64,000 nt of DNA from a virus. Taxonomy: Duplodnaviria > Caudoviricetes. The notes below the pieces were generated by a model, which searched no databases, was not told the origin of the DNA, and saw only the letters and a list, made by a program, of their open reading frames with translations. Shown here piece after piece: positions 1-64,000 of the stretch. Location: the IMG/VR virus record IMGVR_UViG_3300010347_002030; one strand, written 5' to 3'. The position numbers and the translations under genes are program-made. How positions within the stretch are numbered: position 1 is the first letter of the stretch; each line of letters begins with the position of its first letter.

Positions 1-14
1 TGCTAAAGATGTAA

Positions 15-1106
15 GTGACGAATAATATGCAACCGAAACGAGAAGACAAGGCAAGGGTATTCAGTCTTTTTTCTCAATTCAAGAATGATTTGACACCTGA
101 TCGTGGCCTGAACAGAATGGTCAACGACAAAGTTCTTCTCGTAGATGGTCTGAATACGTTTATTCGTTGTTGGTCTGCCAATCCAATGATGAATGACGAT
201 GGGTTACATACGGGTGGCGTAGCTGGTACTTTAAAAAGTATCGGCTACGCCATCAAACTTATCAACCCCACTCGTTGTGTTGTTATTTTTGACGGTGAAG
301 GCGGTTCTGTAAAACGCCGAAAAATTTATCCTGAATACAAGCAGCATCGCAAGAGCACGGTTCGTCTGAATCGAACCTATGAAGAACTTTCGGAAAAAGA
401 TAGCGAAGAGGCGAATAAGGTTAAGCAATTAGTTCGGCTTTCTGAATATCTCCAACTTCTTCCAGTCAATATTCTGATTGCCGATGGGATTGAAGCCGAC
501 GACTCGATTGCGTATTGTGCCAATGAATATTTCAAGGAATCCATGGTGTATATCATGTCATCCGATAAAGATTTCCTTCAATTGGTAACAGAGAGAGTAA
601 AAGTATGGAGCCCGAGTAAAAAGAAAATTTATGGTCCTGCCGAGGTTCTTCGAGAATATGAAATTCATCCAGCTAACTTTGCTCTTTTCCGTGCAATGGA
701 TGGAGATGCCTCCGACAACATCGATGGAATAAAAGGAATTGGAATAAAGACAGTTGTAAAACATTTTCCGTTCCTTTCTGAACCAATTCCTCGGGATGTC
801 CAATATGTTATTGAATACGCAACGAAGAACCAAGGTAAATACAAAATTTACGACAAAGTAATTGAAGGTGCGAAGATCTTGGAAAGAAATTATGCTTTGA
901 TGCAGTTACGAGAGTCAATAGCCTCGGCAATGTCTCAACGGCATATTAGTGATTGTTTGACTAAAAGTAAAATACCTCGTTTGGAAAGATATGGTTTGGT
1001 CAAACTGATTACTGAGGACAAAATGTGGAATAATCTTCCCAACCATCAAATTTGGTTGAATGAAACGTTTTCCGGATTGGATTTAATGGCAAAATCACAG
1101 TTATGA
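15..1106 (+). CDS. 5'-3' exonuclease/flap endonuclease (T4 RNase H / Pol I 5' nuclease family)
   Basis: LLVDGLN, VIFDG, YPEYK, EADD, SSDKDFLQL and GDASDNIDGIKGIG (H3TH) motifs. Confidence 0.9.
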   Translation: MTNNMQPKREDKARVFSLFSQFKNDLTPDRGLNRMVNDKVLLVDGLNTFIRCWSANPMMNDDGLHTGGVAGTLKSIGYAIKLINPTRCVVIFDGEGGSVKRRKIYPEYKQHRKSTVRLNRTYEELSEKDSEEANKVKQLVRLSEYLQLLPVNILIADGIEADDSIAYCANEYFKESMVYIMSSDKDFLQLVTERVKVWSPSKKKIYGPAEVLREYEIHPANFALFRAMDGDASDNIDGIKGIGIKTVVKHFPFLSEPIPRDVQYVIEYATKNQGKYKIYDKVIEGAKILERNYALMQLRESIASAMSQRHISDCLTKSKIPRLERYGLVKLITEDKMWNNLPNHQIWLNETFSGLDLMAKSQL

Positions 1107-1298
1107 ACAGCTTGAAACTAAGACAACATCGACGACAGAAACGACATGACAAACAACAATGGAAGAAACAAGCGTTCAAAGAAATTTACGAAGAAAACGA
1201 AAAAGAAAAAAGAACGACGTTATCGAAGTAAAGGGCAATTAGATAGAGTAATTGCTGCATATAAAAAAGAGAGAGACTCTCTCGAATCCCTCTCCTGA
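1103..1298 (+). CDS. Small basic hypothetical protein, possibly frameshifted in an A6 run
   Basis: ATG overlaps the upstream stop (ATGA). A 42-aa ORF ends at 1231; removing one A from 1206-1211 extends it to TGA 1298. Confidence 0.3.
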
Positions 1299-1314
1299 AT
1301 TTTAGGAGTTAAGA

Positions 1315-2268
1315 TTATGGTTTCCAGCCTTTAGGGGGTTTTGCATATTTATTTTCCCTGAAACTCTCTGGGAAGCTAACTTGTTTTTCGATTCCCAAAT
1401 TAATGCCCATTGCTATTAAACTTTCTCGGCTGGCGTAATAGATATCGACTTTATGAATAACCTCTCGTCTTTTAAACGTGGTCTCTTTGACTTTGTAGGG
1501 ACGAGATTGGCCCCATTGGGTTTCCATGTCAAAGGAAACCACATTTGGGGTTTCTGTGCTACACATTACTTGACTAGAGTTGTCAACGAAATTCTCGGTG
1601 GATTTTGCCGAGATCAATGCCGTTGTATGAGTAGCGTTGGTGGTCGATTCATTTGAAACTCTGTATTTATAATGTCCCAGTCCATGCAAATAACCCGTAT
1701 TCCAGTCTGCCGGATTGGTGCTAGTCCAGTATCCCGTGATAGGATACGGTGGGTCGTCAAACGGCGTTGTGAAGGAACTCGTGAGACTAGAGAATGTCCA
1801 CGTAATAGTAGGTGGTGGGGGAGGCTGAGGAACTTCATCCCATATTCTCACCCCAATAACACCTACATTCTTTTCGGACCCGTCTTCTTTGGAAGCGGCG
1901 TACCCCAATGGAATCGTTTTACCTGTTTTTGGATCGATTTCTGGTTTGCCCGTTTTTGGGTCGATTTTGACTGCACCAACGGTACCAAACTTGAACGTGG
2001 CAACATTGTCGGGAGAATATTGAAAGCCATACAGTTTTTGGGAAGTATAGCTGTTCATGACGTAACCGGGACCATTCTCATCTGCTGTTTTTCCGTCAAT
2101 AACATTCAAACCATCGACGGAGACAACAGCGAGAATTCTTTCCCAAGTGTTGTTTTTGATTTCGATGACGTATTCCGAGTCTTTTTTGGCCTCAATGAAA
2201 GTACGTCCGTTGTGGAAGTATTGCTTGCAACGATTGCCGTTGACAAGTACATTAATTTCGTAGCTCAT
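1315..2268 (-). CDS. Conserved hypothetical protein (SVDG...NVGVIG type)
   Basis: LAVVSVDGLNVIDGK..GYV and NVGVIGV resemble an uncharacterised bacterial family; GAAAGG SD before the ATG at 2268; Pro-rich linker. Confidence 0.6.
   Translation of the reverse strand: MSYEINVLVNGNRCKQYFHNGRTFIEAKKDSEYVIEIKNNTWERILAVVSVDGLNVIDGKTADENGPGYVMNSYTSQKLYGFQYSPDNVATFKFGTVGAVKIDPKTGKPEIDPKTGKTIPLGYAASKEDGSEKNVGVIGVRIWDEVPQPPPPPTITWTFSSLTSSFTTPFDDPPYPITGYWTSTNPADWNTGYLHGLGHYKYRVSNESTTNATHTTALISAKSTENFVDNSSQVMCSTETPNVVSFDMETQWGQSRPYKVKETTFKRREVIHKVDIYYASRESLIAMGINLGIEKQVSFPESFRENKYAKPPKGWKP
1918..1967. repeat. Imperfect tandem duplication with 27-nt period (IDPKTGK x2)
   Basis: tttacctgtttttggatcgattt and tttgcccgtttttgggtcgattt. 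Confidence 0.8.
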
Positions 2269-2437
2269 CTGTTTACCTTTCTTGTTATGAAAGCCCCTCA
2301 TACTGGGGATTTCGGTTCAAAGATACATAGAGAGCAAATCGAGAAATCGACGAAGAAAATTTCTGAATCAATATTTTATGACACGAGTAACCGCTATATA
2401 ACTCCAAGACAACCCCAGAAAATGGACTTATTATAAG

Positions 2438-2466
2438 TTTACTTTGGTGTACTTTTTTGCTAGAGT
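2438..2466 (+). promoter_or_regulatory. Sigma70-like promoter for the helicase
   Basis: TTTACT-17 nt-TAGAGT with TG extension. Confidence 0.45.
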
Positions 2467-2488
2467 TGCCAACACTAAGAGAAGATTT

Positions 2489-3904
2489 ATGGAAATGAAG
2501 GAACTAGAAACACTTAAGAAATACGGAACAGAATTTCAAACTAAATGCCTTGCTGCAATCCTTACTGATAGACATTTTTTAGAGCGAATTATCGATATTC
2601 TGTCTCCCGATTATTTTGAAACGGCGGCTCAAAAATGGGTCGTTGAAGAAACCACAAAGTACTACTTTCAATACCGAGAAGTTCCGACGCCGATTGTTTT
2701 GTCGATGAAGCTGCAAGCTATCGATGCACAGATGAAATTGCTTAAGCAATCCATCGGAGACCTTTTAGGAGTGGTGTACGATCATATCACCGATACGGAT
2801 ATGAAGTTCGTCAAGGAACAGTTCCTTGAGTTCTGCAAAGCAAGAGCCCTTGCTCAGGCGATTTTAACTTCGGTTGACCTTTTGAACAAGGGAGATTACG
2901 ACGGTATCAAGGCAACTGTGGATACTGCTCTTCGTGCAGGCATGGAACGTGATCTTGGTCACAACTACTTTCTTGATGTTGATAAGCGTATGGCTGTTAC
3001 CGCACGCAATTGTATCAAAACAGGATGGGAAGATATTGACCAACTCATGGATGGTGGCCTCGGTAAGGGAGAACTTGGATTTATTGTTGCACCATCGGGT
3101 GCGGGGAAGACGTGGCTTCTTTCTCGCTTTGGAGCAGAAGCAATGAAGCAGGGAAAGAATGTCCTTCATGTTACGATGGAACTCAACGAAACCTATGTGG
3201 GTTTGCGTTATGACGCTTATCTAACTGGGATTCATTTTCAAGATGTTCGTAAAAACCGTGATCGAGTCGAAGCCGAACTAGCAAAGTTGAATTGCAAACA
3301 TTGGATCAAGTATTTTCCTCTTCGTACAATCAGTGCGGTCTCAATTAAGTTGTTCGTTGAGCGTTTGCAGATGTTGGAGCAAACCAAAATTGATATGCTG
3401 ATCGTTGATTACGCTGATTTACTCAAACCGCTAGTCGCCGATAGAAACTCCAAGAAGTACGAAAAGGCGGGCGATGTTTATGAAGAACTCCGTGCAATAG
3501 CAGGAGAACTTCAAATTGCGGTATGGTCTGCCTCTCAATCGAATCGGGAAGGACATGATGCTGACATTGTTTCGGCAAAAAACATAGCTGATTCATATCG
3601 TAAAATCATGACGGGTGATTTCATTATGTCGCTTTCACGTAAAGATGAAGACAAAGAAGAAGACACCGGAAGATTCCTCATCGTTAAGAATCGGTTTGGT
3701 CCAGATGGGTTGACTTTTCCATGTAGGTTCAACGCTGCTTGTGGTCATGTGACAATTTACGACAAAGCCTCCAGTGAAGGACAAGAACTCTTGGCAAAGA
3801 TGGACAAAGCGAAAAAAGAAGCTGGTGATCATCAAAAGAAAATGGCTAAGAGTCTCTGGGATAAGTTTAAGAAAAAAGACGACGACGATAGTCAAAACGA
3901 TTAA
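2489..3904 (+). CDS. Replicative helicase, DnaB/T4 gp41-like
   Basis: Walker A APSGAGKT, TMEL, IVDYADLL, SASQSNR, KNRFG; ATG at 2489 preferred over the track start. Confidence 0.92.
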   Translation: MEMKELETLKKYGTEFQTKCLAAILTDRHFLERIIDILSPDYFETAAQKWVVEETTKYYFQYREVPTPIVLSMKLQAIDAQMKLLKQSIGDLLGVVYDHITDTDMKFVKEQFLEFCKARALAQAILTSVDLLNKGDYDGIKATVDTALRAGMERDLGHNYFLDVDKRMAVTARNCIKTGWEDIDQLMDGGLGKGELGFIVAPSGAGKTWLLSRFGAEAMKQGKNVLHVTMELNETYVGLRYDAYLTGIHFQDVRKNRDRVEAELAKLNCKHWIKYFPLRTISAVSIKLFVERLQMLEQTKIDMLIVDYADLLKPLVADRNSKKYEKAGDVYEELRAIAGELQIAVWSASQSNREGHDADIVSAKNIADSYRKIMTGDFIMSLSRKDEDKEEDTGRFLIVKNRFGPDGLTFPCRFNAACGHVTIYDKASSEGQELLAKMDKAKKEAGDHQKKMAKSLWDKFKKKDDDDSQND

Positions 3905-3991
3905 TCAAAATAAATAAAAGTTGAGTCGTACGTTACGAAACAGTAACACATAGTTATCCTTTGCTACATTAACTTTTACTAGGAACATTCT

Positions 3992-6889
3992 ATGGATAAA
4001 TTCAGATTGACTGATACTTTTCTTGACAAATACAAAAAACAAAAACCCCCATTTGGATTCAACGGACTTGGAGAACTTGTGTATTTACGCACATATTCCC
4101 GTGTTAAAGCTAATGGCGATAACGAGCGTTGGTGGGAAACTGTTCAACGAGTTGTAGAAGGAACTTTCAACATGCAGAAGAGATGGATTGATGACCATCG
4201 TCTTGGTTGGAGTGCCATCAAAGCACAGAAGTCTGCTCAAGAAATGTATGACAGGATTTTCAATATGAAATTCCTTCCTCCCGGTAGAGGATTGTGGGCC
4301 ATGGGCTCACCGATTACAGAAGAGCGTGGTCTCTATATGGCGTTGAATAACTGTCTGGCAGGAGAAACCAAAGTTTTGACTCGTCAAGGATGGAAAGAGA
4401 TAGCATTATTAGCCGGAACGGAACAAGAATTGGTTACTCTTCATAATGCATGGGTTACTGCACCGATCAAGTCATTTGGAAAACAACAACTTTATAAAAT
4501 AACACTTCGCCGACAGGGAATTGAAAAAAACATACATGCGACTGCTAATCACATATGGTTTGCCAAATCGCCATCAGAAATAAATCATAATAAAGGGTGG
4601 AATGAATATACAACTTCTCAATTGCGTGAAGGATATAGGATGCGGTATGGTTTTGCAGAAGTTCCTATGAATTATTCTCCTCAAGGGATTCAACATGGAA
4701 TATGTTTTGGCGATGGAACTAATGACCATCTGTATTTGATTGGGGAAAAAGACAAAGAACTTATTACGTGGTTTTCGACGAACGAAATAACTTTTGCACC
4801 AGAGAAAAAAGGAGTGCGAGTGGCACACTTACCATCTCATTATAAAGAACTTCCATGTATTGATTACGATAAAAAGTATCTTTTGGGATGGCTGATGGGA
4901 TATTTTGCTGCTGATGGAAGTGTTGATAAGAATGGTCAGGTAACGCTGAGTTCTTCCAATATAAATCATTTACATTTTGCGGCAGATGTGGCGGCTATAT
5001 GTGGAATTGGAACATATGGAATAACTCTTTCGAGCGAATCGTCGAACTTTTCGGAACATCGAGAGTTGTATAAACTTACATTTATGTCCGACACAATGTG
5101 GAAAGAATTTTTCCTGCTCGCATCTCATCGAGATAACTTTTGTGATGAGAGACAAGTTCGTTATTGGAATGTTGTATCGGTTGAGGAAACAAATCGCTAT
5201 GAGGAGGTTTATTGTGCCGTGGTTCCCAATACCGAAGCATTTGTTATTGAAGGTAATATTTTAACGCATAACTGTGCGTTCACCTCGACCGCAAACATTA
5301 AGGAAGATTTATCCAAGTCATTTTGTTTTTTGATGGATGTTTCTATGCTTGGTGTCGGATGTGGCTTCGATGTCAAGGGAGAAGGCAAGATTGTAGTACA
5401 TAAACCCGTTGAAAGCAAGGATAACGTGTATGTTATTCCGGACACTCGTGAAGGATGGGTAGAATCTGTTCGGTTACTTATTGATTCATTCTTTCAAGGA
5501 AGTAAAGAAGTTACTTTTGATTATTCTAAAATTCGTGGTCCCGGTGAACCAATTAAGGGATTTGGTGGAATATCATCTGGTTCCGGCCCGCTTAAGGAAC
5601 TTCATGCTGGTATTCGAGCTACTCTGAAAAAGAATGTTGATAAGCCAATTACAATTACCACGATTGTCGATATAATGAATATGATCGGTAAGTGTGTTGT
5701 AGCTGGTAATGTTCGCAGAACGGCAGAGATCGTTTTTGGTGATTACAAATCCGAGGAATACCTTGACCTTAAAAACTATCAGATAAATCCTTATCGTGAG
5801 AGCTTTGGTTGGACATCGAACAATTCCATTTTCTGTGATTTGGGCATGGATTATTCTAGTGCAGTCAAGCGAACTCAAATTAACGGAGAACCGGGGTTTG
5901 CATGGTTGGAAAACATGAAGGGTTACTCTCGTATGAACAATGGTCCGGATAATAAAGATTGGAGAGTAGAGGGTGGAAATCCATGTTTGGAGCAAAGTCT
6001 TGAATCATATGAGGTTTGTAATCTTGTTGAGACTTTTCCTTATAACCACGAGACATTTGAGGATTATCTCATTACTTTGAAGTATGCCTACATGTATGCC
6101 AAGACAGTGACTTTAGGTCAAACACATTGGCCAGAGACGAACCGTGTAATGCTTCGCAATCGCCGAATTGGTTGTTCGATGAGTGGAATTGCCCAATTTG
6201 TTTCAACCCGTGGTCTTCACACCTTACGCCATTGGTGCAATGAGGGGTACAAGAAAATCGAATACTACGATGAGGTGTATTCTGATTGGCTGGCTATTCC
6301 TAAAAGCATTAAAAAAACTTCCGTCAAACCTTCTGGAACTGTTAGTCTGTTGGCGGGCGCAACACCGGGAGTACATTATCCTGAAAACGTATGCTACATT
6401 CGTCGAATGCGTTTGTCTAAGCATAGTGATCTTATTGCTCCATTGGAAGAGGCAGGATATAAGATTGAGCCTTGTTATGGATCAGAAGATTCAACGGTGG
6501 TCGTTGAGGTGCCTGTAAAAATCGGTGATAATATCAGATCCGTTAAAGACGTTAGCGTTTGGGAACAAGCAGCGTTAGCGGCTTTCATGCAAAAGTATTG
6601 GGCTGACAATCAGGTTTCTTGTACTATCACGTTCAAGAAAGAAGAGGCATCCCAATTGGAACCACTTTTGAATTTCTACCAATATCAACTTAAAGGCATA
6701 TCGTTCCTTCCTTTTACGGAAGAAAAGGTTTATCGGCAAATGCCTTATGAGAGTATTACTCTTAAAAAATATGAGGAACTTACGGCTAAGCTCAAACCCA
6801 TCAAGTTCAAAGGAATTAAGAATGAGGAAGCCGATGTTGATAAATTCTGTAATAACGACATTTGTGAAATAAAAGCGGTCAAGAAATAA
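3992..6889 (+). CDS. nrdJ: Class II adenosylcobalamin-dependent ribonucleotide reductase (monomeric RTPR type), intein-containing
   Basis: YLRTYSR, PPGRGLW, GNVRRTAEI, NPCLEQ radical Cys, VKPSGTVS, C-terminal CNNDIC. Confidence 0.95.
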   Translation: MDKFRLTDTFLDKYKKQKPPFGFNGLGELVYLRTYSRVKANGDNERWWETVQRVVEGTFNMQKRWIDDHRLGWSAIKAQKSAQEMYDRIFNMKFLPPGRGLWAMGSPITEERGLYMALNNCLAGETKVLTRQGWKEIALLAGTEQELVTLHNAWVTAPIKSFGKQQLYKITLRRQGIEKNIHATANHIWFAKSPSEINHNKGWNEYTTSQLREGYRMRYGFAEVPMNYSPQGIQHGICFGDGTNDHLYLIGEKDKELITWFSTNEITFAPEKKGVRVAHLPSHYKELPCIDYDKKYLLGWLMGYFAADGSVDKNGQVTLSSSNINHLHFAADVAAICGIGTYGITLSSESSNFSEHRELYKLTFMSDTMWKEFFLLASHRDNFCDERQVRYWNVVSVEETNRYEEVYCAVVPNTEAFVIEGNILTHNCAFTSTANIKEDLSKSFCFLMDVSMLGVGCGFDVKGEGKIVVHKPVESKDNVYVIPDTREGWVESVRLLIDSFFQGSKEVTFDYSKIRGPGEPIKGFGGISSGSGPLKELHAGIRATLKKNVDKPITITTIVDIMNMIGKCVVAGNVRRTAEIVFGDYKSEEYLDLKNYQINPYRESFGWTSNNSIFCDLGMDYSSAVKRTQINGEPGFAWLENMKGYSRMNNGPDNKDWRVEGGNPCLEQSLESYEVCNLVETFPYNHETFEDYLITLKYAYMYAKTVTLGQTHWPETNRVMLRNRRIGCSMSGIAQFVSTRGLHTLRHWCNEGYKKIEYYDEVYSDWLAIPKSIKKTSVKPSGTVSLLAGATPGVHYPENVCYIRRMRLSKHSDLIAPLEEAGYKIEPCYGSEDSTVVVEVPVKIGDNIRSVKDVSVWEQAALAAFMQKYWADNQVSCTITFKKEEASQLEPLLNFYQYQLKGISFLPFTEEKVYRQMPYESITLKKYEELTAKLKPIKFKGIKNEEADVDKFCNNDICEIKAVKK
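4352..5272 (+). mobile_element. Intein (307 aa) with LAGLIDADG endonuclease in NrdJ
   Basis: NN|CLAGETKV...ILTHN|C; block B TANH; HGICFGDG and LMGYFAADG. Confidence 0.93.
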
Positions 6890-6922
6890 TGATATATTGC
6901 CACGTTTCAAACTGCGAGCGCA

Positions 6923-6930
6923 TATTTATA
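6923..6930 (+). promoter_or_regulatory. TATTTATA motif (putative late promoter)
   Basis: Recurrent intergenic motif upstream of genes. Confidence 0.5.
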
Positions 6931-6962
6931 TTCATCAATGAAAAATATTGTAGTACTCGCAT

Positions 6963-7373
6963 ATGATTGATGGCAACATACTTATTACTATAGCTCCTCC
7001 GATTTTTGCTGCTTTAATCGCATATGCGATTGCACGTATAAAAAGTAACGCAAATGAACGTATTCAAAAGGCGAAGATTGATGCTGAGGTAGATTTTCGG
7101 GCCATGGAAATGGTTAAGGCTATCGTTGAAGAAATGAGAGCCGAACTTAAGGCCGAAATTGCCCAATTAAGAGAAGAGAATAAGTATCTCAAAGCAACTG
7201 CTTCTGCGAATCGGGAGGAAATTGAATCGTTGCAACGAAGATTGCGTGAAAGTTCCGAGCTTCAAGACGCCATGAAAATCGAAATTGCCTCTCTTAAAAG
7301 TACTATTCAATGGTATGAGAGACGATTGCGAGAACGTGAAGGTGGGGAACCCGCTGGAGAGCAACCAAGTTAA
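6963..7373 (+). CDS. Membrane-anchored coiled-coil protein
   Basis: N-terminal hydrophobic helix followed by heptad-rich region. Confidence 0.7.
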   Translation: MIDGNILITIAPPIFAALIAYAIARIKSNANERIQKAKIDAEVDFRAMEMVKAIVEEMRAELKAEIAQLREENKYLKATASANREEIESLQRRLRESSELQDAMKIEIASLKSTIQWYERRLREREGGEPAGEQPS

Positions 7374-7379
7374 TGCTAT

Positions 7380-7706
7380 ATGATTCTACTCGATAGGTTT
7401 ATAGATTTGTTTTGTGATAAAGCGGCTGTTGTTAATGATGACCCGACTGCCCTACAAAAAGAAGTGAAGATGTTGAAAAAACGCTTTGGTCCTTGGTATC
7501 AAATTTGTGGATTTAAGAATTTCAAGGATTTTTTTCTTGCTCTTCATATGGCCAGAGTCAAACATTGCAAAGACTTTTCTTGTGCTTTCATTCGGAACAC
7601 CGAACCTCCAGAGGGGGAGTTAATATTAAAAAAAATCAATCCTGATATCAAAACCTATAAATATTCTGATACGCAGCAGCTTTCAGTTCTATTGGCGGAT
7701 AGATAA
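7380..7706 (+). CDS. Hypothetical protein
   Basis: ORF packed within the operon. Confidence 0.6.
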   Translation: MILLDRFIDLFCDKAAVVNDDPTALQKEVKMLKKRFGPWYQICGFKNFKDFFLALHMARVKHCKDFSCAFIRNTEPPEGELILKKINPDIKTYKYSDTQQLSVLLADR

Positions 7707-7731
7707 ATGGTATTTTGTGGATAAACCCCAA

Positions 7732-7739
7732 TATTTATA
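7732..7739 (+). promoter_or_regulatory. TATTTATA motif (putative late promoter)
   Basis: 8 nt before ATG 7748. Confidence 0.55.
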
Positions 7740-7747
7740 ACCAGAAT

Positions 7748-8452
7748 ATGAACAAAACACTCTTTCAATCAATGGTTCGACGCATCCTCAAAGAGGAAAT
7801 CGAGAAACGTGTGCCTGAAATGAATGGTAATGGTATCGATCCGGAGAACAAAACCAAAATTTTCGCCTCCGATCCAAATTCTCGGGATATGGTGACCAAA
7901 GAAAAGATGGTTGAGGAACTGACCAAGATTGTTGAATCCATTGATAAGACATGGACAGTTGTGTGGGATGATCACGATGACATTACCATCAATGGTGGCG
8001 ATAAAATGAAAGTTCAAATCACGCAACTTTGGGAAGACAATTTCAAAATCATTTACTACCCTCGCTTGGAAGACCGTTTCTTTTTTATTGGATTAACATG
8101 GGAACAAGTGAAAGAGTTTGTTAAACATAATATTGATAAACCCAATCATACTGGAGTTGAAAAGGCTCGTGACAAGTCATGGAGAAACGCAAAGGCTCAA
8201 GACCAGAAAGTTGACAAGGGACTTCCACAAGATAACAAACCAAAAGTGCTTTCGACGGATAAGCCGTTCACCAAAGAAAAGAACAAAGAAAAACGCTATG
8301 TCGAAGACGAAGTAAAGAACGAAAAGGATCTCCCGCATCAACCAATGCGAGAAGTGGACGCACCGAAGAAACAAACCGAACATAAAGTAAAAGATCCCGT
8401 TAAGCTTCGTAAGCGACTACCAGATAAAAAACTCGTCATCAAACAGAGTTAA
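7748..8452 (+). CDS. Hypothetical charged protein, possibly virion-associated
   Basis: Preceded by TATTTATA; N-terminal MVRRILKEEI; K/E-rich tail. Confidence 0.65.
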   Translation: MNKTLFQSMVRRILKEEIEKRVPEMNGNGIDPENKTKIFASDPNSRDMVTKEKMVEELTKIVESIDKTWTVVWDDHDDITINGGDKMKVQITQLWEDNFKIIYYPRLEDRFFFIGLTWEQVKEFVKHNIDKPNHTGVEKARDKSWRNAKAQDQKVDKGLPQDNKPKVLSTDKPFTKEKNKEKRYVEDEVKNEKDLPHQPMREVDAPKKQTEHKVKDPVKLRKRLPDKKLVIKQS

Positions 8453-8481
8453 CCTCTGTTTGAGTAACCAGAACACAACCC

Positions 8482-8512
8482 CAAGGCCCCTATCACAAGG
8501 GGCCTTGTTTTT
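8482..8512 (+). terminator. Rho-independent terminator
   Basis: CAAGGCCCCT-atcaca-AGGGGCCTTG-TTTTT. Confidence 0.85.
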
Positions 8513-8516
8513 GGAA

Positions 8517-8545
8517 TTGACATCTGGTGTTTTTTCTGCTACCGT
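8517..8545 (+). promoter_or_regulatory. Sigma70-like promoter, probably giving a leaderless transcript
   Basis: TTGACA-17 nt-TACCGT with TG extension; ATG 7 nt downstream. Confidence 0.7.
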
Positions 8546-8552
8546 TTAGAAA

Positions 8553-9479
8553 ATGATACAAAGTCAGATTTCAGATATTCTGGCTCAGGCGCACACACTG
8601 AAACCGAAAGACCTGATTATCAGCGACTTGAAGTGGAAGTATTTGCTTTGGGCCGTTTATCGTCAAAAGAACATTTTGTTTGTTGGGCATACTCGCTGTG
8701 GAAAGACCAAAGCGATTCTCTCAGCCGCAAAAGTTCTGGATAGACCAATTTTTATTTTCAACCTTGGGTCAACGCAAGATGCTCGTGCTACGTTGATTGG
8801 AAATATTGGTTTCAAAAGAGAAAGTGGAACGTATTTTGCGTCTTCCGAGTTTGTTCAAGCCATCCAAACGCCAAATGCGATTGTTTTGCTTGATGAGTTG
8901 ACTCGTGCAAACCACGACGCATGGAATATTCTGATGCCCGTTCTTGACCCAACTCTTCGCTTTCTTCGTCTCGATGAAGAAAAGTCCGAAGTGGTTCATG
9001 TTAAAGAAGTTTGTATAGCGGCAACCGCTAACATTGGTAGTGAATATACCGCAACTAAAGTTTTGGACAAGGCAATGGCCGCACGGTTCCCCGTGAAGGT
9101 TGAAATGTTGCCTTTGAATAGGGATGAACTTCTACATCTTGTGTCGATTCATCATCCGACTTTACCTATAACCAAGGGGTCTCTCATGTGGAATATTTGC
9201 GACATCGCAAACAAGACGGTCGAAGAGTTGAAAAAAGACGAAGCTCGTCTTACTTCACTCATTCCGACAGGTGCGGTAGTCGAAATGGCCCAACTCGCAG
9301 TTGACGGTTTCAATTTAGAGGAAATTGCTGAGATGGCAATATACCCAGACTTCCCAGATGAGGGGGGTGCTGACAGCGAGAGAACATATGTTAAACAAAT
9401 CGTAGAGGGGTATATTCCTAAAAAAGGAGCCAAGAATCCACTCAACGACCCCGCCAATAAGATTGTACCTTTCAAATGA
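8553..9479 (+). CDS. MoxR/CbbQ/CobS-like AAA+ ATPase
   Basis: GHTRCGKT Walker A, LLDELTR Walker B, ATAN sensor, LDKAMAARF. Confidence 0.88.
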   Translation: MIQSQISDILAQAHTLKPKDLIISDLKWKYLLWAVYRQKNILFVGHTRCGKTKAILSAAKVLDRPIFIFNLGSTQDARATLIGNIGFKRESGTYFASSEFVQAIQTPNAIVLLDELTRANHDAWNILMPVLDPTLRFLRLDEEKSEVVHVKEVCIAATANIGSEYTATKVLDKAMAARFPVKVEMLPLNRDELLHLVSIHHPTLPITKGSLMWNICDIANKTVEELKKDEARLTSLIPTGAVVEMAQLAVDGFNLEEIAEMAIYPDFPDEGGADSERTYVKQIVEGYIPKKGAKNPLNDPANKIVPFK

Positions 9480-11701
9480 GTGACAATCCGATTTATTCGG
9501 ATTTTTGGCTGGATAAGGAGAAGTACTCGGATTATATTGACCCGAGTCCTGAAAACAAAGACCAAGCGTTTTCAATTGACCTTATTCAGTTAGCTTCGGT
9601 TCGGAGAATCATCTCGAATTACGTGGATATTCTCACGGGAACTTCTGTACCCGTTTTTTTCAAAGCCGCTGGCGACAGTTATAATGTTGGTGGGAAAGAA
9701 ATTTACATAACCACAGCCATTAAACGGCGAAAAGATTTCGACCAAGCAGTCGGATTGGCGTTGCATGAAGCTGCCCACACCCTGCTCACTGATTTTGATC
9801 TTGCCAGAAGTATTCCGTTTAGAACTCCAAAAGTCATTTGGGAGTTCGGTAGAAAAAACAATATCAAAAAACAGACATTGGAAAAGTTCCTCAAGACAAT
9901 GTTTAACATCATTGAGGATTGGTATATTGACGATTGGGTAATTTCTCGTGTGCCGGGATATTTGGGTTATTACGAAGCGTCTTACAACGTCTGTTTTAAT
10001 ACACCGACAATTGACCAATTGCTTTTGAGCAATGAATATCGATTTCCGAGTCTTGCTTCTTATGAGTTTCGTATTATCAATTTTCCAAACCCTCTTACTG
10101 ATCTTCAAGCTTTACCGGGATTGGAAGAAATTGCAAAAACCATTGGTATTTCGTCGATTTCTCGGTTGACGACAACAAAGGATAGGATTGCGGTCATGTT
10201 CAAAGTGGTGGAATTGGTTTTGGAAAATATTCAACAGTATCACGAGAAATTGCTTCCGCAGGCAACTCAGGGAAAACAAGGAAAACCACGATTGAACGTT
10301 GATGTCTTTTTTCAACCACAAAAAAACCCAAAAAAAGAAAAAGATCCAAACGGAAACCAATCGGGTCAGAAGGGAGACTCGGACAATGACTCGATTTCTG
10401 GAGGGGGCGATAAACAAGATCAAGCCAATCAAAACGACCAAAAGAGTCAAGAACCGAAAAACAAATCGGATAGTGACAAGACGATTCAGGACATTGTTGA
10501 TACGTTAGGCGATAGGCCAAAACAGCCCGATGATGAAAATAAGGCAATGGCATCTCAGGTTAGCAAATCGGCTGAAAAAGAACTTCCAAAGGAAATTATC
10601 AAAGCCGTCGAACAACAAATTCAGTACGTCCACGGAAACCATACGAAAGAAGAACTCAATCCCGTTCAGAAAAACATGCTGGACTTGATTGAGAAACATG
10701 GTATTATTTTGGTTTACGTCCCGGTGGCTATTCAGGGAAACGAAACTGCATTTCGTGTGGGCTGTATCGTGGTTAAAAAGTTAACAATGGATTTGATTAT
10801 GGCGGGTCCAGACGTATTCCCAATGTCTAATTTTTGGAAGGATATCAATGGAAAAATTCAACCAGATGCAGAGACAGCCAAAGCGGTTCAAAAAGGAATA
10901 CAGCTTGGGACGAAGCTTGGTAAGCGTCTTATTATTCGAAGAGAGTCAAGTAATTTTCGAGAGATCAGAAAGAAACGTGGTAAAATAAACAAGCGGCTTC
11001 TTTTCTCGGCTGGTTTCGATGCCGAAGATATTTTTGAGAAGATTCGAGTCTCTAAATATACTCGTGGAAGCTTGCACATTACTGTGGATGCCAGCACTTC
11101 AATGACTGGAGAGAAATGGCATGAAACGATTTCCATGTGTGTGGCTATTTGTAAGGCAACCTCCATGGTGGACAATATTCACGTTACGGTTTCGTTCAGA
11201 GCTACCAAGAACGCTCATGGTGTGGAGATGCCTTACATTGTTCAAGCCTACGATTCTAAAACAGATAAATTTTCAAAAGTCAAAAACCTATTCAGGTATT
11301 TGAAACCCTGTGGTTGTACTCCCGAAGGATTGGCATTTGGGGCTATTATGGACCTCTTTACTGAGGCAGTTCCAGATGAAGAAGACAGATACTTTTTGAA
11401 TATTTCAGACGGGGAACCTTATTTCCAAATGAAGTCTCCCCTGACTGGAACAACATTTTTTTATGGGGATGGTAATGGGGTTGAACATACTAGAAATCAA
11501 ATAAACAAAATTCGTCGTTGCGGTGTACATATTCTTAGTTACTATGTTCAATCTGAGTGTTATTCATCCGTTTTAGGAAAAGATCATGACACCAAAAGAA
11601 ATTTCCAACTCATGTATGGGAAAGACGCTCGATTTATAAAAACGGATAGTGTGATTGCATTGGCTAAAACGATCAATGAACTTTTTCTACAGACACACTA
11701 A
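9476..11701 (+). CDS. VWA-domain protein with N-terminal HEXXH metallopeptidase-like domain (CobT-like partner)
   Basis: LHEAAH, NIIED, low-complexity linker, MIDAS DASTS, TPEG, ISDGEP. Confidence 0.85.
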   Translation: MSDNPIYSDFWLDKEKYSDYIDPSPENKDQAFSIDLIQLASVRRIISNYVDILTGTSVPVFFKAAGDSYNVGGKEIYITTAIKRRKDFDQAVGLALHEAAHTLLTDFDLARSIPFRTPKVIWEFGRKNNIKKQTLEKFLKTMFNIIEDWYIDDWVISRVPGYLGYYEASYNVCFNTPTIDQLLLSNEYRFPSLASYEFRIINFPNPLTDLQALPGLEEIAKTIGISSISRLTTTKDRIAVMFKVVELVLENIQQYHEKLLPQATQGKQGKPRLNVDVFFQPQKNPKKEKDPNGNQSGQKGDSDNDSISGGGDKQDQANQNDQKSQEPKNKSDSDKTIQDIVDTLGDRPKQPDDENKAMASQVSKSAEKELPKEIIKAVEQQIQYVHGNHTKEELNPVQKNMLDLIEKHGIILVYVPVAIQGNETAFRVGCIVVKKLTMDLIMAGPDVFPMSNFWKDINGKIQPDAETAKAVQKGIQLGTKLGKRLIIRRESSNFREIRKKRGKINKRLLFSAGFDAEDIFEKIRVSKYTRGSLHITVDASTSMTGEKWHETISMCVAICKATSMVDNIHVTVSFRATKNAHGVEMPYIVQAYDSKTDKFSKVKNLFRYLKPCGCTPEGLAFGAIMDLFTEAVPDEEDRYFLNISDGEPYFQMKSPLTGTTFFYGDGNGVEHTRNQINKIRRCGVHILSYYVQSECYSSVLGKDHDTKRNFQLMYGKDARFIKTDSVIALAKTINELFLQTH

Positions 11702-11707
11702 AAAGTC

Positions 11708-11736
11708 TTGACATTTTATAGGGTTTGTGGTAGATT
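11708..11736 (+). promoter_or_regulatory. Sigma70-like promoter
   Basis: TTGACA-17 nt-TAGATT with TG extension. Confidence 0.7.
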
Positions 11737-11798
11737 CATCAGCGACAATTGTAAAGTACGATTATCCTTAACAAAATAACCTCAGTAAAGTGAAGTTT

Positions 11799-12161
11799 AT
11801 GAATAAAAAAACAGAACGAAAAAACAAAACCAATCTCGTAGTTGAATGGCCAAAAACTCCATTTTTCACGATTATTGATGATCTTTTTGAATTGAATAAA
11901 GACGCTAAGCATATTACGCTTCGTGTTCGTTTGAACAAAGAGATTGAAGCAGGGCGAATCGCCGAAATTGGCTGTAAGACGGGAGAACAGGGAAGACCCA
12001 AGAAAGTGTATGCGTTTACACCTGTTCCTCAATCTACGTTAGATTTGGCTCGTCAACAAAATATCACCCTTGTTGACCAAAGCCGTCTCCAAAAGTTGGT
12101 GGCCGTTCCAGCAGTTTCTCCTTCATTAGTAACCCCACGTTCACAACCAGTCACGGCTTAA
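11799..12161 (+). CDS. Putative winged-helix DNA-binding protein
   Basis: FTIIDDL..TLRVRL..GRPKKVY wing-like pattern. Confidence 0.55.
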   Translation: MNKKTERKNKTNLVVEWPKTPFFTIIDDLFELNKDAKHITLRVRLNKEIEAGRIAEIGCKTGEQGRPKKVYAFTPVPQSTLDLARQQNITLVDQSRLQKLVAVPAVSPSLVTPRSQPVTA

Positions 12162-12183
12162 ATAATTCCCTCAAATATCATAG

Positions 12184-12405
12184 ATGAAAAAACGTAAGAC
12201 TTCAAAATCTCTTCCATCTTCCCTAATTGCACTTAATATCTACGGCATATGGTCGAAGGAAGATAAACGAATCATCTTCGTCGGCCTAAATCAGGAAGAG
12301 GTTGAGGCAGAATATGAGTTTGAGGCGTATAACGAGGAAACTCATGTTATGGTTCAGATGATTACTTATTACGATATTAGTAATTTGGAATCACAAGCTC
12401 CGTAG
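12184..12405 (+). CDS. Hypothetical protein
   Basis: 73-aa ORF following the previous gene. Confidence 0.5.
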   Translation: MKKRKTSKSLPSSLIALNIYGIWSKEDKRIIFVGLNQEEVEAEYEFEAYNEETHVMVQMITYYDISNLESQAP

Positions 12406-12682
12406 GTTTTCCTTTGATTGGGTCTCCTTGTCGTTTGAGTTCTCCGTTGTCTTGAATACGATATATGAAGAGAGTGATTTCTTTCACGTTCTTGTCAAGT
12501 AACGTTACGAGCTTTTTAGGATCAGTTATCGCTACACGAACAAGGTTCTTGTTACCAAAGATGATAGCTTCATCCCATTGGGAATCAAACAATACCGCAT
12601 CCGTTCCAAGGAATATCATGTGAAAGGTATCCCCTTGTACATTATTCTTTTTGGAAGGGTTCAAAACTCGCTTAACAAGCAT
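12377..12682 (-). CDS. Hypothetical protein
   Basis: Start reassigned to MLVKRV, 3 nt after TATTTATA on the minus strand. Confidence 0.6.
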   Translation of the reverse strand: MLVKRVLNPSKKNNVQGDTFHMIFLGTDAVLFDSQWDEAIIFGNKNLVRVAITDPKKLVTLLDKNVKEITLFIYRIQDNGELKRQGDPIKGKPTELVIPNY

Positions 12683-12685
12683 AGA

Positions 12686-12693
12686 TATAAATA
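12686..12693 (-). promoter_or_regulatory. TATTTATA motif (putative late promoter)
   Basis: TATTTATA-tct-ATG. Confidence 0.6.
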
Positions 12694-12755
12694 GTGTAAA
12701 AAGTTGATGTTTTAGCTCTTTCATGATATACATATCAACAATGAAGTGACCAAGT

Positions 12756-12914
12756 ATGGGTAAAACATTTAGAAGAAACGAAGGTCGCCGTCCAAAGTGG
12801 AACAAACGTGGGAAGAAACCCCACAAAATCCGTGAGTTTGAAGACGAGCGTCACAAAAAACCAACACATTATCTCCCTCCGTTGCCACCAGACGAAGATG
12901 ATGAAATGACCTAA
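12756..12914 (+). CDS. Small basic protein (52 aa), not in the ORF track
   Basis: MGKTFRRNEGRRPKWNKRGKK...PPDEDDEMT; fills the gap before 12928. Confidence 0.6.
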   Translation: MGKTFRRNEGRRPKWNKRGKKPHKIREFEDERHKKPTHYLPPLPPDEDDEMT

Positions 12915-12927
12915 CCAGAAATCCAAG

Positions 12928-13221
12928 ATGCTGGCGTTGATTTTCATAGGGGTTTTTTTGTTACTTGGATTGGGTGGTTATCTAATCTGGGCAATGCAAC
13001 AAAAACTAGAGAAGGTGGCTCAACAAGTACTTGAACTATCTTCAAAGGTCAGATCTGGAGAAGATGTCATCGCAGACAATTTTGAAATAGTCGAAAAACG
13101 TTTCGCAAAACTGGACCATGAAATCAAAGAAGGCCGAAACTTCCGGCCAAACACCAAAGCAGCGATTAAAGCCGCAAGGCTCCAAAAAGCAAGAGAGCAA
13201 CTCCAAGCTAGGTCTATTTGA
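12928..13221 (+). CDS. Membrane-anchored hypothetical protein
   Basis: N-terminal TM helix followed by coiled coil. Confidence 0.55.
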   Translation: MLALIFIGVFLLLGLGGYLIWAMQQKLEKVAQQVLELSSKVRSGEDVIADNFEIVEKRFAKLDHEIKEGRNFRPNTKAAIKAARLQKAREQLQARSI

Positions 13222-13654
13222 CCATGTAAAGCATATTCGGGGAGTTCAAGACCCGAAATACTTTGAGAATCTTTCAGAAGAAAACCGGAAGTCATTCAAT
13301 CACTTCATGCTTCTTAGGGCCTTGGCAATGGATGATGATATCGTCCAAGATATGGCATTTCTTTATCGTTATTTTCATCTCATTCCTTCACCTCAGTTCT
13401 ACAAGGTTCTAATTGCTCTCACGCCAAAGCAAAACAAATGGGTTCCTTGGATTAAAACCAAGGTAGTGAAACATAATCCAGATCTCTTGGCACTTGTTGC
13501 GAAAACTTATGATGTTTCAAAACGGCAAGCAAATGAATATATCAACGTTCTCACTGCTACTGATGAGGGACTGGAAAAGTTAATCGAACTTTGTCAGGCA
13601 ATGGGACTAAGTGATTCAGAAATCGAAAAACTGTTTGATAAAAAGGAAGCATGA
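13118..13654 (+). CDS. Clamp loader small subunit, T4 gp62-like
   Basis: FNHFMLLRALAM..QFYKVL..KWVPWIK..YDVSKRQANEY pattern typical of gp62 homologs. Confidence 0.7.
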   Translation: MKSKKAETSGQTPKQRLKPQGSKKQESNSKLGLFDHVKHIRGVQDPKYFENLSEENRKSFNHFMLLRALAMDDDIVQDMAFLYRYFHLIPSPQFYKVLIALTPKQNKWVPWIKTKVVKHNPDLLALVAKTYDVSKRQANEYINVLTATDEGLEKLIELCQAMGLSDSEIEKLFDKKEA

Positions 13655-14304
13655 AAATTATCGGAGTAGCTGGATATGCACGAGCAGGCAAGGATACGTT
13701 TACGTCCATTGCTTTAGACATCCTAAATAAAAACGGTATTAAAGCCAAACAATACAGTTTCGCTGAGACATTAAAAGAGGAAGTGAAAGAGTTCCTTCAA
13801 AAGAATTGTGGTGTGGATGTTTATACACAGGATACCGAACTTAAAAAAGACATTCGAGATTTTCTTGTGTGGTATGGAACTACGTTCTGGCGAAAACGTG
13901 ATCCGAACCGTTGGATTCGTAGGGTTGACAGCCAACTGAAATCCGATGGTAATGCGATTGACATTGCAATCGTTTCAGATGTTCGCTACTCTAATGAATG
14001 TGAATGGATCCATTCTTGGGGTGGTTATTTGGTTCATATCACTGCTTATAGAATGTGCAGTGGGACGCAATACGATTCGGCTGGACGGAGGGTTGAACAT
14101 CGAGAATGGAGACAGTATTATGATGCTCCAAACGAACAAGAACGTATTAACGACCCTTTGGTAAAAGCACAAGCGGATTATAAATTGGAATGGCCAGTGA
14201 AAGGATTGGGTCTAAAGGAAGCTGTGGCTGATACCGAATTGAGAATAGAAGTTCTCAAAGCATTAAACGCAAATTCGTGGTTTAACGCCGTATTGACCCT
14301 ATAA
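13651..14304 (+). CDS. Deoxynucleoside monophosphate kinase (T4 gp1-like)
   Basis: IIGVAGYARAGKDT, SFAETLK, VSDVRYSNE. Confidence 0.85.
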   Translation: MKIIGVAGYARAGKDTFTSIALDILNKNGIKAKQYSFAETLKEEVKEFLQKNCGVDVYTQDTELKKDIRDFLVWYGTTFWRKRDPNRWIRRVDSQLKSDGNAIDIAIVSDVRYSNECEWIHSWGGYLVHITAYRMCSGTQYDSAGRRVEHREWRQYYDAPNEQERINDPLVKAQADYKLEWPVKGLGLKEAVADTELRIEVLKALNANSWFNAVLTL

Positions 14305-14572
14305 CAATTCCGTCTTGATAAAAGGTAATTCCATGTCCCTGAGCGTAAGTTAGGAACTGAGGGGCAAATAATTTTGTGATAGTTCCTACGGCTCTGGCAT
14401 AAAGAGCTTTGCAATTGTTGTACACTTTTTGGCGGTCGTTTGCTTTCCAACAATTACATCCTCTTTCATAATCCATCACACAAATACAAGTGGCTTCGAT
14501 GTCTTTGTGAAGGGAACGGAACCCATGAGCATCGACATAGTTTCTGAATTCTGTAACGTTTTTGATGTCCAT
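14282..14572 (-). CDS. Hypothetical Cys-containing protein
   Basis: ATG directly after the upstream stop. Confidence 0.6.
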   Translation of the reverse strand: MDIKNVTEFRNYVDAHGFRSLHKDIEATCICVMDYERGCNCWKANDRQKVYNNCKALYARAVGTITKLFAPQFLTYAQGHGITFYQDGIVIGSIRR

Positions 14573-14573
14573 T

Positions 14574-14918
14574 TTAGCTAAGAAGTTTGTGGATGATCCC
14601 AAAGAGAATAAGACCTCCGATAAAGGATACTGGAAATATTGAGAGTTTCATAAACAATATCGCATTGATCATTGCGAGCCACATGGCCATGCAAATAGGA
14701 CAGGTGAGAAGTCTAATTATAAAACAATTGTGATACTGTCGAAGGTAGCCGTGATAGGTTAGAGAAACATCATCTTTTTTCTTCTCGTCGTAATCTTTGT
14801 ATTGGGAAATTCTGTTCAGTCCGAATAAACGGCAGTACTCAACATATGCCTCGGTTCTAAACCAAACAATCAGAAATAAGGATACAACGGAACTCGATAT
14901 TAAGATTGTTGCAATCAT
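14574..14918 (-). CDS. Small membrane protein, DUF1360-like
   Basis: TM helices and LLTCPICMAMW motif. Confidence 0.6.
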   Translation of the reverse strand: MIATILISSSVVSLFLIVWFRTEAYVEYCRLFGLNRISQYKDYDEKKKDDVSLTYHGYLRQYHNCFIIRLLTCPICMAMWLAMINAILFMKLSIFPVSFIGGLILFGIIHKLLS

Positions 14919-14921
14919 ATC

Positions 14922-16136
14922 TCATGAACTACCCACCCGCTCAAGCAGGTGGGTTTCCGCCCCAACCAACTGCCCGTTATTTCTAACAGGTCTTACGTCA
15001 GGACAGGCGACTAACCCCGTAGTTCCTACGGTTAAATTTAATCCTTGTCTCAGGATGTTTCGTGAAGCATTCAAATCTCTATCCAGTAGAGTTTGGCATC
15101 GTGGGCATTCCCATTCTCTCATATTCAATGAGAGATTTTCGTTAATATGTCCACAATGAGAGCAGGTTTTGGATGATGGAAAAAATCTATCTATTTTTAT
15201 TACTTTCCGACCATACCATCTTGCTTTATAGGTCAACTGCCTCACAAGTTCTCCCCAAGAAGCATCTCCAATGGATTTGGACAGACAACGATTTGCCATC
15301 ATATTCTTCACGGACAAATCCTCCAGACAAATTACTTGGTTTTCGTTAATCAGTTTGGATGTGATTTGGTGAAGGTGATTATGACGGATGTTGGCAATCT
15401 TCACTTGGAGTTTGCCGACTTTCAATCTTGCCTTGTCTCTGCCTTTGGAACCTTTCTTGGTTCTACTCAACGCTTGTTGTCTTGTCTTTAATAGTTTCTC
15501 ATACTTTTTGGTGGTCTTAATGTTAGGAAATTGTTGTCCATCGGAACATTGGACAAGAGATTTAATGCCTAAATCTATGCCAATAATCTTGTCTGCTTTG
15601 GGTTTGTGTTCAATGGTTCGGGTCACTCCGATACAGGCATAATACTGACCTGCTTTGTTCTTGGTGATTGTGGCATAGTTAATCTCACCTTTTACAGGTC
15701 TATGCTGGTCAATTCGGATGCCTTCCTTAAACTTTGGAAAGTATATCCTTCCATCTTCAATCGTAACAAATTGGGGAACACGAAATGACTGTTTGTTCTT
15801 CTTGGACTTAAATCGTGGAAACCTTGCCAGTTTCTTAAAGAACCTATTGTATGCTCCATCGAGATGCTTAATGGCGTGTTGAAGTGATTGGGCATTACAT
15901 TCATTCAACCATTTAGTTTCCTCTTTGGATTTGATTTGAGTTAGTTCCTTTGCCATGTCCACATAGGTTAATGTTTTCTTGGCAAGTTGTTTCTCTTTCG
16001 CTTCCAAGTAGAACTTGGTCTTACGGTCAAGGAATAGATTATACACATAACGAATGCTTCCGAAGTGTTTGGACAACAGAACTTCCTGCTCCTTAGTCGG
16101 AGTTAGGCGAAGTTTGTATGTATAATCCTGCTTCAT
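14922..16136 (-). CDS. tnpB: TnpB RNA-guided endonuclease
   Basis: N-terminal HTH, RuvC GIDLG / LEDL / DRDLNA, zinc finger CSHC..CPRC. Confidence 0.95.
   Translation of the reverse strand: MKQDYTYKLRLTPTKEQEVLLSKHFGSIRYVYNLFLDRKTKFYLEAKEKQLAKKTLTYVDMAKELTQIKSKEETKWLNECNAQSLQHAIKHLDGAYNRFFKKLARFPRFKSKKNKQSFRVPQFVTIEDGRIYFPKFKEGIRIDQHRPVKGEINYATITKNKAGQYYACIGVTRTIEHKPKADKIIGIDLGIKSLVQCSDGQQFPNIKTTKKYEKLLKTRQQALSRTKKGSKGRDKARLKVGKLQVKIANIRHNHLHQITSKLINENQVICLEDLSVKNMMANRCLSKSIGDASWGELVRQLTYKARWYGRKVIKIDRFFPSSKTCSHCGHINENLSLNMREWECPRCQTLLDRDLNASRNILRQGLNLTVGTTGLVACPDVRPVRNNGQLVGAETHLLERVGSS
14924..15100 (-). ncRNA. Predicted TnpB omega/reRNA scaffold (5' boundary uncertain)
   Basis: Inferred from known IS605 architecture: it overlaps the tnpB 3' end and right end; the guide would be the flank GAGATATGATTGCAAC. 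Confidence 0.45.
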
Positions 16137-16543
16137 CCTTGGGTCTTGATGTATTCCAAAATGGTTTGGGTAGATACGTCTCCCGTAGAGCAGACAAAGT
16201 ATCCGTCCGACCAGAATACGTGTTTCTTCCAGAAGTGTTGTTTCAACTCATTGGAATGATGCTTCCATATATTCCAAGTCGTCTCTTGTTTGAGATATTG
16301 GACTAAGGAAGTTGGAGACAGAGTAGGTGGAACATCAACTAACAGATGGATGTGGTCTTTATCGGTATTCATCATATCCACAATCACATCATTCTTTTTA
16401 CAAACATCCATACAGAACTGCTTAATATCGTCGTCAATTGCTCCTGTGAGGATTGCCTTACGATATTTCACTACAAATACGATGTGTAGTTTCAACAGAT
16501 ACTTACATCGGTTCTTTGTATGGTATTTCTTTATTCTACTCAT
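16133..16543 (-). CDS. tnpA: IS200-type Y1 HUH transposase
   Basis: HIVFVVKYR, DHIH (HUH), FWSDGYF, catalytic Tyr in EYI. Confidence 0.95.
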   Translation of the reverse strand: MSRIKKYHTKNRCKYLLKLHIVFVVKYRKAILTGAIDDDIKQFCMDVCKKNDVIVDMMNTDKDHIHLLVDVPPTLSPTSLVQYLKQETTWNIWKHHSNELKQHFWKKHVFWSDGYFVCSTGDVSTQTILEYIKTQG

Positions 16544-16733
16544 ACATATATTCCAGAAGTAGAAAGAGTATAACTATTTTCACCTTTCTTTACTGGTCGC
16601 ATTCATCCCATCCGCTGAAAGCAGATGGGTTTTCTGCTCCCGTCAAAGATAAATATCATTTGGCCTCATCAAAAAGAAATACTAGTTCTGATTTTCACTA
16701 CCAATAGACTAGCTGATTTTCTCAAAAACTTTC

Positions 16734-18008
16734 TTAACTCGTGGTTTGATTCTGATTGTTGTTATAAAGTTGTTCTACGTACCAAGGATCGTCAGCGTTG
16801 ATAAGTCGGTTTTGAATTGGATTGATGAATCGAATATCGAGGGTGAAAATATCGAATTCCATGATGCTTCCTTGTTCACCGGAATCTTGAATCATCAAAG
16901 GAAGCTGTTTAATGACTTCCATGTGTTGTTGAGTGAACTGTTTCCCGTCAAATGTAACAACAATATCGTTGTCTGGCGTTGCAGAAATAGGTTTCACCCG
17001 ACGATACATTTCAAATTTTGAAATTTCTTGTTGTCCTTCGATATAATCCTGTAGGATTGCCATCGGTAAGTCGGCGTAGATAGTATCACACCAAGGTTCA
17101 ATGAACTGCAATAATTGAACCGGACAGTTTTTCACGACGAATCCGATGTTATAACGTGGGTGAACGATTGGAAGCATGTTTTGATCGTGTAGAACATCCA
17201 TATGCCACTTTCTCCACCAGTCACGGAACTTGATTTGGCGAAGCTTTGTGTATTCTTCCGAATCGGCGGAACGTTTCCATACTTGTCCATTTCCAATTGG
17301 GATTTCTTGAACTATTTTGATTCCATCTTTGAATCGGCTTCCTCGGCAAGTCATGTGATATACAAAAGCATCCCTTGCTTGGAGGAGTTCGTATCCTTTG
17401 AGAAGAAAGCGATTGAACAAATCTGAATCTTCTAGTTCCATTGGTGCAAATACTCGTTTATCGTGGCCACCAATAGCAAAAAAATCCTCGACATACATAA
17501 TCCATGGAGCAAAAATTCCTTTTGTGGTTATTCCTGCATTGGTTTTTTGCTCTTGTTCAATGAAACGAAGAAACAAATCCTCTTTGAAATCTTCGGGTTC
17601 CATTCCCATGTCGATGACATATTTTTCTGGTCCCGGTGGATGTAATGGTGGTTCTATTCTTGTTCCGGAAATGACTCTACCACGCCGCAAATGTCTCATC
17701 ATTCGTTCTACATAATTTGGTCCTGCAATCATGTCGGCATGAAAAATTCCGAAGACTTCGTTGGCGGCCATTTTGGCTCCAAGGTCATATAAAACAGTGT
17801 GTCCAACCCGTTCTGGTCCTTCATTGCGAGAAACTTTCACATTTTGATCTTGTGTTTTTTGGTTTAACATCCAATCCCATGTGCCGTCTGTCGATGCATC
17901 ATCCAATAGAATGACTTCCACATCTGGGCCAAGATGCTTACGAATACTATTGTAGGCAAACCTTACATACTTAAGATTGTTCCGTGATGGTATAACGAGT
18001 GTTAGCAT
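16734..18008 (-). CDS. Glycosyltransferase family 2
   Basis: LVIPSRN, LDDASTDGT, HAD, GGHD..EDSD. Confidence 0.88.
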   Translation of the reverse strand: MLTLVIPSRNNLKYVRFAYNSIRKHLGPDVEVILLDDASTDGTWDWMLNQKTQDQNVKVSRNEGPERVGHTVLYDLGAKMAANEVFGIFHADMIAGPNYVERMMRHLRRGRVISGTRIEPPLHPPGPEKYVIDMGMEPEDFKEDLFLRFIEQEQKTNAGITTKGIFAPWIMYVEDFFAIGGHDKRVFAPMELEDSDLFNRFLLKGYELLQARDAFVYHMTCRGSRFKDGIKIVQEIPIGNGQVWKRSADSEEYTKLRQIKFRDWWRKWHMDVLHDQNMLPIVHPRYNIGFVVKNCPVQLLQFIEPWCDTIYADLPMAILQDYIEGQQEISKFEMYRRVKPISATPDNDIVVTFDGKQFTQQHMEVIKQLPLMIQDSGEQGSIMEFDIFTLDIRFINPIQNRLINADDPWYVEQLYNNNQNQTTS

Positions 18009-18946
18009 ATGGATGTAAACCTCCATTTGTAATGGTCCACGATAGATGGGAGAGCTTTGTCGAATTCTTGATGATTAGTCCATCCTGTGGATTTCAGTTT
18101 TGAACAATCAACACTATAACGAACATCCTGTCCCGCTCTGGTGAAATTGAAATCACAATAAGGTGTGATATCATCACTATCCGTTAGAAGTTTTACCACT
18201 TTCTGGGCGACGACGAGGTTGGATTCTTCATAGTTCCCACCAATGTTGAATATTTGATTTCTTAAATCGTTTTTGATGATGTGAATAATAGCGTCGGCGG
18301 TATCGGCGACATGAAGCCATGTTCTTCTTGGAGTTCCTTGATTATGAAGTGGGAATTTTCCTTTTTGGATTACAGCTTTGCATATGCATGGAATGAGTTT
18401 CTCCGGATATTGATAGCATCCATAGTTGTTCGTTGGACGAACTATTGTTGCCTCGATTCCGTAAGTTCTCGACCAAGCAGAAATCAACATATCAGCCGCC
18501 GCTTTGGTTGCAGAATATGGATTACTTGGTTTCAGAGCATCTGTTTCCGTATGAGATCCTTCAACGATGTCTCCATAAACCTCATCGGTACTGAACTGGA
18601 GTAGTAAAGGTTTCCATTTTGATTTCGTAATTAAGTTAAGGAGGTTGTGAACTCCATATACATTTGAATCAATGAATTCTTTACTGGAAGCAATGGAATT
18701 ATCTACATGAGTTTCTGCGGCAGTATTGATGATTATGTCACAAGGCCATAGGGTATTCAGATCTTTGATATCTTTTTCCCAAAACTGAAAATTTGGTTCC
18801 CGACTAAAGACTTCTAACATACCAAGATTGGCAGCATAGGTTTTCTTGTCCACGCCATGAACAAACCATCCCTGATCTAGACATTTTTGAACGATGTGGA
18901 CCCCAATAAACCCGAGACACCCCGTCACATAAACTATTTTTTTCAT
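18002..18946 (-). CDS. rmlB: dTDP-glucose 4,6-dehydratase-like SDR
   Basis: GCLGFIG, AAETHVD, STDEVYG, YSATK, NNYG..QYPEKLIP. Confidence 0.88.
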   Translation of the reverse strand: MKKIVYVTGCLGFIGVHIVQKCLDQGWFVHGVDKKTYAANLGMLEVFSREPNFQFWEKDIKDLNTLWPCDIIINTAAETHVDNSIASSKEFIDSNVYGVHNLLNLITKSKWKPLLLQFSTDEVYGDIVEGSHTETDALKPSNPYSATKAAADMLISAWSRTYGIEATIVRPTNNYGCYQYPEKLIPCICKAVIQKGKFPLHNQGTPRRTWLHVADTADAIIHIIKNDLRNQIFNIGGNYEESNLVVAQKVVKLLTDSDDITPYCDFNFTRAGQDVRYSVDCSKLKSTGWTNHQEFDKALPSIVDHYKWRFTSIC

Positions 18947-20277
18947 GTTACTTTTTTGAAGAATTCGTTAACTACTTCTTGAATATAAGTAGTTTGTTCT
19001 TTTGTAATAACTGGACTTGTCCCTAGGAAAAATGTATCTGTTGTAGCTTTTGTGGCATTCGGAAAGAGTTTTTTTATCTTGTTGTAATCGCCATAAGCCG
19101 GAACAAGATCTGAATAGGCTGGTTGAAGCAGTAAGTTTCCACCGAAATAGTTTCTTGTCTGGATTTTTCTATCTTCAAGAAACCGGCAAAACTCAGAACG
19201 TTTAAAGGGGGCTCCATCTTTTACCGTTAATGGAAACGCAAACCATGAAACGTCGGCGTGTTCAATTGCTTTGGGTAGAATAAAGTGTTCTTCGTATTGT
19301 TTGAAAATTGCCAGCAATGCCTCATAGTTTGCCTTTCTTTTAGCAATGATGTCTGGGAGTTTATCCAATTGGGATAGTCCCATAGCGCATTGTAATTCAA
19401 TCGGTTTGAGGTTGTATCCAATTTCCTCATAAACATATTTGTGATCGAAAATTTCCTCTGGGAAAGCTGGAATCCAATTTTTGAAACGACACCCACAAGA
19501 GCCTTTAGTTGACAGATTCGCTGCTTTACCAACACAATAGCATCCTCTTCCCCATTCACGAAGGCTACGAACAACTTTTTCTTGTTCGGCGGTGGAACAA
19601 ACAACAAAACCGCCTTCTCCCATTGTAATATGGTGGGCGGGATAGAAGGAATAGGATGACATTGCACCAAAGGCTCCCAATGGACGACCTCGGTAGGTTG
19701 AACCTAATGCATCACAACAGTCTTCAAGAAAAACAAGTTTATGAGTTGCCACAATATTCATAATGGCATCCATTTCTGGAGGATTTCCCAGAACATGAGC
19801 GAACATGATACCTTTTGCTTGAAAGTAATAAGCAGCCATGTCGGCTTGTTCTGGATTTAAGTTTAAGGTGTCAAGCTCTATATCAACAAACGCAGGAGTA
19901 AACCCATTTTGTAAAATCGGGTTAAGAGTTGTTGGAAAGCCTGCTACCGGAGTTATGATATGACCACGTTTAAGTCCCCATAACCGCTTTGACTTAAGAG
20001 CAGCAACCATTAAGAGATTTGAACTGGATCCACTGTTGGTTACGACACCATACGAGCGGTTAACCAATAAGGGAAATCGTTTTTCAAACTCTACTGCTTT
20101 ATTGCCGAGAACAAGCCATTCATCTAATAATACCGAAATGGCAGAAAGGTATTCTTCATTAGTGTAATATGGGCCAGCATATTGTACCCAATCCTTCCCC
20201 GGTGTCCATTTTTTTGTGGTGTGCTTTTCATTAAAGTACTTGGCAACAAGATCTAAAATAAGGTCTTTGGTGGTCAT
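18943..20277 (-). CDS. rfbH: CDP-4-keto-6-deoxyglucose 3-dehydrase (E1, RfbH/DdhC)
   Basis: NSGSSSNL; SFYPAHHITMGEGG (His in place of the PLP Lys); Fe-S Cys cluster GRGCYC..SCGC; DHKY. Confidence 0.9.
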   Translation of the reverse strand: MTTKDLILDLVAKYFNEKHTTKKWTPGKDWVQYAGPYYTNEEYLSAISVLLDEWLVLGNKAVEFEKRFPLLVNRSYGVVTNSGSSSNLLMVAALKSKRLWGLKRGHIITPVAGFPTTLNPILQNGFTPAFVDIELDTLNLNPEQADMAAYYFQAKGIMFAHVLGNPPEMDAIMNIVATHKLVFLEDCCDALGSTYRGRPLGAFGAMSSYSFYPAHHITMGEGGFVVCSTAEQEKVVRSLREWGRGCYCVGKAANLSTKGSCGCRFKNWIPAFPEEIFDHKYVYEEIGYNLKPIELQCAMGLSQLDKLPDIIAKRKANYEALLAIFKQYEEHFILPKAIEHADVSWFAFPLTVKDGAPFKRSEFCRFLEDRKIQTRNYFGGNLLLQPAYSDLVPAYGDYNKIKKLFPNATKATTDTFFLGTSPVITKEQTTYIQEVVNEFFKKVT

Positions 20278-20963
20278 GATGTAAAGATAGCAATGAAATC
20301 TTTGAGTTTTTGAGCATCTCTGGCTCGATCTCCTTCTAGACTTTTGTAATAAGCTCCGATATCGCCAGCAACCTCGATGCGTTTTTGATATGTTTCATCC
20401 TGTGGAGCTTTTCCGACGGCGGGGTGTATGTGCTCAATAATTAGATTTGGCATATAACATTTTCTTCCTATTCTTTCAGCCAAATCTGTTATCCACTCAT
20501 CGGTATAGGCAGACGCCAGTTTTGGTGGAAGTACATATCCAACCAACTCAACCCAATACCGATGAATGAATCCATGGGTTCCAATTCTGCCCCTTTGAAA
20601 ACCGTCTTCTCCATATACGAACAAAATTCTGTCTTCATATTTGGCAAATTCTTGTTCAACGATAACATCCCATTGTGGCGTCTTAAACACAATATCATCG
20701 GCACCAAAGAAAAAGATGTCGCCTTGAGCAAGCTTGCCGAGTTCGTTATACATTTGGCTACCAATGAGTTTGTTTCCTTGAACAGCATTTACGTTAAGAC
20801 GCTCGGCGGCATATTGTAAAGCTGGAATAGACTCTTCGTCATCGTCGTCTATGTAAACTAATAATTCAACGTTTTGGACATTGCTTACGGTATTGATGAT
20901 ACTGTCCACAAAACGAATGACGTTCTGTGGACGTTTTCTGGTTGGGGCTATAATACTAATCAT
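20274..20963 (-). CDS. Glycosyltransferase family 2-like
   Basis: ISIIAPTRKR, YIDDDD, GADD. Confidence 0.8.
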   Translation of the reverse strand: MISIIAPTRKRPQNVIRFVDSIINTVSNVQNVELLVYIDDDDEESIPALQYAAERLNVNAVQGNKLIGSQMYNELGKLAQGDIFFFGADDIVFKTPQWDVIVEQEFAKYEDRILFVYGEDGFQRGRIGTHGFIHRYWVELVGYVLPPKLASAYTDEWITDLAERIGRKCYMPNLIIEHIHPAVGKAPQDETYQKRIEVAGDIGAYYKSLEGDRARDAQKLKDFIAIFTS

Positions 20964-21892
20964 ACAATAGTTTCAGATTGATATTTTTCGTAATCAAATA
21001 GGTTAGGAGTTAAAAAGAGTTTTTCTTTTATAAATGGACCTAAACCGGGGTCTAGTGCAAACCCGTTTTCGTCGAATTTGGATGGGTCGTGGTCAAAAAT
21101 GTGTGCCCATTCGTCATACCCGAATCCAGTTGAACGGGCTCGTGGGTCATTTAAAATATCTAACATATCTAACCCAAACATAAGATTGTTCCAGTATCCC
21201 TTGGGACCAAGGTGGTCAAAGCCAGATGTGGCTCCATCAGCCGATTTAGTATGATAGATGACCAAATCTTTCACGACAACCCACTGTAGTTTGAGAGCAG
21301 CAAGCATAAAGGAAAATACTGATTCTGTACAGTATGCTTTGAAAATATCCGGAATTAAATGTCCGTAATATTGCAGCACACGGTCATCGTAAAGATTGAA
21401 ATGGAGGTTAATGCACTTACCCACCGGAACAATGAAATCTTGACCAACCCAGACATGATCGGTGGGAAGACCGAACCAATTTTCCTTGCCCATGTCCGTA
21501 TTTGTTTGGAGTGTCACGATACCATATTTACCTGTGACAAATCGCTTGTGCATTTCTTGTAGAGCATGGGTATGATTTTGAACATCCACACCAGAATCAA
21601 CGTAAAGGTACCCATCGTATCTACCCTTTCGTTTAATGATTTCCTGAACAGCTTTGTTGAAAGTAATATTGACTGGTTGAATCTCGTCCATGAAGCAATA
21701 CATGAGACGTTTTCCGAATTTCTTTTGAAGTCCTGTTTTTGTGGCGTTGTGCATAGCACATCCACTTACAACGGTATCGAAAGAAAATCCATTGGTAGTT
21801 TGTTTAAGCAGACTTTCAAGATGTTTGATATAGAGAAACAAATTGTTTTTCTGAATCTCACACGTATTGAATATGACGAGATATTTTTTCAT
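20960..21892 (-). CDS. Putative GT-A glycosyltransferase (paralog of 31553-32527)
   Basis: GT-A-like N-terminus, YVDSG, PDIFKAYCTES shared with the paralog. Confidence 0.6.
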   Translation of the reverse strand: MKKYLVIFNTCEIQKNNLFLYIKHLESLLKQTTNGFSFDTVVSGCAMHNATKTGLQKKFGKRLMYCFMDEIQPVNITFNKAVQEIIKRKGRYDGYLYVDSGVDVQNHTHALQEMHKRFVTGKYGIVTLQTNTDMGKENWFGLPTDHVWVGQDFIVPVGKCINLHFNLYDDRVLQYYGHLIPDIFKAYCTESVFSFMLAALKLQWVVVKDLVIYHTKSADGATSGFDHLGPKGYWNNLMFGLDMLDILNDPRARSTGFGYDEWAHIFDHDPSKFDENGFALDPGLGPFIKEKLFLTPNLFDYEKYQSETIV

Positions 21893-23415
21893 TAATCTCC
21901 GAGAAGTTTTCTCTTCAATTTGATTTTAGCCATTTCTTCAACGTTTCGTCGTTGCTGTAATCCAAACTTACGTTCAACCAAATTTAGATAGGCCGGATTT
22001 GTGAAATAAGTATGCCACGCATTGTCACGAAATGCCAGCACTTCGGCAGATGTGCAATACTTCGTTGGAAGCGGTTCTGACTCATAACTCAAGAAAGCGT
22101 ATCCTTCTGGAGTGGATGGTAATTTCCAACCTTCTCGGATAGCACGAACATATAGAGGACTTCCCGGTAAGGCCATACAAGGATACATATTGGTTGTCTC
22201 GGCGTTGATTTCTAATGCAAGATCCAACGTTGCTTGCATACTTTCTCTGGTATCATCCGGAAAACCAAAAATGAAGTTACTGATAACATTGATATCGGCA
22301 GCTTGGATGTCTTTACACACCTGACGGATATTAACATTCTGGAAGCTTCCTTTACTGACTTCGGTTCTGATTTCTTGCTTGGCGGCTTCGATGCCTAAAG
22401 CAAGCCAATTGATTCCGGCTTTTTTGAATAATTCGAGATATTGTTTACGAACTGTGTCGATACGGGCATAAGCCCACATGTTAAATTTCATCTTTCGGTC
22501 TATGATGTTATTCAATAAGGGTTCAAAGTAACGTTTGTCGAGAAAAAACATTTCATCAGACAGACGTACCGTTTCTACACCATAAGTGGCAAGTTTTTCA
22601 AACTCTTTGGTAATAAAGTTCGGAGACCAGAACCGCATAATGCGACTATCCGCAGAAGAAATTCCATCGGAATTATCTTTACGGTTGAGAATGTTAATCA
22701 TACAGAAATCACAGCCAAATCGGCATCCTAAGCTGGTATAAATAGCCGCAAATGGTGTTCTACGAGGTTTATCGAAGTTGACATGCCAAAAGTGAGCCCG
22801 ATATAAATCAAATGGTTTTTGTTTGTACGGGAGTAAATCCCACGCATATCCCGGTAAGTCTTGGTCCATCTTGTCATTTGGAACCACGAATTCTGGGGGA
22901 TTAAGAACACTAAGGCCATTTGGTTTCCAACCTATTCCCCTGACTTTCTGTAAATCTTCCGATGTTTTCAGATCGGTTAGAAGAAGATTGCGTAAGGCAT
23001 AAACACCTTCGTTAAGGAGTACAAAGTCAACAAACGGTTTGGCTAAGACTTCTTTAGGTAGAGCACTTACATGTGAACCAACCATGCAAATAGGAAGACT
23101 TGGTAAAGCTTCCTTAAGTTTCTCGCCAGTGCGGTAGGCTCCAATCATCATGGTTGTTCCAGAGTTTGGGTTCTGTCCATACATCACGAAAACTACCAAT
23201 CGTGGTTTTAACTCTTCTACACGACGAACTACCTGTTCGTCGGTTAATCGTTCAGCATTGGCGTCTAGAATGCCAACTTTAAATCCAACTGAACGACAAC
23301 TTTGGGCTAGTAGTAAAGACCACGTTGGTGTTTCAATAGCACTAAATTCGTCGGCAAGTGCTTGATAAGCTTCCTTGGCGGTATTTGGTTCGATGAATAA
23401 TACGTCTAAGTTCAT
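21892..23415 (-). CDS. Cobalamin-dependent radical SAM enzyme
   Basis: N-terminal B12-binding domain (GSHVSALP, NEG), CRFGCDFC, LGIE, FIFGFPDDT. Confidence 0.9.
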   Translation of the reverse strand: MNLDVLFIEPNTAKEAYQALADEFSAIETPTWSLLLAQSCRSVGFKVGILDANAERLTDEQVVRRVEELKPRLVVFVMYGQNPNSGTTMMIGAYRTGEKLKEALPSLPICMVGSHVSALPKEVLAKPFVDFVLLNEGVYALRNLLLTDLKTSEDLQKVRGIGWKPNGLSVLNPPEFVVPNDKMDQDLPGYAWDLLPYKQKPFDLYRAHFWHVNFDKPRRTPFAAIYTSLGCRFGCDFCMINILNRKDNSDGISSADSRIMRFWSPNFITKEFEKLATYGVETVRLSDEMFFLDKRYFEPLLNNIIDRKMKFNMWAYARIDTVRKQYLELFKKAGINWLALGIEAAKQEIRTEVSKGSFQNVNIRQVCKDIQAADINVISNFIFGFPDDTRESMQATLDLALEINAETTNMYPCMALPGSPLYVRAIREGWKLPSTPEGYAFLSYESEPLPTKYCTSAEVLAFRDNAWHTYFTNPAYLNLVERKFGLQQRRNVEEMAKIKLKRKLLGD

Positions 23416-23927
23416 GAGTCCCTTTTTGATACAATTGGTTCTTTTACCGGCCAAAATACATTATATTTTGGGTCATTCCATTTAACATGAAGTTGCTGTT
23501 CAATTGGAACGTATGTGTCTGAAAGTTTGTAACTAAAAATACACGTTTCAGATAAACAAAGATGTGCGTTTACACACCCAGATGGAATAAGTATTTGAGT
23601 CCTATTTCTTTCGTTCAAATAAAATGTTTCCACCTTGTCTTTTGTTTCGCCTTCACGTAGATCGATAACAACGAGTTGGATCGAACCTTGGATACATTGA
23701 ACCAGTTTCCATGCTTTGGCGTCTCCGTGAAATCCTCTAAGCACATCCTTTTTTGAAAAAGAAAAGGAATCCACATTGAACGTCAATTTTGGTAAATTCA
23801 GTTTGTTAAGCATCTCCAGCATTTCAATACTGCTGAACGTTTGAACGTTTTCTCCCCGGTGGTCATAAAATACGTTTGGGTGAATGACAACCAATCCGTT
23901 TATTTTTTTGGATTCTTCAAATCGCAT
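23412..23927 (-). CDS. rmlC: dTDP-4-dehydrorhamnose 3,5-epimerase-like
   Basis: DHRG, SKKDVLRGFH, KLVQC, DLR, WNDP..WP, SKRD. Confidence 0.85.
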   Translation of the reverse strand: MRFEESKKINGLVVIHPNVFYDHRGENVQTFSSIEMLEMLNKLNLPKLTFNVDSFSFSKKDVLRGFHGDAKAWKLVQCIQGSIQLVVIDLREGETKDKVETFYLNERNRTQILIPSGCVNAHLCLSETCIFSYKLSDTYVPIEQQLHVKWNDPKYNVFWPVKEPIVSKRDS

Positions 23928-23952
23928 GTTACATCTCTCTACAAATCGTATT

Positions 23953-24915
23953 TTAGACATCCGAGAACGGACAATTGGTGTGTTTTATAATTGGACAAGC
24001 TTCTAACACTTCTCGAATTGAATCGTCCAAGGAATATTTTGGAGTCCAACCGGTCGCTTCCAATTTTTGATTGGAAACAATGTAATTTCTTTGATCTGGG
24101 TCTTTGTTAATTGGAGACTCGGTGATAAAGAAATCCGGAACTTGTTTTTTGATGGCAAGGCACAGGTCCATTTTATTTACATTTGCTGACGTGTTACCAA
24201 GATTGTAAACCTGACCTCGCATTTTTTCTTGGTTGATAATACCTAATAGAATAGCACTAGCCACATCACGCACATGAATGAAGTTTCGTAAAAAATTTGA
24301 CTCGAAAAGGACTATGAAACGGTCATTCCATGCTCTCCATGTGAAATCATTAACGAGCAAATCCATACGCATTTTACGGGACACCCCCATAACCGTTGCC
24401 AAACGGAATGTGATGTTGTTTCCGGAAGCCATAATTGCTTTTTCGGCAGCACATTTAGTCTTTCCGTAAATGGAGATTGGACTCAAAGGGGTTTCTTCGG
24501 TGCAAAATACAGCTTTACCTTCAACGTGCTGACCAAGACCATAACCTGAGTTTGTATTGGCGTGAATAACCAATTGTTCTGGGGTTACTGTCCTTGCCAA
24601 GAATTCAGCACTATCTTGATTAACTTGGCGAGCCTCGATAGGAAAACGATTGCAGATTGGCATTCCAACATAGGCAGCAAGGTTCACAATAACGTCGTGT
24701 TTGGTGATTTGTTCTTTGTAAAGTACTTCGTTTCGAACATCTCCTAAAACAAAACGAAATTTTGGGTTATTACAATATTCCAAGATACCATGTTGTCGAT
24801 GTATGAGGTTATCGAATACAGTAACTTGAAACCCCGCATCCAGAAGAGTTTCAGTTAGAATGTTTCCAATGTATCCAGCTCCACCAGTTATTAATATTTT
24901 TGTCATAGTTATCAT
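23953..24915 (-). CDS. NAD-dependent epimerase/reductase (SDR)
   Basis: GGAGYIG, YGKTK, RLATV, RMDLLVNDF. Confidence 0.88.
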   Translation of the reverse strand: MITMTKILITGGAGYIGNILTETLLDAGFQVTVFDNLIHRQHGILEYCNNPKFRFVLGDVRNEVLYKEQITKHDVIVNLAAYVGMPICNRFPIEARQVNQDSAEFLARTVTPEQLVIHANTNSGYGLGQHVEGKAVFCTEETPLSPISIYGKTKCAAEKAIMASGNNITFRLATVMGVSRKMRMDLLVNDFTWRAWNDRFIVLFESNFLRNFIHVRDVASAILLGIINQEKMRGQVYNLGNTSANVNKMDLCLAIKKQVPDFFITESPINKDPDQRNYIVSNQKLEATGWTPKYSLDDSIREVLEACPIIKHTNCPFSDV

Positions 24916-25877
24916 TGATCCCAGAAACGATACAATTCTTCTATGAAGTAATCTACGCTCTTGTCAAACGGTATGACAGGCTTCCATCCTGTATCTCTGG
25001 TAAATTTTTCCATACTTGGAATTTGAACTGTGATGTCTGACGGTCGTAGAAGGGCAGGATTCTGATAGGTTTTCACGGAGACATTCATTTTATTAATTAG
25101 CATCTCCAAGAAGTCGCCAATTCGGATTCCAACAGTTCCGCCTATATTGTAAACCTCCCCCATCTTACATTTTTGCGTTGCAATCCAATAAGCTTCTGCG
25201 GCTTCACGAACATCAATGAACGTTCTAACGGTTTCCAAGTTTCCATGTTCAAGCACTTTTCGTGTTCCATGCTTGATTTCCAAAATCTGTTTTGCAAACG
25301 CCGTAGCGAACAAGTCTGCTCTACGAGCGTTTAGATAAGTGAACATTCTCGTTCGAACTATGTTCATTCCATAGTTTAGGAAATACACATAACCTAGATT
25401 GTCCTGAGCCATTTTAGAGACAGCATAGGGGTTAATTGGTTTGAGAGGACAATCTTCGGTAATGGGAATGTGTTCTGGTCCAACCGCTCCATACACTTCT
25501 GACGTGCTGCAAATCTGAATGATTGGATTATACCCACTCTTGTTTTTTAAAAGTCTTATTGCTTCTAAGAGGTTCAACGTTATGTTAACGTTGTTTGTAA
25601 CTACTTCATGTGGGTAATCAAACGATTTTCTGACATTGGCCATTGAAGCAATGTGCATTATAATATCCGGACGGTCTTCATCGAAGAGTCTGTAAACAGA
25701 TAAAGAATCGTTCAAATCTAGATATCGTATTTGTAGTTTGTCTTTGATATGAGCGATATTCTTTGATGGAGCGTGGGATCGAGTTGTTCCAATAACCGTG
25801 ACACCCACTTTTTCCAGTAGATATTCGGCCAAGTAACTTCCTCCGCTTCCAGTAATTCCGGTTATTAGAACTTTCAT
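24912..25877 (-). CDS. gmd: GDP-mannose 4,6-dehydratase-like SDR
   Basis: GITGSGGSYLAE, STSEVYG, PYAVSK, GNLETVRTF. Confidence 0.75.
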   Translation of the reverse strand: MKVLITGITGSGGSYLAEYLLEKVGVTVIGTTRSHAPSKNIAHIKDKLQIRYLDLNDSLSVYRLFDEDRPDIIMHIASMANVRKSFDYPHEVVTNNVNITLNLLEAIRLLKNKSGYNPIIQICSTSEVYGAVGPEHIPITEDCPLKPINPYAVSKMAQDNLGYVYFLNYGMNIVRTRMFTYLNARRADLFATAFAKQILEIKHGTRKVLEHGNLETVRTFIDVREAAEAYWIATQKCKMGEVYNIGGTVGIRIGDFLEMLINKMNVSVKTYQNPALLRPSDITVQIPSMEKFTRDTGWKPVIPFDKSVDYFIEELYRFWDQ

Positions 25878-25903
25878 GATACTGATTTCAATAATATTGA
25901 TGA

Positions 25904-25932
25904 ACTATACACTTTTTGTAAAGGAATAGCAA
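25904..25932 (-). promoter_or_regulatory. Sigma70-like promoter inside the sugar cluster
   Basis: TTGCTA-17 nt-TATAGT. Confidence 0.6.
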
Positions 25933-25938
25933 CATATT

Positions 25939-27150
25939 TTATTTTTCTTTTGATAAGATGTCGTGCGCTCTTTGTAGAATTGAAGAACTAGAATCACTTT
26001 TCTCCCCTCCTACGTTGTAGATCATTTTTATACCTAAACGTTGACATGTTTCTTGTTCTTTCGAAGGGGCACTAGTGGGCTTTCTATCTCCTCCGTTACA
26101 AAATATAGATGGACGAACTATTTCTAACGTTTTCGAAACTGTCCCATCTTCATCTATTGCTATAATAGTCTCGTCCACTCCTCGAATGTTTCGGACAATA
26201 TATTCTCGGCTTTTTTCATTTACGACGACAGGAGTGGATTTCATTGCCGCTTGTTTGTCTGAGTTTACGATTACCACAAGATACCCCCCGAGTTTTCTCG
26301 CTTCGGTTATATAGTCTATGTGACCTTTGTGAAGAATTTGAAAGTATCCACTTACTGCTACAACCGGAGTGTATCTTTTTGTAATTTTCCTACAGATATC
26401 CAATAGACGTTCTGTGGAAAGAGTAGATTTGATGAGACTGACATTTTTATCAATCCATTGAATGTTTCCTTTAACATAACCAAGAGCGTTATTTTTTAGG
26501 TCCAACGAAGCATTTCCGATTCCTCGACGGGAAGTAAAAAATAAATCTTTTCCGGTTAATGCACATTTTCCTCCTTGTTCCAAAAAAAGAACATTCAGAT
26601 CGTCAATTGATATGGAAAAGTCAAGGTTTCTGTCTTTTGCTCTTCTTTTTATCTCTGTAAACGTCTTTTTTCCGATATAGCCACACCCCTTGAAGTTTTT
26701 GTGATGATTGAGGGAGTACATGGGAATTCCATAGAATGGTTTAGGCATGTGTCGGTATTGATGTATGCTTATGCACCGATTTAGGAATTCGGATTGGGAA
26801 AGATTGTTTTTCATCCGATTCACGTCTTTATGAATCCATTGGAGGTTTCCTTTTACATAGCCCTGCCTTGAGTCGATTCTATCTAAAAAGGCATTTCCGA
26901 CCTCGAAATCAATGGGTTCTCCTGTAAAAACACACTTTCGGTCTTGTGAGAGATACAGTTCCTCCAATAATGAAATTGAAACGTCAAAGGTAATAAATCG
27001 AGTCTTTGCATTTCGCAGTAAGGAATGATAATAGTCCAACGGAATAAAATTTCCTCCCTCCCATCGGCTGTGCTCATGCCCCCGGCGAGTTCTTAGACAG
27101 CGTTTTAAGCATGTTTTTGTTCGTAAAATATTGGATTCTTGAATCATCAT
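25939..27150 (-). CDS. Fusion of two HNH-like endonuclease repeats to a cytidylyl/adenylyltransferase (RfaE-II/TagD-like)
   Basis: Two C..TG..LD..GYVKGN.QW repeats, then VAVSGYFQILHKGH, NSD, NGGDR, KSDSSS. Confidence 0.8.
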   Translation of the reverse strand: MMIQESNILRTKTCLKRCLRTRRGHEHSRWEGGNFIPLDYYHSLLRNAKTRFITFDVSISLLEELYLSQDRKCVFTGEPIDFEVGNAFLDRIDSRQGYVKGNLQWIHKDVNRMKNNLSQSEFLNRCISIHQYRHMPKPFYGIPMYSLNHHKNFKGCGYIGKKTFTEIKRRAKDRNLDFSISIDDLNVLFLEQGGKCALTGKDLFFTSRRGIGNASLDLKNNALGYVKGNIQWIDKNVSLIKSTLSTERLLDICRKITKRYTPVVAVSGYFQILHKGHIDYITEARKLGGYLVVIVNSDKQAAMKSTPVVVNEKSREYIVRNIRGVDETIIAIDEDGTVSKTLEIVRPSIFCNGGDRKPTSAPSKEQETCQRLGIKMIYNVGGEKSDSSSSILQRAHDILSKEK

Positions 27151-28111
27151 TACCTCCGTTGTAAATTACTGATACGCCCGATTCCTCGAAACTAAATTCC
27201 AAAATGTTATTTGCGAATATGTCGTAGAGCTTTTGTTTTGTAATTGGATTACAGAGAACCAATATAAACCCACAACCGCCCGCACCTAAAAGTTTCCAAC
27301 CACAGGCACCCATACTACGAATTTCATCAATGATTTTGTTGATTTTTCCTGTCGTGATGAACGGGGATATTCGTTGTTTCTCTTCCCAAGTAGCTCTCAA
27401 CAACTTTCCGATGCCTTCGATGTCTTCATTCAAAAAATATCTATGAGCTTCTTTGGCTATTTGAAGGATAGCTGTTTTATCTTTGTGTTCATGCGATTTG
27501 GCAATACTGTTTTGTTCTCTTTGGTCGTTGGTGTAAATCAAAAGCATGGACTTTTGAAGCTCTTCTCGAAATTCCTTGGTTACAGCTAGTGGTTTTACAA
27601 GAAAGTTTCCATTGGGTTGAATTTCAATGGTATTCAATCCTCCATAAGCAGGCCAAATCTGGTCTTGGATACCACCAGCCTCTCGTAAAATAACACGTTC
27701 AATATGAATAGCTTCATAAGCAAGTTCTTTAGGAGAGATTTCTACTTTTCCGAATACTTTGTTTAAAAGGTAAAGCATTCCAACACAAAAAGATGAAGAG
27801 CCACCCAGTCCCGTTCTCGAAGGTACATCCGAAAATGAGTTGAATTCGATGGTTTGGTCAATGTTTCGATATTTTAGTATTTCTCGAATCAGTGGGTTGT
27901 GAATCTCGTCCCAATTCTTAACGATTTGTTGTTGAGAGTAAGTAATAATGCTCTCTTGTGGTAGAATGGGTGGGCGTTTACGCATGGAAAGGTACACATT
28001 CTTATCAATCGTCGTCCCAATAAGGAAAGAGCCATGTTGTTCGTAGAATTCTTTGTAGTCCGTGGAACCTCCAAAGAACGAAATTCTAAATGGTGCCTTG
28101 ACTATAATCAT
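27074..28111 (-). CDS. hddA: GHMP sugar kinase, heptose-7-phosphate kinase-like
   Basis: APFRISFFGGSTD, PSRTGLGGSS, GIQDQ, KLLGAGGCGF. Confidence 0.85.
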   Translation of the reverse strand: MIIVKAPFRISFFGGSTDYKEFYEQHGSFLIGTTIDKNVYLSMRKRPPILPQESIITYSQQQIVKNWDEIHNPLIREILKYRNIDQTIEFNSFSDVPSRTGLGGSSSFCVGMLYLLNKVFGKVEISPKELAYEAIHIERVILREAGGIQDQIWPAYGGLNTIEIQPNGNFLVKPLAVTKEFREELQKSMLLIYTNDQREQNSIAKSHEHKDKTAILQIAKEAHRYFLNEDIEGIGKLLRATWEEKQRISPFITTGKINKIIDEIRSMGACGWKLLGAGGCGFILVLCNPITKQKLYDIFANNILEFSFEESGVSVIYNGGNDDSRIQYFTNKNMLKTLSKNSPGA

Positions 28112-28494
28112 TTCTGTGAGTCTCCTTTCCAGACCCGGTAACTGTCGGAATCTTCATGATGAGTAGAAACCTCAAATATTACTCCATCAGTATTAGCAAT
28201 AAGTTGGTGTGGTTGTCCCGGTCTCTGCCGAACAATATCACCTACATTCAATGTAACTTCGTGAACATCGGCATTCGTCGTGTCAATCCACCGATAGAGA
28301 AAAATTCCATTTTGGACATACCACGTTTCATCTTTATTCATGTGGTAATGCATTGAAAATTTACATCCCTGTTTGAAGATAAGCAATTTGCCGCAATAGA
28401 GATCATTATTTTCAATGATGAGTTCTTCGCCCCATCCCTTCGGAACTTTGCAACCATGGCAAACTTCTGGTTTGATGCATTCGTTATTTTTCAT
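28108..28494 (-). CDS. Cupin sugar isomerase-like protein
   Basis: KGWGEE, SMHYHMNKDETW, PGQPH, EVST. Confidence 0.8.
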   Translation of the reverse strand: MKNNECIKPEVCHGCKVPKGWGEELIIENNDLYCGKLLIFKQGCKFSMHYHMNKDETWYVQNGIFLYRWIDTTNADVHEVTLNVGDIVRQRPGQPHQLIANTDGVIFEVSTHHEDSDSYRVWKGDSQK

Positions 28495-29020
28495 TATAAA
28501 AATCTCCCCATTCTACTAGGATGGTTGATTTACCGTCCGTTCTCGTATAAGCCTTTTCGTAAGCAGGAAAAATCTGATCTGGTTCATCTAATCGAATAAT
28601 TTCGACGTTTGGAGCCATCAAGCGAAAAGCTTCTGTGTAATCTCCGACGTGCTGATGTTGTGGGTGAAGAGGACGTTCTGAACCAATCGATGTTCGGATG
28701 ATGACTTTCGGACGATATGGAATATCTGCCATACCGGGAATCTTATCCAAATGATTTACTATTTGGTTTGTAGCGAGCAAAAGAAAGTTCCATCTGGGAT
28801 AAATTGATATAGGAATTAGTCCCTTGAGCGATAAACCGATACTCATTCCCATTTGCATGTCTTCTGTAACTGGCATTTCCAATAACTTGGCTCTATCCAC
28901 GTCTTTTAATGTGTTTGTCATTGCTGTTCCGGCATATTCCACTGCTTGACCGAGGAACATTGTATTATCTTTTTGTCCTAGCCATGTCATGGCTCTTTTT
29001 AATTCGTCAAAGTATTTCAT
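28484..29020 (-). CDS. TPP-enzyme E1 beta/transketolase pyrimidine-binding subunit (short form)
   Basis: FLGQ, EMPVTED..G, NQIVN, PQHQH. Confidence 0.85.
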   Translation of the reverse strand: MKYFDELKRAMTWLGQKDNTMFLGQAVEYAGTAMTNTLKDVDRAKLLEMPVTEDMQMGMSIGLSLKGLIPISIYPRWNFLLLATNQIVNHLDKIPGMADIPYRPKVIIRTSIGSERPLHPQHQHVGDYTEAFRLMAPNVEIIRLDEPDQIFPAYEKAYTRTDGKSTILVEWGDFYNEK

Positions 29021-29775
29021 AAAATTACTCCATAACTACAATTTGGATTTTCTTGAATAAGATGTTTCATGAGTTTGACATATGTTTCCCCGTCAACGTA
29101 GTCATAAGTTCGAATACAGTTGTTTTCTCCGAACCAATTTTGAAACCAACAACTATGTGGAGAATAAATGTTTGGATTGTGATGTGGAACTTTTTTGTGA
29201 ATGTATGCACCGAGCCAATGGTCAACATAATGGTGTTTTAGAGACGGATTGAAAAAGATTCCATCAAATTTTTCCTCTACGGTTTTTCTAGATACGAGAG
29301 GAAAACTAATAACTGGATAGTTGTAATCAAAAGTTTCGTTGGTTACTCCAGTTGTCCACCTAGAGGACCAACAGGCGTTTGGAAGCCCTTCGTTGTTGTG
29401 GTTTCTTCGCATATTATCAAACCACCCACCACCCAAATTGTAAACTTGATATTCCGCTTCTTTGACTTCTTGGCTTTCAAGAAGAATTAATAAACGATTA
29501 ATGTCAATTTTTAGGATATTATCATCGACGGCCACTGCAATCCATTCTCCGGAGCAATGTTTGTACCCTTTATTAAAAGCATAAGTTGACCCACTTTCCT
29601 TGTCGTCCACTACTAATTTTATATTTGGCGTCTCTAGGTTTTCAACTTGATCTATAATATATTGAGGAGCACAAATAACAAATTCATGCTCATGTGGACC
29701 CAATGCTTCTATAAACCGCAAGCATTCAAAGCCGACGTTCAAATCTCGTTTTGTTGCTATTAAATAGGATATCAT
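29017..29775 (-). CDS. Putative GT2-like glycosyltransferase
   Basis: ISYLIAT, AFNKG, AVDD, HHYVD. Confidence 0.65.
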   Translation of the reverse strand: MISYLIATKRDLNVGFECLRFIEALGPHEHEFVICAPQYIIDQVENLETPNIKLVVDDKESGSTYAFNKGYKHCSGEWIAVAVDDNILKIDINRLLILLESQEVKEAEYQVYNLGGGWFDNMRRNHNNEGLPNACWSSRWTTGVTNETFDYNYPVISFPLVSRKTVEEKFDGIFFNPSLKHHYVDHWLGAYIHKKVPHHNPNIYSPHSCWFQNWFGENNCIRTYDYVDGETYVKLMKHLIQENPNCSYGVIL

Positions 29776-30419
29776 TAGAATTGAATGCGTTCGCCTGTTC
29801 CGGCGTGTGGATATTTGGTTTCGTATTTGTAATAAATGATTTTTTCCAGTTTCATCGTCTTATCCGAAGAAGAATTTAACCAATCTGCATTTGGCTCGTT
29901 TGAGAGTTGAGAAACACCCCATGTTTTTCTGGTGTCAGTACAAACTGATTTGCCGTTATCTTCAATAATCCAAGTGATGGGTAAATCGAAGTTGACAGAA
30001 TATTTCCAGTTTTCGTGAAAAGTTCCTGTTTCCGAAGTCATATCACCGACGAAGCAATAAACATGCTCATCGAGCTTTTGGCGTTTAATGGCTAATGCTA
30101 CGCCATTGGCTATTGGAATGTTTCCGGCTACGATAGCAGAAGAAAAGATTCGGAATTCGGGATAGTTTAGAGCAATAGAACGACCTTTTTTGATATCCGT
30201 TAATAGTTGTTCTGGTGGAACGCCTTTAAGAAGACATTGATAGTGAGACCTCCAAGAGCAGAACACCCAATCCTGTGGCCGAATATCATCAAATATTCGG
30301 ATCATCTGTTCTTCATTGCCATAATACAGATGAACGGGGGCACGAATTTCTTTGTTTTTCCAAGCTTCGCAAACTCGTTCTTCGAAACCGATTAAGTCTT
30401 GAGGCGTAAACTTTTTCAT
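29775..30419 (-). CDS. TPP-dependent dehydrogenase E1 alpha-like subunit
   Basis: PVHL..GNEE, WRSH, GDMTSETG...EDN TPP-binding motif. Confidence 0.88.
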   Translation of the reverse strand: MKKFTPQDLIGFEERVCEAWKNKEIRAPVHLYYGNEEQMIRIFDDIRPQDWVFCSWRSHYQCLLKGVPPEQLLTDIKKGRSIALNYPEFRIFSSAIVAGNIPIANGVALAIKRQKLDEHVYCFVGDMTSETGTFHENWKYSVNFDLPITWIIEDNGKSVCTDTRKTWGVSQLSNEPNADWLNSSSDKTMKLEKIIYYKYETKYPHAGTGERIQF

Positions 30420-30425
30420 GACAAC

Positions 30426-30560
30426 TTATTTTCTATTTTTCCATCCTTTTGATTTTACTAAATATGAGTCGCTTAGTTTCATATTCTCTTGCCTAGTTAC
30501 AAACTCAAGATTGTCTATTCTATTGTTTGAAATATCATTGTCTTTGTGGTTTATTTCCAT
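30426..30560 (-). pseudogene. HNH endonuclease 3' remnant
   Basis: INHKDNDISNNRIDNLEFVTRQEN (HNH core) in a 44-aa fragment. Confidence 0.7.
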
Positions 30561-30600
30561 ATTCTGGAGTCCATCGTGGATAAAGAAGGGCGATTTTCAT
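30535..30600 (-). pseudogene. Truncated 5' gene remnant (MKIALLYPRWT..., resembles a B12 radical SAM or GT N-terminus)
   Basis: ATG overlaps the upstream stop; only 21 codons. Confidence 0.45.
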
Positions 30601-31556
30601 TACTGATATAGGTTCTTACGTTTCATCCAATCAATCATGTACTTCGTCGGGTCTTTGAAATACTCCATGACAACATCCATGAAATATTGGCGTGCTGCCT
30701 TCCCTTTTTCAACTAGTTCTGAATGTGGAGTCTGGGCGATTTTAAGAAGTTCTTTGTCCAGATGTTCATCTCCCAGTGTTGGGTCAATTTTGTAAAGAAA
30801 ACTAGTATCGTAATCACCTTCTTCCATTACCATTTGTTCTCCGATGATTACTGGGACTCTAGCAAAGAAACAGGTTTCATAAAAACGAATTGTTACCGAA
30901 GATACACCTTCGGGACAAAGGGAAATTAGGTTACGATAAAGTGATTCGATATACGCACTGACAGCGGGACTATCAAGACCTTTTCTTCCACCCCAAGAGG
31001 TATTTAAGGTAAATTCGTGTTTGACCCCTATGCGTTTGAGAGACTCATAAGTTCTAACTCTGGTATTGATTGGATCTGGTTGGCCACGAAAACCAAACGA
31101 TATGTCTTCTGGAAATTCGATTTCACCGCAATCTGGGTTGTTTTTTAAAAATGCCAGTAAACTGCTCATATTGGGTCTTGCCATGATGGGTTGAACCCAA
31201 TGAGCATACTTTGTCGGAGCACAACTTTTAATGGTCTTGTTAAGAACCCATGGATGGGCTATTTGGGCTCCACCGCCATGTCCCGGTATTGCACACCAGT
31301 CTCCTTCAAGGTCGAGGATATGCCGATGTTCATTTCCCGGCATAAAGGTAAATGAATCTTTCAGAATAGGGTGTTGTGGATTATCTATGTTACCATCCGA
31401 CACTTGACCCATGTAAAAGAATTCTGCTTGGTCTGGGTCATCAACAACGGTGCAATGACGTTTGATTCCATCTTTACTGAATGGTGTCGAATCAACGTAT
31501 TCAGGAATCAAGTCCTGACTATGCACCCACCCGTGTTTGTAAATGTAGAGTTTCAT
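30600..31556 (-). CDS. Exostosin/GT47-like glycosyltransferase
   Basis: KLYIY, DPDQAEFF, LCPEG..RFYE..VPVII. Confidence 0.75.
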   Translation of the reverse strand: MKLYIYKHGWVHSQDLIPEYVDSTPFSKDGIKRHCTVVDDPDQAEFFYMGQVSDGNIDNPQHPILKDSFTFMPGNEHRHILDLEGDWCAIPGHGGGAQIAHPWVLNKTIKSCAPTKYAHWVQPIMARPNMSSLLAFLKNNPDCGEIEFPEDISFGFRGQPDPINTRVRTYESLKRIGVKHEFTLNTSWGGRKGLDSPAVSAYIESLYRNLISLCPEGVSSVTIRFYETCFFARVPVIIGEQMVMEEGDYDTSFLYKIDPTLGDEHLDKELLKIAQTPHSELVEKGKAARQYFMDVVMEYFKDPTKYMIDWMKRKNLYQ

Positions 31557-32527
31557 TCAATGGTTGTTTCGCAGGGGATTTTGTTGTAATCCAGAACCGA
31601 TGGCTTCAAAAAGAGATTGTCACGAATAAAATCTTTGAGTTTCGGATTTTTTGGAAATCCTTCCTCATCATAAAGAGAGGGATCATGCATCATAATGTTT
31701 CCACATTCTTCATAACCCATTCCTAATGCTTTGGCTTCGTCGGTTATGAGGCAAGTATGAACGTCCACTCCATTGTAGAGGTTATTCCATGTTTTTCCAA
31801 AAGGACCGTGTTCATCAAATGCAACTGTTCTTGCTTTAATGGGATCACCATAGCCTTCCATTGGGCGGTCAATAGACTTATAGTGTTCCAATACAATATT
31901 TGGAACCACTACCCATTTAAGCCTCAAAGCTGCGTTCAAAAACGAAAATGTCGATTCGGTGCAATGGGCTTTGAAGATATCCGGCATCAAACCACCATAT
32001 TGCTTCAATAGAGCATCGTCAAAATACTGAAAATGAAGGTTACATGCTTCTCCTGCCAACACTTCGATATCTTCTGTTCCGGTAAAAATATGGTCATGGC
32101 GAACCCCGGTATGTGGAAGATAAAACCCACGGTCATTGTCACTCTGGAGAGTCACCATACCATATTTTCTCGTGCTGGATCGTTTGCCGATTTCGCTTAG
32201 ACAAAACGTTTGATTTCTGGTGTTCATCCCAGAGTCAACGAAGATGTAACCATTGAACCCACCTACTTGTTCGGCTACCTTCCGGACAGAATGATTGAAA
32301 GTAACGTTGACAGTATGCATCTCGTTGACGTAGTTGTACCAGAGACGGTTCCCATAACGTTTTCGCAATCCCGCTTTGGTAGAATGACTCATGGCACATC
32401 CACTGACGATGATTTTGAAGTTAGGATAGTCTTGTTCTAAAAGACTGTCAAGACAACTGATATACCAAAATAGATTGGTTCTCTGTCGCTCGCAAACATT
32501 ATAGACTACTAAGAGATTATCGCTCAT
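31553..32527 (-). CDS. Putative GT-A glycosyltransferase (paralog of 20960-21892)
   Basis: CLDSLLEQDYPNFKIIV, FVDSG, PDIFKAHCTES. Confidence 0.65.
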   Translation of the reverse strand: MSDNLLVVYNVCERQRTNLFWYISCLDSLLEQDYPNFKIIVSGCAMSHSTKAGLRKRYGNRLWYNYVNEMHTVNVTFNHSVRKVAEQVGGFNGYIFVDSGMNTRNQTFCLSEIGKRSSTRKYGMVTLQSDNDRGFYLPHTGVRHDHIFTGTEDIEVLAGEACNLHFQYFDDALLKQYGGLMPDIFKAHCTESTFSFLNAALRLKWVVVPNIVLEHYKSIDRPMEGYGDPIKARTVAFDEHGPFGKTWNNLYNGVDVHTCLITDEAKALGMGYEECGNIMMHDPSLYDEEGFPKNPKLKDFIRDNLFLKPSVLDYNKIPCETTIE

Positions 32528-33328
32528 TGAATAATCCTTTTCTGTGTAAATAGGTAAGGAAAGTTTTAGTGGGGTCTTTGTAGTACTCTACTATAACAGA
32601 TTGAAAATAATTTCTTGCTGCTTTGCCACGTTCAATAAGTTCTGAAAGTGGCGTATCGAGTATTTTTTGAAAATCCCGCATCAAATCCTCTGGGGGTAAA
32701 GATGGTGGTATCTTAAAGACAAAATCCATCTTATGCACATCGTCCCCAACAAACCTTTCGTTTCCTATTACGACAGGAACTCTTCCAAAAAACATGCCTC
32801 GTAAAATCGAGCCGTGTTGTGCTCCATTCCGACTGGACATAAAGCTAGAAGGTGTTTATAAATCATCTCACAATATTCGTTAATATGTGAACTTCCTATT
32901 TCGCTAAACGAACGAAGTTCGGCAGTGAAACGAAACTCTCCCGGTAATTTCATTTCCCGAGCCGTTTTGAAAAACTCTCTATAATCATCTTGGTTGAAGT
33001 AGTGGTAGTTTTGTGTTTCAGGTTGTAAAATAGCGTATTCATCTTTGTAAGATTCTCCGACAGTACTGTTTAATACTGCTTTTGACCACGCCCAAACATG
33101 GCTACAAAGACCCTCTTGAATAATGATGAAATCAAAGCTGTTATCTTCAAATGTCTTTAGCTTTTTCCAAATAAGATAGATATGATTTGTTGTTACATCG
33201 AAGGTAGTTCTGTATGTAACAATTTCCGATCCCGGATGTTCGGCTTCGATTGTTCTTTTCAGATTGTCAACCCACGCATGATTGACGGGATCTACTCCTC
33301 TTGAATCTGTCGCTATAAAAATTCTCAT
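32517..33328 (-). pseudogene. Chimeric, frameshifted gene: SGNH-like N-terminus plus exostosin-like C-terminus
   Basis: FIATDSRG start; LCPVG..RFYEACF continues as FGRVPVVIG in another frame across the T6 run at 32787-32792. Confidence 0.65.
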
Positions 33329-34500
33329 AGATGGTTCAATATATCGGTTAACCAGCGAATTTGTTCAACGTCCAGTTCAGGATAGTTTCCAATATACCAC
33401 CCGAAGAAGTGAACGTAATCAACGTTTGTAAATAACTTGGCAAATTCGGTTCCAAAGCGACGAGTCAAGTAAGGTTGGCGAAGTTGGTTTCCTCCACCGG
33501 ACATACCACGACGGAACTCAACTTCTTTTTCTCTAAGTACCTTTTCTACACGATCCCTCATTTCAAGATCCGGATGGCGAAGAAGAAGGGTAAAGGCATA
33601 GTTACTATTTCCGTTCCGGTCAAATTCTGTGTAATATTTCTTTGGGTCTAGGCCGTCTAGGAAAACATCTAGGTTTGCCTTTCTCTTCTTGTTATTGTCA
33701 TCAAGTCGAGGCAATTGGTTCAAAGCAAGCACTGCATTCAATTCGGTGGAACGCATATTATAGGCATCCTGAATAAATACAAAATCTGGATTCAAATCTG
33801 GAAGCTTGGCGATGGTTTCTTTTTTCAAATCTGTACTATCGGCTTCTCGAAGCATTCCATGAGAACGAAGCATTCTGCAACGTTCATAAAGAGTCTCATC
33901 ATTCGTGCAAATCATTCCTCCTTCAATTGAAGTCATATGATGAGCGTAATAGAAGGAGAAATTGGAAATATCGCCGATTGAACCTACTTTTTGGCCGTTA
34001 AATGTTGCTCCGTGTGATTCACAGCAATCTTCGATGAGAATGATACCCCTTTCTTTACAGCAATCATGAAGTTTCTGACTCATTCCGTTATATCCAAGAA
34101 TGTGAGTTAATAGAATGGCTCCAGTTCTTGGAGTAATCAAATCCAAAACTTTATTTTCATCCAGTGCCAAGTTTTTCAAGTTGATGTCGCAGAATACAGG
34201 AGTAAGTCCTGCATGAAGAATAGCAGAAATATCCGAAACCCAGTTCAATGGAGAAACAATAACTTCTTTTTTATCTGGAGGTAAAATTGCCGCTAAAACG
34301 GCAAGTGTGACAATATTGGCAGAACTACCAGAGTTCAGGAAGACGCTATATTTTACTCCAAGCCATTTGTTCCACTCTTGTTCAAACTCACGAACTTTTT
34401 TGTTATTTGTCAAAACGGGTAATGGTCTTTGAGACAAAAACCGAATCATTGCATCAGCATCATCATCGGTGATATTATTATACATTAAGGGCCATTTCAT
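33325..34500 (-). CDS. colD: GDP-4-keto-6-deoxymannose 3-dehydratase-like (ColD-type DegT family)
   Basis: NSGSSAN, EDCCESHGA, SFYYAHHMTSIEGG (His in place of Lys), no Fe-S Cys motif. Confidence 0.72.
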   Translation of the reverse strand: MKWPLMYNNITDDDADAMIRFLSQRPLPVLTNNKKVREFEQEWNKWLGVKYSVFLNSGSSANIVTLAVLAAILPPDKKEVIVSPLNWVSDISAILHAGLTPVFCDINLKNLALDENKVLDLITPRTGAILLTHILGYNGMSQKLHDCCKERGIILIEDCCESHGATFNGQKVGSIGDISNFSFYYAHHMTSIEGGMICTNDETLYERCRMLRSHGMLREADSTDLKKETIAKLPDLNPDFVFIQDAYNMRSTELNAVLALNQLPRLDDNNKKRKANLDVFLDGLDPKKYYTEFDRNGNSNYAFTLLLRHPDLEMRDRVEKVLREKEVEFRRGMSGGGNQLRQPYLTRRFGTEFAKLFTNVDYVHFFGWYIGNYPELDVEQIRWLTDILNHL

Positions 34501-35486
34501 AGATTTTCTTGTAGGAAACGATACATTTTTTCTTTCCAAATGTCAAGACGAAATTGATTATAATTAAATTTGGCTTTTTCGGAGCAATCTTTGTAAAAAG
34601 TAGAATCTGTTTTGAGACGCAAAGCCATGTCTCTTGCTGTTTTGACATCCTCTGGCTCTACGGATAGGTCTGGGAAACAGGTTCTTTGGGTATCGACTTT
34701 GATATTTCCAATGCAGGGGATTCCGAAATAGGCCAGATTAAGGCTAAAAGTTCCCGCTGCAATAGTTGGCATGAGGTGAACTCCATATTTGAACGTCGAG
34801 ACAATATTGATCCAATCGAACCAAAAGACTCGTGGTAGAACTCGAAGGTTAGGTACTTGGTCTTCTCCCGGTTGCGAACAATGAGAAGATTGTACATAGA
34901 TGGGAACCTCAAATTCGGAAGCCACTAAGTAACTTTGAAACCCACCATACCATCGACAAAAGTTACCCCCGATGATTGCTTTGTCTTCTGGTTTGGAAGA
35001 AATATTCCGGATCAATTCTTCTATCATTAACGTTGGTATCGTTGTAACTTTTTTATTGGGGAACCACCCCTTATACCATTTCGTGTCGTAATCGTTATGA
35101 GCAAAGATAACGTCGCACTCTGCCAACTGGTTATAGAAGTTGAATTGATCCGGTAAAGAAAAATCATTCACATACCACGTCGGACCTTCTTGAACGTAAG
35201 CAACTCGTTTGTTTTGCTTTTTTAGAGTCTCGACAAATGGTTGTGCATAGAGAGCCGCAAACCGATTTGGGTTATCATTAAGTCGCAGACCCTCCGAGTT
35301 GAGAGATACCCCTCCCTTTGGGAGTATAAGCATAACCCAATCATATCCAGCAACCGTAGGATATTCGGTTACATTAAAATGGTCGGCTTGGAGGGCGTGC
35401 ATCCATGCAAACTCTGTCCTCATATTGGGATGGTTTGCCGAAATCTTTCCTTTGAACCCCATTTCAGTTAAGAATGCAACTTTCAT
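34497..35486 (-). CDS. Putative GT-B glycosyltransferase
   Basis: KVAFLTE, AAGTFSL..GIPCIG; cluster context. Confidence 0.6.
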   Translation of the reverse strand: MKVAFLTEMGFKGKISANHPNMRTEFAWMHALQADHFNVTEYPTVAGYDWVMLILPKGGVSLNSEGLRLNDNPNRFAALYAQPFVETLKKQNKRVAYVQEGPTWYVNDFSLPDQFNFYNQLAECDVIFAHNDYDTKWYKGWFPNKKVTTIPTLMIEELIRNISSKPEDKAIIGGNFCRWYGGFQSYLVASEFEVPIYVQSSHCSQPGEDQVPNLRVLPRVFWFDWINIVSTFKYGVHLMPTIAAGTFSLNLAYFGIPCIGNIKVDTQRTCFPDLSVEPEDVKTARDMALRLKTDSTFYKDCSEKAKFNYNQFRLDIWKEKMYRFLQENL

Positions 35487-36223
35487 AGTTTTGGTTTACT
35501 ATCAAAGACATTATGACCACGATTCTCTTCTTCTGTAAACCATTCGTTGTAACGTTTGTTAGTTTTTAATTGGGTTTCTATAGTTTTATCGTGATAGAGT
35601 GCTAAGTCTGTATCGTCTGGTAACTTTGCAAATTTATCATGACCCTCGATTTTTTCATGAAGTCGCCTGTCCCATTTGATTCGAGATGGGTCTCTTCTAT
35701 AAATGCGACTTTGATAATCCGGCCAATTAACTATAGGTCGATTATCACAAGCCGGACATGGAGTTAATTTCCACCCCCATTGAGCGGCGTGTTTCGGAGT
35801 TACCCCAAGGAAATCGTTGATACGAGGCACATAAATCAAATCAACTTCTTGATTTGATTCGATAATTGGCTTCAAATTGATGATGAGATTTGGATTTGGA
35901 ATTTCATCTCCATCAATTTGAAAAATCCAATCCCCGGTACACTGTTCATTTCCGAAGTTCTTATGCGCTCCATAGTTTTTATTAAGAGCATGTTGAATTA
36001 TTCGAACGTTGGGAATTTTTTCAATGTTCCCAAGAGAAGACAGAACAGTTATTTTCGCAGCATATTGCCATTTTTGAAGAATCTCTTTAGTCTTAGGATT
36101 GTCAGAGAAGTCATCTAATATAAGAATTTCGTCTTCGTTGTCCTTGTGCGTCACCAATGTCATGATGCACTTGTCCAACGAGGCGTCTTCATTGTGACAG
36201 GTTACCAAATAACTGATTTTCAT
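35483..36223 (-). CDS. Glycosyltransferase family 2
   Basis: TCHNE, LDDFSD, IDGDE, WPDYQSR, LHE. Confidence 0.88.
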   Translation of the reverse strand: MKISYLVTCHNEDASLDKCIMTLVTHKDNEDEILILDDFSDNPKTKEILQKWQYAAKITVLSSLGNIEKIPNVRIIQHALNKNYGAHKNFGNEQCTGDWIFQIDGDEIPNPNLIINLKPIIESNQEVDLIYVPRINDFLGVTPKHAAQWGWKLTPCPACDNRPIVNWPDYQSRIYRRDPSRIKWDRRLHEKIEGHDKFAKLPDDTDLALYHDKTIETQLKTNKRYNEWFTEEENRGHNVFDSKPKL

Positions 36224-36226
36224 TCA

Positions 36227-37627
36227 TTAGCTCTTGTTTTCACTAATAGGCATCGCTTTGATTTGCTCCTGAGTAGGAGGATTGGTTGGGGTAGATGGCT
36301 TCAATTTTGGAAGTTCCAATTTTTTCAGTTTCGGAAGTACGATCTGAGCAGGCATTGCAAACTTCGGTACATATTTGTCCAAAATAGCGTGAAATGCTTT
36401 GTCCATCGCTTCTATAGAAAACTTTTCGGCATTTTCGGTTCGTAAAGCCTCTGCGTTTGGAAGCAATTTTTCATAGTTCTGGAAAACGTATCGGAGTTTT
36501 TCCTTTGCCTTGGTATAATCCACGGTAAACCATTGAGCTTCTCTAATAAACCAGTCATTGACGGCTTCTTCGGGAATTGCTTCCAATTTACCATCCAAAA
36601 GATTAGCTAATTTCGGATTAAGAAAATCCAAATGGCCACTCCAGTTTGGAGCCAATAGGGGTTTTCCACTAAGAGTTGAGAGTAAAAGAGGATGACCGAA
36701 CCCTTCTCCGTGAGCAAAAGAAACGTGAACTTTTACTTTTTTGTGATTATACAGAGCGTTCATCTCGACTTCGCTTAGCTCGCCGTGAATCAGGTACACA
36801 TTAGGCCATTGTGAAATCGTTGGATTTTCACCTTTTACAAGTTCGGTTACTTCATGGATTTTTTGGATACAATCGTGCTTGTCAATGTTTGATAAGGTAG
36901 CTCCACTAGTTTTCAAAATTAAACAAGGAGCTTTGGTTTGACCTCTAAAGGCTTCGAGAAATGTTTTGATGAGCCATCCAATAGCTTTTCTGTCGGCATT
37001 CATTGAACCGCCCGTCCATTGTCCGACAAACAAGAAAGCAAATTCTTCCTTGACTTTTGCCATTACTTGTTCTAAGGAATCAATAACCATATCCGTCTTA
37101 TGGAAAATCTTGGTATCGGCACCCCAAAAAAGGATTTCGATTGGGGTTTTAACAACCAAAGGCTCAATTATTCCATTCGGAAGTTTTTTAGAATATTGAG
37201 CTTGGGCTAGTACATCTTTGCCGTGTTTCGACATGACAATGTTCAAATCCATTCGATTTAATCCCTCAATCCATTCGGCTCGTGGAACGGTGGTTTCGAT
37301 GGAAGCTGTCATGCCAATGTTAAACTTACCAATTCTCATTGGCCCCTGTGGCGTCAAAAGAAACTCATTCGGAATAGTACATTGAATGAAGACTTCTGGC
37401 TGAGCTTGAAGTGGTCCACGTAGAATTTTTTCAAGAAGTTGACGGCCTTCTGGGTCTTGGATTTCAGAATCTAAGTTTTTTTTACTACAATGTCCCCAAC
37501 GTGTAGGAACAATATGTAGTTCAAATTTGTCGTATCGCAAAAGACTCTTAGCTATTGCTAGAGCCCAGTCTCCGTAGCCGCTACGGGTCCAAATAGGTGA
37601 TTGAAATATGCAGACAGGTTTGTTCAT
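36227..37627 (-). CDS. GT4-like (GT-B) glycosyltransferase
   Basis: RSGYG, FLFVGQW, RK, HGEGFGHPLL, WSGHLDF. Confidence 0.85.
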   Translation of the reverse strand: MNKPVCIFQSPIWTRSGYGDWALAIAKSLLRYDKFELHIVPTRWGHCSKKNLDSEIQDPEGRQLLEKILRGPLQAQPEVFIQCTIPNEFLLTPQGPMRIGKFNIGMTASIETTVPRAEWIEGLNRMDLNIVMSKHGKDVLAQAQYSKKLPNGIIEPLVVKTPIEILFWGADTKIFHKTDMVIDSLEQVMAKVKEEFAFLFVGQWTGGSMNADRKAIGWLIKTFLEAFRGQTKAPCLILKTSGATLSNIDKHDCIQKIHEVTELVKGENPTISQWPNVYLIHGELSEVEMNALYNHKKVKVHVSFAHGEGFGHPLLLSTLSGKPLLAPNWSGHLDFLNPKLANLLDGKLEAIPEEAVNDWFIREAQWFTVDYTKAKEKLRYVFQNYEKLLPNAEALRTENAEKFSIEAMDKAFHAILDKYVPKFAMPAQIVLPKLKKLELPKLKPSTPTNPPTQEQIKAMPISENKS

Positions 37628-37633
37628 AAAATT

Positions 37634-37921
37634 TTACGATCTTTGGCATCCAGTTTTTTTATCGCAATTGCAGTTTGGGGCTTCACATTCCGACGCCCAC
37701 CCGGCTTCCTTACCAATTTCAAGGGGAACTGGAAAACCATCGCTCCAGTTGTGAATGGTGCATCGTGACTGCATGGCATCAAGCCTATCTGCGGCATCGG
37801 CCAATGCAAGATAGGCTCTTCTCCATGATGGGTTAAGGTTTCCTTGAGCCACGCTTTCAGCACTCTCACGGAGCCAAATCAAAAATTCACGGTCTAGGAT
37901 GTTTAATGGTGGTACTCTCAT
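37634..37921 (-). CDS. Hypothetical protein
   Basis: GAAAGG SD before ATG; C-terminal Cys cluster. Confidence 0.55.
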   Translation of the reverse strand: MRVPPLNILDREFLIWLRESAESVAQGNLNPSWRRAYLALADAADRLDAMQSRCTIHNWSDGFPVPLEIGKEAGWASECEAPNCNCDKKTGCQRS

Positions 37922-37957
37922 TCGTTACCTTTCACATAATTTCTCTACGATGATTTT

Positions 37958-38710
37958 TCATTCTTGTCTTGTTTGCTTCATTCGCTCACTGTAAGGCAGT
38001 TGAGTCGGAACGCCGCCGCTTTTCAGATACGTTTTGAGAATATCTGGTCCATCCTGATTTTGTTTGGACTCAAACTTCTTTTGTTCTTCGGCAAACACTT
38101 CAACGAGCGGCTTGCCTTCTTTTTTATCCGTACTTCCAAAGCCACCGGCTCCACGCTGAGTTATGGACAGGTCTTCGACAAGCTCCCATTCTGCCATGAC
38201 AGTTTGTTCAAGAACGAGTTGGGCAATTTTGTCTCCCTTTTTATACACCTTTTCCATGTTAGGAGTGCCGAGAAGCTTCCCAGTAGAGGTGTAAGTGTAA
38301 TTATCGCCACCATCACTGAGAGCAACCTTTTGATATTCCATTGAGAAATCTTCGGGTTGCCAAATATACTTGAATCTGCAAATCACCATTCCCCGGTAAT
38401 CGTTGTCCACCAATCCAATGCTATTGGCCAACACTAGATTATATTTTGACACGGAGGAACGAGGATGAATGAGAGTATGGAATGTCATTGCGGATGGAGC
38501 AATAAAAAGGTTCGTTTCATATTCGATGTAATCTATCCGTTTCCATACTGCATCTTTTCCAACGGTTTCATTGGCTTGTTCCCCAACAATCTTTGGATCG
38601 CTTGTGGCAACAATATCGTAGCCAGCCGCTACTTCTGTTCCTTTTTGAGGAAGAGTAATGGGAATTTTGTTGCCTTTTTCGTCGTATAGCTGTTTAACGT
38701 AGATTTTCAT
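37958..38710 (-). CDS. dut: dUTPase (trimeric) with insertions
   Basis: AAGYD, PRSS, GLVDNDYRG, IAQL, RGAGGFGST. Confidence 0.92.
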   Translation of the reverse strand: MKIYVKQLYDEKGNKIPITLPQKGTEVAAGYDIVATSDPKIVGEQANETVGKDAVWKRIDYIEYETNLFIAPSAMTFHTLIHPRSSVSKYNLVLANSIGLVDNDYRGMVICRFKYIWQPEDFSMEYQKVALSDGGDNYTYTSTGKLLGTPNMEKVYKKGDKIAQLVLEQTVMAEWELVEDLSITQRGAGGFGSTDKKEGKPLVEVFAEEQKKFESKQNQDGPDILKTYLKSGGVPTQLPYSERMKQTRQE

Positions 38711-38835
38711 ATCATCATGTAACACTAATTTCCGGTGTTTTTCAACATATTTTACACCGGGAACGTATTTTTATTTCATCCACGTTGTCGTGGGAATCGG
38801 TTTCCAGTTCCCGTTGAGTAAAACAAACCGATAAG

Positions 38836-40356
38836 TCATAGTTTTGCAAGTTTGGCTTCGGTTTCTTTCAATTTGGTAGTTATCGCCGACATATCAATGG
38901 TTGGAATTTCAAATCCCATTGATTTTCCGTCCAACATCTTGTTTCCAACGTAGTCATCGGAGGTATAAAGTCCAAATGGTTTACGTGGTTTCCAGTTTCG
39001 GAATACGTATTCCATGCCTTCCACGAATTGGGCGCACATATTGGTGGCATTCAAACCTCCCTCATTACACACCCATCGGCGACCTTCTCGACCACACACT
39101 TCTCGTTGTGCTTTTGGCATCTTAAACCAATACATGAAGGCTTCTGCAATATCTTCCCACTTTACAAGATCATCGAAGATATAAGGAGTAGGAATGCTTC
39201 CTTGAACCAATCGAGTGACTGGCCACAATGGGTATGCCCAAATCCCGTGATTTTTATATTTACCGACATTGTTTGAACCAAACTGTTGGTTAAATTCAAC
39301 TGGTTTGCCTTCGTCATCGGTCTGACCAATTTGGTCTTGAAGACCTCCCGTGACAGTAGCGATAACTGGGGTTGCACACATCAAGGATTCAGCAATTGAC
39401 AAACCAAATCCTTCGTTGGATGATGCATTGATGGTCACATCAGCAAAGCTATAGAGGTAAGGCATTTCCTCGGGTGGAATCTTAGCTGGCGAGAAAACAA
39501 TATCGTAATCCGGACATAGAGCCTCTTTCAAAGCAACGAGGTTAGTTCCGGCTTCATGCATAATTTCTGTGTGAAGAAGTAAGCAACATTTCTTGGCAAC
39601 TTCCTTCGGAAGATTGTCGCAAAATGTTCGATAACCCAAAACGATATTACTGGTTCGTTTTCTTTGAACATTACGACTATTGTAGAAAATGACGAAATCG
39701 TATTTCTTTCCACGAAAAATAGAGTTGTAACGGTCTTGGTAATCCTGTGTGGTTGGATCCATTTTGTGGAAGATACTTTCGTTAATACCATGTGGAACAT
39801 AGTGCAATAGTGACCGTCCATTCATTGGTTCGTGAATTGTGCAACAGTTTTCTGGACCAAGTACCCAACGGTTGATGTTCATCGTCTGTTTGGAAATGCT
39901 GAACAAAGCATCACAGCTTTCGTAGAACGGACGATTATACATGGGATAAGGAATATCATCCCAGATGTTGAGATAAGTTAATGGAATTTTTTGACGCAGA
40001 CTATGTTCCAATTGGTATAACCATCCCCAGAAACGTGGGTCTGTAAAATGCATAATGGCATCCGGCTTTTCTTGTTGAATCACGGCATAAAGAATCTCTT
40101 CATTTCCATAACCATCAACAGGATAGAGCTTCACATAAACATCGTTGTCACTTTTAATTTTGCCTTGACCAATTAGGTCTTTTGTGGCTTGGGATAAGTC
40201 CATGATTTTTCCGCTGTCTGGGTTCTTAATAGCTCCCGCCATCTGAACCCAGTAGTATTTGTGAACGGTTCCGAGAACCAATTCACGGGACATCGTGGCA
40301 ACACCTGAATGCATTCTCAGGTCATCGGATAGTAACAATATCTTTTTCTTTGGCAT
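38836..40356 (-). CDS. GT4-like (GT-B) glycosyltransferase
   Basis: KILLLSDD..SGV, RNVQRK, NEGFGLSIAES, TGGLQDQ. Confidence 0.88.
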   Translation of the reverse strand: MPKKKILLLSDDLRMHSGVATMSRELVLGTVHKYYWVQMAGAIKNPDSGKIMDLSQATKDLIGQGKIKSDNDVYVKLYPVDGYGNEEILYAVIQQEKPDAIMHFTDPRFWGWLYQLEHSLRQKIPLTYLNIWDDIPYPMYNRPFYESCDALFSISKQTMNINRWVLGPENCCTIHEPMNGRSLLHYVPHGINESIFHKMDPTTQDYQDRYNSIFRGKKYDFVIFYNSRNVQRKRTSNIVLGYRTFCDNLPKEVAKKCCLLLHTEIMHEAGTNLVALKEALCPDYDIVFSPAKIPPEEMPYLYSFADVTINASSNEGFGLSIAESLMCATPVIATVTGGLQDQIGQTDDEGKPVEFNQQFGSNNVGKYKNHGIWAYPLWPVTRLVQGSIPTPYIFDDLVKWEDIAEAFMYWFKMPKAQREVCGREGRRWVCNEGGLNATNMCAQFVEGMEYVFRNWKPRKPFGLYTSDDYVGNKMLDGKSMGFEIPTIDMSAITTKLKETEAKLAKL

Positions 40357-40362
40357 ATGTGC

Positions 40363-40797
40363 TTAGTAAATAACTTTGGCTTCTTTTACAAAAAACGAAA
40401 TTATCAACATGTTAGGTTTTCCTTCGTCGCTCCAGTTGTAGTCTCCAAATTGAACTTCCCCATCAACTCCTATGAATTCCCATGTAGTGTCCACTTGGGC
40501 GGTTGCACTTAAAATCTTAACGGTGATTTTAACTTCTTCTTTGGAGACCAAAGCAATAGCTGCTTCTTCCAAATTTGTTTCCAGAGGATTGTAGCATTGA
40601 AGTTCCAAATGACCAAGCCAACCTTTTTTGGTAAATGTTGGAGGCTGTATTCCTTTGATAACGTAGGATGGAAATCCGTCTATCTGGACAATGAAACGAT
40701 TGCTTACTTTTGGTTCAAATTGAACTTGTTCAAATCCCAACGCCTGTAAACGAGCTTTGAGGGTGGGAGAAACGGTTTCTTCTAATGATTGGTTCAT
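40363..40797 (-). CDS. Tail tube protein-like (gp19 fold), short divergent copy
   Basis: FEPKVSNRFIVQIDGFPSYVIK, YNP, W..G..FGDYNW. Confidence 0.6.
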   Translation of the reverse strand: MNQSLEETVSPTLKARLQALGFEQVQFEPKVSNRFIVQIDGFPSYVIKGIQPPTFTKKGWLGHLELQCYNPLETNLEEAAIALVSKEEVKITVKILSATAQVDTTWEFIGVDGEVQFGDYNWSDEGKPNMLIISFFVKEAKVIY

Positions 40798-40800
40798 AAA

Positions 40801-41166
40801 TTATTTCTGTTCAAGGACTCGACTGTTGTCGTTAAACTGTAGAAGGTCATTGATGGTTTTCATAATGTATGGGTCATGTTTGCTTTCTTTGATCCATACC
40901 ATTTCTTGACGAAACCCCATCTCAATGTTAAATGTGCCATCAGGATTGTTTAGAGTTCTCCTAATAAAATACCAAACAAACCCGGCTTTCGGATTCCTTT
41001 TCTCGATTTCATCGAGTTGTTCTTTGATTGGCCAAGTTGGAATCTCAAATTTGGAGTGTGGACCTCGAAAGTTTGTATCGGAGGTAACAGGAACAACATC
41101 TGAAAAATAGTCTTCCAAATCCTTTCGAGTTGCTACCAAAAGATGTTGCTTAATTATTTTATCCAT
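40801..41166 (-). CDS. Hypothetical protein
   Basis: ORF within the operon. Confidence 0.6.
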   Translation of the reverse strand: MDKIIKQHLLVATRKDLEDYFSDVVPVTSDTNFRGPHSKFEIPTWPIKEQLDEIEKRNPKAGFVWYFIRRTLNNPDGTFNIEMGFRQEMVWIKESKHDPYIMKTINDLLQFNDNSRVLEQK

Positions 41167-41405
41167 TATGACTGTGGTGGGGTTTCTGTTGCCGAAGTGG
41201 AGGTTTCTTCAACCTTCGGAATAGAATACGCAATAACGGTTTCTCTAAAAGAAGCGGAAACTTGATTATTGCCAACGAAAAGGTTAACACATTTCTCTAC
41301 AAGGGTTTGTAAAGAGATTTTATGGCGAACGCCGAGAATTTTTAACTCATCATAGAGATCGGTGGGGATTTTGACAGTTGTAGCTATTTTGTCTTTTTCT
41401 TTCAT
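41166..41405 (-). CDS. Ribbon-helix-helix DNA-binding protein
   Basis: TTVKIPTDLYDELK..ISLQTLVEKCV. Confidence 0.65.
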   Translation of the reverse strand: MKEKDKIATTVKIPTDLYDELKILGVRHKISLQTLVEKCVNLFVGNNQVSASFRETVIAYSIPKVEETSTSATETPPQS

Positions 41406-41493
41406 AAATCGAAAACAATTTTCAACACATAACACGTATTGAGTTACCAATACGTATGTGCGTAAAACTATTTTCGATTTATTTTATTTTGGG

Positions 41494-41937
41494 TTATTCA
41501 GTTTCCCATGGATACACTATCCAGTCGTTCTTCTGTTTTTCGGCTACGAAGAAGTCTGGACGGTGTTTGGGACTGTTTTCTGGGCACCAATGAAGAGTGG
41601 CTATCCAGAATTTGGGGATGAACTTGTAAATAAGTTCTTTGAAATACTGAATGGTTCCTCCGCTGTCAATAATATCGTCAACGAGAAGAAATGGAGTGTG
41701 AGGAAGATTTTCGATCCGACAAACGCATGACCCATCTGTGTGCTCTTTATCGCCGTACCGAGAAATCAAAATTGAGTGATGTTCCTTTCCTAGAGTGTAT
41801 GCCAGCCATTTACTGATATGAACTCCACCTCTCTCGATACCAACGATGTGTTCAAATTGATTTCGAATCGGAACAATCTGATTACATAGTTCCGTCATCA
41901 TTCTTGACGTATCTTGATTCGAGAGATAGATTTTCAT
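41494..41937 (-). CDS. Type I (purine) phosphoribosyltransferase
   Basis: GIERGG, LLVDDIIDSGGT, WIVYPWE. Confidence 0.88.
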   Translation of the reverse strand: MKIYLSNQDTSRMMTELCNQIVPIRNQFEHIVGIERGGVHISKWLAYTLGKEHHSILISRYGDKEHTDGSCVCRIENLPHTPFLLVDDIIDSGGTIQYFKELIYKFIPKFWIATLHWCPENSPKHRPDFFVAEKQKNDWIVYPWETE

Positions 41938-42818
41938 TAATCTTTTATGTCTGCTATTGCATCACAGGCTTTACCTTTATGAAGACAATACTTGCAGTTT
42001 GTTTTGTTTTTACCGGGAATCTTGGGATATTTGATGTCTTCGTTATATGACCCATCCGGTTTGAAGCATTCCGTAAGAAACTGATTGAAATGTTTCACAA
42101 CACGATCCACTTCCGCTTGACTGGCATTGGGTTTGAAAATTTGAATATGGGTCTGTTTGAAATTGCAATTTTCGTAGAGTTTTCGTTTAATAATGAAGAA
42201 CTCCACATCAATCATTGAGATCGGAATATTATGTTTCCGGCTGTAGAGTGCTTTGTAGAGCACCAATTGAGAAGTTTTGGCAAGGTCTTCCATTTGCGCC
42301 TTACTCCATTCAAGACGAGACGTTTTGAAATCAAATATTTTTATGCGACCCGTCGCCTTTTCTTTTAATACAAGGTCAATGAATCCCCAGTATTGAGTGT
42401 TGTTAGTCAACTCCATAGTGAGTTCATCTTCTACTCCAAGAAACTCATATTTGTCAGGGGGAAAATGTTGAAGGCGAACGGATGCTTTTAGAAACTCATT
42501 TATGAAGTTAATTCCGTCCTCAACGAACTCTTGTATCTCCTCTTGAGTGCATTTTATTTGATTTTCATGGACTTCATCAATAAAATGATCGATAAAGAAA
42601 TCACGGAGTTGAAGCGTGGTCGCTTTTACCAATCCTTCGGTGTAAAGTGTTTTAACGTAGTGCTGGAGAGTTTCGTGAATGGCGTTGCCAAATGTTAGGT
42701 TGAGATTAACTTCACGAGTCCGAAGACCCTTGACGTAATCGAGATACCAGTGATGGGGACAAACGAACCACTTCCCATATTGACTGTAACTGACGGTTTT
42801 CTTTTGTACTTCACTCAT
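41937..42818 (-). CDS. PD-(D/E)XK RecB/Cas4-like exonuclease
   Basis: SYSQ..CP, FGNAIH, GFIDL, DFKT, QL..Y, CKYC..C. Confidence 0.88.
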   Translation of the reverse strand: MSEVQKKTVSYSQYGKWFVCPHHWYLDYVKGLRTREVNLNLTFGNAIHETLQHYVKTLYTEGLVKATTLQLRDFFIDHFIDEVHENQIKCTQEEIQEFVEDGINFINEFLKASVRLQHFPPDKYEFLGVEDELTMELTNNTQYWGFIDLVLKEKATGRIKIFDFKTSRLEWSKAQMEDLAKTSQLVLYKALYSRKHNIPISMIDVEFFIIKRKLYENCNFKQTHIQIFKPNASQAEVDRVVKHFNQFLTECFKPDGSYNEDIKYPKIPGKNKTNCKYCLHKGKACDAIADIKD

Positions 42819-42884
42819 ATATGCTGACCACACTTACGCTCCATATTTAAGCAGACCATATCAGACAAACGAGGAAAACACAAC

Positions 42885-42892
42885 TATTTATA
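42885..42892 (+). promoter_or_regulatory. TATTTATA motif (putative late promoter)
   Basis: TATTTATA-cgt-ATG. Confidence 0.6.
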
Positions 42893-42895
42893 CGT

Positions 42896-43645
42896 ATGAA
42901 ACGTTTACTGACTTATTTTATGGTCCTTCTGCTTGGTGGTTCAATGCTCACCGCAGAAGAGTTTATGACGGGTGGTATTTACGTCCAAAACGCTCCTGCT
43001 GCGTTCTCTTACACACTCCTAAGTAAGACCACAAACCTTGTGCAGCAACTCGTTATAGGTAAAACCTACCATCTTGAAACGGACGTGATGGAATTTAGGA
43101 CGAAAGCAAATGAAGAAGTTGCATTGTCTTTTTCCACGGGTCTTCAACTGAAAATTAATCCATCTTCAACATTTTCAGTTGATGCATTCAATCAACTTGT
43201 CAAAAACAACGAATCTCAACCCGCCACATTGCAAGGTGAGTATTCGGTTACCGCTCTTTCTCTCATGGATGGTGAGGTTGAATTAATCGCACCAAAGTTT
43301 GATACCAATTCTCAGTGTATCTTGCAGACACCACTCGTTAACGTTAACGTAGCGGAAGGTCGGTTGGTAGTTAAAGCAAACCCTAAGTGGGTTATGTTGA
43401 ACGCAATTGAAGGTGGTGTAACCGTAGTTGATTCTAAGAATAATAAGACCTTTATCGATAAAGGTCAGATGGGACTTATTATACAATATCCCGGCAAAAA
43501 TGACCAGATTATGGTCACTCAGAAGGCAATTTCGCCCGAAGAACTCTATAAAATGACGGCATCGTTGAATAAACTCGCCCTAAACAGTAAAGACATTCTG
43601 TTTATTGTATTCGACAAGAAAGTGGTCGGCGTCAGATTAAAATAA
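42896..43645 (+). CDS. Secreted FecR-domain-like protein
   Basis: Signal peptide; RT..A.L.FSTG..L.I.PSS, LMDG, QTP, IEGGV FecR-type pattern. Confidence 0.6.
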   Translation: MKRLLTYFMVLLLGGSMLTAEEFMTGGIYVQNAPAAFSYTLLSKTTNLVQQLVIGKTYHLETDVMEFRTKANEEVALSFSTGLQLKINPSSTFSVDAFNQLVKNNESQPATLQGEYSVTALSLMDGEVELIAPKFDTNSQCILQTPLVNVNVAEGRLVVKANPKWVMLNAIEGGVTVVDSKNNKTFIDKGQMGLIIQYPGKNDQIMVTQKAISPEELYKMTASLNKLALNSKDILFIVFDKKVVGVRLK

Positions 43646-43646
43646 G

Positions 43647-43675
43647 TTGTGGTTTAGTTTCGTTTGTGATAGGTT
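43647..43675 (+). promoter_or_regulatory. Sigma70-like promoter, leaderless
   Basis: TTGTGG-17 nt-TAGGTT with TG extension; ATG 6 nt later. Confidence 0.5.
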
Positions 43676-43681
43676 CATTGC

Positions 43682-43981
43682 ATGACATTGGACCAATTGG
43701 ATTCCTTGACCGAAGATGAGTTGGTGATGGCTTTGTACATTGTCAACCATTTATTTCCAGTTTCGCTTGTTGGCGAAATATCTCCTCGTGGACTGACATG
43801 GTTTCGTAAAGGAGAATTAGAAAAGAAAATCCAGCAGGCATTTCCTCATATCAAAAGAGAAGCACATCCTGTTTTTTCGGGATTACTTAATAAACTGGGC
43901 TTGCCGCACGAAATTAGATACGAACAGCCACCAGCACCTCAAGCACCCACGGGTTCAAATTCAGTAACAAGTTCTGTATGA
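43682..43981 (+). CDS. Hypothetical protein
   Basis: ORF translationally coupled to the next gene. Confidence 0.6.
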   Translation: MTLDQLDSLTEDELVMALYIVNHLFPVSLVGEISPRGLTWFRKGELEKKIQQAFPHIKREAHPVFSGLLNKLGLPHEIRYEQPPAPQAPTGSNSVTSSV

Positions 43982-44442
43982 CATTCGAAGAACTAAGAGA
44001 ATTTTCTGCAATTTACCACCATAAATTCATTGTATTGCAATACATGAATGCAATTATTCAAAATCTGATTGTAAGGGCAGAACAACACGATCAAAGCAAG
44101 TTTTCCGATGAAGAGTTCACGGGATTAGTCGCAGCAATAGACGATCTTAAAAAGTATCCTTATGGTACTCCCGAATATGAAGCAATGCGTGTGAAGCACG
44201 CCAAGATTTTCCAAACCCATTACGCCAAGAATCGTCATCATCCAGAACATTTTGCGAACGGGATTGAGGACATGAACCTTATGGATTTGATTGAAATGCT
44301 GGTGGATTGGAAAGCAGCGTCAATGCGTGTTGGCAGCGGTGGAACGATTGAAAATTCCATCAAGGTCACAGCCGACAAATACAACATCCATCCCCAACTG
44401 GTAAAAATACTTGAAAACACGGCAAAAGCGTGTAAGATGTAA
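43978..44442 (+). CDS. HD-like protein, DUF5662-type
   Basis: HDQSK, H..NRHHPEH, EMLVDW. Confidence 0.7.
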   Translation: MTFEELREFSAIYHHKFIVLQYMNAIIQNLIVRAEQHDQSKFSDEEFTGLVAAIDDLKKYPYGTPEYEAMRVKHAKIFQTHYAKNRHHPEHFANGIEDMNLMDLIEMLVDWKAASMRVGSGGTIENSIKVTADKYNIHPQLVKILENTAKACKM

Positions 44443-44447
44443 GTTCA

Positions 44448-46886
44448 ATGTATCAGAATATTTTCGTAGATCGCCGTAATGGCGTAGTTCACCTTTGGGA
44501 TGATGAGAAAGGCCACATCGATTTTCCCATTGAAGCGGTGCATTACGCTTATCGGAAGAAAAAAGGTGGCGAATACAAGTCTCTGTACGGTGATGAACTT
44601 GAAGAAACGATGTATTACACCGACGGTGATAATTCGTTATTTGAATCTGATGTTTCGCCGGAAGTTAAGACGTTAACCAAGATTTACGAAGATAGTGATG
44701 ATCCGTCAGAGGGTCATCGCATTGGGGTCATCGACATTGAAGTTGATTCTACTGGTGGGTTTCCAAATAAAGAAACCGGAGACAAGGAAATCACTTGTAT
44801 TGCTCTTTACGATTCCGCAACTGAAAAATTTTTCTCTTTTGTTCTTGATCCAGAAGGCAAAATTCCACCACGCACCGAGAAAGTCAAACTGAAATCATCT
44901 GATACCAAGGAATATAATTGGGAAATTCGTTCGTTCAGAATCGAGGAAAAACTCTTGGAGAATTTTCTGAATCAATGGGAACAATGTAACTTTACGATTG
45001 TCACCGGTTGGAACTGTATTCCAATCAATCAGTCGGTGTGGACGAGAAATCGGATTGTCCCAATTAAAGACCTAAACTCGAATCATCTCTATAACTCCAC
45101 CTTGAGACGGACGTTCCCGAAAACGGTGAAGGAAAAATGGCGTATCACACTTGAGAATGGCCAAATCGTAGAATCATCGGGAGATCATCGGTTTCCCGTA
45201 AAACTTGTAAATCCCAAGGAATATATTACGTTTCAAACATCTCCCAAGTCTAATATTCTAGATGCGGACTTGAAAACACGTCAGATTTCATCTTTTATTA
45301 AATGCTTGGATGTTTACTGTTCGGTGCCCATGCGAAAAAATACAGAACCCGATGATGAGACTTATACATTGGACCAATTATATTTGGCGGGATTGATATA
45401 TACGGATGGGACGTTGAAAGATCCCAACGAAATTCTTCGAGGATATACTTTTTATCAGTCGGACGTGGAGTTGATGGAATATTTGTCTGAACTTGGATTA
45501 CAAAGTTCGATTTCGGGACCAAATAAAGGATGTTATTCCAGATATGTTAATTTTTCATATTTGGGTAAGGCCAGCGAGTTGATATATTCTGGAAATCGGA
45601 AAAAACTTAATTTAGAAAAACTATCGGCACTCTCATACAGACAGTTTATGCGGTTCCTTTCGGGTCTTCTAGACGGAGATGGATGTAAGACTAATGGCGT
45701 GGGATTTTCATTATGCAATTTTAATGGGGATCTGGATACTTTACAAGAACTCTGCCAGTGGAATGGGATATTTTGTACCCGGACACAATCTACTCTTAGG
45801 TTTATCGATATTTGTTTTGAAGATCTAACCGTTCAAAAAAAATCACGCTGGCAAAATCAGCAAGAGTCGAGTTTTTCACGAGTATCGAAGCAAAAATCTG
45901 AGCAAACTCGATTCAAAAAGCTTGGAGACGTTTACTGGGTTAAAGTTCGATCCGTAGAATATATTGGAACCTCAACTCAAATGACCGACATTGAGACGGA
46001 TACTCATTATTTTGTCAGTCGGGGAGTTACGACTCATAATTGTAATGATTTTGACATGCCCTATATCTTTGCCCGTCTTCGCACGGTACTTGGAAAGAAA
46101 ATGGGGTATAAGCTTTCTCCTGTTGGAATTGCATATCTTCATCGGTTTACTCAAACAATGAGGATTGCCGGAATTTCTCTTTTGGATTACATGGAACTTT
46201 ACAAAAAGTTCATTGGAAAAGATCAGCCAAGTTTTTCGTTGGGGTACATTGGACAGGAAGAAGTTGAGATTGGAAAAACGGTATTTAAGGGAAGTTTGGT
46301 TCAACTCTATAAACAGGATTTGAATCGCTATGTGGAATACAACTTGAACGACGTGAAGATCGTTGTAGCTCTCGACAAGAAATTGGATTTCATTCACCTT
46401 GCACGTTCGGTTTGCCACAAGGGGCATGTTCCTTACGAATGGTACATGTATTCGTCACGTTGGATTGATGGTGCCTTGTTGACGTATCTTCACCGAAATA
46501 AGCTCATTGCTCCAAATAGGCCAGAAGGTGGAAGAGAAACCTATGAAACAATGAAGGAAGAGGGAGCTGAGGGATTTGAAGGTGCGTATGTCAAAGATCC
46601 AGTACCGGGGTTATATGATTGGGTCTATTCTTCTGATGTGACTTCACTATATCCCTCGGTTATTATGTCCCTGAATATTTCTCCCGAAACCAAAGTGGGT
46701 AAGATTGAAAATTGGGACACCGAAAAGTTTGTTAATGGACAAGTTGGTGCGGTAAAGATAGGAGAAGTCCAATATACGGCGGAACAGTTCAAAGAGCTTA
46801 TTAAAGACGGGTGTATGAGTATTAGTTCCAACGGAGTTTTGTACAAACAACCTGTCAAAAAAATAGTGGGTAAAATACTCCCATGA
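44448..46886 (+). CDS. Family B DNA polymerase, N-terminal part (3'-5' exonuclease plus motif A), intein-containing
   Basis: DIEV ExoI, GWN..FD ExoII, YNLND ExoIII, GAYV, DVTSLYPS. Confidence 0.92.
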   Translation: MYQNIFVDRRNGVVHLWDDEKGHIDFPIEAVHYAYRKKKGGEYKSLYGDELEETMYYTDGDNSLFESDVSPEVKTLTKIYEDSDDPSEGHRIGVIDIEVDSTGGFPNKETGDKEITCIALYDSATEKFFSFVLDPEGKIPPRTEKVKLKSSDTKEYNWEIRSFRIEEKLLENFLNQWEQCNFTIVTGWNCIPINQSVWTRNRIVPIKDLNSNHLYNSTLRRTFPKTVKEKWRITLENGQIVESSGDHRFPVKLVNPKEYITFQTSPKSNILDADLKTRQISSFIKCLDVYCSVPMRKNTEPDDETYTLDQLYLAGLIYTDGTLKDPNEILRGYTFYQSDVELMEYLSELGLQSSISGPNKGCYSRYVNFSYLGKASELIYSGNRKKLNLEKLSALSYRQFMRFLSGLLDGDGCKTNGVGFSLCNFNGDLDTLQELCQWNGIFCTRTQSTLRFIDICFEDLTVQKKSRWQNQQESSFSRVSKQKSEQTRFKKLGDVYWVKVRSVEYIGTSTQMTDIETDTHYFVSRGVTTHNCNDFDMPYIFARLRTVLGKKMGYKLSPVGIAYLHRFTQTMRIAGISLLDYMELYKKFIGKDQPSFSLGYIGQEEVEIGKTVFKGSLVQLYKQDLNRYVEYNLNDVKIVVALDKKLDFIHLARSVCHKGHVPYEWYMYSSRWIDGALLTYLHRNKLIAPNRPEGGRETYETMKEEGAEGFEGAYVKDPVPGLYDWVYSSDVTSLYPSVIMSLNISPETKVGKIENWDTEKFVNGQVGAVKIGEVQYTAEQFKELIKDGCMSISSNGVLYKQPVKKIVGKILP
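45015..46040 (+). mobile_element. Intein (342 aa) with LAGLIDADG endonuclease in PolB ExoII
   Basis: GWN|CIPINQ...TTHN|CNDFD; SGDH; LAGLIYTDG, LSGLLDGDG. Confidence 0.92.
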
Positions 46887-46923
46887 ATGGTGTTTTCGAA
46901 GAACGGCGTTATACGTATATCAT

Positions 46924-47484
46924 ATGAAACTCATCGAATATGATAAACTTATAAAAGTTGGTGATCGAGTCGAACAACTCGAAGTGATAGAAACCCCCGT
47001 TCATAAACCCAAACCACATGGATGTAAAGAATGGTTTGTAAAGGTTAAATGCGACTGTGGCTCTACAAAAGAAATGAGATGTGTTCGATGGGTACGTAAG
47101 CAGATGAAACGATGCCGAGCGTGTCAGTTGATTGGTTCTGGGAACTATGCATGGAATGGAGTGGGAGAGATAAATGGACAAACGTTATGTCATATACGAA
47201 ATGGTGCCAAGGCACGGGGGTTGACATATGATTTGACTAAAGAGTTTCTCTGGGATCTTTTTCTCAAACAAGAACGAAAATGTGCATTGTCGGGACTCCC
47301 TATTCAGTTCACCATAAATAAGAGTGAGAAAACTGCTTCGCTGGATAGGATAGATTCAGCAAAGGGTTATATAGAAGATAATGTTCAGTGGATACACAAG
47401 GACATTAACTTGATGAAAAACCATTTTGATCAATCTTATTTTTTGAGATTATGTAAGGCGATTTGTGAGCGAAATAAGAGTTGA
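46924..47484 (+). CDS. Free-standing HNH-like homing endonuclease
   Basis: KCDCG..CRAC N-terminal domain; CALSG..ASLDRIDSAKGY..NVQW..INLMK. Confidence 0.8.
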   Translation: MKLIEYDKLIKVGDRVEQLEVIETPVHKPKPHGCKEWFVKVKCDCGSTKEMRCVRWVRKQMKRCRACQLIGSGNYAWNGVGEINGQTLCHIRNGAKARGLTYDLTKEFLWDLFLKQERKCALSGLPIQFTINKSEKTASLDRIDSAKGYIEDNVQWIHKDINLMKNHFDQSYFLRLCKAICERNKS

Positions 47485-48901
47485 AATAAACGGTAAAAAG
47501 ATGAGTTTTCCGACTCGAAATGAGTTGGATGTCTATCTTCAAGCAAATAAAATGTTTGTGGATGGGGACGGGAACATTTGCGTGATGGAAGGGGCGGGGG
47601 TGGTGCCTTCGATATTGGACAAGTGGTTCGCCGAACGTGTCGAATATCGAAAACTAGCTGCGGAGTTCAAAGAAAAGGGCGATAAAGTCAAAGAATCGTT
47701 CTATGATAGACGGCAATTGCGTCAGAAGATTTTTTTGAATTCGGTCTATGGAACTTTGGGTCTTCCAGTTTTCCGTTTCTACGATAAAGACAATGCCGAG
47801 GCGACCACGGTTTCTGGACAGCATATTATCAAGATGACCGAAAAGTTTGTGAACATGTTTTATGCCGATAGGTTTGCTGCTAAGGGTAAATCGGTTTCCA
47901 AAGATTTCGTCATTTACATTGATACCGACTCGGTTTATATGTCTGCGTGGCCTTTGATGCAACTCGAAGGACGCTCAATTGACATTACAGAAGAAAATAT
48001 TCAGTATGTTATTGATCTGTCCACTCAAGTTGCTAAAGGCATCAATGAGTTTTATGAGTTTGCTATTCCCTCAATGTTCAATCTTTCCAAGCATCGTATC
48101 AAGATTACACCCGATGTAATTACGAGTACTGCTCTTTGGGTTAAGAAAAAGAGATACGCTATGATGAAGGTGTATGACATGGAGAAAAAACGTAAAGTAT
48201 TCGATAAAGATGGTACGACGCTTGGAAAACTGGAAGTTAAAGGTATCGATGTGGTTCGAACTTCCTTCCCGGCGAGATTTCGCAAGTTTTCGGGAGAATT
48301 ACTTAACATGATTCTTCGTAGGCGGTCTCAAAAAGAAATTGATGACCGAATCCTTCAAATGGAAAAGGAAATCAAGACGCTTCCGGTTGAAGAAGTAGCA
48401 AAGAATACGTCCGTTAATTTCATTAGTCGTAAGGGAGATTCCAATTATAATCCAAGTGGTCGTAAGATGTTTACCATTCCGACATCAAAAACTCCTCCAC
48501 AGGTGGGTGCGGCAATGATGTATAACGATTTACTTCGAAAATTTGGTTTACAGAAACAATATGAACCCATTCATAACGGTCAAAAAATCAAATGGGTTTA
48601 TTTGAAGGAAAATCCTTATGCATTGAAGTATCTTGCGATGAAAGCCGACGGGACCGATCCAGATGAAATTTTGGAAATAATTACAACTTACGCCGATAGA
48701 AAACAAATGTATGAGCGGGAACTAAAAACGAAAATTATGAAGTTCTACGCTGTTTTACGGTGGGTTTATCCTACGGTTACGGCTCGAATTGCTGACTCCT
48801 TCTTTAAGAAAAAAGAAGAACCACCTCCAATGACTATTCTCGAAGAAGAGGATGAAGAAGAAGAAGAAGGAATAAGGTTAGTGCCTGTTCCAGAAAACTG
48901 A
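47465..48901 (+). CDS. Family B DNA polymerase, C-terminal part (motifs B and C, thumb)
   Basis: QKIFLNSVYG, YIDTDS, KKRYA, KGIDVVR. Confidence 0.92.
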   Translation: MSEIRVEINGKKMSFPTRNELDVYLQANKMFVDGDGNICVMEGAGVVPSILDKWFAERVEYRKLAAEFKEKGDKVKESFYDRRQLRQKIFLNSVYGTLGLPVFRFYDKDNAEATTVSGQHIIKMTEKFVNMFYADRFAAKGKSVSKDFVIYIDTDSVYMSAWPLMQLEGRSIDITEENIQYVIDLSTQVAKGINEFYEFAIPSMFNLSKHRIKITPDVITSTALWVKKKRYAMMKVYDMEKKRKVFDKDGTTLGKLEVKGIDVVRTSFPARFRKFSGELLNMILRRRSQKEIDDRILQMEKEIKTLPVEEVAKNTSVNFISRKGDSNYNPSGRKMFTIPTSKTPPQVGAAMMYNDLLRKFGLQKQYEPIHNGQKIKWVYLKENPYALKYLAMKADGTDPDEILEIITTYADRKQMYERELKTKIMKFYAVLRWVYPTVTARIADSFFKKKEEPPPMTILEEEDEEEEEGIRLVPVPEN

Positions 48902-48910
48902 TATAATAAG

Positions 48911-48938
48911 TTGTCAAATGCTAAAAATCTGTTATAGT
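48911..48938 (+). promoter_or_regulatory. Sigma70-like promoter
   Basis: TTGTCA-16 nt-TATAGT with TG extension. Confidence 0.55.
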
Positions 48939-48949
48939 CCACACATAAT

Positions 48950-49702
48950 ATGCAGAAAAGCGTTCTAGAAACTTTCATCAAACGGTATAGTTTAGGCGGC
49001 ATCTGCGAAGCGGCGCATTGGTTTAGTGATGCCGAAAAAGCAACGCTCACCGCCAAAGCCCATACCGAAGAAAAGACTGTAATCCTTAAGGTTGTTCTCA
49101 AGGATTGGAAAGGAGTTGAATCTTGCCAGCTTGCCCTTCCTAGTTCAACCAAAATCAAATCCATGTTGGCCCCAATTGGGGATGAAGTTACTATTACGTT
49201 GAATAAGGTACGAGATCGGATTGTAAATTTTACAATTTCTGATAACGACTGTGAGGCGGTTTGCACAGTTGCAGAATTTGATGCATTTCCAGAGACGCCA
49301 GATCTTGATTTGGATTCGGATAATATGCCAACAGAATTTGATGTTGAAGTTCCACTGACAGAAGAATTCATTTCCAAGATGATGAAGGCGGTTTCTGCCC
49401 TAAATGAAGCTAAAGATTTTGTTGTTATGAATAATAAAAAGGGCGGACTGGACATGATAATCAACTATGAAGATACGAACACAAATCGTATTCGCCTCCC
49501 TTTGGCAGCAACTCCCGGAAAGGATAAACTCGATACTCCGTTGGGCTTTTCTACGCCTGTTCTTAAGTCCATTTTGAATGTCAATGATACTGCGGGGAAT
49601 CCAGTTCTTAAAATCTCTAGTCGTGGTATTGCAATAATCGGGTTTGAAGATCCACTTTTCAAATCTACCTATTTTCTATTCCCAACTCGGGTAATTGAAT
49701 AA
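48950..49702 (+). CDS. Sliding clamp, T4 gp45-like
   Basis: 250 aa, lies between polymerase and clamp loader, C-terminal LKISSRG..F..TYFL. Confidence 0.7.
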   Translation: MQKSVLETFIKRYSLGGICEAAHWFSDAEKATLTAKAHTEEKTVILKVVLKDWKGVESCQLALPSSTKIKSMLAPIGDEVTITLNKVRDRIVNFTISDNDCEAVCTVAEFDAFPETPDLDLDSDNMPTEFDVEVPLTEEFISKMMKAVSALNEAKDFVVMNNKKGGLDMIINYEDTNTNRIRLPLAATPGKDKLDTPLGFSTPVLKSILNVNDTAGNPVLKISSRGIAIIGFEDPLFKSTYFLFPTRVIE

Positions 49703-49705
49703 GTT

Positions 49706-50653
49706 ATGAGCGAAAAAATTCTCAAAGAAAAACGAACGTCTCAGTTCATGTGGGCCGAAAAGTATCGTCCCAAGACTCTGGATATGTTTATTGGGTCTGA
49801 AAGCGTCAAAGCCAAGATTCAGAGTTTCATTGATCAGCAAGACATTCCACATTTGCTGTTTTACGGTCCCGCTGGTGGTGGAAAAACTTCTCTTGCCAAG
49901 CTTCTCGTAAAACATTTGCCATGTGATTTTCTCTACATCAACGCATCTGACGAAAGAACGATTGATACTATCCGTGAAAAGATAGTTGGGTTTGCGGCAA
50001 CGGTTTCTTTCAAACCATTGAGGGTCATTATCCTCGACGAAGCCGATTATCTTCCTGCTTTGTCTCAGGCAGCCCTTCGCAATGTTATGGAAACCTACTC
50101 AGTCCATTCTCGGTTTATTTTGACTTGTAATTATATTGAGAGAATGACCCAACCTATTGTTTCTCGTTGTGGTGGTGGAATCAAGATTGAGCCTCCAAAG
50201 CAAGAAGAAGTGGCTTGCCTTTTGGCCTCTATTCTTGAAAATGAAGGCGTCAAATATACTGACGAAGAAATTGAGTTCATTGTCAATAGTTACCATCCGG
50301 ATGTTCGGAAAATTATTAACTTTGCTCAACAGAACGTTGAAAGGGGCAAGCTATCTATTGAAGTAAGCAACTACATCGAAACCGATTTCAAAGAGAAATT
50401 GCTTTCTTTACTAAAAACTCCAAGAAAACCGGGAGTTTTTGGTGAAATTCGTCAGTTGGTTGCGGATGCTTCGTTTTCGAACTATGATGAGTTGTATCGC
50501 TTCCTCTTTGATAAGGTGGATGAGTATGCCAAAGGCAAGGAAGCACAAGTTATTATTGAATTGGCAGATGCAGTATATCAATCATCGCTGGTATTCGAGA
50601 AAGAAATAACGTTGGTTGCGGCTCTCCAAAAACTACTTAAAACAATAGCATGA
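49706..50653 (+). CDS. Clamp loader ATPase subunit (RFC/gp44-like)
   Basis: WAEKYRP, GPAGGGKT, NASD, DEAD, SRC. Confidence 0.93.
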   Translation: MSEKILKEKRTSQFMWAEKYRPKTLDMFIGSESVKAKIQSFIDQQDIPHLLFYGPAGGGKTSLAKLLVKHLPCDFLYINASDERTIDTIREKIVGFAATVSFKPLRVIILDEADYLPALSQAALRNVMETYSVHSRFILTCNYIERMTQPIVSRCGGGIKIEPPKQEEVACLLASILENEGVKYTDEEIEFIVNSYHPDVRKIINFAQQNVERGKLSIEVSNYIETDFKEKLLSLLKTPRKPGVFGEIRQLVADASFSNYDELYRFLFDKVDEYAKGKEAQVIIELADAVYQSSLVFEKEITLVAALQKLLKTIA

Positions 50654-50898
50654 ACTTCTGGCAAAGCAAAGATAAGCGAAAATATCTTGATCTTGATGCG
50701 GTGGTTTTTTGGGACTACAGCCCCAAAGAGGCGATTATTGAGGAATTGGGAAAGTGTGATTCAAACCTTAAAGAGATATTAAAACCAGAATCATGGCTTC
50801 AAGTTGTCGTTGGTGGTTATATGCTATCGTTTAGCAACGAGGAAGCCGACGAGATTTACAATTTGTTGAATAGTAACAAAAAACTGCTTAACGGTTAA
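50650..50898 (+). CDS. Hypothetical protein
   Basis: ATGA-coupled ORF. Confidence 0.55.
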   Translation: MNFWQSKDKRKYLDLDAVVFWDYSPKEAIIEELGKCDSNLKEILKPESWLQVVVGGYMLSFSNEEADEIYNLLNSNKKLLNG

Positions 50899-50918
50899 TA
50901 AAGAAAGGAAATAGTATT

Positions 50919-51218
50919 ATGTCAAATACAACAGGTCCAGTGTGGAGAAACGAAGAAGAACGGCAAATTCTTGCTGAGGTTTACAGATCGTTCGCAACGA
51001 AATTGGACCCTGCAACTCGAAACCCAATTGCGTATCAGGAATGGTTCCGTGGGGCTGGTATTCTTCCTCCGACTACGACGCAAGAAAAGAGAACTCTAGT
51101 TATCAATTGCAACTATAAGCCTTTGCTCATGATGAAAGAAGTTATGGCTTTAGCTGAGAAGTTCAATCTGATTTTGCAACTCCGAGAAGTGGATGAGAAC
51201 GGAAACCCACGAGAATAA
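50919..51218 (+). CDS. Hypothetical protein
   Basis: GAAAGGA SD. Confidence 0.6.
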   Translation: MSNTTGPVWRNEEERQILAEVYRSFATKLDPATRNPIAYQEWFRGAGILPPTTTQEKRTLVINCNYKPLLMMKEVMALAEKFNLILQLREVDENGNPRE

Positions 51219-51439
51219 TGGACGAAAAACGTGCCATTGAGTTGATTTCGGAATTACAAGCCAAAGTCAATCGATTGACGCAGGAGCGTAATAATTACGC
51301 TACTATGCTCATTAATTACGAGGCGTTCCTGAAAAGAATCCCTCGGTCTTTACCGGGAGAGTTAGACCAAGATAGTATGACCATAAAGGAATGGCTAACT
51401 TGGGCTCTCAAGGAATTGGGTTATGAAAACACAGAATGA
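51218..51439 (+). CDS. Hypothetical coiled-coil protein
   Basis: TAATG-coupled ORF. Confidence 0.55.
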   Translation: MDEKRAIELISELQAKVNRLTQERNNYATMLINYEAFLKRIPRSLPGELDQDSMTIKEWLTWALKELGYENTE

Positions 51440-52019
51440 CCTTCCAGTTTATCTCAAACGAGTAATTCATCCTAAACCAAACCTTCTACGAGGTACGCAA
51501 TGCTATCTTATTGGTCACATGCAATATGTCAATGGAGAAAGTTGGAGGGATGATTTTACAGCTTTTGCTTTAAAACTCGGAATCAAGATATATGACCCGT
51601 ACCATAAACCGTTCATTCATGACATTCCCGAGGATGAAACTTCTCGTCAGGAAATGAAACATTGGATGATGACCGAGCAATATGACTTAGTAGCCGCCAG
51701 AATGAAGGCAGTTCGTGGGTACGACCTTCGTTGTTGTGACAAATGTGATTGGTTCGTAGCTGTCATCAAGCCACAAGTTGCTTCATGGGGTTCGGCAGAA
51801 GAAATTACAACAGTTATTCGTGAAAAGAAACCTTTGTTCCTTGTTATTGACGACCCATTGGGTAAACGGGCAACTCCTCTATGGCTGATGGGTGTAATGC
51901 CGCACAAATACATCTACAATAATATCGAGGAGGTCAAAGAAATGGTAACGGCCATTGATTCGGGTGTAGTAAAAATGAGCAGTGACCGATGGAAACTGTT
52001 CAAACCAGAAAAGAGATAA
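51423..52019 (+). CDS. Nucleoside 2-deoxyribosyltransferase-like protein
   Basis: YLIGHM..WR, DP, DL..D, GSAEE. Confidence 0.7.
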   Translation: MKTQNDLPVYLKRVIHPKPNLLRGTQCYLIGHMQYVNGESWRDDFTAFALKLGIKIYDPYHKPFIHDIPEDETSRQEMKHWMMTEQYDLVAARMKAVRGYDLRCCDKCDWFVAVIKPQVASWGSAEEITTVIREKKPLFLVIDDPLGKRATPLWLMGVMPHKYIYNNIEEVKEMVTAIDSGVVKMSSDRWKLFKPEKR

Positions 52020-52023
52020 AGTT

Positions 52024-52363
52024 ATGTCAAATCCCGCAGGACCAATTCCACAACATTGGTACGGAAATTTTCCGGCGTCTATGAAACGTCCTCTTGTAGC
52101 GATGATTTTCGACGCACGTTTTCAAGAGGATATTATCAGTAGGAGAAAAAGTTCTTCTGAGTAGTCCCCCCGGTGGAGCAGCATGGTCTGCTATGGTCAA
52201 GCTAACCTCGGTTAAACATTGTCAATTAAAAGACGTTTCCACCCAAGATTTGAATGATGGTGGTATGAATACATTAGAAGATGTCATAAGAGACTCTGGT
52301 CGGATTTACGATGGAATGAACGAAGAATCTCTTGTGACTGTGTTTCGGTGGAAATTGATATGA
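52024..52363 (+). pseudogene. ASCH-domain gene broken by an out-of-frame deletion
   Basis: Frame 1 reads ..MIFDARFQEDIIS; the +1 frame reads VGEKVLL..TSVKH..DG..Y..SLVTVFRW to TGA 52363; the GxK..TIR core is missing. Confidence 0.55.
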
Positions 52364-52593
52364 AATTAAACGAACTTATTTTTCATTTGGAACAAATAAA
52401 GGAAGTGCTTCAAACAAGCAGAATTGACCCCAATAAGATTGAAGTTGTGTTTGTAGCCGATGTCCTTAAGGGACGAGAAGAAGTTCTCAAAAACAAGAAA
52501 ACAATTACTTCCACACATCTGAATGCGAGGGAGGAAGTTCTTATGTTTTTCGACGCAACATCATGGGAACAGTATCAAAAAGCGTTGAAATAA
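52360..52593 (+). CDS. Hypothetical protein
   Basis: ATGA-coupled ORF, MKLNELI. Confidence 0.55.
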   Translation: MKLNELIFHLEQIKEVLQTSRIDPNKIEVVFVADVLKGREEVLKNKKTITSTHLNAREEVLMFFDATSWEQYQKALK

Positions 52594-52627
52594 CCTTGGA
52601 TGGGGCAATTACAATCCTTATACCAAA

Positions 52628-53020
52628 ATGAAAGGTAAACTGATATATTTAGCGGTGCCTTATACACATTCCGACCAGAAGGTAGTGTTGGATAGATTCC
52701 ATCGAGTTAACAAAGTTGCTGGTCTTCTAATGGAAAAGGGAAATCATGTCTTCTCTCCAATTTCTCATTTCCATCCCATTGCGATGGCTCATTCACTCCC
52801 TATGGAGTGGGAGTACTGGTTGAAACATGACGAAGTAATGCTCTCTAGATGCACAGTCGTCTATGTGTTAATGATAGATGGTTGGAGAGAATCCAAGGGC
52901 GTCAACGCAGAAATTGAACTTGCCAAAAAATACGATATTCCCGTGGTGTATATCAATGAACAATGTGAAGTACAAAGCATTTTTTGTGATTGTACTTTTG
53001 AAGTTGATGACGGTTTATAA
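52628..53020 (+). CDS. DUF1937-like protein (deoxyribosyltransferase fold)
   Basis: IYLAVPYT, FSPISHFH, GWRESKGVNAE. Confidence 0.75.
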   Translation: MKGKLIYLAVPYTHSDQKVVLDRFHRVNKVAGLLMEKGNHVFSPISHFHPIAMAHSLPMEWEYWLKHDEVMLSRCTVVYVLMIDGWRESKGVNAEIELAKKYDIPVVYINEQCEVQSIFCDCTFEVDDGL

Positions 53021-53046
53021 AATGTGTTGTCCATTAAAAAAAGATT

Positions 53047-53073
53047 ACCGCCATCCTGTTGATGGCGGTTTTT
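53047..53073 (+). terminator. Rho-independent terminator
   Basis: ACCGCCATC-ctgtt-GATGGCGGT-TTTT. Confidence 0.8.
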
Positions 53074-53124
53074 GTTTATAATAAGTTGATTTCCAGAAAG
53101 TGCTATGCCATGCTATTTACATCT

Positions 53125-54234
53125 ATGGACGAAAGCGTTTTTGATTTAATTGATGTTTCTGTGAAAGACCCGTTGCGAGAAAATGGGGTTCTCTACGTTG
53201 GTCAATATGGAACAAGTGGTTACGCCATCGCCGCAAAAGGTTACATCTGTGATTTTCTCATGAGAGGCGTTCCTGTTTCATGGGTTCCTCTAAAGTTTGA
53301 TGACTCGGAATTGTCAGATGATAATCACTATAATGTGCTTGCAAAAACGGCCATTAATAAAAGCATAACAAATATCCGTTCTATTATTCTTCATTGTACG
53401 GCAGACCTTTGGCCCAAGTATAAAGAAGAGAATAAGGATAAATTTGCAAATAGAAATGTCGTTGGATATACCGTATGGGAAACAAATAGACTTCCCGAGT
53501 CGTGGTCACAATATATCAATGAAAATGTGAATGAAGTATGGTGTCCTTCAAAGTTCAACGAACAGGTGTTTAGAAGTTCTGGGGTAACAATTCCTATCAG
53601 AATTGTTCCTCATGTGTTTCTAAAATCTAATTTACCAGATAAAGCTCAAATATCTTTGCGGACCTGTTCAGGCGAACCCATCGGAAACGATCCTAACGTG
53701 ATAACGTTTTACAGCATTAGCGAACTTAATGAACGAAAAAATGTTATTGGGTTGATTGATGCTTTTTGTAAAGCATTCACGAAAAAAGATGCCGTGCGTC
53801 TTATTCTAAAAGTTCATTACAAAAACTATTCTCCACAGAATATTACCTATTGTGTAAGCAAAATATCAAATGCTTTACGAAAATATCCGGATCACCCTCC
53901 AGTGTACTTGCTAGCAAAAAATCTTACAGAGTTGGAACTTTTGGCCATTCATTCTCTCGGTGATTGTTATATAACGACAACACGCTCCGAAGCCTTTGGA
54001 CTCACAATTTTTGATGCTTTCCATTATGGCAGAAAAGTCATTGCTACTGCTTACGGAGGTCAGGTCGATTATCTTGGAGCAGGTTATGCGGGGTTGGTTA
54101 GTTATGACTTGGTTGATGTTAAAAACATGGAAAATTTCACCCATGGATACTATATGCAGGGGGAGCAAAAATGGGCAGAACCAAATCTTGATCATGCTGT
54201 AGCAATTATGAGACAAGTTTATCAGTCGCAATGA
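53125..54234 (+). CDS. GT4-like glycosyltransferase
   Basis: SGYA, WET..P, PS.FN, ERKN, SEAFGL; start follows TATTTACA-tct. Confidence 0.88.
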   Translation: MDESVFDLIDVSVKDPLRENGVLYVGQYGTSGYAIAAKGYICDFLMRGVPVSWVPLKFDDSELSDDNHYNVLAKTAINKSITNIRSIILHCTADLWPKYKEENKDKFANRNVVGYTVWETNRLPESWSQYINENVNEVWCPSKFNEQVFRSSGVTIPIRIVPHVFLKSNLPDKAQISLRTCSGEPIGNDPNVITFYSISELNERKNVIGLIDAFCKAFTKKDAVRLILKVHYKNYSPQNITYCVSKISNALRKYPDHPPVYLLAKNLTELELLAIHSLGDCYITTTRSEAFGLTIFDAFHYGRKVIATAYGGQVDYLGAGYAGLVSYDLVDVKNMENFTHGYYMQGEQKWAEPNLDHAVAIMRQVYQSQ

Positions 54235-55199
54235 AAATTTTGTTCATACCTGTTGAGGCCCAACACGACTACCAGAGCGATACTTTTCATTGGGGCCTTC
54301 GCCATTTGGAGCACCATAATTCAGATGTCTTCGTGGCTAAAACGTTTCATAATCCACGACTTCTTCGAGCTAACTATGATCCAACGTGGTCTCATTGCAC
54401 TTATTATGGTAAATGGGACTGTACGTATCCTATGGTGAATATGGAGGAAATTAATGCAAAAATTGCTGATAAGTTTTATGATTTGATAATCTGGATGGAT
54501 GCATTAAGAGACGCCGATAGGGGAAGATTAGACTGGGTGTACAAAATCTATGGAAATAGATTATTTATTGTTGATGGGGATGATGCTCAAGATAAGCCAT
54601 ACATGGAAGAACTCAAGAACTATCCAAATCTTAAGTATTTCCGAAAGTCTCTAAATTACATTATTAAGTACGAGCACAACAATATTTTTCCTATTGATTT
54701 TGGGTTTCCGGATGAATTAGTGAGTGAAGGTCCGTTTGAAAAGAAGAAATTGGTTGCGAGCATTATTCCCGGCGACGAGACGACGTATATTTTACCTGAA
54801 TCAAGATATTATGCAGAATATCGCCAATCAAGATATGCCTATACTTATTCTAAATGTGGATGGAGTTGTTTGAGGCATCTTGAAATTATGTTCAATCGAT
54901 GTATCCCAATTTTTCTTGATTTGGAGTTTTGTCCTGAATACATTCTACATTTTTATCCAAAACAGCTTTTGCGGAAAGTATTGCTCGACCATGTAATAGT
55001 TAATAGAAAGCAATTGCATTACGATACTATTCAATTACATGGTAAAAATGAATATTGGATTAATACGATTCGTAATGAATTGATTTTACCCAAAAAGGTT
55101 CCTCAATATGAGGAAGTTGAACAACAAATTTTCGATCATTGTAAGAAACATTTAACATGTTCGGCGATGGTCAGGTACCTGTTAAATCATTATGATTGA
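54231..55199 (+). CDS. Putative GT-B glycosyltransferase
   Basis: DGDD, YF, KCGWSCLRHLEI..CIP.F; cluster context. Confidence 0.6.
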   Translation: MKILFIPVEAQHDYQSDTFHWGLRHLEHHNSDVFVAKTFHNPRLLRANYDPTWSHCTYYGKWDCTYPMVNMEEINAKIADKFYDLIIWMDALRDADRGRLDWVYKIYGNRLFIVDGDDAQDKPYMEELKNYPNLKYFRKSLNYIIKYEHNNIFPIDFGFPDELVSEGPFEKKKLVASIIPGDETTYILPESRYYAEYRQSRYAYTYSKCGWSCLRHLEIMFNRCIPIFLDLEFCPEYILHFYPKQLLRKVLLDHVIVNRKQLHYDTIQLHGKNEYWINTIRNELILPKKVPQYEEVEQQIFDHCKKHLTCSAMVRYLLNHYD

Positions 55200-55848
55200 T
55201 TATTTCAAACTATTTGGACTTGCAAATCCTTACGAAAGATTTCGTGGTAATCCAAATCTTCAATTGAAAATGCATGGGTGGAATGGAAATCTCCCATTCT
55301 TTGAGACGATTATCACCGAAACTCGTCCAACAACCATCATTGAGATTGGTAGTTTTCTTGGTAAATCGGCGACGAACATGGGTAGGATTACGAAAAAACT
55401 TGGGATCGATACTGCGATTCTTTGCATCGATACGTGGTTAGGTTCAGATGAACATTGGAGAACCGATGGGTGTAATATGCTTAATTGGTGGGACAATTTT
55501 TCACGGGGAACCTCCGTAATGTATGATCAATTTATAATTAACATTATTTTAGCGGGGTTAGATGATAGAGTCTTCCCCCTTCCTAACACATCGACAACCA
55601 TTTACAAAATGCTCAAATGGAAACAGGTTACTGCCGACTTGATTTATGTTGATGGAAGCCACGATAAAGAAGACGTGAAAAAGGATATTCGGATGTATTG
55701 GGAAATTCTAAATCCCGGTGGAACAATGTTTGGAGATGATTACATAGCGTGGAAAGATGTCCGTGATGCAGTTAATGAATCTTCTGTTTCCATGGGGGTT
55801 CCAGTCGTTGTAAGAGAACAGCCCTTTTGGACATTGAAAAAGGTATGA
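55192..55848 (+). CDS. Class I SAM methyltransferase (Methyltransf_24-like)
   Basis: IEIGSFLGKS, IDTW, IYVDGSH, GDDY. Confidence 0.88.
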   Translation: MIDYFKLFGLANPYERFRGNPNLQLKMHGWNGNLPFFETIITETRPTTIIEIGSFLGKSATNMGRITKKLGIDTAILCIDTWLGSDEHWRTDGCNMLNWWDNFSRGTSVMYDQFIINIILAGLDDRVFPLPNTSTTIYKMLKWKQVTADLIYVDGSHDKEDVKKDIRMYWEILNPGGTMFGDDYIAWKDVRDAVNESSVSMGVPVVVREQPFWTLKKV

Positions 55849-56930
55849 AATACTTCGACAAGAAAATCTTGTTTGTTTGTACTTTGAACTCCAGTTTGGG
55901 AGATACAGTATTGAACGCCTATACTTGGGTTGGGAAGTTAAAAAATCTCCACCCAAGATCGATTGTTCATGGTTTACTTAATTGTCAAAGTTACACCAAT
56001 GCGGGACACATTCTTGTTCGAAAAGGTCTGTTTGATTATATCTATCCGGCCAATCTCATGGGGACAACTATCGAAACCATGGATTCCTTCCTTCTGAGAA
56101 CTCTCAAACTTACAAAATATGATATCGTTTTGTTTTCTCCGTGGGATAAAATTGAGACCCATGACAGTCTTAAAACGATGTTTCCGGACGCAATCTTTCT
56201 TTGGACGAATAGAGTGGAGTCATTTGGGACAACAGAAGATATCATTGATTACCAAACTAGAGTCGGTGGATTCAATGTTCACCACTTCAATGGAAATGTT
56301 TTGCCGAGTTTATATCATCAGAACCTCAATCGGATCTTCGTTAATGACTGTTTGGAAATAGCCCGAAACAAAAGCTATGAGAAAACGGTTTGTTTGTTTG
56401 GTGCATCTTCACGAGCATTGGCGAACGTCTCGTATGTAGGAATGCAAAAGGTGGTTGAAATCTGTAATAAGAACGGCTTTTTCTGTTTTGTTTGTGGAAC
56501 ACATTCTTACAATGTTTACACGCCAACTTCTAATGGAGTTGATTGGAAGGTCGTTTACGAAAGAGATTATGGCGATGGTTCTTGCAACGTCGATGGAACG
56601 GGATGGGAAAAAACCATTTCCCTCATGGAAGCCACGACAGCGACCATTACTGGACCAACCGGAGCAGTAATGATTCCTCCACTTTTCGGGGTAAAATTGA
56701 TTTGGCTATCTGGTGGAGATAGTAGAATCATGGAAGGATGTCTCCATTCTTTTACCAATCGGGAGAATATGAATAGAATTCCGTGTTCATGTCCATTTCA
56801 TCCGTGTGGACCCAATACTGTTTCGCATAATGAAGAAAAAGCAAAAAAATGTGCCGAGTTAAGAATGCCATTATGTCTGAATGACGAATTGAATACCGAG
56901 GAACTTGATAAAGTTTTGAAAACTATATGA
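55845..56930 (+). CDS. GT9 (heptosyltransferase)-like glycosyltransferase
   Basis: SSLGDTV, ITGPTG, C-terminal CSCP.HPC..C..C. Confidence 0.6.
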   Translation: MKYFDKKILFVCTLNSSLGDTVLNAYTWVGKLKNLHPRSIVHGLLNCQSYTNAGHILVRKGLFDYIYPANLMGTTIETMDSFLLRTLKLTKYDIVLFSPWDKIETHDSLKTMFPDAIFLWTNRVESFGTTEDIIDYQTRVGGFNVHHFNGNVLPSLYHQNLNRIFVNDCLEIARNKSYEKTVCLFGASSRALANVSYVGMQKVVEICNKNGFFCFVCGTHSYNVYTPTSNGVDWKVVYERDYGDGSCNVDGTGWEKTISLMEATTATITGPTGAVMIPPLFGVKLIWLSGGDSRIMEGCLHSFTNRENMNRIPCSCPFHPCGPNTVSHNEEKAKKCAELRMPLCLNDELNTEELDKVLKTI

Positions 56931-57484
56931 AGACATTAATTCAACTGGGGTGTAATACTGGATCGGACATTTTGGATTTTGTGAAAGCATCGGATTATGA
57001 TTTTATTCTACTTGTTGATGCCAATCCTTTCTGCATAGAAGCAGCCAAGAATCTGTTCAAAAATGTTCAGAATGTTTATTATGATGTTCAGGCAATCAGT
57101 GCTGAGGCAAAACCAGTTACGTTTTATATTCCCCATTACGAGATTCACAAAACGTCGGCACATAGCTCGTTGAGCAAATCTCATGTATTAAAACACGGGC
57201 ACGATGAACAAATGATGAAAGAAATTCAGATGCAGTCAATTACTTTCAATGATCTTATGAAACGGCATAGTCTCTCCTCTGTGGATAGACTTTATATCGA
57301 CTGTGAAGGAGAAGATGTTCCAATTGTTCTATCTATTGACTTTACCTCTTTTCAGATTAACTACATCAAATACGAACACGGACATGCCTCCGAAAAAGAT
57401 AAACAGAAGGCGGTTCAATATCTTCAAGATAACGGATATGTATTAGAAATTTCGGGCGGTGATACGATAGCAACCAAATCATGA
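56927..57484 (+). CDS. FkbM-family methyltransferase
   Basis: QLGCNTG, DANP, IDCEGED, YEH. Confidence 0.82.
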   Translation: MKTLIQLGCNTGSDILDFVKASDYDFILLVDANPFCIEAAKNLFKNVQNVYYDVQAISAEAKPVTFYIPHYEIHKTSAHSSLSKSHVLKHGHDEQMMKEIQMQSITFNDLMKRHSLSSVDRLYIDCEGEDVPIVLSIDFTSFQINYIKYEHGHASEKDKQKAVQYLQDNGYVLEISGGDTIATKS

Positions 57485-57930
57485 GTAAAACCTACATCTC
57501 TAATCTAAATTCGCTGTCAGCACTTTTTGACCGTCTTATTGTTGAAAACGTGAAGATGCATCATTTCCAAAGAAAGGGTGAGTTCGATAAGACGGAAGCT
57601 CAAAAAGCGTTAATAACCGCTCTTCAAGAAGAACTTGTGAAGTTTTTTATGGAGACGCTAGAATCAGGAAATTACAATTACCTCTCCGAAAACCGAACTT
57701 TCAAACTTAAAAAAACCAAAGAACTTGTTGAGGGAGTGTCTGAACTTTGTGAATGTCATTCGAATATAACCCATTGTGACCAGACTAAACTTCAAGAAGT
57801 CAAAAAAGAATCTCCCAATGCCGAAAAAGTGTTCAAACTCGAATATCAGAATCGAGTGAACTTGGAGAGACGGGCGACAATCAAAAATCAGATTGATAAG
57901 AGTTATGAAGATCTTTTACACCCAACTTAA
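57481..57930 (+). CDS. Helical protein, DUF4254-like
   Basis: LFDRLIVENVK, N.ER..IKN.ID. Confidence 0.45.
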   Translation: MSKTYISNLNSLSALFDRLIVENVKMHHFQRKGEFDKTEAQKALITALQEELVKFFMETLESGNYNYLSENRTFKLKKTKELVEGVSELCECHSNITHCDQTKLQEVKKESPNAEKVFKLEYQNRVNLERRATIKNQIDKSYEDLLHPT

Positions 57931-58960
57931 TCGAAAAAACAAGAATTGCACCGAAGGATTTTTCGCTAACACGATATATTTGGAGTTTCAGAAGTTCCAT
58001 CAGTTCGTTTCTTCTCCGGAAGAGGCGGATTGTATTGTTTTCTTTTACTGTTTTTATTTCGACTATGAGTTTGATCAACAGATGTATGAACGAATCAAGT
58101 CTAGTGGTAAACCCATTGTCATTTTCGATTACTTGGAACAGGGTTCTCCTTCACTGCAAAAGCCGGAATACCTGACGACGATGCAGATTTTGGGCTATCA
58201 GTATGATGAGTCTCCCGGTAATCCTACAACCGTGGAATACATGAAACTGGTAACGGGCATGTACGAACTCCAGTCGCAGATAAAACTATATTTTAAGAGA
58301 GAAATGCCTGTCTGTTTGGATTACTCAAAATCTCCCTTCAAAATCCTCCCAGTTGAATACCCAATAACGTTTGCCCCATATGAACCAGTATCCGAGGAAG
58401 ATTATTACAATCGTCCCTTTGACCTTTATTTCAACTATGGATTTTCGAATCCAGACCGTCCAAAACTTCATGGAAGACTTTTACTGGGAATAGACCAAAT
58501 AGGACATAATTTTGCTCAAACAGAGAAAACCGAAGAAGAGTTCCTCAAGCAAGGAAGGAAACGGATTGTTGTTGTTTGTCATAGGGAGTGGTATGAGAGA
58601 GTTCCATTCAAATCACGAAATTCCATGACCTATACCACTATGGATTTGTATGGTGCGGGTATGAAGTGTTTTAGATCCACCGAAGGGACAATCGACACTT
58701 TGGCTTTCAAAGCCGATCCATCTCTTCTGCATTATTCTTATCCATGGGTTAACGGAAAAAACTGTATTGCTCTTCCCGTTGATGAACGAAATAGACTCAA
58801 AATTGATGAGGCATATGAGATTATTCGTTACAACCTTCGAAACAATCAGGGTTCTCTATACTCCCTTTACTTGAAAAGTGTAGAAAACAATCATAAGTAT
58901 CGCACAGAGAATTATGTTAAAGATTACCTTTTGAAGAACATGGCTATGTATGTTGTTTAA
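57905..58960 (+). CDS. Putative glycosyltransferase (exostosin/GT-B-like)
   Basis: PEEAD, YFKRE, RP.D, GAG.KCFR..E. Confidence 0.55.
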   Translation: MKIFYTQLNRKNKNCTEGFFANTIYLEFQKFHQFVSSPEEADCIVFFYCFYFDYEFDQQMYERIKSSGKPIVIFDYLEQGSPSLQKPEYLTTMQILGYQYDESPGNPTTVEYMKLVTGMYELQSQIKLYFKREMPVCLDYSKSPFKILPVEYPITFAPYEPVSEEDYYNRPFDLYFNYGFSNPDRPKLHGRLLLGIDQIGHNFAQTEKTEEEFLKQGRKRIVVVCHREWYERVPFKSRNSMTYTTMDLYGAGMKCFRSTEGTIDTLAFKADPSLLHYSYPWVNGKNCIALPVDERNRLKIDEAYEIIRYNLRNNQGSLYSLYLKSVENNHKYRTENYVKDYLLKNMAMYVV

Positions 58961-59687
58961 TCATCCCAACAAAGTTCTTCATTGTGCTCATCACAAAGCG
59001 GGTTCATTTTGGATTGCGTGTGTTTTACAGGAAATTTGTATGAAACGTGGGCTAAATATGGTAATTTTTGAGGACGATGATAGTCGTCTATCGAGTTATC
59101 AACATGCCGATGTTCTATACGATAACAACTCATTAACAATTTTCGATAGAGAGAACTATGTTGGATCTCATATGATACGTGATCCACGGGATATCATTGT
59201 TTCTGGTTACTTTTATCATTTGTGGACACAGGAAGCATGGGTTCATGTAGTTCGTCCTGAATGGGGGATGACATATCAGGAAAAAATAAACTCCATGTCA
59301 AAAGATGAAGGGATGATGTTTGAAATGAAGAACATGGGTGCGGTAACTATTGAACGAATGCGAGTATGGAACTATAACAATCCCAAGATGTTAGAGATTA
59401 GATATGAAGATTTGATTCTGAATCCAGATGAAATTTTTGCTCGTCTTTTCCATCATTGGGGAGTTGTTCCGGAGTGGATGGATCAGTGTATGGAAGTATC
59501 TCGTCGGCATCATATGACGGCGAAGACGGGGAGGAAGCTTGGAGAGGTTGATCCGAAGTCACATATGCGTTCTGGAGAACCGGGACAATGGAGACTTCAC
59601 TTCACCGAGGAACACAAGGAATATTTCAAGGAAAAGTTCGGAGAAACCCTGATTGCCTTGGGATACGAAAAAAACAACGATTGGTAA
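58950..59687 (+). CDS. PAPS-dependent sulfotransferase
   Basis: HHKAGSFW (5'-PSB), RDPRDIIVS (3'-PB), RYEDL, RSGEPGQW. Confidence 0.88.
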   Translation: MLFNHPNKVLHCAHHKAGSFWIACVLQEICMKRGLNMVIFEDDDSRLSSYQHADVLYDNNSLTIFDRENYVGSHMIRDPRDIIVSGYFYHLWTQEAWVHVVRPEWGMTYQEKINSMSKDEGMMFEMKNMGAVTIERMRVWNYNNPKMLEIRYEDLILNPDEIFARLFHHWGVVPEWMDQCMEVSRRHHMTAKTGRKLGEVDPKSHMRSGEPGQWRLHFTEEHKEYFKEKFGETLIALGYEKNNDW

Positions 59688-59696
59688 GCGAGGAGA

Positions 59697-59704
59697 TATT
59701 TATA
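59697..59704 (+). promoter_or_regulatory. TATTTATA motif (putative late promoter)
   Basis: TATTTATA-tcc-ATG. Confidence 0.6.
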
Positions 59705-59707
59705 TCC

Positions 59708-60277
59708 ATGAAAGATAAGACACCAAAAAAAGAGAATGCCTTTGACATGGGCATTGCCGGGACTACAGGAGCAATGGACTATTCCACTGGATTCGGTACT
59801 CCTGCTTCCCCAGATGTGTCTCAAAATCCAGATGAATTCGTAAAATCAAAGTCACTTGGAAATCATAGCAATACTGCTACCGCAGCACAAGCACACCCAA
59901 CGGATATCAATGCGGCAATAGACCAGATTTATAGTAAAGAAGTTACGCCATCTCCGGATGAAGTTAAAGCGGGGCTGGATTATGAACTTCATAACATGAT
60001 CAAAAAGGATAAAGGCAAGGCAAAAGAACTTGTTATTGCCAATCTTCGTAAAGACCCACATTACTATGGCAAGCTAAACATGCTGAACATAGACGATAAA
60101 GAAATGATGAAAGAATCCACCGAAAAACCATCCGTTGCAGAGTCTCAAAAAATCGAAACTATCAAACTTCTTAACCAAATGTTGGAAGCAAAGAGTAAAA
60201 AGGCAGAAACGCCTCAATCTATCAAAGATGCCTTAGCAGAAACCAAGGCAAAGAAAGCACAACGTTACAATCGTTAA
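59708..60277 (+). CDS. DUF5661-like protein, possibly virion-associated
   Basis: GLDYEL..AKELVIANLRKDPHYY. Confidence 0.55.
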   Translation: MKDKTPKKENAFDMGIAGTTGAMDYSTGFGTPASPDVSQNPDEFVKSKSLGNHSNTATAAQAHPTDINAAIDQIYSKEVTPSPDEVKAGLDYELHNMIKKDKGKAKELVIANLRKDPHYYGKLNMLNIDDKEMMKESTEKPSVAESQKIETIKLLNQMLEAKSKKAETPQSIKDALAETKAKKAQRYNR

Positions 60278-60294
60278 GGAATTTTCAATCAGTT

Positions 60295-61389
60295 ATGAAT
60301 AAGTTACCACGAACATTTTGTGTCACTCTCAAGGAAACTCCACTCAGAAAGAAGGCTTTTCAAGAGTCAGCCAAAAAGGCGGGAATAGAAGCCACTATGT
60401 TTGATGGTATTCTTGGAACTCGAATGGGACTTATAGCTAAGTTTCCAAATACAATCGAATGTCCCGGTGGAAATGTTATGCTCAATGAGCGTGCTTTAGG
60501 ATGCAACATGTCTCATTTTATTCTCTGGCATGTTTTGAAATATCTACCAGACGAAGAATTTTTGATTTTCGAAGATGACGCTCTTATAGAACCCGATTTC
60601 AAAGAGAAGTTTTTTCCCATATATGAGAAACTTCCAATAGATTGGCAGATGGCATACGTTGGTTGGATTCGTTATGGTAATGATGTGCCACCACTCATGG
60701 TTTCCGAAGGATTGAGTATTCGTATCCCCACGGCAACTCATGCTTACCTCGTTAAAAAATCAGTGTTAGAAGAGCTTTGTAACTGTATGATGCCATTTCA
60801 ATCTAACATTGATTTAACTATTGTCCATCGGCTTCTTCCAAAAATTCGATACTATGTTTTTGATCCATCCCTTGTTGAACAACGAAGCTATTTGAACATT
60901 TCGGATTCAGTATGGACTTCACTTGTCTATGATTGGGACACTGATATTTATGGTTGTAAGAAAAATCTCTTGAAAGATTTGAAACTTCTTGAAGGTTGGT
61001 ATCCGATAGAACGAAATAATGAAGAAGTATGGCGTTGGAGTCAAGATACATTTCAAATAAGTATTCCAGAAAGTATTGACTCTATTACTTTGCTATGCAG
61101 CACTCCCATTGAAAATCAACTCACCGTAGAAGTTGGAAATGAGAAAAGCGAGTTTCATCTTCAAGTTGGAAACAATGAAATTATCATTCCGACAAACCAT
61201 TCATCTATAATATCTGGCAGAACGGCAATAAGATTCATTCCTTCTGAAAGGGATGAGAAAAATCATGATAATAGGGTGTTAGGTATCTGTTTGAAGAGTG
61301 TCATTACCAAAACCGGAACTGTATCTATCCCAGTACAAATTATTGATTTAAGTGGAGTTGGTCCACCGCCAATATCTTTTAAGTTGTAA
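60295..61389 (+). CDS. Glycosyltransferase family 25 with C-terminal beta-rich domain
   Basis: LGCNMSH..LW, FEDDA, THAY; GWY..E..WRWS..DNR.LG. Confidence 0.85.
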   Translation: MNKLPRTFCVTLKETPLRKKAFQESAKKAGIEATMFDGILGTRMGLIAKFPNTIECPGGNVMLNERALGCNMSHFILWHVLKYLPDEEFLIFEDDALIEPDFKEKFFPIYEKLPIDWQMAYVGWIRYGNDVPPLMVSEGLSIRIPTATHAYLVKKSVLEELCNCMMPFQSNIDLTIVHRLLPKIRYYVFDPSLVEQRSYLNISDSVWTSLVYDWDTDIYGCKKNLLKDLKLLEGWYPIERNNEEVWRWSQDTFQISIPESIDSITLLCSTPIENQLTVEVGNEKSEFHLQVGNNEIIIPTNHSSIISGRTAIRFIPSERDEKNHDNRVLGICLKSVITKTGTVSIPVQIIDLSGVGPPPISFKL

Positions 61390-62059
61390 AAATATGGGCA
61401 CACCGAGGAATGATTTTTATGACTTCTTCCTGTAATCCTAAATGTTGGATGGTTTTAACAAACTCTGTTCGTGCTTCTTCGTGTTTGTATCCGGTGAAGT
61501 ATGGATGTTTGACAGTGAAAGAATAATCCCTGACATACCTCAATCCCTGTCTGCGACAGAGAACATGTGCTACGTGGTCAATAAACCACCCGTATTTGTT
61601 GATGGAAGGCGAAACTCGTGGAAACTCTCGAATAATGGATGCTCTAAGAAACCAGCACGTATCGTCGGTATCCTGTACTTCATAGACATTTGGGGATATT
61701 TGTTCGCCCAGTTCTTCGGGAGAGTAAACCCATGCGGTGTAGTCAATATTGGGAGCATAGACTCCACAATTCCGGTTCTGAATGAAATCCGAAGCACGAT
61801 TGAATAACTTGTCAAAATCGGAAAATTCGGCATCTGCTTGAATGTGAAACAATACATCGGCATCCGGAGAGAAATTGTCACATGCAGTATTCCATTGTTC
61901 TGTGAAGTAACCATCGTCCAAATGAATCCAATGAGGATGGCTTGTTGGTGTTCCATTGATTACGGTGACTTTGAACGATAGGGGGGAAAGAATTTTCTCG
62001 TATTGTTCCGCTTTTCGCCAATAATCGTTCCAAGTAAAGATGAAGGAGTGGATTTTCAT
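61379..62059 (-). CDS. Putative GT-A glycosyltransferase
   Basis: FHIQAD, GVYAP, YGWFID, RD...H. Confidence 0.6.
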   Translation of the reverse strand: MKIHSFIFTWNDYWRKAEQYEKILSPLSFKVTVINGTPTSHPHWIHLDDGYFTEQWNTACDNFSPDADVLFHIQADAEFSDFDKLFNRASDFIQNRNCGVYAPNIDYTAWVYSPEELGEQISPNVYEVQDTDDTCWFLRASIIREFPRVSPSINKYGWFIDHVAHVLCRRQGLRYVRDYSFTVKHPYFTGYKHEEARTEFVKTIQHLGLQEEVIKIIPRCAHIFTT

Positions 62060-62685
62060 GATAAAAATTGGTCTTTCGCCGCTTGAAGTGCTTTTTCTTT
62101 AAGCGCACAGTTACCGATCCAAGTGGCGTGAAAAATTTTCATTTTAGGAGGAAACGGAATGGGTGTAGTGCCATCCCATACTTCTTGCCCACATAGAAAT
62201 GATATATTCCATATCGAACTACTGAATAGACGATAGTTGATACCGGAAGAATGTATGATGTCATTGAGTGCATATTGGTCATTTCCTTTCGGAGCACACT
62301 CAAGTGTCCGTTCAAGCAATCGCTTTACTTTGGGAATAGTTCGGTAAACAAAAAATCCTGTATTGCAATATCCATCATCATATTGAAATGCCATTTCGTA
62401 TCCGCCTAGCTGTTTAAGTAAAAATTCCTTTGTTGGTTTAACAAAAAGAACATCGGCATCGCAATATAAAATTGTTTCCTCCGACGACCAATCTGTGGTC
62501 CTCAAAATGGCATCAATTTTTTTATAAACAGCGAGTCCGTAATTTGGGTTTCCCCAGTCTCCAGAACCAATCTGTTCTCCTTCCATGGGTATTACCTGAA
62601 ATTCCCGAAAAATGGCTACGCTAGGTAACAAAAAGTTGTGAAATAACTTGTAATGGGAAGGAGTGTAAAACGATAACAGTTTCAT
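62056..62685 (-). CDS. Nucleotide-diphospho-sugar transferase (GT77-like)
   Basis: K, DAD, NTGF, NDQ.ALN, HATW..K. Confidence 0.8.
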   Translation of the reverse strand: MKLLSFYTPSHYKLFHNFLLPSVAIFREFQVIPMEGEQIGSGDWGNPNYGLAVYKKIDAILRTTDWSSEETILYCDADVLFVKPTKEFLLKQLGGYEMAFQYDDGYCNTGFFVYRTIPKVKRLLERTLECAPKGNDQYALNDIIHSSGINYRLFSSSIWNISFLCGQEVWDGTTPIPFPPKMKIFHATWIGNCALKEKALQAAKDQFLS

Positions 62686-62716
62686 ATTTACGTATATATA
62701 TGCATATTCGAGAAAA

Positions 62717-63550
62717 ATGATTACATTTCTTGATTTAGGATTTCATGGAAGGATGACCAACCAGATCTTTCAATATGCTGCGTTGAGGTCAGTTGCGTTG
62801 TACAATGGATATGAGATGAAAATTCCCGACGTAACAGGAAGAGTATGTTGGGGTCAATCAAATAAGCTTCATAATTTTAATATATCGTGTTCTATTCTTA
62901 CGGATGAAGATGTAAAATCCATTCGCCACTACTACGAAGAACCATATGCCAATGAGTTTGTGTACCACGAATCGGTTTTTGAAATACAAGATTTTACCAG
63001 CATCAAAGGCTTCTTTCAACATCCTAAGTATTTTGAGCGTTACGCTTCTGAACTTAGAAAAGAGTGTTCTTTGAAAGCGCATATAATGGAAAAGAGTTCT
63101 GCCAAAATTTCTGAAATAAAATCTCGTTTTCCGAATCGGGAACTTGTTTGTCTTCATGTTCGTCGAGGAGATGCAATACCTTTATGGGATAAAATATTTC
63201 CCTCTGTTGCTTCACTTATGGAATTCATCGCTGCTGCTAAGTCATACTTTCCAAATGCGGTTTTCTTGGTGTTTTCTGGGGGAAACAAAGGGGAATTTAC
63301 CCATCCGGAAGCATACGAATTCTGCCGAAAAACATTTCAAGGAGACGAATATGTTTTCATAGAGCATAATGAGGAAGTTGTTGATATGGGTATGATGGTT
63401 CTTTGTGACCATTACATTGTTCCATTTTTTACGTCGTTTAGTCTTTGGCCAATGTTTCTCAATACCTCTCCTACGAAGAAAAGTATCTTCAAAGATGGGA
63501 ATTATAATAACACTGTCTTTCCCCGATATGACGGATGGATCTATTTATGA
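62717..63550 (+). CDS. GT11 alpha-1,2-fucosyltransferase-like
   Basis: GR.TNQIFQYA, GFFQ..YF, LHVRRGD, FS, TSFSLW. Confidence 0.88.
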   Translation: MITFLDLGFHGRMTNQIFQYAALRSVALYNGYEMKIPDVTGRVCWGQSNKLHNFNISCSILTDEDVKSIRHYYEEPYANEFVYHESVFEIQDFTSIKGFFQHPKYFERYASELRKECSLKAHIMEKSSAKISEIKSRFPNRELVCLHVRRGDAIPLWDKIFPSVASLMEFIAAAKSYFPNAVFLVFSGGNKGEFTHPEAYEFCRKTFQGDEYVFIEHNEEVVDMGMMVLCDHYIVPFFTSFSLWPMFLNTSPTKKSIFKDGNYNNTVFPRYDGWIYL

Positions 63551-64000
63551 ATATGGTTATAACCCCAAAAGAGTTCCAGAAAAGGATGTGGTTCCAATAT
63601 CCTCCTAATAATATTGAACTATTTGAAGAGTATTTCTTAGATCGCTTCATTTCTGTTGATGAATGGACGTATCTTCCCATTCTCTGGACTCCTATGATTT
63701 GTCATCGGGATATAAAAGGAAATTATGATGATGTTCAAGCATTCTTAAATGAACTGGATAGGTCGAAGAGATACTTTACTATTTGTCAACATGACGATAA
63801 TATCCTAAACGATTTATCCCACTTGAACATTACTATTTTGGCGGCGGGAGGGTATGGTCGGTATCGAAAAAGAGTTTATCCATTGCCCTTGATTTGTTCC
63901 TCCAAGTCAGACCCATCACAAGTTTACCCAAAAACAATTTTTGCAAGTTTTGTTGGTGCGATAGATGCAGAGGGGGTTCGTCATCCTATTCGAGTCAAAA
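63547..64000 (+). CDS. Exostosin-like glycosyltransferase, partial (runs off the window)
   Basis: Open frame MNMVITP..YLPILWT..YFTICQHDD..PLPLIC..ASFVG..HPIR. Confidence 0.65.
   Translation, partial: MNMVITPKEFQKRMWFQYPPNNIELFEEYFLDRFISVDEWTYLPILWTPMICHRDIKGNYDDVQAFLNELDRSKRYFTICQHDDNILNDLSHLNITILAAGGYGRYRKRVYPLPLICSSKSDPSQVYPKTIFASFVGAIDAEGVRHPIRVK

Follow-up and report, generated by a model that had tools for sequence, protein, structure and literature searches.

What kind of element parts a small membrane-protein gene from a recurrent AT-rich motif in the DNA of a large, T4-like activated-sludge phage, and does the motif have any special part in its presence there? We investigated these questions in a 64,000-nucleotide stretch of the phage DNA (hereafter the window), for which an initial annotation had proposed an IS605/TnpB element at 14918-16655. 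The proposal was borne out: the locus holds an autonomous IS200/IS605 insertion sequence of 1725 bp (14924-16648, minus strand), with intact TnpA and TnpB, subterminal hairpins and an IS608-like guide geometry. It follows textbook IS605 biology and adds an ordinary case to a transposon family that is already known. The window carries one copy, and a megablast search of the element region against GenBank phages returned no match. Taken as a whole, the locus is best explained, with high probability in our judgement, as a phage-resident IS200/IS605 element which landed 3' of the TTTAT in a gene-start box (Table 1).

The HUH motif of TnpA (present as HIH) and a C-terminal tyrosine in EYIKTQ align with those of ISHp608 TnpA, and among solved structures the protein can be aligned with TnpA of ISHp608 and of Sulfolobus. 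IS608 (ISHp608, Helicobacter pylori) shares with the phage element the tnpA plus tnpB layout and a Y1/HUH TnpA, although the two TnpA proteins are only distantly alignable (phmmer E 1e-16). The best natural relative of TnpB with a solved structure is ISDra2 TnpB from Deinococcus radiodurans (PMC8612924; PDB 8bf8, 8exa, 8h1j), which phmmer aligns to residues 6-368 with E 8e-72. D188 and the E and D of the RuvC domain align with D191, E278 and D361 of ISDra2 TnpB, so that the catalytic triad is intact, as had been claimed; the CxxC...CxxC zinc finger aligns as well, and Pfam recognises a zinc-ribbon (TNB) domain (PF07282, E 5.7e-26). In contrast, the ISDra2 protein has a TTGAT TAM, a bacterial host and a different C-terminal tail.

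Table 1. Features of the insertion locus, with positions in the window
Feature	Position	Strand	Description
TATTTAT gene-start box	16649..16655	-	Stands 5' of the insertion and closes with TTTAT (16653-16649), the TnpA target and putative TnpB TAM
Left end (LE)	16544..16648	-	First base 16648; AAAA guide; imperfect palindrome 16629-16607
tnpA	16133..16543	-	Y1/HUH single-strand transposase, 136 aa; Pfam PF01797 (Y1_Tnp), E 4.7e-36
tnpB	14922..16136	-	Predicted RNA-guided nuclease, 404 aa; OrfB_IS605, Cas12f TNB and HTH_OrfB domains (Pfam)
Right end (RE) and putative omega-RNA scaffold	14924..15100	-	GAAA guide; palindrome 14953-14932; TTCAT at 14928-14924
Flank read as candidate omega-RNA guide	14904..14923	-	GAGATATGATTGCAACAATC; directly 3' of the right end
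Downstream phage gene	14574..14918	-	Small membrane protein, 114 aa; frame intact; ATG at 14918

On the minus strand the element opens with CTTTGACGG, directly after TATTTAT, and its last letters are TAGTTCAT, which close with the transposon-end motif TTCAT. Related right ends in IMG/VR, 53 of them distinct, all terminate at GTAGTTCAT and continue into unrelated flanks. Likewise, all 25 copies from IMG/VR phage contigs for which both ends are available begin after TTTAT and finish with ...GGGTAGTTCAT, the form common to the relatives being TTTAT/...GTAGTTCAT/ (slashes mark the element boundaries). Because these 53 right ends and 25 complete relatives agree, the exact ends of the element are fixed; a loose contig end in sequencing run X4 also breaks precisely at 14924. 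Terminal inverted repeats are absent, and imperfect palindromes lie subterminally at both ends, with hairpin arms that covary among the copies (CCCATCTGC/GCGGATGGG, CTCCTACG/CGTAGGAG and CCCACCTGC/GCGGGTGGG). Each hairpin is preceded by a four-base DNA guide: AAAA at +16 to +19 (16633-16630), with the hairpin foot from +20, in the left end, and GAAA at 14957-14954 in the right end. These correspond to the cleavage sites TTAT and TCAT, respectively, exactly as first read from the window, by a pairing rule taken from the literature; the TAM and the transposon-end motif (TEM) are invariant in the lineage. The TTAT-based target and TAM are upheld too, since all 25 copies follow TTTAT.

This geometry closely recalls that of IS608, in which four-base guides lie 5' of both hairpins, insertion occurs 3' of a short motif without duplication, and cleavage falls 19 nt ahead of the foot of the left hairpin, the same 19 nt as here (PMC3201880). 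The two elements differ in target (TTAC in IS608, TT(T)AT here), in end (TCAA against TCAT) and in the distance of the right cleavage from the hairpin foot (10 nt against 8 nt). The closest studied element, judged by its published description, is ISGst2 of Geobacillus stearothermophilus, whose GstTnpB2 has a 5'-TTTAT TAM/target (Meers et al. 2023, PMC10055086). It too is an IS605-family element, in which DNA guides located just before the hairpins pair with the TAM and the TEM (PMC10055086); it has a TTCA-type transposon-end motif (TTCAC, against TTCAT in the phage), and it combines TnpB with a right-end-encoded omega-RNA, as is probable here; ORF-less PATE-like derivatives in the family are a further likeness. 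However, ISGst2 lies in a bacterial chromosome and is mobilised in trans, whereas the element studied here lies in large T4-like phages and has its own tnpA.

The initial annotation had also reconstructed the junction that would remain without the element. We looked for it in relatives of the phage and found it base for base in a syntenic one, L025, where ATGATATTTAT/GAGATATGAT stands at the orthologous position (minus strand, about 6285-6265). The match extends over 21 nt, and the site reads TTTAT/GAGAT with nothing doubled; as the junction is the predicted one, the reading of the element is right. Close variants of it stand at the orthologous position in L026 and L027. Orthologues of the 114-aa protein occur in L025-L030 (57-72% identity), preceded by TATTTAT-N5-ATG in L025, L026 and L028, and in L028 the same intergenic gap houses a second, 45%-identical TnpB element. 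The exact empty-site word had no match in IMG/VR. Several other candidates were discarded: the sole match of a 22-nt junction word among metagenome contigs (L024) is a chance one, in an unrelated gene on the other strand with nothing else shared, while two loci with 29%-identical relatives of the 114-aa protein (L001, L002) and one with a glycosyltransferase relative (L003) are not syntenic at the site. Hundreds of isolate phages have annotated TnpB genes; the present element is a fully resolved natural example, with ends, TAM and guide assigned exactly and the corresponding empty site supplied by a relative, and could be taken straight into a TnpB/TnpA assay.

In the account that we favour, TnpA inserted the element 3' of TTTAT by 'peel and paste', a single-strand integration that leaves no target duplication. 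The TTTAT that was hit was by chance the 3' part of the conserved box, TATTTAT(A/G)-N3-5-ATG, of the small membrane-protein gene. Since a box has its TTTAT on the sense strand, an element can enter it only in the sense orientation. The insertion does part the box from the ATG of the gene at 14918, as had been noted, and tnpA and tnpB, towards which the box now points, stand behind it; the 114-aa phage gene is probably expressed by read-through. The insertion amounts to a natural 'knock-out' of the TATTTAT box before one gene, and could help to reveal the function of the box.

The right end may also encode an RNA scaffold. Its 3' region folds with z = -4.2 against shuffled sequences, and a consensus structure from six copies keeps 13 pairs through changes on both sides; an Rfam search with the right-end RNA matched no family. 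By analogy with ISDra2 and ISGst2 (PMC8612924, PMC10055086), the adjoining flank, which covers the start codon of the downstream gene, is a candidate guide, and the flank of the transposon on the other side points to TTTAT as the TAM of TnpB. TnpB with an omega-RNA from the right end would then recognise TTTAT followed by GAGATATGATTGC..., the predicted target being TTTAT-GAGATATGATTGCAAC. Such a target would be offered by an unoccupied allele or by the donor joint left by excision, and a cut in it could, as for ISDra2 and ISGst2, lead to recombination that restores or spreads the element. Cutting of IS-free alleles, suggested by the initial annotation, is what the standard model of the family assumes (PMC10055086), and it may apply here too. 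The nearest empty-site relative ceases to agree with the guide at position 11 and beyond (GAGATATGATG vs GAGATATGATT) and is therefore probably no target.

The box itself takes the form TATTTAT(A/G), 3-5 nt, ATG in the window. Five of the eight perfect copies of TATTTATA have an ATG within 12 nt that opens at least 60 codons, against a base rate of 0.057 (binomial p 2.9e-5, not adjusted for the large number of 8-mers tested), and a sixth stands ahead of a short frame; among the 8-mers tested, which were those with four or more such hits, this word ranks first. In relatives with proteins of 48-72% identity the box is retained at the starts of two orthologous genes, a conservation that marks it as a real signal. 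Its distance to the ATG is 0-8 nt, mostly 3-4 nt, and at one orthologous gene a spacing of N3 is strictly kept in four phages. Its orientation follows that of the gene and its position is at the heads of gene blocks, with most window genes, including those in tight operons, lacking it. No Shine-Dalgarno sequences were seen at the box-bearing starts, and scans for sigma-70 promoters and terminators around the element gave nothing above shuffled expectation. The genes behind the box have no recognisable function: PHROGs and Pfam gave no informative match apart from sub-threshold hits of coiled-coil type, a FecR match just at the limit (24.7 bits, cut-off 24) and a weak DUF1360 match.

The T4 late promoter is TATAAATA (gp55/gp33/gp45), a sense-strand word that precedes the transcript start by about 6-7 nt and stands ahead of particle genes. 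The present box is likewise an 8-bp AT-rich word in a T4-like phage and has the same duplex sequence. However, what reads on its sense strand is the reverse complement (TATTTATA), its 0-8 nt to the ATG leave room for no more than a leaderless or near-leaderless transcript, and no particle gene follows it, none being recognisable anywhere in the window; in strand, spacing and gene class it thus departs from the T4 type. Of the putative late promoter put forward earlier, the recurrence holds, and the motif is conserved at gene starts, but its assignment as late is not borne out. With 3-4 nt from the 8-mer to the ATG, a transcript begun 6-7 nt downstream, as in T4, would start within the coding frame, and a promoter reading therefore needs leaderless starts. 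We regard the box as probably a phage-specific promoter with very short or no leaders. The literature search yielded no paper on TATTTATA as a phage promoter, or on IS605/TnpB elements placed in phage promoters.

The same proximity to the ATG, along with the strict N3 spacing, also fits a start-codon signal acting at the mRNA level, for instance an AU-rich translation-initiation site or a repressor-binding site of the T4 RegA kind; the missing Shine-Dalgarno sequences call for some such other initiation signal, and the insertion would then alter translation and not transcription. One would expect a general translation signal to be commoner, though, most genes of the window being without the box, and a box that flips with gene orientation and heads gene blocks does what promoters do; we consider an mRNA-level role possible but rather unlikely.

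If the box is probably a promoter, does the family prefer it? Insertions of the family lie in TATTTAT in 7 of 25 cases (28%) and in plain TTTAT in the other 18, several of which are in terminator T-runs. Boxes make up 11% of all TTTAT in the examined loci, and set against that share seven of 25 would be an excess (binomial p = 0.017). Intergenic TTTAT sites, however, are TATTTAT in 6 of 16 cases in the window, and the observed share is no higher; box insertions are frequent because boxes constitute about a third of the intergenic TTTAT, where insertion is tolerated. The notion that a target motif within a promoter is something special hence had to be given up: the family targets TTTAT generically, with no special preference for the box.

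A family adapted to the gene-start box would imply more, namely that TTTAT was selected as target and TAM through its place in TATTTAT(A), the benefits being harmless landing sites, phage-promoter expression in the forced sense orientation and, among related phages, many conserved homing targets. The excess over all TTTAT would agree with this, as would the second TnpB element in the same gap in L028 and the abundance of the lineage among contigs of large phages, where IMG/VR shows 68 stretches with as many as about 5 on one contig. Across 185,579 prokaryote species, one genome each, no close relative was found, the best hits being 37-50% identical, although the scan used exact peptide words and detects close relatives only. 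On the other hand, tolerance of intergenic insertions explains the box share, plain TTTAT prevails among the sites, and ISGst2, which is not phage-borne, uses the same TTTAT. We therefore hold adaptation to the box to be unlikely, and keep to TTTAT as a generic target.

The lineage is so far found only in large uncultured phages, in full-length, tnpA-less and ORF-less (235-298 bp) forms and as fused-end relics of 48-49 bp. It raises the idea of RNA-guided homing between co-infecting phages, comparable to that of the protein homing endonucleases in T4. On a broader and tentative view, to which we give a limited chance, its whole life cycle may take place in large T4-like phages, whose TATTTAT boxes would offer it safe harbours of locked orientation and drive tnpA/tnpB as promoters, while such homing would spread it between co-infecting phages. 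If true, the lineage would be the transposon counterpart of the T4 Seg/Mob homing endonucleases. Those free-standing enzymes of T4-like phages are also selfish nuclease genes between conserved phage genes, and share the expected cut of the allele without the gene during co-infection, followed by copying through recombination (PMC2988022). They differ in that their target is read by protein, whereas here it would be read by RNA and TAM, and in that the present element has a transposase and defined ends and so can reach new sites.

The insertion appears fixed: the occupied allele is present in sludge/digester runs of 2016, 2020 and 2024, and no joint skipping the element, that is, no empty allele of the phage itself, was seen in the contigs of runs X2, X3, X4 and X20, in which rare alleles are invisible. 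This persistence of one allele, the single copy in the window and the many degraded forms among relatives could be taken for a decaying, immobile passenger, fixed once in the phage lineage, with intact frames that reflect only its recent arrival. Yet neither gene is truncated, no catalytic residue is missing, and both hairpins and both guides are intact. Furthermore, run X4 contains a right end that is nearly identical but is followed by another flank (CATGAAAGACC...), so that the same community has a second insertion site; this other flank is absent from the window. This flank and the at least 25 different sites of the family in phage contigs lend indirect support to excision and integration, and a mobile phage-resident element seems to us the better reading, an immobile passenger being unlikely.

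One sign of wear, which would suit a passenger, is in the tnpB stop. The relatives stop at a TAG in the loop of the right-end hairpin (CTTTAGCG); in the window copy this loop reads CTTGAGCG, and the tnpB frame therefore extends 4-6 codons beyond their stop. It ends at TGA (14924-14922), made of the final T of the element and GA of the flank, so that the completion of the stop by two flanking bases, observed earlier, is true here but is an accident of one copy.

The element belongs to a known kind of transposon: a Y1_Tnp-type tnpA and a RuvC-bearing tnpB lie between ends fixed by related copies, as expected of the IS605/TnpB element that the initial annotation had proposed. These ends were set from the related copies, without relying on the pairing rule modelled on IS608. 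A protein scan of IMG/VR recovered 12 loci with TnpB 83-88% identical to that of the window, and a scan of IMG/VR with a right-end word recovered 68 stretches holding 53 distinct right ends. All 53 stop at GTAGTTCAT, with unrelated sequence beyond, and in the 25 copies available with both ends, the start always lies directly after TTTAT. In the public metagenome run X4 (2024), a contig follows the element as far as 14924 exactly, beyond which its flank differs, reading ...TTCAT/CATGAAAGACC. The shared ends of the related copies, together with this break, place the element at 14924-16648 (1725 bp). Along the minus strand, ...AAATGATATTTAT closes the left flank and the element starts with CTTTGACGGGAGCAG-AAAA-(hairpin CCCATCTGC TTTCA GCGGATGGG); it finishes with GAAA-(hairpin CCCACCTGC TTGA GCGGGTGGG)-TAGTTCAT, after which the right flank opens with GAGATATGATTGC... 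The left-end guide AAAA occupies +16 to +19 and the hairpin foot is +20, the same 19-nt geometry as described for IS608 (PMC3201880). The target and predicted TAM is TTTAT, and the end motif TTCAT.

The second gene, tnpB, overlaps tnpA by four bases. TnpA retains the HUH motif and the C-terminal tyrosine, while residues 6-368 of TnpB align with ISDra2 TnpB (E 8e-72). Its D188, the LEDL glutamate and the second aspartate in DRD lie opposite ISDra2 D191, E278 and D361, in keeping with the earlier claim of an intact RuvC triad, and both CxxC pairs are present. The tnpB frame does read on to a TGA completed by the flank (T/GA), as had been remarked, this being a quirk of this copy only: the relatives stop at a TAG within the loop of the hairpin, CTTTAGCG, where the window copy has CTTGAGCG instead.

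Features of the element, the phage genes with intein-type insertions and perfect copies of the box in the window
Feature	Position	Strand	Remarks
tnpA	16133-16543	-	Pfam Y1_Tnp, E 4.7e-36
tnpB	14922-16136	-	OrfB_IS605, Cas12f-like TNB and HTH_OrfB domains
Class II ribonucleotide reductase	3992-6889	+	intein-type insertion (Intein_splicing match) with LAGLIDADG domain
B-family DNA polymerase	44448-46886	+	intein-type insertion (Intein_splicing match)
TATTTATA before ATG of frames of at least 60 codons	1664, 7732, 42885, 59697	+	perfect copies
TATTTATA before ATG of frame of at least 60 codons	12693	-	perfect copy
Sixth TATTTATA copy	6923	+	ahead of short frame

A search with the neighbouring dNMP kinase identified syntenic relatives of the window (L025 to L030), which share with it the gene order clamp loader, kinase, 96-aa gene, 114-aa gene and glycosyltransferase, the proteins being 57-79% identical. 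Ahead of the 114-aa gene L025 reads GAAATGATATTTATGAGATATGATGGG, of which 21 nt are identical to the window minus the element, with no duplication; the empty-site junction, whose prediction was the decisive test of the initial annotation, is thus present at 21/21 nt. The same site reads TGATATTTATGGAGTATG in L026 and TGATACTTATAGGATATG in L027. For this phage itself, the run contigs of 2016, 2020 and 2024 gave no empty allele: they span one or other of the two junctions, with no joint that leaves the element out, although contigs can hide rare variants. The same intergenic gap in L028 and L029 (same sequence) holds a tnpA-less IS605 element (L028:6394-7763(-), 368-kb phage contig IMGVR_UViG_3300025162_000016), with ends nearly like those of the window element but a TnpB only 45% identical to its TnpB. 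It follows another TTTAT, 14 nt upstream of an intact TATTTAT-N5-ATG box, and is an independent insertion into this gap. In the window, a 78-nt spacer (16656-16733(-)) separates the TATTTAT box from the stop codon of the glycosyltransferase gene; it aligns to the 3' end of an additional ORF (~700 nt, by its position methyltransferase-like) that sits between the two genes in L025 and L026; hence, the window phage seems to have lost this gene and kept its tail.

The box itself, in the form TATTTATA, occurs eight times in the window, and five of these copies have a same-strand ATG opening at least 60 codons within 12 nt (base rate 0.057, binomial p 2.9e-5 before correction for many 8-mers). It shows the best ATG link of the 8-mers tested, namely those with at least four such matches, and in six perfect copies the distance to the ATG is 0-8 nt. 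Orthologues of the gene at 12682(-) have TATTTATA-N3-ATG in the window, L025, L027 and L028, and the 114-aa gene has TATTTAT-N5-ATG in L025, L026, L028 and the reconstructed window, the box being kept where flanking bases vary. This ATG link and the conservation at orthologous starts indicate that the box is real. The initial annotation is borne out in its observations (element, ends and empty site) and in part of its interpretation: the recurrent box stands, but its role as a putative late promoter is not established from this window, as no function could be recognised for the genes that follow it and its sequence is that of the T4 late box in reverse complement. Lying 3-4 nt from the ATG, the box could serve as a promoter only for leaderless or nearly leaderless transcripts, and action at the mRNA level is a live rival. 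There is no Shine-Dalgarno-like sequence at the box starts or at most other starts in the window, which would suit a host, perhaps of Bacteroidota type, that makes no use of such a sequence. A literature search found no paper describing an IS605/TnpB element set in such a phage box.

Each box offers a potential target and TAM, as TATTTAT includes TTTAT, in agreement with the claim that the TAM lies in other box copies. Outside the element the window has 264 TTTAT, 16 of them intergenic, and six of these 16 (37%) are TATTTAT; seven of 25 family insertions (28%) lie in TATTTAT, and other copies are in terminator T-runs or plain AT-rich spacers. This is most simply explained by a generic TTTAT target, with only intergenic insertions surviving. 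Because the sense strand of the box carries the TTTAT, any element inserted there takes the orientation of the gene, with the box pointing towards tnpA and tnpB and the gene still accessible by read-through. Insertion does not rebuild the box, as the final eight bases of the right end (TAGTTCAT) depart from TATTTAT-G at two positions.

The 3' 180-230 nt of the element fold well (z = -4.2), and 13 pairs of a six-copy consensus fold are preserved by double changes. This folded, covarying region, which matches no Rfam family, is compatible with an omega-RNA scaffold. Its predicted guide would be GAGATATGATTGCAACAATC, which takes in the start codon of the following gene; L025 differs from this guide from position 11.

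The phage from which the window derives is large and T4-like, and among public runs it is found in metagenomes from activated sludge and anaerobic digesters. The window also encodes a DnaB-like helicase, a clamp-loader subunit, a dNMP kinase and one long block of sugar-nucleotide and glycosyltransferase genes, and the inteins in its reductase and polymerase point to several kinds of selfish elements besides the IS. TnpB homologues occur in 456 GenBank phage records, all less than 60% identical, and a scan of prokaryotes, with a single genome for each species and sensitive to close relatives only, found no close one. The TAM predicted here, TTTAT, is that of the studied ISGst2/GstTnpB2, which also has ORF-less relatives (PMC10055086). 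In large phage contigs of IMG/VR (L031-L096) the family falls into four size classes, all members being preceded by TTTAT: full-length elements (~1725-1742 bp), tnpB-only elements (1312-1425 bp), ORF-less mini-elements (235-298 bp; e.g. L042, L049, L057, L068, L074) and relics of 48-49 bp (e.g. L036:655-703, L048, L050, L052, L058, L079, L081) in which the left-end start is fused to a hairpin and the right-end tail. One 83-kb phage contig, IMGVR_UViG_3300025629_000434 (L011, L012, L048, L063, L077, L080), carries five or more of the family's right ends. Two of its tnpB copies, in opposite orientation, have the same right flank and different left flanks, which could reflect recombination between copies or an assembly artefact. 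The run X20 (2020), filed under a single organism name, contains stretches of identical phage sequence, with the left junction among them, and a second tnpB ~92% identical to that of the window (window 15495-16079).

Follow-up and report, generated by a model that had tools for sequence, protein, structure and literature searches.

On what acceptor does a phage assemble a glycan when nearly one quarter of its genome is devoted to soluble sugar-building enzymes? This question was raised by an uncultured phage with a genome of about 158 kb. Profile searches covered the ORFs of a 64-kb stretch of this genome (64,000 nucleotides, hereafter the window), and Pfam, NCBIfam, and PHROGs were run on every ORF of at least 80 aa.

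Layout and enzyme content of the two blocks

Block 1 was a single minus-strand run leading from 40356 to 16734 (23.6 kb), and block 2 was located on the plus strand, from 53110 to about 1.7 kb beyond the end of the window (about 12.6 kb). Both blocks were embedded in a T4-like replication module with replication genes on either side, and the interleaved layout given by the first-pass annotation was correct in its coordinates. Upstream, a divergent PolA gene was followed by gp32 and then by a RecA/UvsX-like gene, an arrangement that has been described for the divPolA1 group (PMC11348598). Three large upstream ORFs had no family match. Independent assemblies of several ENA, JGI, and Logan samples reproduced the gene order, and the codon usage of the blocks matched that of the replication genes (JSD about 0.01), as expected for ameliorated genes. 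These results indicated that the contig was neither chimeric nor cellular, which removed a concern raised with the first annotation. An IS200/IS605 element with TnpA and TnpB (14922–16543, minus strand; Pfam Y1_Tnp, 4.7e-36; OrfB_IS605 and Cas12f1-like_TNB) abutted the end of block 1, and the same site was occupied in an independent assembly; this element is outside the glycan system.

The searches supported 16 glycosyltransferase (GT)-like ORFs, half of them firmly, rather than the 18–20 first proposed. A GT was considered firm when a curated threshold was reached or exceeded or when PHROG support was strong. The firm GTs were located at 16734 and 35483 (GT2), 36227 (phrog_2170), 38836 and 53110 (GT4), 60295 (GT25), 62717 (GT11), and 63535 (GT47-like, a call taken from precomputed annotation). 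The other eight comprised two GT2 ORFs slightly under the cut-off (20274 and 29017), an intact RXYLT1/GT47-like ORF with weaker support (30600) and its frame-split paralogue (32517–33328), a weakly GT77-like ORF (62056, E 0.006), an ORF assigned through virus-only Atlas "GT family 1" clusters (34497), and two paralogues with weaker support for a GT-A fold by Atlas (20960 and 31553). The GT9-like label proposed earlier was not confirmed. The proposed NDP-sugar pathway genes were confirmed, with RfbH scoring 444 bits against a curated cut-off of 423. The two methyltransferases (Methyltransf_24 and FkbM), the sulfotransferase (Sulfotransfer_1), and the B12 radical-SAM enzyme were likewise confirmed. 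Six block-2 ORFs were assigned to no family of Pfam, NCBIfam, or PHROGs.

Conserved backbones and variable genes

The minus-strand run began with a PD-(D/E)XK nuclease gene (41937–42833; Pfam PDDEXK_1, 1.6e-20), the conserved anchor of block 1, which was also found upstream of the GT4 gene in phages immuto and Mel-JY01 and in the assemblies L016 and L017. A small minus-strand ORF followed (41166–41450; 85% identical in L016 and 46% in L017), and a weak match to the Arc-like repressor family phrog_582 (E 0.0035) suggested a possible RHH/Arc-like regulator. The core GT4 (38836–40356, minus strand; 506 aa; Pfam Glycos_transf_1, 8.8e-11) was modeled with AF2 at a pLDDT of 82. The model places it among the retaining GT-B enzymes; its C-terminal domain carries an EX7E motif (E315-x7-E323) that was invariant in 25 homologues. 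Foldseek matched the model to MshA, PimB', SPS (sucrose-phosphate synthase), and chlorovirus B736L, the last of which was also the best PDB sequence match (E 1.7e-8); BshA and a methylmannose-polysaccharide mannosyltransferase were other near structures. These matches reflected the generic GT4 fold at 13–17% identity and gave no clue to the acceptor. The best 120 homologues listed were 62–85% identical and came from contigs of up to 401 kb, and one of them carried an intein.

Three further core GTs followed on the minus strand: a 466-aa GT-B (36227–37627; phrog_2170, 4.4e-15), a 246-aa GT2 (35483–36223; Glycos_transf_2, 7.8e-17), and a 329-aa GT-B-like ORF (34497–35486; Atlas score 0.99, TM 0.9). 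A dUTPase-like gene (37958–38725, minus strand; Pfam dUTPase, 2.2e-15; phrog_135, 2e-28) sat between the two large core GTs, and its position was kept in L016 and L017. The core GT4 was 82.5% identical in L016, 66% in L017, and 44% in immuto and Mel-JY01, and the PolB identities for comparison were 72–82% in L016 and 53–61% in L017. The corresponding values in L016 and L017 were 77% and 63% for the 466-aa GT-B, 75% and 61% for the GT2, and 76% and 60% for the 329-aa ORF; the 466- and 246-aa genes were 32–38% identical in immuto and Mel-JY01. The four-GT core was 60–83% identical in huge-phage assemblies of 277 kb and 401 kb. At the level of sequence identity, the conservation of the block-1 core GTs matches or exceeds that of PolB.

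Nuclease, GT4, GT-B, and GT2 were syntenic in two cultured phages, immuto of Flavobacterium and Mel-JY01 of Microcystis, whose hosts belong to Bacteroidota and Cyanobacteria, respectively. The immuto-like and huge phages shared an orthologous nuclease, a GT4 of about 505 aa, a GT-B of about 465 aa, and a GT2 of about 240 aa in the same order, and the huge phages also had in common a dUTPase-like gene and a GT-B of 329 aa. Their cassettes measured about 6–11 kb, whereas NDP-sugar pathways extended block 1 to 23.6 kb here and a second block was present. Polymerases of the immuto-like group belong to the canonical families A, B, or C (PMC11348598), and immuto keeps the cassette with a family A polymerase nearby. 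Our literature search found no functional study of these cassettes.

Downstream of the core, gene content varied among relatives, close ones included. This variable part (16734–34539, minus strand) contained a second DegT-family gene (33325) that was 74% identical in L016, beyond which the content of L016 differed (within its 10-kb flank). The DegT-family RfbH gene lay at 18943, the B12 radical-SAM gene was located at 21892, and a split TPP enzyme was encoded at 29775 and 28484. The same part encoded an HddA-like GHMP kinase, a cupin, three SDR dehydratase/epimerases, an RmlC-like protein, and an HNH-HNH-nucleotidyltransferase fusion, besides the weaker GT2-, GT-A-, and GT47-like ORFs listed above; a nucleotidyltransferase domain of block 1 was HldE-domain-II-like. 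The immuto cluster ended in a gene 45% identical to the terminal GT2 (16734).

Block 2 opened with its GT4, which probably starts at 53110 rather than at a TTG at 53059; a terminator was located just upstream (53047–53069). The GT4 was followed on the plus strand by a 322-aa ORF, Methyltransf_24, a 361-aa ORF, the FkbM methyltransferase, ORFs of 149 and 351 aa, the sulfotransferase (58950), a 189-aa ORF, and GT25. Two minus-strand ORFs (61379–62685), one of them weakly GT77-like, preceded GT11 (plus strand) and the plus-strand GT47-like gene, which was open at the window end. In the block-2 continuation past this end (L001), the GT47-like gene was followed by a second B12 radical-SAM gene and then DUF5661. 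A counterpart occupied the same anchor in L021, with identities of 45% (GT4), 31% (ORF367), 35% (MT24), 35% (ORF351), and 29% (GT25), compared with 48% for PolB-C. The sulfotransferase was found here, and a pyruvyl transferase gene was found in the L021 counterpart. Judged by these alignments, both blocks possess conserved backbones, which is a new finding.

Membrane functions and candidate acceptors

A Kyte-Doolittle scan of both blocks with a 19-residue window detected no transmembrane-like segment, except for a marginal value of 1.63 within the GHMP kinase. No ORF in the window matched Wzx, Wzy, ABC-2, Bac_transf, Glycos_transf_4, or GtrA, and the complete genomes of immuto and Mel-JY01 had no match to Bac_transf, Glycos_transf_4, Wzx (Polysacc_synt), Wzy_C, or ABC2_membrane. 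The first-pass annotation was therefore right that the blocks lack membrane segments and that the window lacks exporters, initiating phosphoglycosyl transferases (PGTs), and GtrA. Bacterial O-antigen and capsule loci of the Wzx/Wzy or ABC type likewise combine NDP-sugar genes, serial GTs, tailoring enzymes, and hypervariable content, but the initiating PGT, flippase, polymerase, ABC-2 permease, and chain-length regulator were all missing here. In lipid-linked and lipid A-core pathways, the GTs are as a rule soluble or peripheral; carrier, ligase, and flippase (with MsbA among the candidates in the case of core-type glycans) could all come from the host. The absence of export genes therefore proves little about the acceptor, and the part of the virion-glycosylation argument that was built on it does not discriminate.

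The acceptor is probably phage-made. This was favored by core GTs as conserved as PolB, phages of Bacteroidota and Cyanobacteria included, by published nucleoside data that show no glycosylated base in immuto DNA, and by the tail-tube-fold neighbor of the core GT4. This neighbor, a 144-aa ORF (40363–40797, minus strand) located 6 nt upstream of the core GT4, had no match in Pfam or PHROG. In a VIA-wide search, its AF2 model (pLDDT 73) resembled the T4 baseplate tube (5iv5_BG, Z 11.4, rmsd 2.6 Å over 113 residues; 9mkb_AC, Z 11.3), and the best 50 matches listed were all tube/Hcp-fold proteins, which suggested a tail-tube/Hcp fold. Its support for a virion acceptor is reduced, because the ORF was confined to close relatives (only 9 homologues, with the L016 copy in the same position) and the myovirus tube is buried beneath the sheath.

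We consider a virion protein the most likely acceptor, with a probability of roughly 0.45. The soluble block-1 set (GT4-506, GT-B-466, GT2-246, and GT-B-329) would start the glycan on an acceptor common to these phages, with block 2 as a second conserved backbone. Lineage-specific genes would then provide unusual NDP-sugars as well as the enzymes for chain extension and tailoring. RfbH would lead to sugars of the 3,6-dideoxyhexose type, a TPP enzyme might add a branch, and heptose-type and amino or deoxy sugars may be included; tailoring here would consist of O- or C-methylation and sulfation. The acceptor would most likely be at least one structural protein made in the cytoplasm, so that the virion would leave the cell with a variable, anionic glycan coat. 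Several points weigh against a virion acceptor. The blocks lie in a replication and nucleotide-metabolism module, away from structural genes. GT25, GT11, RfbH, and the heptose-type pathway are classic LPS/LOS families. To our knowledge, a glycan requiring at least 16 GTs on a phage protein is without precedent.

A remodeled host envelope glycan appeared less likely than a virion acceptor, though more likely than the other alternatives. Here the soluble phage GTs would modify host undecaprenyl-linked intermediates or lipid A-core on the cytoplasmic side of the membrane. The product would be exported by MsbA, Wzx, ABC transporters, and ligases of the host, and the altered surface may, for instance, block superinfection or re-adsorption of progeny. 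The HddA-like kinase, HldE-domain-II-like nucleotidyltransferase, RmlC-like, and SDR genes are of LPS/LOS/O-antigen type, as are GT25, GT11, and RfbH, and according to established LPS biology, lipid A core-type glycans require no phage PGT, Wzx, or Wzy. The variable content among relatives is also compatible with host-specific surface chemistry. However, the core GTs were conserved at PolB level though the hosts span phyla with different envelope glycans, and no gene for a membrane step was found in the window or in the two complete relatives. The core and accessory proteins tested fell in virus-only Atlas clusters, unlike host genes, and a core rather than a moron-type function was suggested by the intein that one homologue carries and by the constant position within the replication module. 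Host LPS intermediates and DNA had both been ranked below the virion in the first annotation, and this order was retained.

An improbable alternative was another cytoplasmic product, soluble or lipid-anchored: a glycolipid, for instance, a polymethylated polysaccharide, or a glycosylated small molecule. It would serve the infected cell or be freed when the cell lyses, perhaps as a decoy or matrix. Among solved structures, those nearest to the core GT4 are enzymes using small molecules or lipids, and no sequence feature linked any GT to a protein acceptor; however, these matches reflect only the generic fold, the blocks contained no carrier, lipid-synthesis, or secretion gene, and hypervariable decoration suggests an exposed surface under selection.

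DNA hypermodification, in which some GTs (e.g., the core GT-B enzymes) would glycosylate a hydroxylated base as in T-even and 5hmC/5hoC systems, was very improbable: LC-UV-MS of immuto_2-6A detected dA, dC, dT, and fdPreQ1 only and no glycosylated nucleoside (PMC10516641), which argues against DNA glycosylation by a homologous cassette (read here in the near-identical immuto_3-5A record), and the window ORFs had no match to a thymidylate-synthase homologue, TET/5mYOX, or a C5-methyltransferase as hydroxypyrimidine-forming enzymes. In its favor, the genes lie in a replication/nucleotide-metabolism module beside the nuclease and the dUTPase-like gene, and known phage systems (T4 alpha/beta-GT, 5mYOX- or ThyS-linked, arabinosyl-5hoC) also use GT-A or GT-B enzymes near replication genes, sometimes with a sugar-nucleotide pathway. 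Their products include mono- to trisaccharides, heptose made by a kinase, cytidylyltransferase, and GT-B among them (bioRxiv 10.1101/2023.12.21.572611), and polyarabinose on 5hoC (PMC13326640), but at least 16 GTs and sulfation go well beyond any known DNA glycan, and the best structural matches of the core GT4 were GT4 enzymes, with T4 beta-GT not among the matches listed.

Comparison with known glycosylation systems

In the phage virion-glycosylation cassettes known to us, the GTs lie beside capsid and tail genes; here both blocks were located between replication genes, with the lone tube-fold ORF adjacent. Freeman and colleagues reportedly described virion glycosylation in the mycobacteriophages Che8, Corndog, and Myrna in 2023. 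PMC12619734, citing earlier work, places mycobacteriophage glycans on capsid and tail-tube subunits. These systems resemble the present one in their soluble, cytoplasmic phage GTs, with methyltransferases in some and no export machinery, but they consist of 2–4 genes that adjoin structural genes and encode enzymes unrelated to those here, whereas at least 16 GTs with their own sugar pathways occupy a replication module here.

For cyano-, pelagi-, and jumbo myophages, comparable clusters have been interpreted as modifying host O-antigen or LPS (PMC7824862, PMC7029224, PMC12801897), including those of P-SSM2, S-SCSM1, and S-SCSM2R (13 GTs, reported as a possible marine-phage record, against at least 16 here) and the LPS or "cell wall synthesis and modification" clusters in Iyer et al. 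2021. They too belong to large T4-like phages and contain many paralogous GTs, sugar kinases, HIGH-type nucleotidyltransferases, epimerases, and methyltransferases, with polymorphic content and without exporters. However, they reportedly occur sporadically and lie in hypervariable or tail-fibre regions, whereas the present backbones are conserved at replication-gene level with fixed anchors.

Viral soluble GTs, rare-sugar pathways, and methyltransferases also occur together in giant viruses (chlorovirus Vp54 and Mimivirus fibril clusters), where they decorate virion proteins, and the phage had this combination of soluble GTs, NDP-sugar pathways, and tailoring enzymes. The hosts there are eukaryotic, the virion architecture is different, and homology extended no further than generic GT4 and GT47-like folds. 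The immuto-like "divPolA1" clade and related huge phages may have as a hallmark, at somewhat less than even odds, a self-contained system that assembles glycans in the cytoplasm. A more far-reaching and more tentative proposal is that large and huge tailed phages of one widespread clade share an essential, clade-defining, fully autonomous, giant-virus-like virion glycosylation. The four-GT set would prime a structural protein, and exchanging gene sets would build strain-specific anionic methylated heteroglycans, sulfated or pyruvylated, with rare dideoxy, branched, or heptose-type sugars. If so, the phage particles would bear their own "O-antigen". Glycoproteins have been detected in virions of the jumbo phage XacN1 (PMC5852040).

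Identity of the phage and its replication genes

A Pfam scan of all window ORFs of at least 80 aa revealed two glycan blocks amid T4-like replication genes, as the first-pass annotation had described. Outside the blocks, the window encoded a 5'-3' exonuclease, a DnaB-like helicase, an intein-bearing class II ribonucleotide reductase, a CobS-like AAA protein, clamp-loader subunits, a dNMP kinase, a PD-(D/E)XK nuclease, a phosphoribosyltransferase and nucleoside-deoxyribosyltransferase-like proteins. It also carried a family B DNA polymerase (PolB) in two parts, the first with an intein, with an HNH gene between the parts. A 16-kb walk upstream through independent assemblies of the same phage yielded three replication genes immediately before the window, encoding a divergent PolA, gp32 and a RecA/UvsX-like protein, as well as three large ORFs without Pfam or PHROG match. 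The C-terminal part of PolB (47465-48901) was 36% identical to its counterpart in Microcystis phage Mel-JY01 and about 30% identical to those of KVP40-like T4-type vibriophages. The gene order of the window was recovered in several ENA, JGI and Logan samples, an identical copy of the core GT4 glycosyltransferase (GT) gene was found on a 157,793-bp contig (genome about 158 kb), and the glycan blocks matched the replication genes in GC, GC3 and codon usage. Together with the PolB kinship, these results demonstrated that the window was a piece of a real, large, T4-like-replicating phage, neither cellular nor chimeric.

Previous studies have described a 'divPolA1' group around Flavobacterium phage immuto, in which a divergent PolA is followed by replication genes (PMC11348598). 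The same succession placed the present phage with this group. A nucleotide search with the window matched no isolated phage, and a PolB scan of IMG/VR returned two distant loci only. The TnpB of the IS605 element was uninformative on the host, because its matches, in cyanobacterial genomes, reached only 37-50%. Just past this IS200/IS605 element at the end of block 1, a minus-strand ORF (14574-14918) was predicted to have about three TM helices and matched DUF1360 weakly; it was no recognised flippase and was absent from the gene calls of another assembly of the same phage (L009).

Layout and enzyme inventory of the glycan blocks

Block 1 was one uninterrupted minus-strand run from 40356 to 16734, and block 2 started at 53110 on the plus strand, preceded by a strong terminator (53047-53069). 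Block 2 extended about 1.7 kb past the window, where its GT47-like gene was completed and a second B12 radical-SAM gene followed, with a DUF5661 gene as the boundary. The second B12-binding radical-SAM gene, the last of the block, was located at 11682-12983 of another assembly of the same phage (L001), about 0.7-2 kb past the window end; the phage thus encoded three cobalamin-dependent enzymes, counting the class II ribonucleotide reductase and two radical-SAM genes. Together the blocks covered about 36 kb, or about 23% of the genome.

Against the 18-20 GT-like ORFs originally counted, our searches supported 16. Eight were firm (at 16734, 35483, 36227, 38836, 53110, 60295, 62717 and 63535), and the eight weaker ones drew on sub-threshold Pfam matches, paralogy, similarity to an annotated immuto GT, or feature and structure matches in the Atlas clustering resource. 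The 'GT9-like' label received no support from HMMER, Pfam or PDB profile searches. ORF 55845-56930, whose N-terminal 'S.GD' and C-terminal 'GGDS' motifs are reminiscent of GT9, returned nothing in a full HMMER search, in Pfam on 21 homologues or in a PDB profile search. Six block-2 ORFs obtained no assignment from the searches applied to each: five were covered by relaxed Pfam and PHROGs, three by a PDB sequence search and one by a homologue search, with ORF 59708-60277 submitted to PHROGs and Pfam on a longer reading and ORF 57481-57930 to Pfam only.

RfbH (CDP-6-deoxy-4-hexulose 3-dehydrase) scored above the NCBIfam curated cut-off. At the family level, the other sugar enzymes of block 1 were a second DegT protein, three SDR dehydratase/epimerases and an RmlC-like epimerase, and an HddA-like GHMP kinase, an HldE-domain-II-like nucleotidyltransferase, a cupin and a split thiamine-diphosphate enzyme were also encoded. 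The tailoring enzymes comprised Methyltransf_24 and FkbM methyltransferases, a Sulfotransfer_1 protein and a class B radical-SAM enzyme. Hence the NDP-sugar pathways, two methyltransferases, sulfotransferase and B12 radical-SAM enzyme of the first-pass annotation were supported at the family level. Its picture of blocks devoid of TM segments in a window devoid of export machinery also held: a Kyte-Doolittle scan detected no TM-like segment in any protein of either block, and no window ORF matched flippase, polymerase, ABC-2 permease, initiating transferase or GtrA families.

Promoter and terminator scans gave no excess over shuffles. The motif TATTTATA was mildly enriched (8 seen, 3.3 expected) and did not mark the block starts. 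It was observed at 1664, 42885 and 59697 (plus strand) and 12686 (minus strand), directly or 3 nt before the ATG of the ORFs starting at 1672, 42896, 59708 and 12682, one of which, an ORF without assignment, sits inside block 2. These positions are too near the ATG for the usual promoter-to-start spacing.

Conserved core and variable parts of the blocks

The top 120 homologue clusters of the core GT4 (38836-40356, 506 aa) were 62-85% identical and lay on contigs of up to 401 kb. The core was conserved at the polymerase level in thousands of metagenomic homologues; these comparisons indicated that the GT4 is not an accessory gene. Its EX7E motif was invariant and its GT-B model confident, and the enzyme is probably active and retaining. 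A common order was shared by two NCBI assemblies of huge phages (277 kb and 401 kb). In both, PolB and DUF5662 were followed by a divergent series that opened with the PD-(D/E)XK nuclease and small ORFs; GT4 came next, then a dUTPase-like gene and a small ORF, and finally a GT-B (about 465 aa) and a GT2 (about 240 aa), downstream of which the glycan genes differed. Identities in the 277-kb and 401-kb assemblies, respectively, were 82.5 and 66% for GT4, 77 and 63% for the 466-aa GT-B, 75 and 61% for GT2, 76 and 60% for the 329-aa GT-B-like ORF, and 72-82 and 53-61% for the PolB parts. The order of nuclease, GT4, GT-B and GT2 was also kept in immuto (Flavobacterium, Bacteroidota) and Mel-JY01 (Microcystis, Cyanobacteria), whose cassette genes were 32-45% identical to block 1, and the last gene of block 1 was an orthologue of the last gene of the immuto cluster (45%). 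The conserved order and the orthologous terminal gene indicated that block 1 is the clade's cassette, which the insertion of sugar pathways has enlarged to 23.6 kb from a size of about 6-11 kb.

The core GT4 orthologue of immuto is its gene 89. The annotation of Mel-JY01 breaks the orthologue (12001-13492 of L015) into two ORFs at the junction of the GT-B domains, and the gene is intact in the window. According to precomputed Pfam, a core GT4 homologue (P0016, 75% identical, 880 aa) contained an intein splicing domain, which is unusual for a glycosyltransferase, as inteins are typically found in replication or packaging proteins that are highly conserved. A GtfA/GtfB-like protein O-GT pair, considered for the 506- and 466-aa GTs from their size alone, was unsupported. 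GtfA (4pqg) reached only E 0.92 in the core GT4 sequence search, the 466-aa GT had no PDB sequence match, and a fold search with the core GT4, aimed at its acceptor, gave only generic GT4 matches.

In the variable part of block 1, two overlapping minus-strand ORFs of 186 and 107 aa (32517-33328) encoded the N-terminal and the C-terminal portion of a paralogue of 30600-31556 (GT47/RXYLT1-like), and the locus is a frameshifted or pseudogenised copy. In the 180-nt gap 30419-30600 (minus strand), a 21-codon ORF resembling a truncated GT N-terminus preceded the degenerate remains of an HNH-endonuclease-like gene (...NIDNLEFVTRQEN...), suggesting that a homing endonuclease once damaged the operon from within. 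The HldE-domain-II-like nucleotidyltransferase (25939-27150, minus strand) had two N-terminal repeats (residues 15-129 and 153-259) with 36-41% identity to the free-standing HNH gene 46924-47484, which splits PolB.

The anchor of block 2 was also fixed, behind the clamp loader and a gene of deoxyribosyltransferase type. In a 98-kb relative (L021, PolB 48% identical), the block-2 GT4, three unassigned ORFs, Methyltransf_24 and GT25 were 29-45% identical, which shows a conserved backbone in this block as well. The corresponding block carried a polysaccharide pyruvyl transferase gene (L021:13504-14256), whereas that of the window carried the sulfotransferase; both would add negative charge and would be alternative routes to an anionic glycan.

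Acceptor of the glycan

What big phages use their large clusters of sugar genes for has been a standing question since the first cyanomyophage genomes. GT clusters in large phages and virion glycosylation were already known; the scale, the two-block architecture of core and variable tail, the clade-wide conservation and the chemistry are new. The locus contributes about 36 kb with at least 16 GTs, this layout, a core conserved like the polymerase, and two cultured relatives, vB_FspM_immuto (on Flavobacterium sp. LMO8) and Mel-JY01 (on Microcystis elabens), which open the acceptor question to direct testing. A coat on the virions would give particles variable glycan surfaces, and this would affect how they adsorb, how sticky they are in the environment, how they are grazed and recognised by immune systems, and how phages are typed. 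Should the glycan instead go to the host envelope, the locus would be the largest phage programme known for rewriting a cell surface.

The original observation was confirmed with a lower verified GT count, and its interpretation as virion glycosylation was partly supported. The argument from missing exporters was weak, because the GTs that build lipid-linked glycans and the lipid A-core are themselves soluble or peripheral, and carrier, flippase and ligase could come from the host. Core conservation and the immuto DNA data fit a phage-made acceptor, and we tentatively favoured a phage-made, most likely virion, protein (probability about 0.45). Remodelling of the host envelope through such host machinery was judged less likely. 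GT25, GT11, RfbH and the heptose-type pathway are LPS-type families, and comparable clusters have been read as O-antigen modification against superinfection (PMC12801897, PMC7824862, PMC7029224). However, the core was conserved at the polymerase level in phages of different host phyla, the tested proteins fell in virus-only clusters, the anchors of both blocks were fixed, and every membrane step was missing from two complete relatives (immuto and Mel-JY01), all of which fits an acceptor supplied by the phages themselves. Another cytoplasmic product seemed improbable. DNA was unlikely as the main target and the least credible acceptor, since LC-UV-MS of immuto_2-6A DNA revealed canonical dA, dC and dT, full replacement of dG by 7-formylaminomethyl-7-deazaguanine and no reported glycosylated nucleoside (PMC10516641), the window encoded no hydroxypyrimidine-forming enzyme, and known DNA glycans have at most three sugars (PMC13326640; bioRxiv 10.1101/2023.12.21.572611).

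Among acceptors that a phage makes itself, virion proteins are the obvious candidates. A 144-aa ORF (40363-40797), 6 nt upstream of the core GT4, had no family match and was predicted to adopt a tail-tube/Hcp fold. Its best fold matches were T4 baseplate-tube (Z 11.4) and neck (Z 11.3) chains, and the top 50 matches were all tube-fold proteins. Since its homologues were confined to close relatives, this neighbour of the core GT4 offers a hint of a virion acceptor rather than proof. Giant viruses are a precedent for virion glycosylation. Mycobacteriophages provide another for virion proteins, as cited in PMC12619734, and glycoproteins were detected in virions of jumbo phage XacN1 (PMC5852040).

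Follow-up and report, generated by a model that had tools for sequence, protein, structure and literature searches.

The window analysed here, a stretch of 64,000 nucleotides of viral DNA, comes from a large T4-like phage with a tightly packed sugar-making operon. Among its genes are two that encode a miniature ThDP enzyme, here called alpha and beta. The best reading of this pair, with about an even chance of being correct, is that it would act as a carboligase on C4 of a 4-keto-3-deoxy sugar. The branched product would be a rare sugar, probably with a seven-carbon parent.

The sugar block at 18002-30419 is operon-like and lies on the minus strand, with overlaps of 1-77 nt joining most neighbours. 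A preliminary description had listed in it, in one orientation, a 4,6-dehydratase, an Fe-S RfbH/E1 3-dehydrase, a 3,5-epimerase, an SDR reductase and a TPP pair with no E2 or E3. All of these items are present. The SDR is an extended SDR that resembles Cj1427 and is probably a C4-dehydrogenase. Further members of the block are a kinase, nucleotidyltransferase and cupin, another 4,6-dehydratase, a B12 radical SAM enzyme and a number of divergent GT-A proteins. One conserved partner of the pair, a ColD-like gene, falls beyond the range first described.

The two subunits of the pair are short, and a third open reading frame separates them.

29775..30419, minus strand: mini E1alpha-like ThDP (PP-domain) subunit, 214 aa (Pfam E1_dh 1.2e-16, residues 12-169)
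29017..29775, minus strand: weak GT2-like ORF, 252 aa (Pfam Glycos_transf_2 22.6 bits, just below the cut-off of 23.3)
28484..29020, minus strand: mini E1beta-like Pyr-domain subunit, 178 aa (Pfam Transket_pyr, residues 7-169)

Alpha and beta are usually adjacent in 97 related loci, in which no homologue of the intervening ORF was found. The ThDP/Mg motif of alpha (GDM...EDN) is invariant across 36 diverse homologues, and in beta the cofactor-activating Glu (PVxE) and a QH motif are invariant in the family (28 diverse homologues). The AF2 models reach a pLDDT of 89 for alpha and 88 for beta. Top Foldseek matches of alpha are PDH and BCKDH E1alpha (TMq 0.65, TMt 0.39), while beta matches the N-terminal half of E1beta (TMq 0.85, TMt 0.48) and, at lower rank, DXS. 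Human E1alpha can be aligned to alpha over residues 50-208 only, about 0.39 of its length. Alpha lacks the C-terminal region and beta the C-terminal domain. The pair appears to be a minimal heteromeric ThDP enzyme, consisting of the PP domain and the Pyr domain of a 2-oxoacid dehydrogenase E1, and all the parts that couple E1 to lipoyl-E2 seem to have gone.

The evidence is against a PDH or BCKDH E1; the preliminary description had likewise inferred that the pair is no pyruvate dehydrogenase. E1 components do top every Pfam, NCBIfam, PDB and Foldseek match list, and the heterotetrameric E1 enzymes (PDH, BCKDH, AcoAB) are closest to the pair in sequence and fold, with a common ThDP/Mg motif, activating Glu and split into PP and Pyr subunits. 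A genuine E1 of pyruvate, acetoin or branched-chain 2-oxoacid dehydrogenase, serving as an auxiliary gene of energy metabolism with the E2 and E3 of the host, is nevertheless extremely improbable. The C-terminal domain of E1beta binds the peripheral-subunit-binding domain of E2, as in the 1W85-type complex, and it is this domain that beta is missing. The region absent from alpha bears the regulatory loops of E1. Scores fall far under the equivalog cut-offs, with 86.8 bits against 393.85 for alpha (TIGR03182) and 38 bits against 321 in a second NCBIfam comparison. A search of the sizeable ORFs of the window found no E2, E3 or AscD-type reductase, and tblastn found no E2 or E3 in 127 related loci. 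The pair invariably sits in sugar operons. Phylogenetic analysis agrees: a branch of length 7.6 lies between the tight mini-alpha family and the true E1alphas, represented by AcoA (with E2 and E3 adjacent), a Herbaspirillum E1alpha and a long Pelagibacter E1alpha.

The mini pair family is huge, and synteny ties it to enzymes that make NDP-4-keto-3-deoxy sugars, the kind of acceptor on which YerE and the E1-type branchers of actinomycetes act. Synteny was counted around the 55 copies of alpha that had 4 kb or more of flanking sequence on each side, a sample in which many related Nitrospira genomes inflate the counts. Beta accompanies alpha in 55 of the 55 loci, a His-type 3-dehydratase and an HddA-like kinase in 52 each, a Cj1427-like SDR in 49 and a B12 radical SAM enzyme in 45. 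These loci come from Nitrospirota, Pseudomonadota, Verrucomicrobiota, Planctomycetota, Cyanobacteriota, Saccharimonadota and phages. Sequence comparison makes the pair of the window orthologous to one type, alpha1/beta1, and places its alpha in the alpha1 subclade. The window carries these fixed partners and, near them, four further genes.

33325..34539, minus strand: ColD-like PLP/PMP-dependent NDP-4-keto-sugar 3-dehydratase, 404 aa (best PDB matches ColD/WbdK, 2GMS and 3GR9, E ~1e-45)
27074..28111, minus strand: HddA-like GHMP sugar kinase (GHMP_kinases_N and _C domains)
23953..24915, minus strand: Cj1427-like extended SDR, probable NDP-heptose C4-dehydrogenase (PDB 6VO6/6VO8, E 6e-101)
21892..23454, minus strand: B12-binding-domain radical SAM enzyme (Pfam B12-binding and Radical_SAM)
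24912..25877, minus strand: GMD-type NDP-sugar 4,6-dehydratase (Pfam GDP_Man_Dehyd 5.5e-61; catalytic motif STSE)
23412..23960, minus strand: RmlC-like 3,5- or 5-epimerase (Pfam dTDP_sugar_isom 9.4e-36)
25939..27150, minus strand: cytidylyltransferase-fold sugar-phosphate nucleotidyltransferase (C-terminal ~150 aa) with two endonuclease-like repeats (CTP_transf_like 267-357)
28108..28494, minus strand: small cupin (Pfam Cupin_2 3.4e-7)

The ColD-like protein keeps the catalytic His in a YYAHH motif that aligns with His188 of ColD. The best NCBIfam model for the kinase is HddA (124.7 bits, E 5.5e-36, against a cut-off of 600). The SDR matches 6VO6, which we take to be Cj1427, and is unlikely to be a dehydratase because it has TNS in place of TDE/TSE. 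The radical SAM gene often lies immediately upstream of alpha in related loci. Homologues 50-54% identical to the GMD-type dehydratase adjoin alpha in Verrucomicrobia, Planctomycetes and Saccharibacteria loci. The RmlC-like protein scores 98.9 bits with TIGR01221, under the cut-off of 155.75. The nucleotidyltransferase matches RfaE domain II (3e-20), and a stand-alone homologue of 141 aa lies between kinase and ColD genes in related loci L001-L005. The two N-terminal repeats of the window's protein share 41% and 36% identity with ORF 46924-47484. The cupin is 83% identical to one directly before the E1 dehydrase in L007, and 49% identical to SSM2_211 of S-SM2.

Bacterial cassettes contain further genes that bear on the substrate. 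An example is found in Herbaspirillum, where GmhA, GmhB (over its cut-off), HddC-like and HddA-like genes occur together, and HddC homologues are present in 53 bacterial loci. These additions make a GDP-heptose a more plausible conserved substrate than NDP-glucose. GmhA, GmhB and HddC were not found in the window, and the kinase falls far below the HddA cut-off, so that a heptose is not established for the phage.

The GDP-heptose pathways of C. jejuni use GmhA, HddA, GmhB, HddC, Cj1427, a 4,6-dehydratase, a PLP C3-dehydratase, C3/C5 epimerases and C4 reductases. The surroundings of alpha and beta match this capsular set in the HddA-like kinase, the Cj1427-like SDR, the GMD-type dehydratase, the His-type PLP 3-dehydratase and the cupin-fold epimerase, and bacterial mini-pair cassettes further share GmhA, GmhB and HddC with it. 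The phage differs in that a cytidylyltransferase-fold nucleotidyltransferase replaces HddC and that GmhA and GmhB are lacking. To our knowledge, the C. jejuni pathways lack both a ThDP enzyme and a B12 radical SAM enzyme, and they end with a C4 reductase. Cj1427 together with a PLP C3-dehydratase yields GDP-3-deoxy-4-keto-heptose in vitro (PMC10680097).

These parts suggest a pathway that may run in the following order. The starting sugar would most likely be a heptose 7-phosphate supplied by the host. The HddA-like kinase would phosphorylate it at C1, and the nucleotidyltransferase would activate it. The Cj1427-like SDR, the GMD-type 4,6-dehydratase or both would then oxidise C4 of the NDP-sugar, the ColD-like enzyme would remove the 3-OH, and the RmlC-like protein may epimerise the NDP-sugar. 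Next, alpha and beta would decarboxylate pyruvate, and the hydroxyethyl-ThDP carbanion would attack the C4 ketone of a 3-deoxy- or 3,6-dideoxy-4-keto sugar. The product would be a 4-C-acetyl branched sugar with a tertiary alcohol, which the B12 radical SAM enzyme may alter further and which the many glycosyltransferases of the phage would attach. In phage module A no C4 reductase is obvious, as would be expected if ligation uses up the ketone.

Other observations speak against a branch at C4. An Fcl/ColC-like epimerase-reductase (407 bits to GDP-fucose synthase) is usual in bacterial cassettes, where it occurs in 49 loci. There it would use up the C4 ketone and, with the C4-dehydrogenase and the ColD-like enzyme, would already complete an unbranched, colitose-like 3-deoxyheptose. 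The ThDP and radical SAM enzymes would then be available for other steps, for instance on the C6-C7 side chain. The radical SAM enzyme is linked to alpha as tightly as the dehydratase is, and its only solved relative is a diol dehydratase, AprD4.

A second model therefore places the carboligation on the exocyclic side chain. The radical SAM enzyme would turn the C6-C7 diol of a heptose into an aldehyde or ketone, the pair would add a pyruvate-derived C2 unit by a DXS-like acyloin condensation to give a nonose-type higher sugar, and ColD-like and Fcl/RmlC-type enzymes would finish the 3-deoxy ring independently. This model is unlikely, though several features are consistent with it. In many loci of phages and cyanobacteria, the alpha and radical SAM genes directly adjoin or overlap each other. 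The best NCBIfam models for the radical SAM protein, all far above its scores in their cut-offs, are HpnJ, which rearranges a sugar, followed by BchE and PhpK. Aldehydes are easier acceptors for ThDP enzymes, and beta has the lower-ranked DXS match. The 6-OH is retained in the Cj1427-type route (PMC10680097). On the other hand, the 4,6-dehydratase of the window would strip this 6-OH. Moreover, a second, paralogous type of mini pair, alpha2/beta2, occurs in sister phages with E1, RmlB-like and SDR genes, and several of these lineages have no radical SAM or kinase gene nearby; the 6-deoxy sugars made there would have no side chain to extend.

It is also conceivable, but quite improbable, that the pair acts on no NDP-sugar at all. 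It might be a plain 2-oxoacid decarboxylase, or it might work like a transketolase and provide or shorten a small building block, for example a ketose phosphate destined for the kinase or an aldehyde needed for a substituent. The gene order of the window (alpha, GT-like, beta, cupin, kinase, nucleotidyltransferase) resembles the front end of a pathway, a fused homologue in S-SM2 adjoins a Zn-ADH gene, with genes for a class II aldolase and a carbohydrate kinase not far away, and there are weak NCBIfam matches to transketolase. However, GmhA in the bacterial cassettes implies that the input is sedoheptulose 7-phosphate from central metabolism, which makes a dedicated ketose synthase unnecessary. 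The neighbours that vary least are the 3-dehydratase and the C4-dehydrogenase rather than isomerases, and the kinase is wholly absent from alpha2/beta2 modules.

The window carries a second route to a 4-keto sugar, which would provide a hexose-type 4-keto-3,6-dideoxy acceptor; the same alpha and beta may or may not use it.

18943..20277, minus strand: RfbH/DdhC-type (E1) PMP- and [2Fe-2S]-dependent 3-dehydrase (NCBIfam NF011936 444.1 bits against a cut-off of 423)
18002..18946, minus strand: RmlB-type NDP-glucose 4,6-dehydratase (TIGR01181 284.5 bits, below the cut-off of 365; motif STDE)

The E1 dehydrase matches PDB 3BCX (E 3.6e-94) and keeps the equivalents of His220 and of all four [2Fe-2S] cysteines (C193/C251/C253/C261), with a 5-residue insertion preceding the last of these. 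Orthologues of the RmlB-type gene lie directly before alpha2/beta2 in L107-L113, L025 and L029, and the order E1 3-dehydrase, RmlB-like, alpha2, beta2, SDR recurs in at least five phage lineages. In such modules the C4 ketone is the only evident electrophile. In L109, genes for a YerE/ErwE-like enzyme and for BphI- and BphJ-like proteins are inserted between the same E1 and RmlB-like genes, which indicates that the module feeds C-branching chemistry (PMC9306805). A YerE-like enzyme is encoded in Pelagibacter loci as well. Should both kinds of enzyme branch C4, one of them would be redundant in these loci.

The preliminary description had pointed to a model in which RmlB-like and RfbH/E1 enzymes convert NDP-glucose to NDP-4-keto-3,6-dideoxyglucose, to which the pair adds C2 to give a yersiniose-type octose. 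Its yersiniose logic is mirrored by the gene order of the sister phages, while the window itself lacks the alpha2/beta2 pair and SDR that accompany RfbH/E1 there. For this reason the pair of the window, whose alpha is 51% identical to alpha2, is the sole candidate to serve the acceptor of the RfbH route, and a full-scoring RfbH does adjoin an STDE dehydratase. Yet the proposal is distinctly doubtful for this pair. The partners of the alpha1 subclade are fixed, namely ColD-like, HddA-like, Cj1427-like and radical SAM enzymes, and with GmhA, GmhB and HddC in bacteria they point to a GDP-heptose-type substrate. No glucose-1-phosphate nucleotidyltransferase, E3/AscD or SDR302-type reductase was found in the window. 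Alpha is 9.5 kb from E1, with the entire heptose-type set between them.

Sugar branching by an E1-type pair has precedents in the biosynthesis of actinomycete antibiotics. C2 branches are placed on keto sugars by the alpha/beta ThDP enzymes AviB1/B2, Pau11/12 and those of aldgamycin, and for KbDH alpha/beta (kibdelomycin) this was done in vitro (PMC12247030, PMC4425429). Like the phage pair, these alphaKADH2-type enzymes (AviB1/AviB2 of avilamycin, Pau11/Pau12 of paulomycin, aldgamycin, KbDH) have two E1-type subunits without E2 or E3, encoded in a deoxysugar operon beside keto-sugar enzymes. Their chemistry, in which a pyruvate-derived acetyl group and a sugar ketone form a tertiary alcohol, is that proposed for the phage (PMC12247030, PMC4425429). 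The two are likened by description, and their sizes differ: 214 and 178 aa in the phage against 325 and 345 aa in Pau11/Pau12 (PMC4425429). The phage pair lacks the entire beta C-terminal domain and the C-terminal third of alpha. Mini pairs occur in environmental bacteria, Gram-negative ones and others, and in T4-like phages rather than in actinomycete secondary-metabolite clusters, and they are accompanied by GDP-heptose-type enzymes and a B12 radical SAM enzyme.

Another comparison is with YerE/YerF (yersiniose) and ErwE/ErwI/ErwJ (erwiniose) of Gram-negative O-antigen clusters. The logic is similar, with a 4,6-dehydratase, a 3-dehydrase, a ThDP carboligase acting on an NDP-4-keto-3,6-dideoxy sugar and a reductase, and the product is meant for surface glycans, as it would be for the phage pair. 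In L109 both systems stand side by side (PMC9306805). YerE and ErwE, however, are single-chain AHAS-like proteins of the DC superfamily (~560-600 aa; TPP_enzyme_N, M and C), a ThDP superfamily different from that of the phage pair. Caryophyllose- and erwiniose-type sugars are made by YerE-like enzymes with long keto acids from aldolases (PMC9306805). No aldolase, acetaldehyde dehydrogenase or YerE-like enzyme was found in the window, which leaves no basis for such long branches, and the caryophyllose-type sugar first suggested finds no support.

The remaining genes of the region are glycosyltransferases.

16734..18026, minus strand: GT2 glycosyltransferase closing the block (Pfam Glycos_transf_2 1.4e-17)
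20274..20963, minus strand: divergent GT-A (GT2-like) glycosyltransferase (Atlas feature score 0.99 to phage 'GT2 family' clusters; Atlas structure TM 0.94)
20960..21892, minus strand: divergent GT-A (GT2-like) glycosyltransferase (Atlas structure neighbours are GT2 families, TM 0.64-0.67)
31553..32527, minus strand: divergent GT-A-like protein, a paralogue of 20960-21892

Pfam and NCBIfam profile searches gave no match for the last two. Orthologues of the closing GT2 gene come after alpha2-beta2-SDR in L109, L025 and L029. The protein at 31553..32527 is about 30% identical to the product of an L005 gene located between the Cj1427-like SDR and the radical SAM genes, and this L005 gene also matches 20960-21892.

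The window is a portion of a large T4-like phage genome. It encodes a DnaB-like helicase, a ribonucleotide reductase and a family-B DNA polymerase, together with clamp-loader proteins, a dUTPase-like gene and a 5'-3' exonuclease. Among cultured phages, Microcystis phage Mel-JY01 has the closest polymerase (40%), and T4-like cyanophages come next. About 28 kb plus 11 kb of the window is given over to glycan synthesis. The larger share is a block on the minus strand, from ~14.3 to 42.8 kb. G+C content is flat along the window (0.38-0.42), sugar block included, and a megablast search of the sugar block against phage records gives zero matches. The genes named in the preliminary description, between 18002 and 30419, are all present and co-oriented, and most neighbours share start/stop overlaps. 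The principal genes are the following.

18002-18946, minus strand: RmlB-type 4,6-dehydratase (TIGR01181, 284 bits; catalytic motif STDE)
18943-20277, minus strand: RfbH/E1 3-dehydrase (NCBIfam RfbH equivalog, 444.1 bits, cut-off 423; PDB 3BCX, E 3.6e-94)
23412-23960, minus strand: RmlC-like protein
23953-24915, minus strand: Cj1427-like SDR (motif TNS replaces the dehydratase motif; match to PDB 6VO6/6VO8, E 6e-101)
28484-29020, minus strand: E1beta-like protein (beta)
29775-30419, minus strand: E1alpha-like protein (alpha)
33325-34539, minus strand, just beyond the span first described: ColD-like 3-dehydratase (His in YYAHH, aligned to ColD His188)

The block further encodes an HddA-like GHMP kinase, a nucleotidyltransferase of the cytidylyltransferase fold, a cupin, a GMD-type (STSE) 4,6-dehydratase and a B12-binding radical SAM enzyme. 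The dehydratase at 18002-18946 is RmlB-like, since TIGR02622 gives just 72.8 bits against a cut-off of 278. The SDR at 23953-24915 had been taken for a reductase. Its TNS motif and its match to 6VO6/6VO8, which we take to be the entries for the GDP-heptose C4-dehydrogenase Cj1427, speak against this; a dehydratase and a simple reductase were both rejected. An aminotransferase was rejected for the DegT-family protein at 33325 because of its ColD-type His. Peculiar to the window are the combination of both types of 3-dehydratase and both types of 4,6-dehydratase with one thiamine diphosphate (ThDP) pair, the weak GT2-like ORF of 252 aa interposed between alpha and beta, and the fusion of the nucleotidyltransferase to two endonuclease-like repeats.

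Both proteins of this pair keep the catalytic residues of E1 enzymes. In alpha, the ThDP/Mg motif is present as GDM...EDN (reference pattern GDG-x(25-30)-N), and G125, E153, D154 and N155 are invariant among 36 diverse aligned homologues. In beta, the Glu of PVxE aligns with the cofactor-activating Glu of human E1beta (PISE) and the QH motif with human E1beta His128; both are invariant among 28 diverse homologues. What remains of the fold is much reduced. The AlphaFold models (pLDDT 89 for alpha and 88 for beta) match known E1 structures in Foldseek, alpha covering just ~0.39 of PDH and BCKDH E1alpha (TMt 0.39) and beta matching the N-terminal Pyr half of E1beta (TMq 0.85, TMt 0.48). Beta, at 178 aa, is made up of Transket_pyr alone (residues 7-169), and the Transketolase_C domain is absent. 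Alpha aligns to positions 9-175 of 300 in the E1_dh profile, or residues 50-208 of human E1alpha, and lacks the C-terminal region. In E1 enzymes this region of alpha holds regulatory loops and the His used in reductive acylation, and the C-terminal domain of beta binds the peripheral-subunit-binding domain of E2, as in the solved 1W85-type complex. Because the motifs are kept and Foldseek coverage is partial, the pair is an E1 cut down to its catalytic PP and Pyr core, without the beta C-terminal domain and the C-terminal third of alpha.

A true E1 of a dehydrogenase complex would also carry the PP-domain ThDP/Mg motif and the Pyr-domain activating Glu, and both are present here. Everything else expected of such an enzyme is wanting: the docking domain of beta, the C-terminal region of alpha, the E2 and E3 genes and the equivalog scores (NCBIfam, 86.8 bits for alpha against a cut-off of 393.85, and 38 for beta against 321). 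Pfam finds no E2, E3 or AscD-type protein in any scanned ORF of the window, and tblastn with genuine AcoC and E3 is negative for the window and for 127 related loci. A control locus (L099) has true acoA and acoB, with E2 and E3 directly downstream in a row. In a tree of 103 alpha sequences, the mini-alpha family is tight (median terminal branch 0.08), and a branch of length 7.6 sets it apart from the control AcoA and from two other E1alpha proteins, of Herbaspirillum (365 aa) and Pelagibacter (279 aa); since such long outgroup branches make the root unreliable, only the separation of clades is used and the attachment point is disregarded. The tree and the tblastn searches thus bear out the earlier view that the pair is not PDH or BCKDH: it neither groups with true E1 enzymes nor has E2/E3 partners, and membership of such a complex can practically be dismissed.

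The reduced pair is not peculiar to this phage. A protein search with alpha returns 6648 matches, of which the best 120 are all 197-228 aa long and 62-81% identical. For comparison of neighbourhoods, 31 viral loci and 66 from bacterial genomes were fetched, the latter including Nitrospira, Massilia, Herbaspirillum, Pelagibacteraceae, SAR116, Spirulina, Verrucomicrobia, Planctomycetes and Saccharibacteria. In these loci alpha has a median length of 200 aa and beta one of 178 aa. Neighbours were counted for the 55 alpha copies whose flanks reach 4 kb or more in both directions, with partners scored within 6 kb. All 55 are accompanied by beta. A His-type DegT-family 3-dehydratase and an HddA-like kinase are each found near 52, a Cj1427-like SDR near 49 and a B12 radical SAM enzyme near 45; many of the counted genomes are related, so that these counts overstate independence, though the spread over phyla is still wide. 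The YYAHH-type His motif (the equivalent of ColD His188) also occurs in 75 neighbouring homologues. Keto-sugar-generating enzymes therefore accompany the pair, namely the 3-dehydratase plus C4-dehydrogenases or 4,6-dehydratases. A literature search found no description of the combined cassette.

The family is found in such ecologically dominant groups as Nitrospira and SAR11, about whose surface glycans little is known. Since it is also abundant, the cassette probably marks a sugar that is common in nature and chemically uncharacterised.

The family also has fused members. In the cultured cyanomyophages Synechococcus phage S-SM2 and Prochlorococcus phage P-TIM68, alpha and beta form a single mini ThDP protein, which offers an experimental handle. 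The S-SM2 fusion is SSM2_198 (402 aa; 11983-13191 in locus L098), annotated as a 'transketolase central region-containing protein'. Its gene lies in a sugar cluster that also encodes half-size phosphoheptose isomerases and small nucleotidyltransferases, along with a Zn-ADH and a class II aldolase; the P-TIM68 homologue is likewise in a sugar cluster.

Many of the bacterial cassettes point to a heptose. One from Herbaspirillum (L046) contains GmhA, GmhB (178.9 bits, cut-off 178), an HddC-like guanylyltransferase and an Fcl/ColC-like epimerase-reductase; among the bacterial loci, 53 have an HddC homologue and 49 an Fcl-like gene. In vitro, Cj1427 and the HS:5 C3-dehydratase perform a route of C4-oxidation and C3-dehydration (PMC10680097). 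The GDP-heptose pathway of C. jejuni and the window have in common a PLP-dependent C3-dehydratase with His in place of the Schiff-base Lys, but the former has GmhA, GmhB and HddC, none of which is found in the window. The acceptor in the window is most probably a heptose-type product of the kinase, the nucleotidyltransferase, the Cj1427-like or GMD-like enzyme and the ColD-like enzyme. HddA is by far the best model for the kinase (124.7 bits, E 5.5e-36). A heptose in the phage is nevertheless unproven, because GmhA, GmhB and HddC are absent, the kinase is far below the HddA cut-off of 600 bits, and the nucleotidyltransferase has a fold different from that of HddC.

E1-type ThDP enzymes decarboxylate a 2-oxo acid to form a hydroxyalkyl-ThDP carbanion. 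The mini pair would do the same and pass the carbanion to a sugar carbonyl; with no lipoyl acceptor at hand, a carbonyl is what the carbanion would have to attack. The proposed product is a tertiary alcohol bearing a 4-C-acetyl group, made by adding a C2 unit at C4 of an NDP-4-keto-3-deoxy or 3,6-dideoxy sugar. Addition at C4 is favoured because both contexts in which the mini pair occurs centre on a 3-dehydratase and a C4-oxidising enzyme. In addition, the module that accompanies the window's type of pair lacks an obvious C4 reductase, consistent with a ketone that ligation uses up. That the mini pair is a carboligase acting on C4 of a 4-keto-3-deoxy-type NDP-sugar has, in our judgement, about an even chance of being right, with donor, acceptor, position and order all inferred. 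If it is a carboligase, it would be the smallest known two-subunit ThDP enzyme to form tertiary alcohols on sugars.

Another possibility is that the pair extends the C6-C7 side chain in the manner of DXS and leaves C4 to the Fcl/ColC-like enzyme. In the bacterial cassettes, that enzyme, the C4-dehydrogenase and the ColD-like protein would already complete a colitose-like 3-deoxyheptose, leaving the ThDP enzyme and the radical SAM enzyme available for chemistry on the side chain. The radical SAM gene is linked to alpha as tightly as the dehydratase is. The only solved relative of its product is AprD4, a diol dehydratase, and its best NCBIfam model is HpnJ, a sugar-rearranging enzyme. Side-chain extension is a genuine alternative, though we consider it unlikely. 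A role other than ligation seems very unlikely. Supply of sedoheptulose 7-phosphate by a transketolase-like reaction was rejected as the main reading, because GmhA is present in bacterial cassettes and the constant partners are a dehydratase and a C4-dehydrogenase.

Ligation at C4 can be related to the two arrangements of the pair in phages. The window alpha belongs to a well-supported clade of 15 members, nearly all from phages, with two paralogous types inside. Type 1, which includes the window, has alphas 64-65% identical to that of the window and the gene order Cj1427-like, GT-like, radical SAM, alpha1, beta1, kinase, small nucleotidyltransferase, ColD-like and RmlC-like. Type 2 alphas are 51% identical to the window alpha, and the order is E1 3-dehydrase, RmlB-like, alpha2, beta2 and SDR. 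This order recurs in five or more distinct phage lineages, and in several of them neither the radical SAM enzyme nor the kinase is nearby. Gene for gene, the type 2 arrangement is the logic of yersiniose synthesis, and the sole evident electrophile of a 6-deoxy sugar in this context is the C4 ketone. The SDR that follows alpha2 and beta2 (SDR302) was considered as kin of the bacterial Fcl-like SDR; it shows no specific relationship (18% identity).

An example for the type 2 context is phage locus L109 (IMGVR_UViG_3300017716_002757, 5332-8998). Here a 603-aa YerE/ErwE-like enzyme is encoded between RfbH/E1 and RmlB-like genes, beside an acylating acetaldehyde dehydrogenase and a DmpG/BphI-type aldolase, all directly upstream of the mini alpha2/beta2. 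Erwiniose and caryophyllose derive from a 3,6-dideoxyhexose and long keto acids via YerE-like enzymes (PMC9306805). The L109 set amounts to the erwiniose kit of that study, with an E1-type kit in the same phage operon, so that the E1/RmlB-like module does feed ThDP-dependent C-branching. YerE-like genes are scarce beside the mini pair (5 of 127 loci). An origin of erwiniose from heptose, by radical SAM methylation at C7 plus a C2 branch, was dropped, as the published route contradicts it (PMC9306805).

The window holds part of this second module. Its E1 and RmlB-like genes are 61% and 55% identical to those of a sister phage (L005), and alpha2, beta2 and their SDR are not in the window, being lost or never acquired. 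The RmlB-like gene runs directly into a GT2 gene, and the same GT2 follows alpha2-beta2-SDR in L109 and two further loci (L025 and L029). The yersiniose logic first proposed for the window is therefore borne out by gene order in sister phages of type 2; the window's own pair is of type 1. This bears on the original proposal in its exact form, in which the pair acts on a dideoxyhexose derived from NDP-glucose. The window E1 (DdhC/RfbH) does retain the equivalents of His220 and of all four [2Fe-2S] Cys, with spacing altered by a 5-residue insertion, and it is common to the window and the CDP-3,6-dideoxyhexose (Ddh/Asc) pathway. However, domains for the pathway's other partners, E3 (AscD) and glucose-1-phosphate cytidylyltransferase, are absent from the scanned window ORFs, and the exact hexose model is rather improbable. 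The shuffling of modules between a heptose and a hexose route is relevant to the ways in which large phages alter host surfaces or decorate their virions.

Related enzymes are known from antibiotic pathways. The E1-type alpha/beta enzymes AviB1/B2, Pau11/12 and the aldgamycin pair put pyruvate-derived C2 units on sugar ketones, and KbDH alpha/beta performs C2 addition in vitro on ketone analogues (PMC12247030, PMC4425429, PMC4753412). Like the mini pair, such alphaKADH2 branchers (AviB1/B2, Pau11/12, KbDH) have alpha and beta in a deoxysugar cluster without E2 or E3, and keto-sugar-making enzymes are co-located. They differ in size: Pau11 and Pau12 have 325 and 345 aa (PMC4425429), compared with 214 and 178 aa in the window. 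YerE-like enzymes (DC superfamily) are instead single chains of ~560-600 aa with TPP_enzyme_N/M/C, whereas the window pair matches E1_dh and Transket_pyr alone. True YerE-like proteins are separate from the mini pair in L109 and in a Pelagibacteraceae single-cell genome (L088). The latter has three ThDP systems consecutively in one SAR11 sugar cluster (5042-11146): an AHAS/YerE-like protein of 566 aa, a longer E1 alpha/beta (279 and 305 aa) with Transketolase_C, and a mini alpha/beta.

The kind of enzyme and the pathway logic are thus already known, and the mini pair is a variant of them. In the current picture, YerE-like enzymes lead to LPS-type structures, and alphaKADH2 and transketolase-type branchers to specialised antibiotics; no structure exists of an alphaKADH2 that accepts ketones (PMC12247030). 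The mini pair does not fit this picture, being a minimal E1 that is fixed in heptose-type cassettes for surface sugars, both across many phyla and in T4-like phages. A broader proposal, which we hold tentatively and at somewhat less than even weight, is that this very large minimal ThDP family and the B12-domain radical SAM enzyme act on 3-deoxy-4-keto intermediates derived from GDP-heptose. The product would be a carbon-branched or chain-extended sugar with at least nine carbons, and it would occur widely on the cell surfaces of Nitrospira, SAR11, Burkholderiales, Verrucomicrobia and cyanobacteria. T4-like phages would have captured this cassette, with duplication and recombination, as a means to glycosylate the host or their own virion. 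If true, this would overturn the view that branched sugars of the LPS type depend solely on YerE-like enzymes.

Several other genes in the window concern the glycan. A second region at 53-64 kb (53059-63999, plus strand) encodes at least three further glycosyltransferases, a Methyltransf_24 protein (sugar O-methyltransferase-like), a sulfotransferase and a GT11 fucosyltransferase-like protein; given these enzymes, the final glycan may be methylated and sulfated. Three Pfam-negative ORFs of the minus-strand block resemble divergent GT-A glycosyltransferases. The ORFs at 20960-21892 and 31553-32527 (minus strand) are paralogues of 310-324 aa without Pfam matches, both ~30% identical to one sister-phage gene that lies between the Cj1427-like SDR and the radical SAM gene, and an Atlas structure model is similar to GT2 enzymes. 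A dUTPase-domain protein of 255 aa (37958-38725, minus strand) is encoded amid the glycosyltransferase genes of this block.

Signs of insertion and rearrangement are also present. Two ORFs of 404 and 136 aa (14922-16543, minus strand) lie between the GT2 gene at 16734-18026 and small genes at 14282-14918, while in L029 the orthologues of that GT2 gene and of the small genes adjoin directly; this arrangement fits the candidate IS605/TnpB insertion noted previously. The family-B DNA polymerase is split into parts at 44448-46886 and 47465-48901 (plus strand), corresponding to the N-terminal and C-terminal parts of PHROG 262. Between them sits an endonuclease-like ORF (46924-47484, plus strand) that overlaps the second part. 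The window nucleotidyltransferase (25939-27150, minus strand) is fused to two N-terminal tandem endonuclease-like repeats, 41% and 36% identical to the C-terminal part of this ORF, and sister phages have a stand-alone nucleotidyltransferase of 141 aa (12115-12540 in L005).
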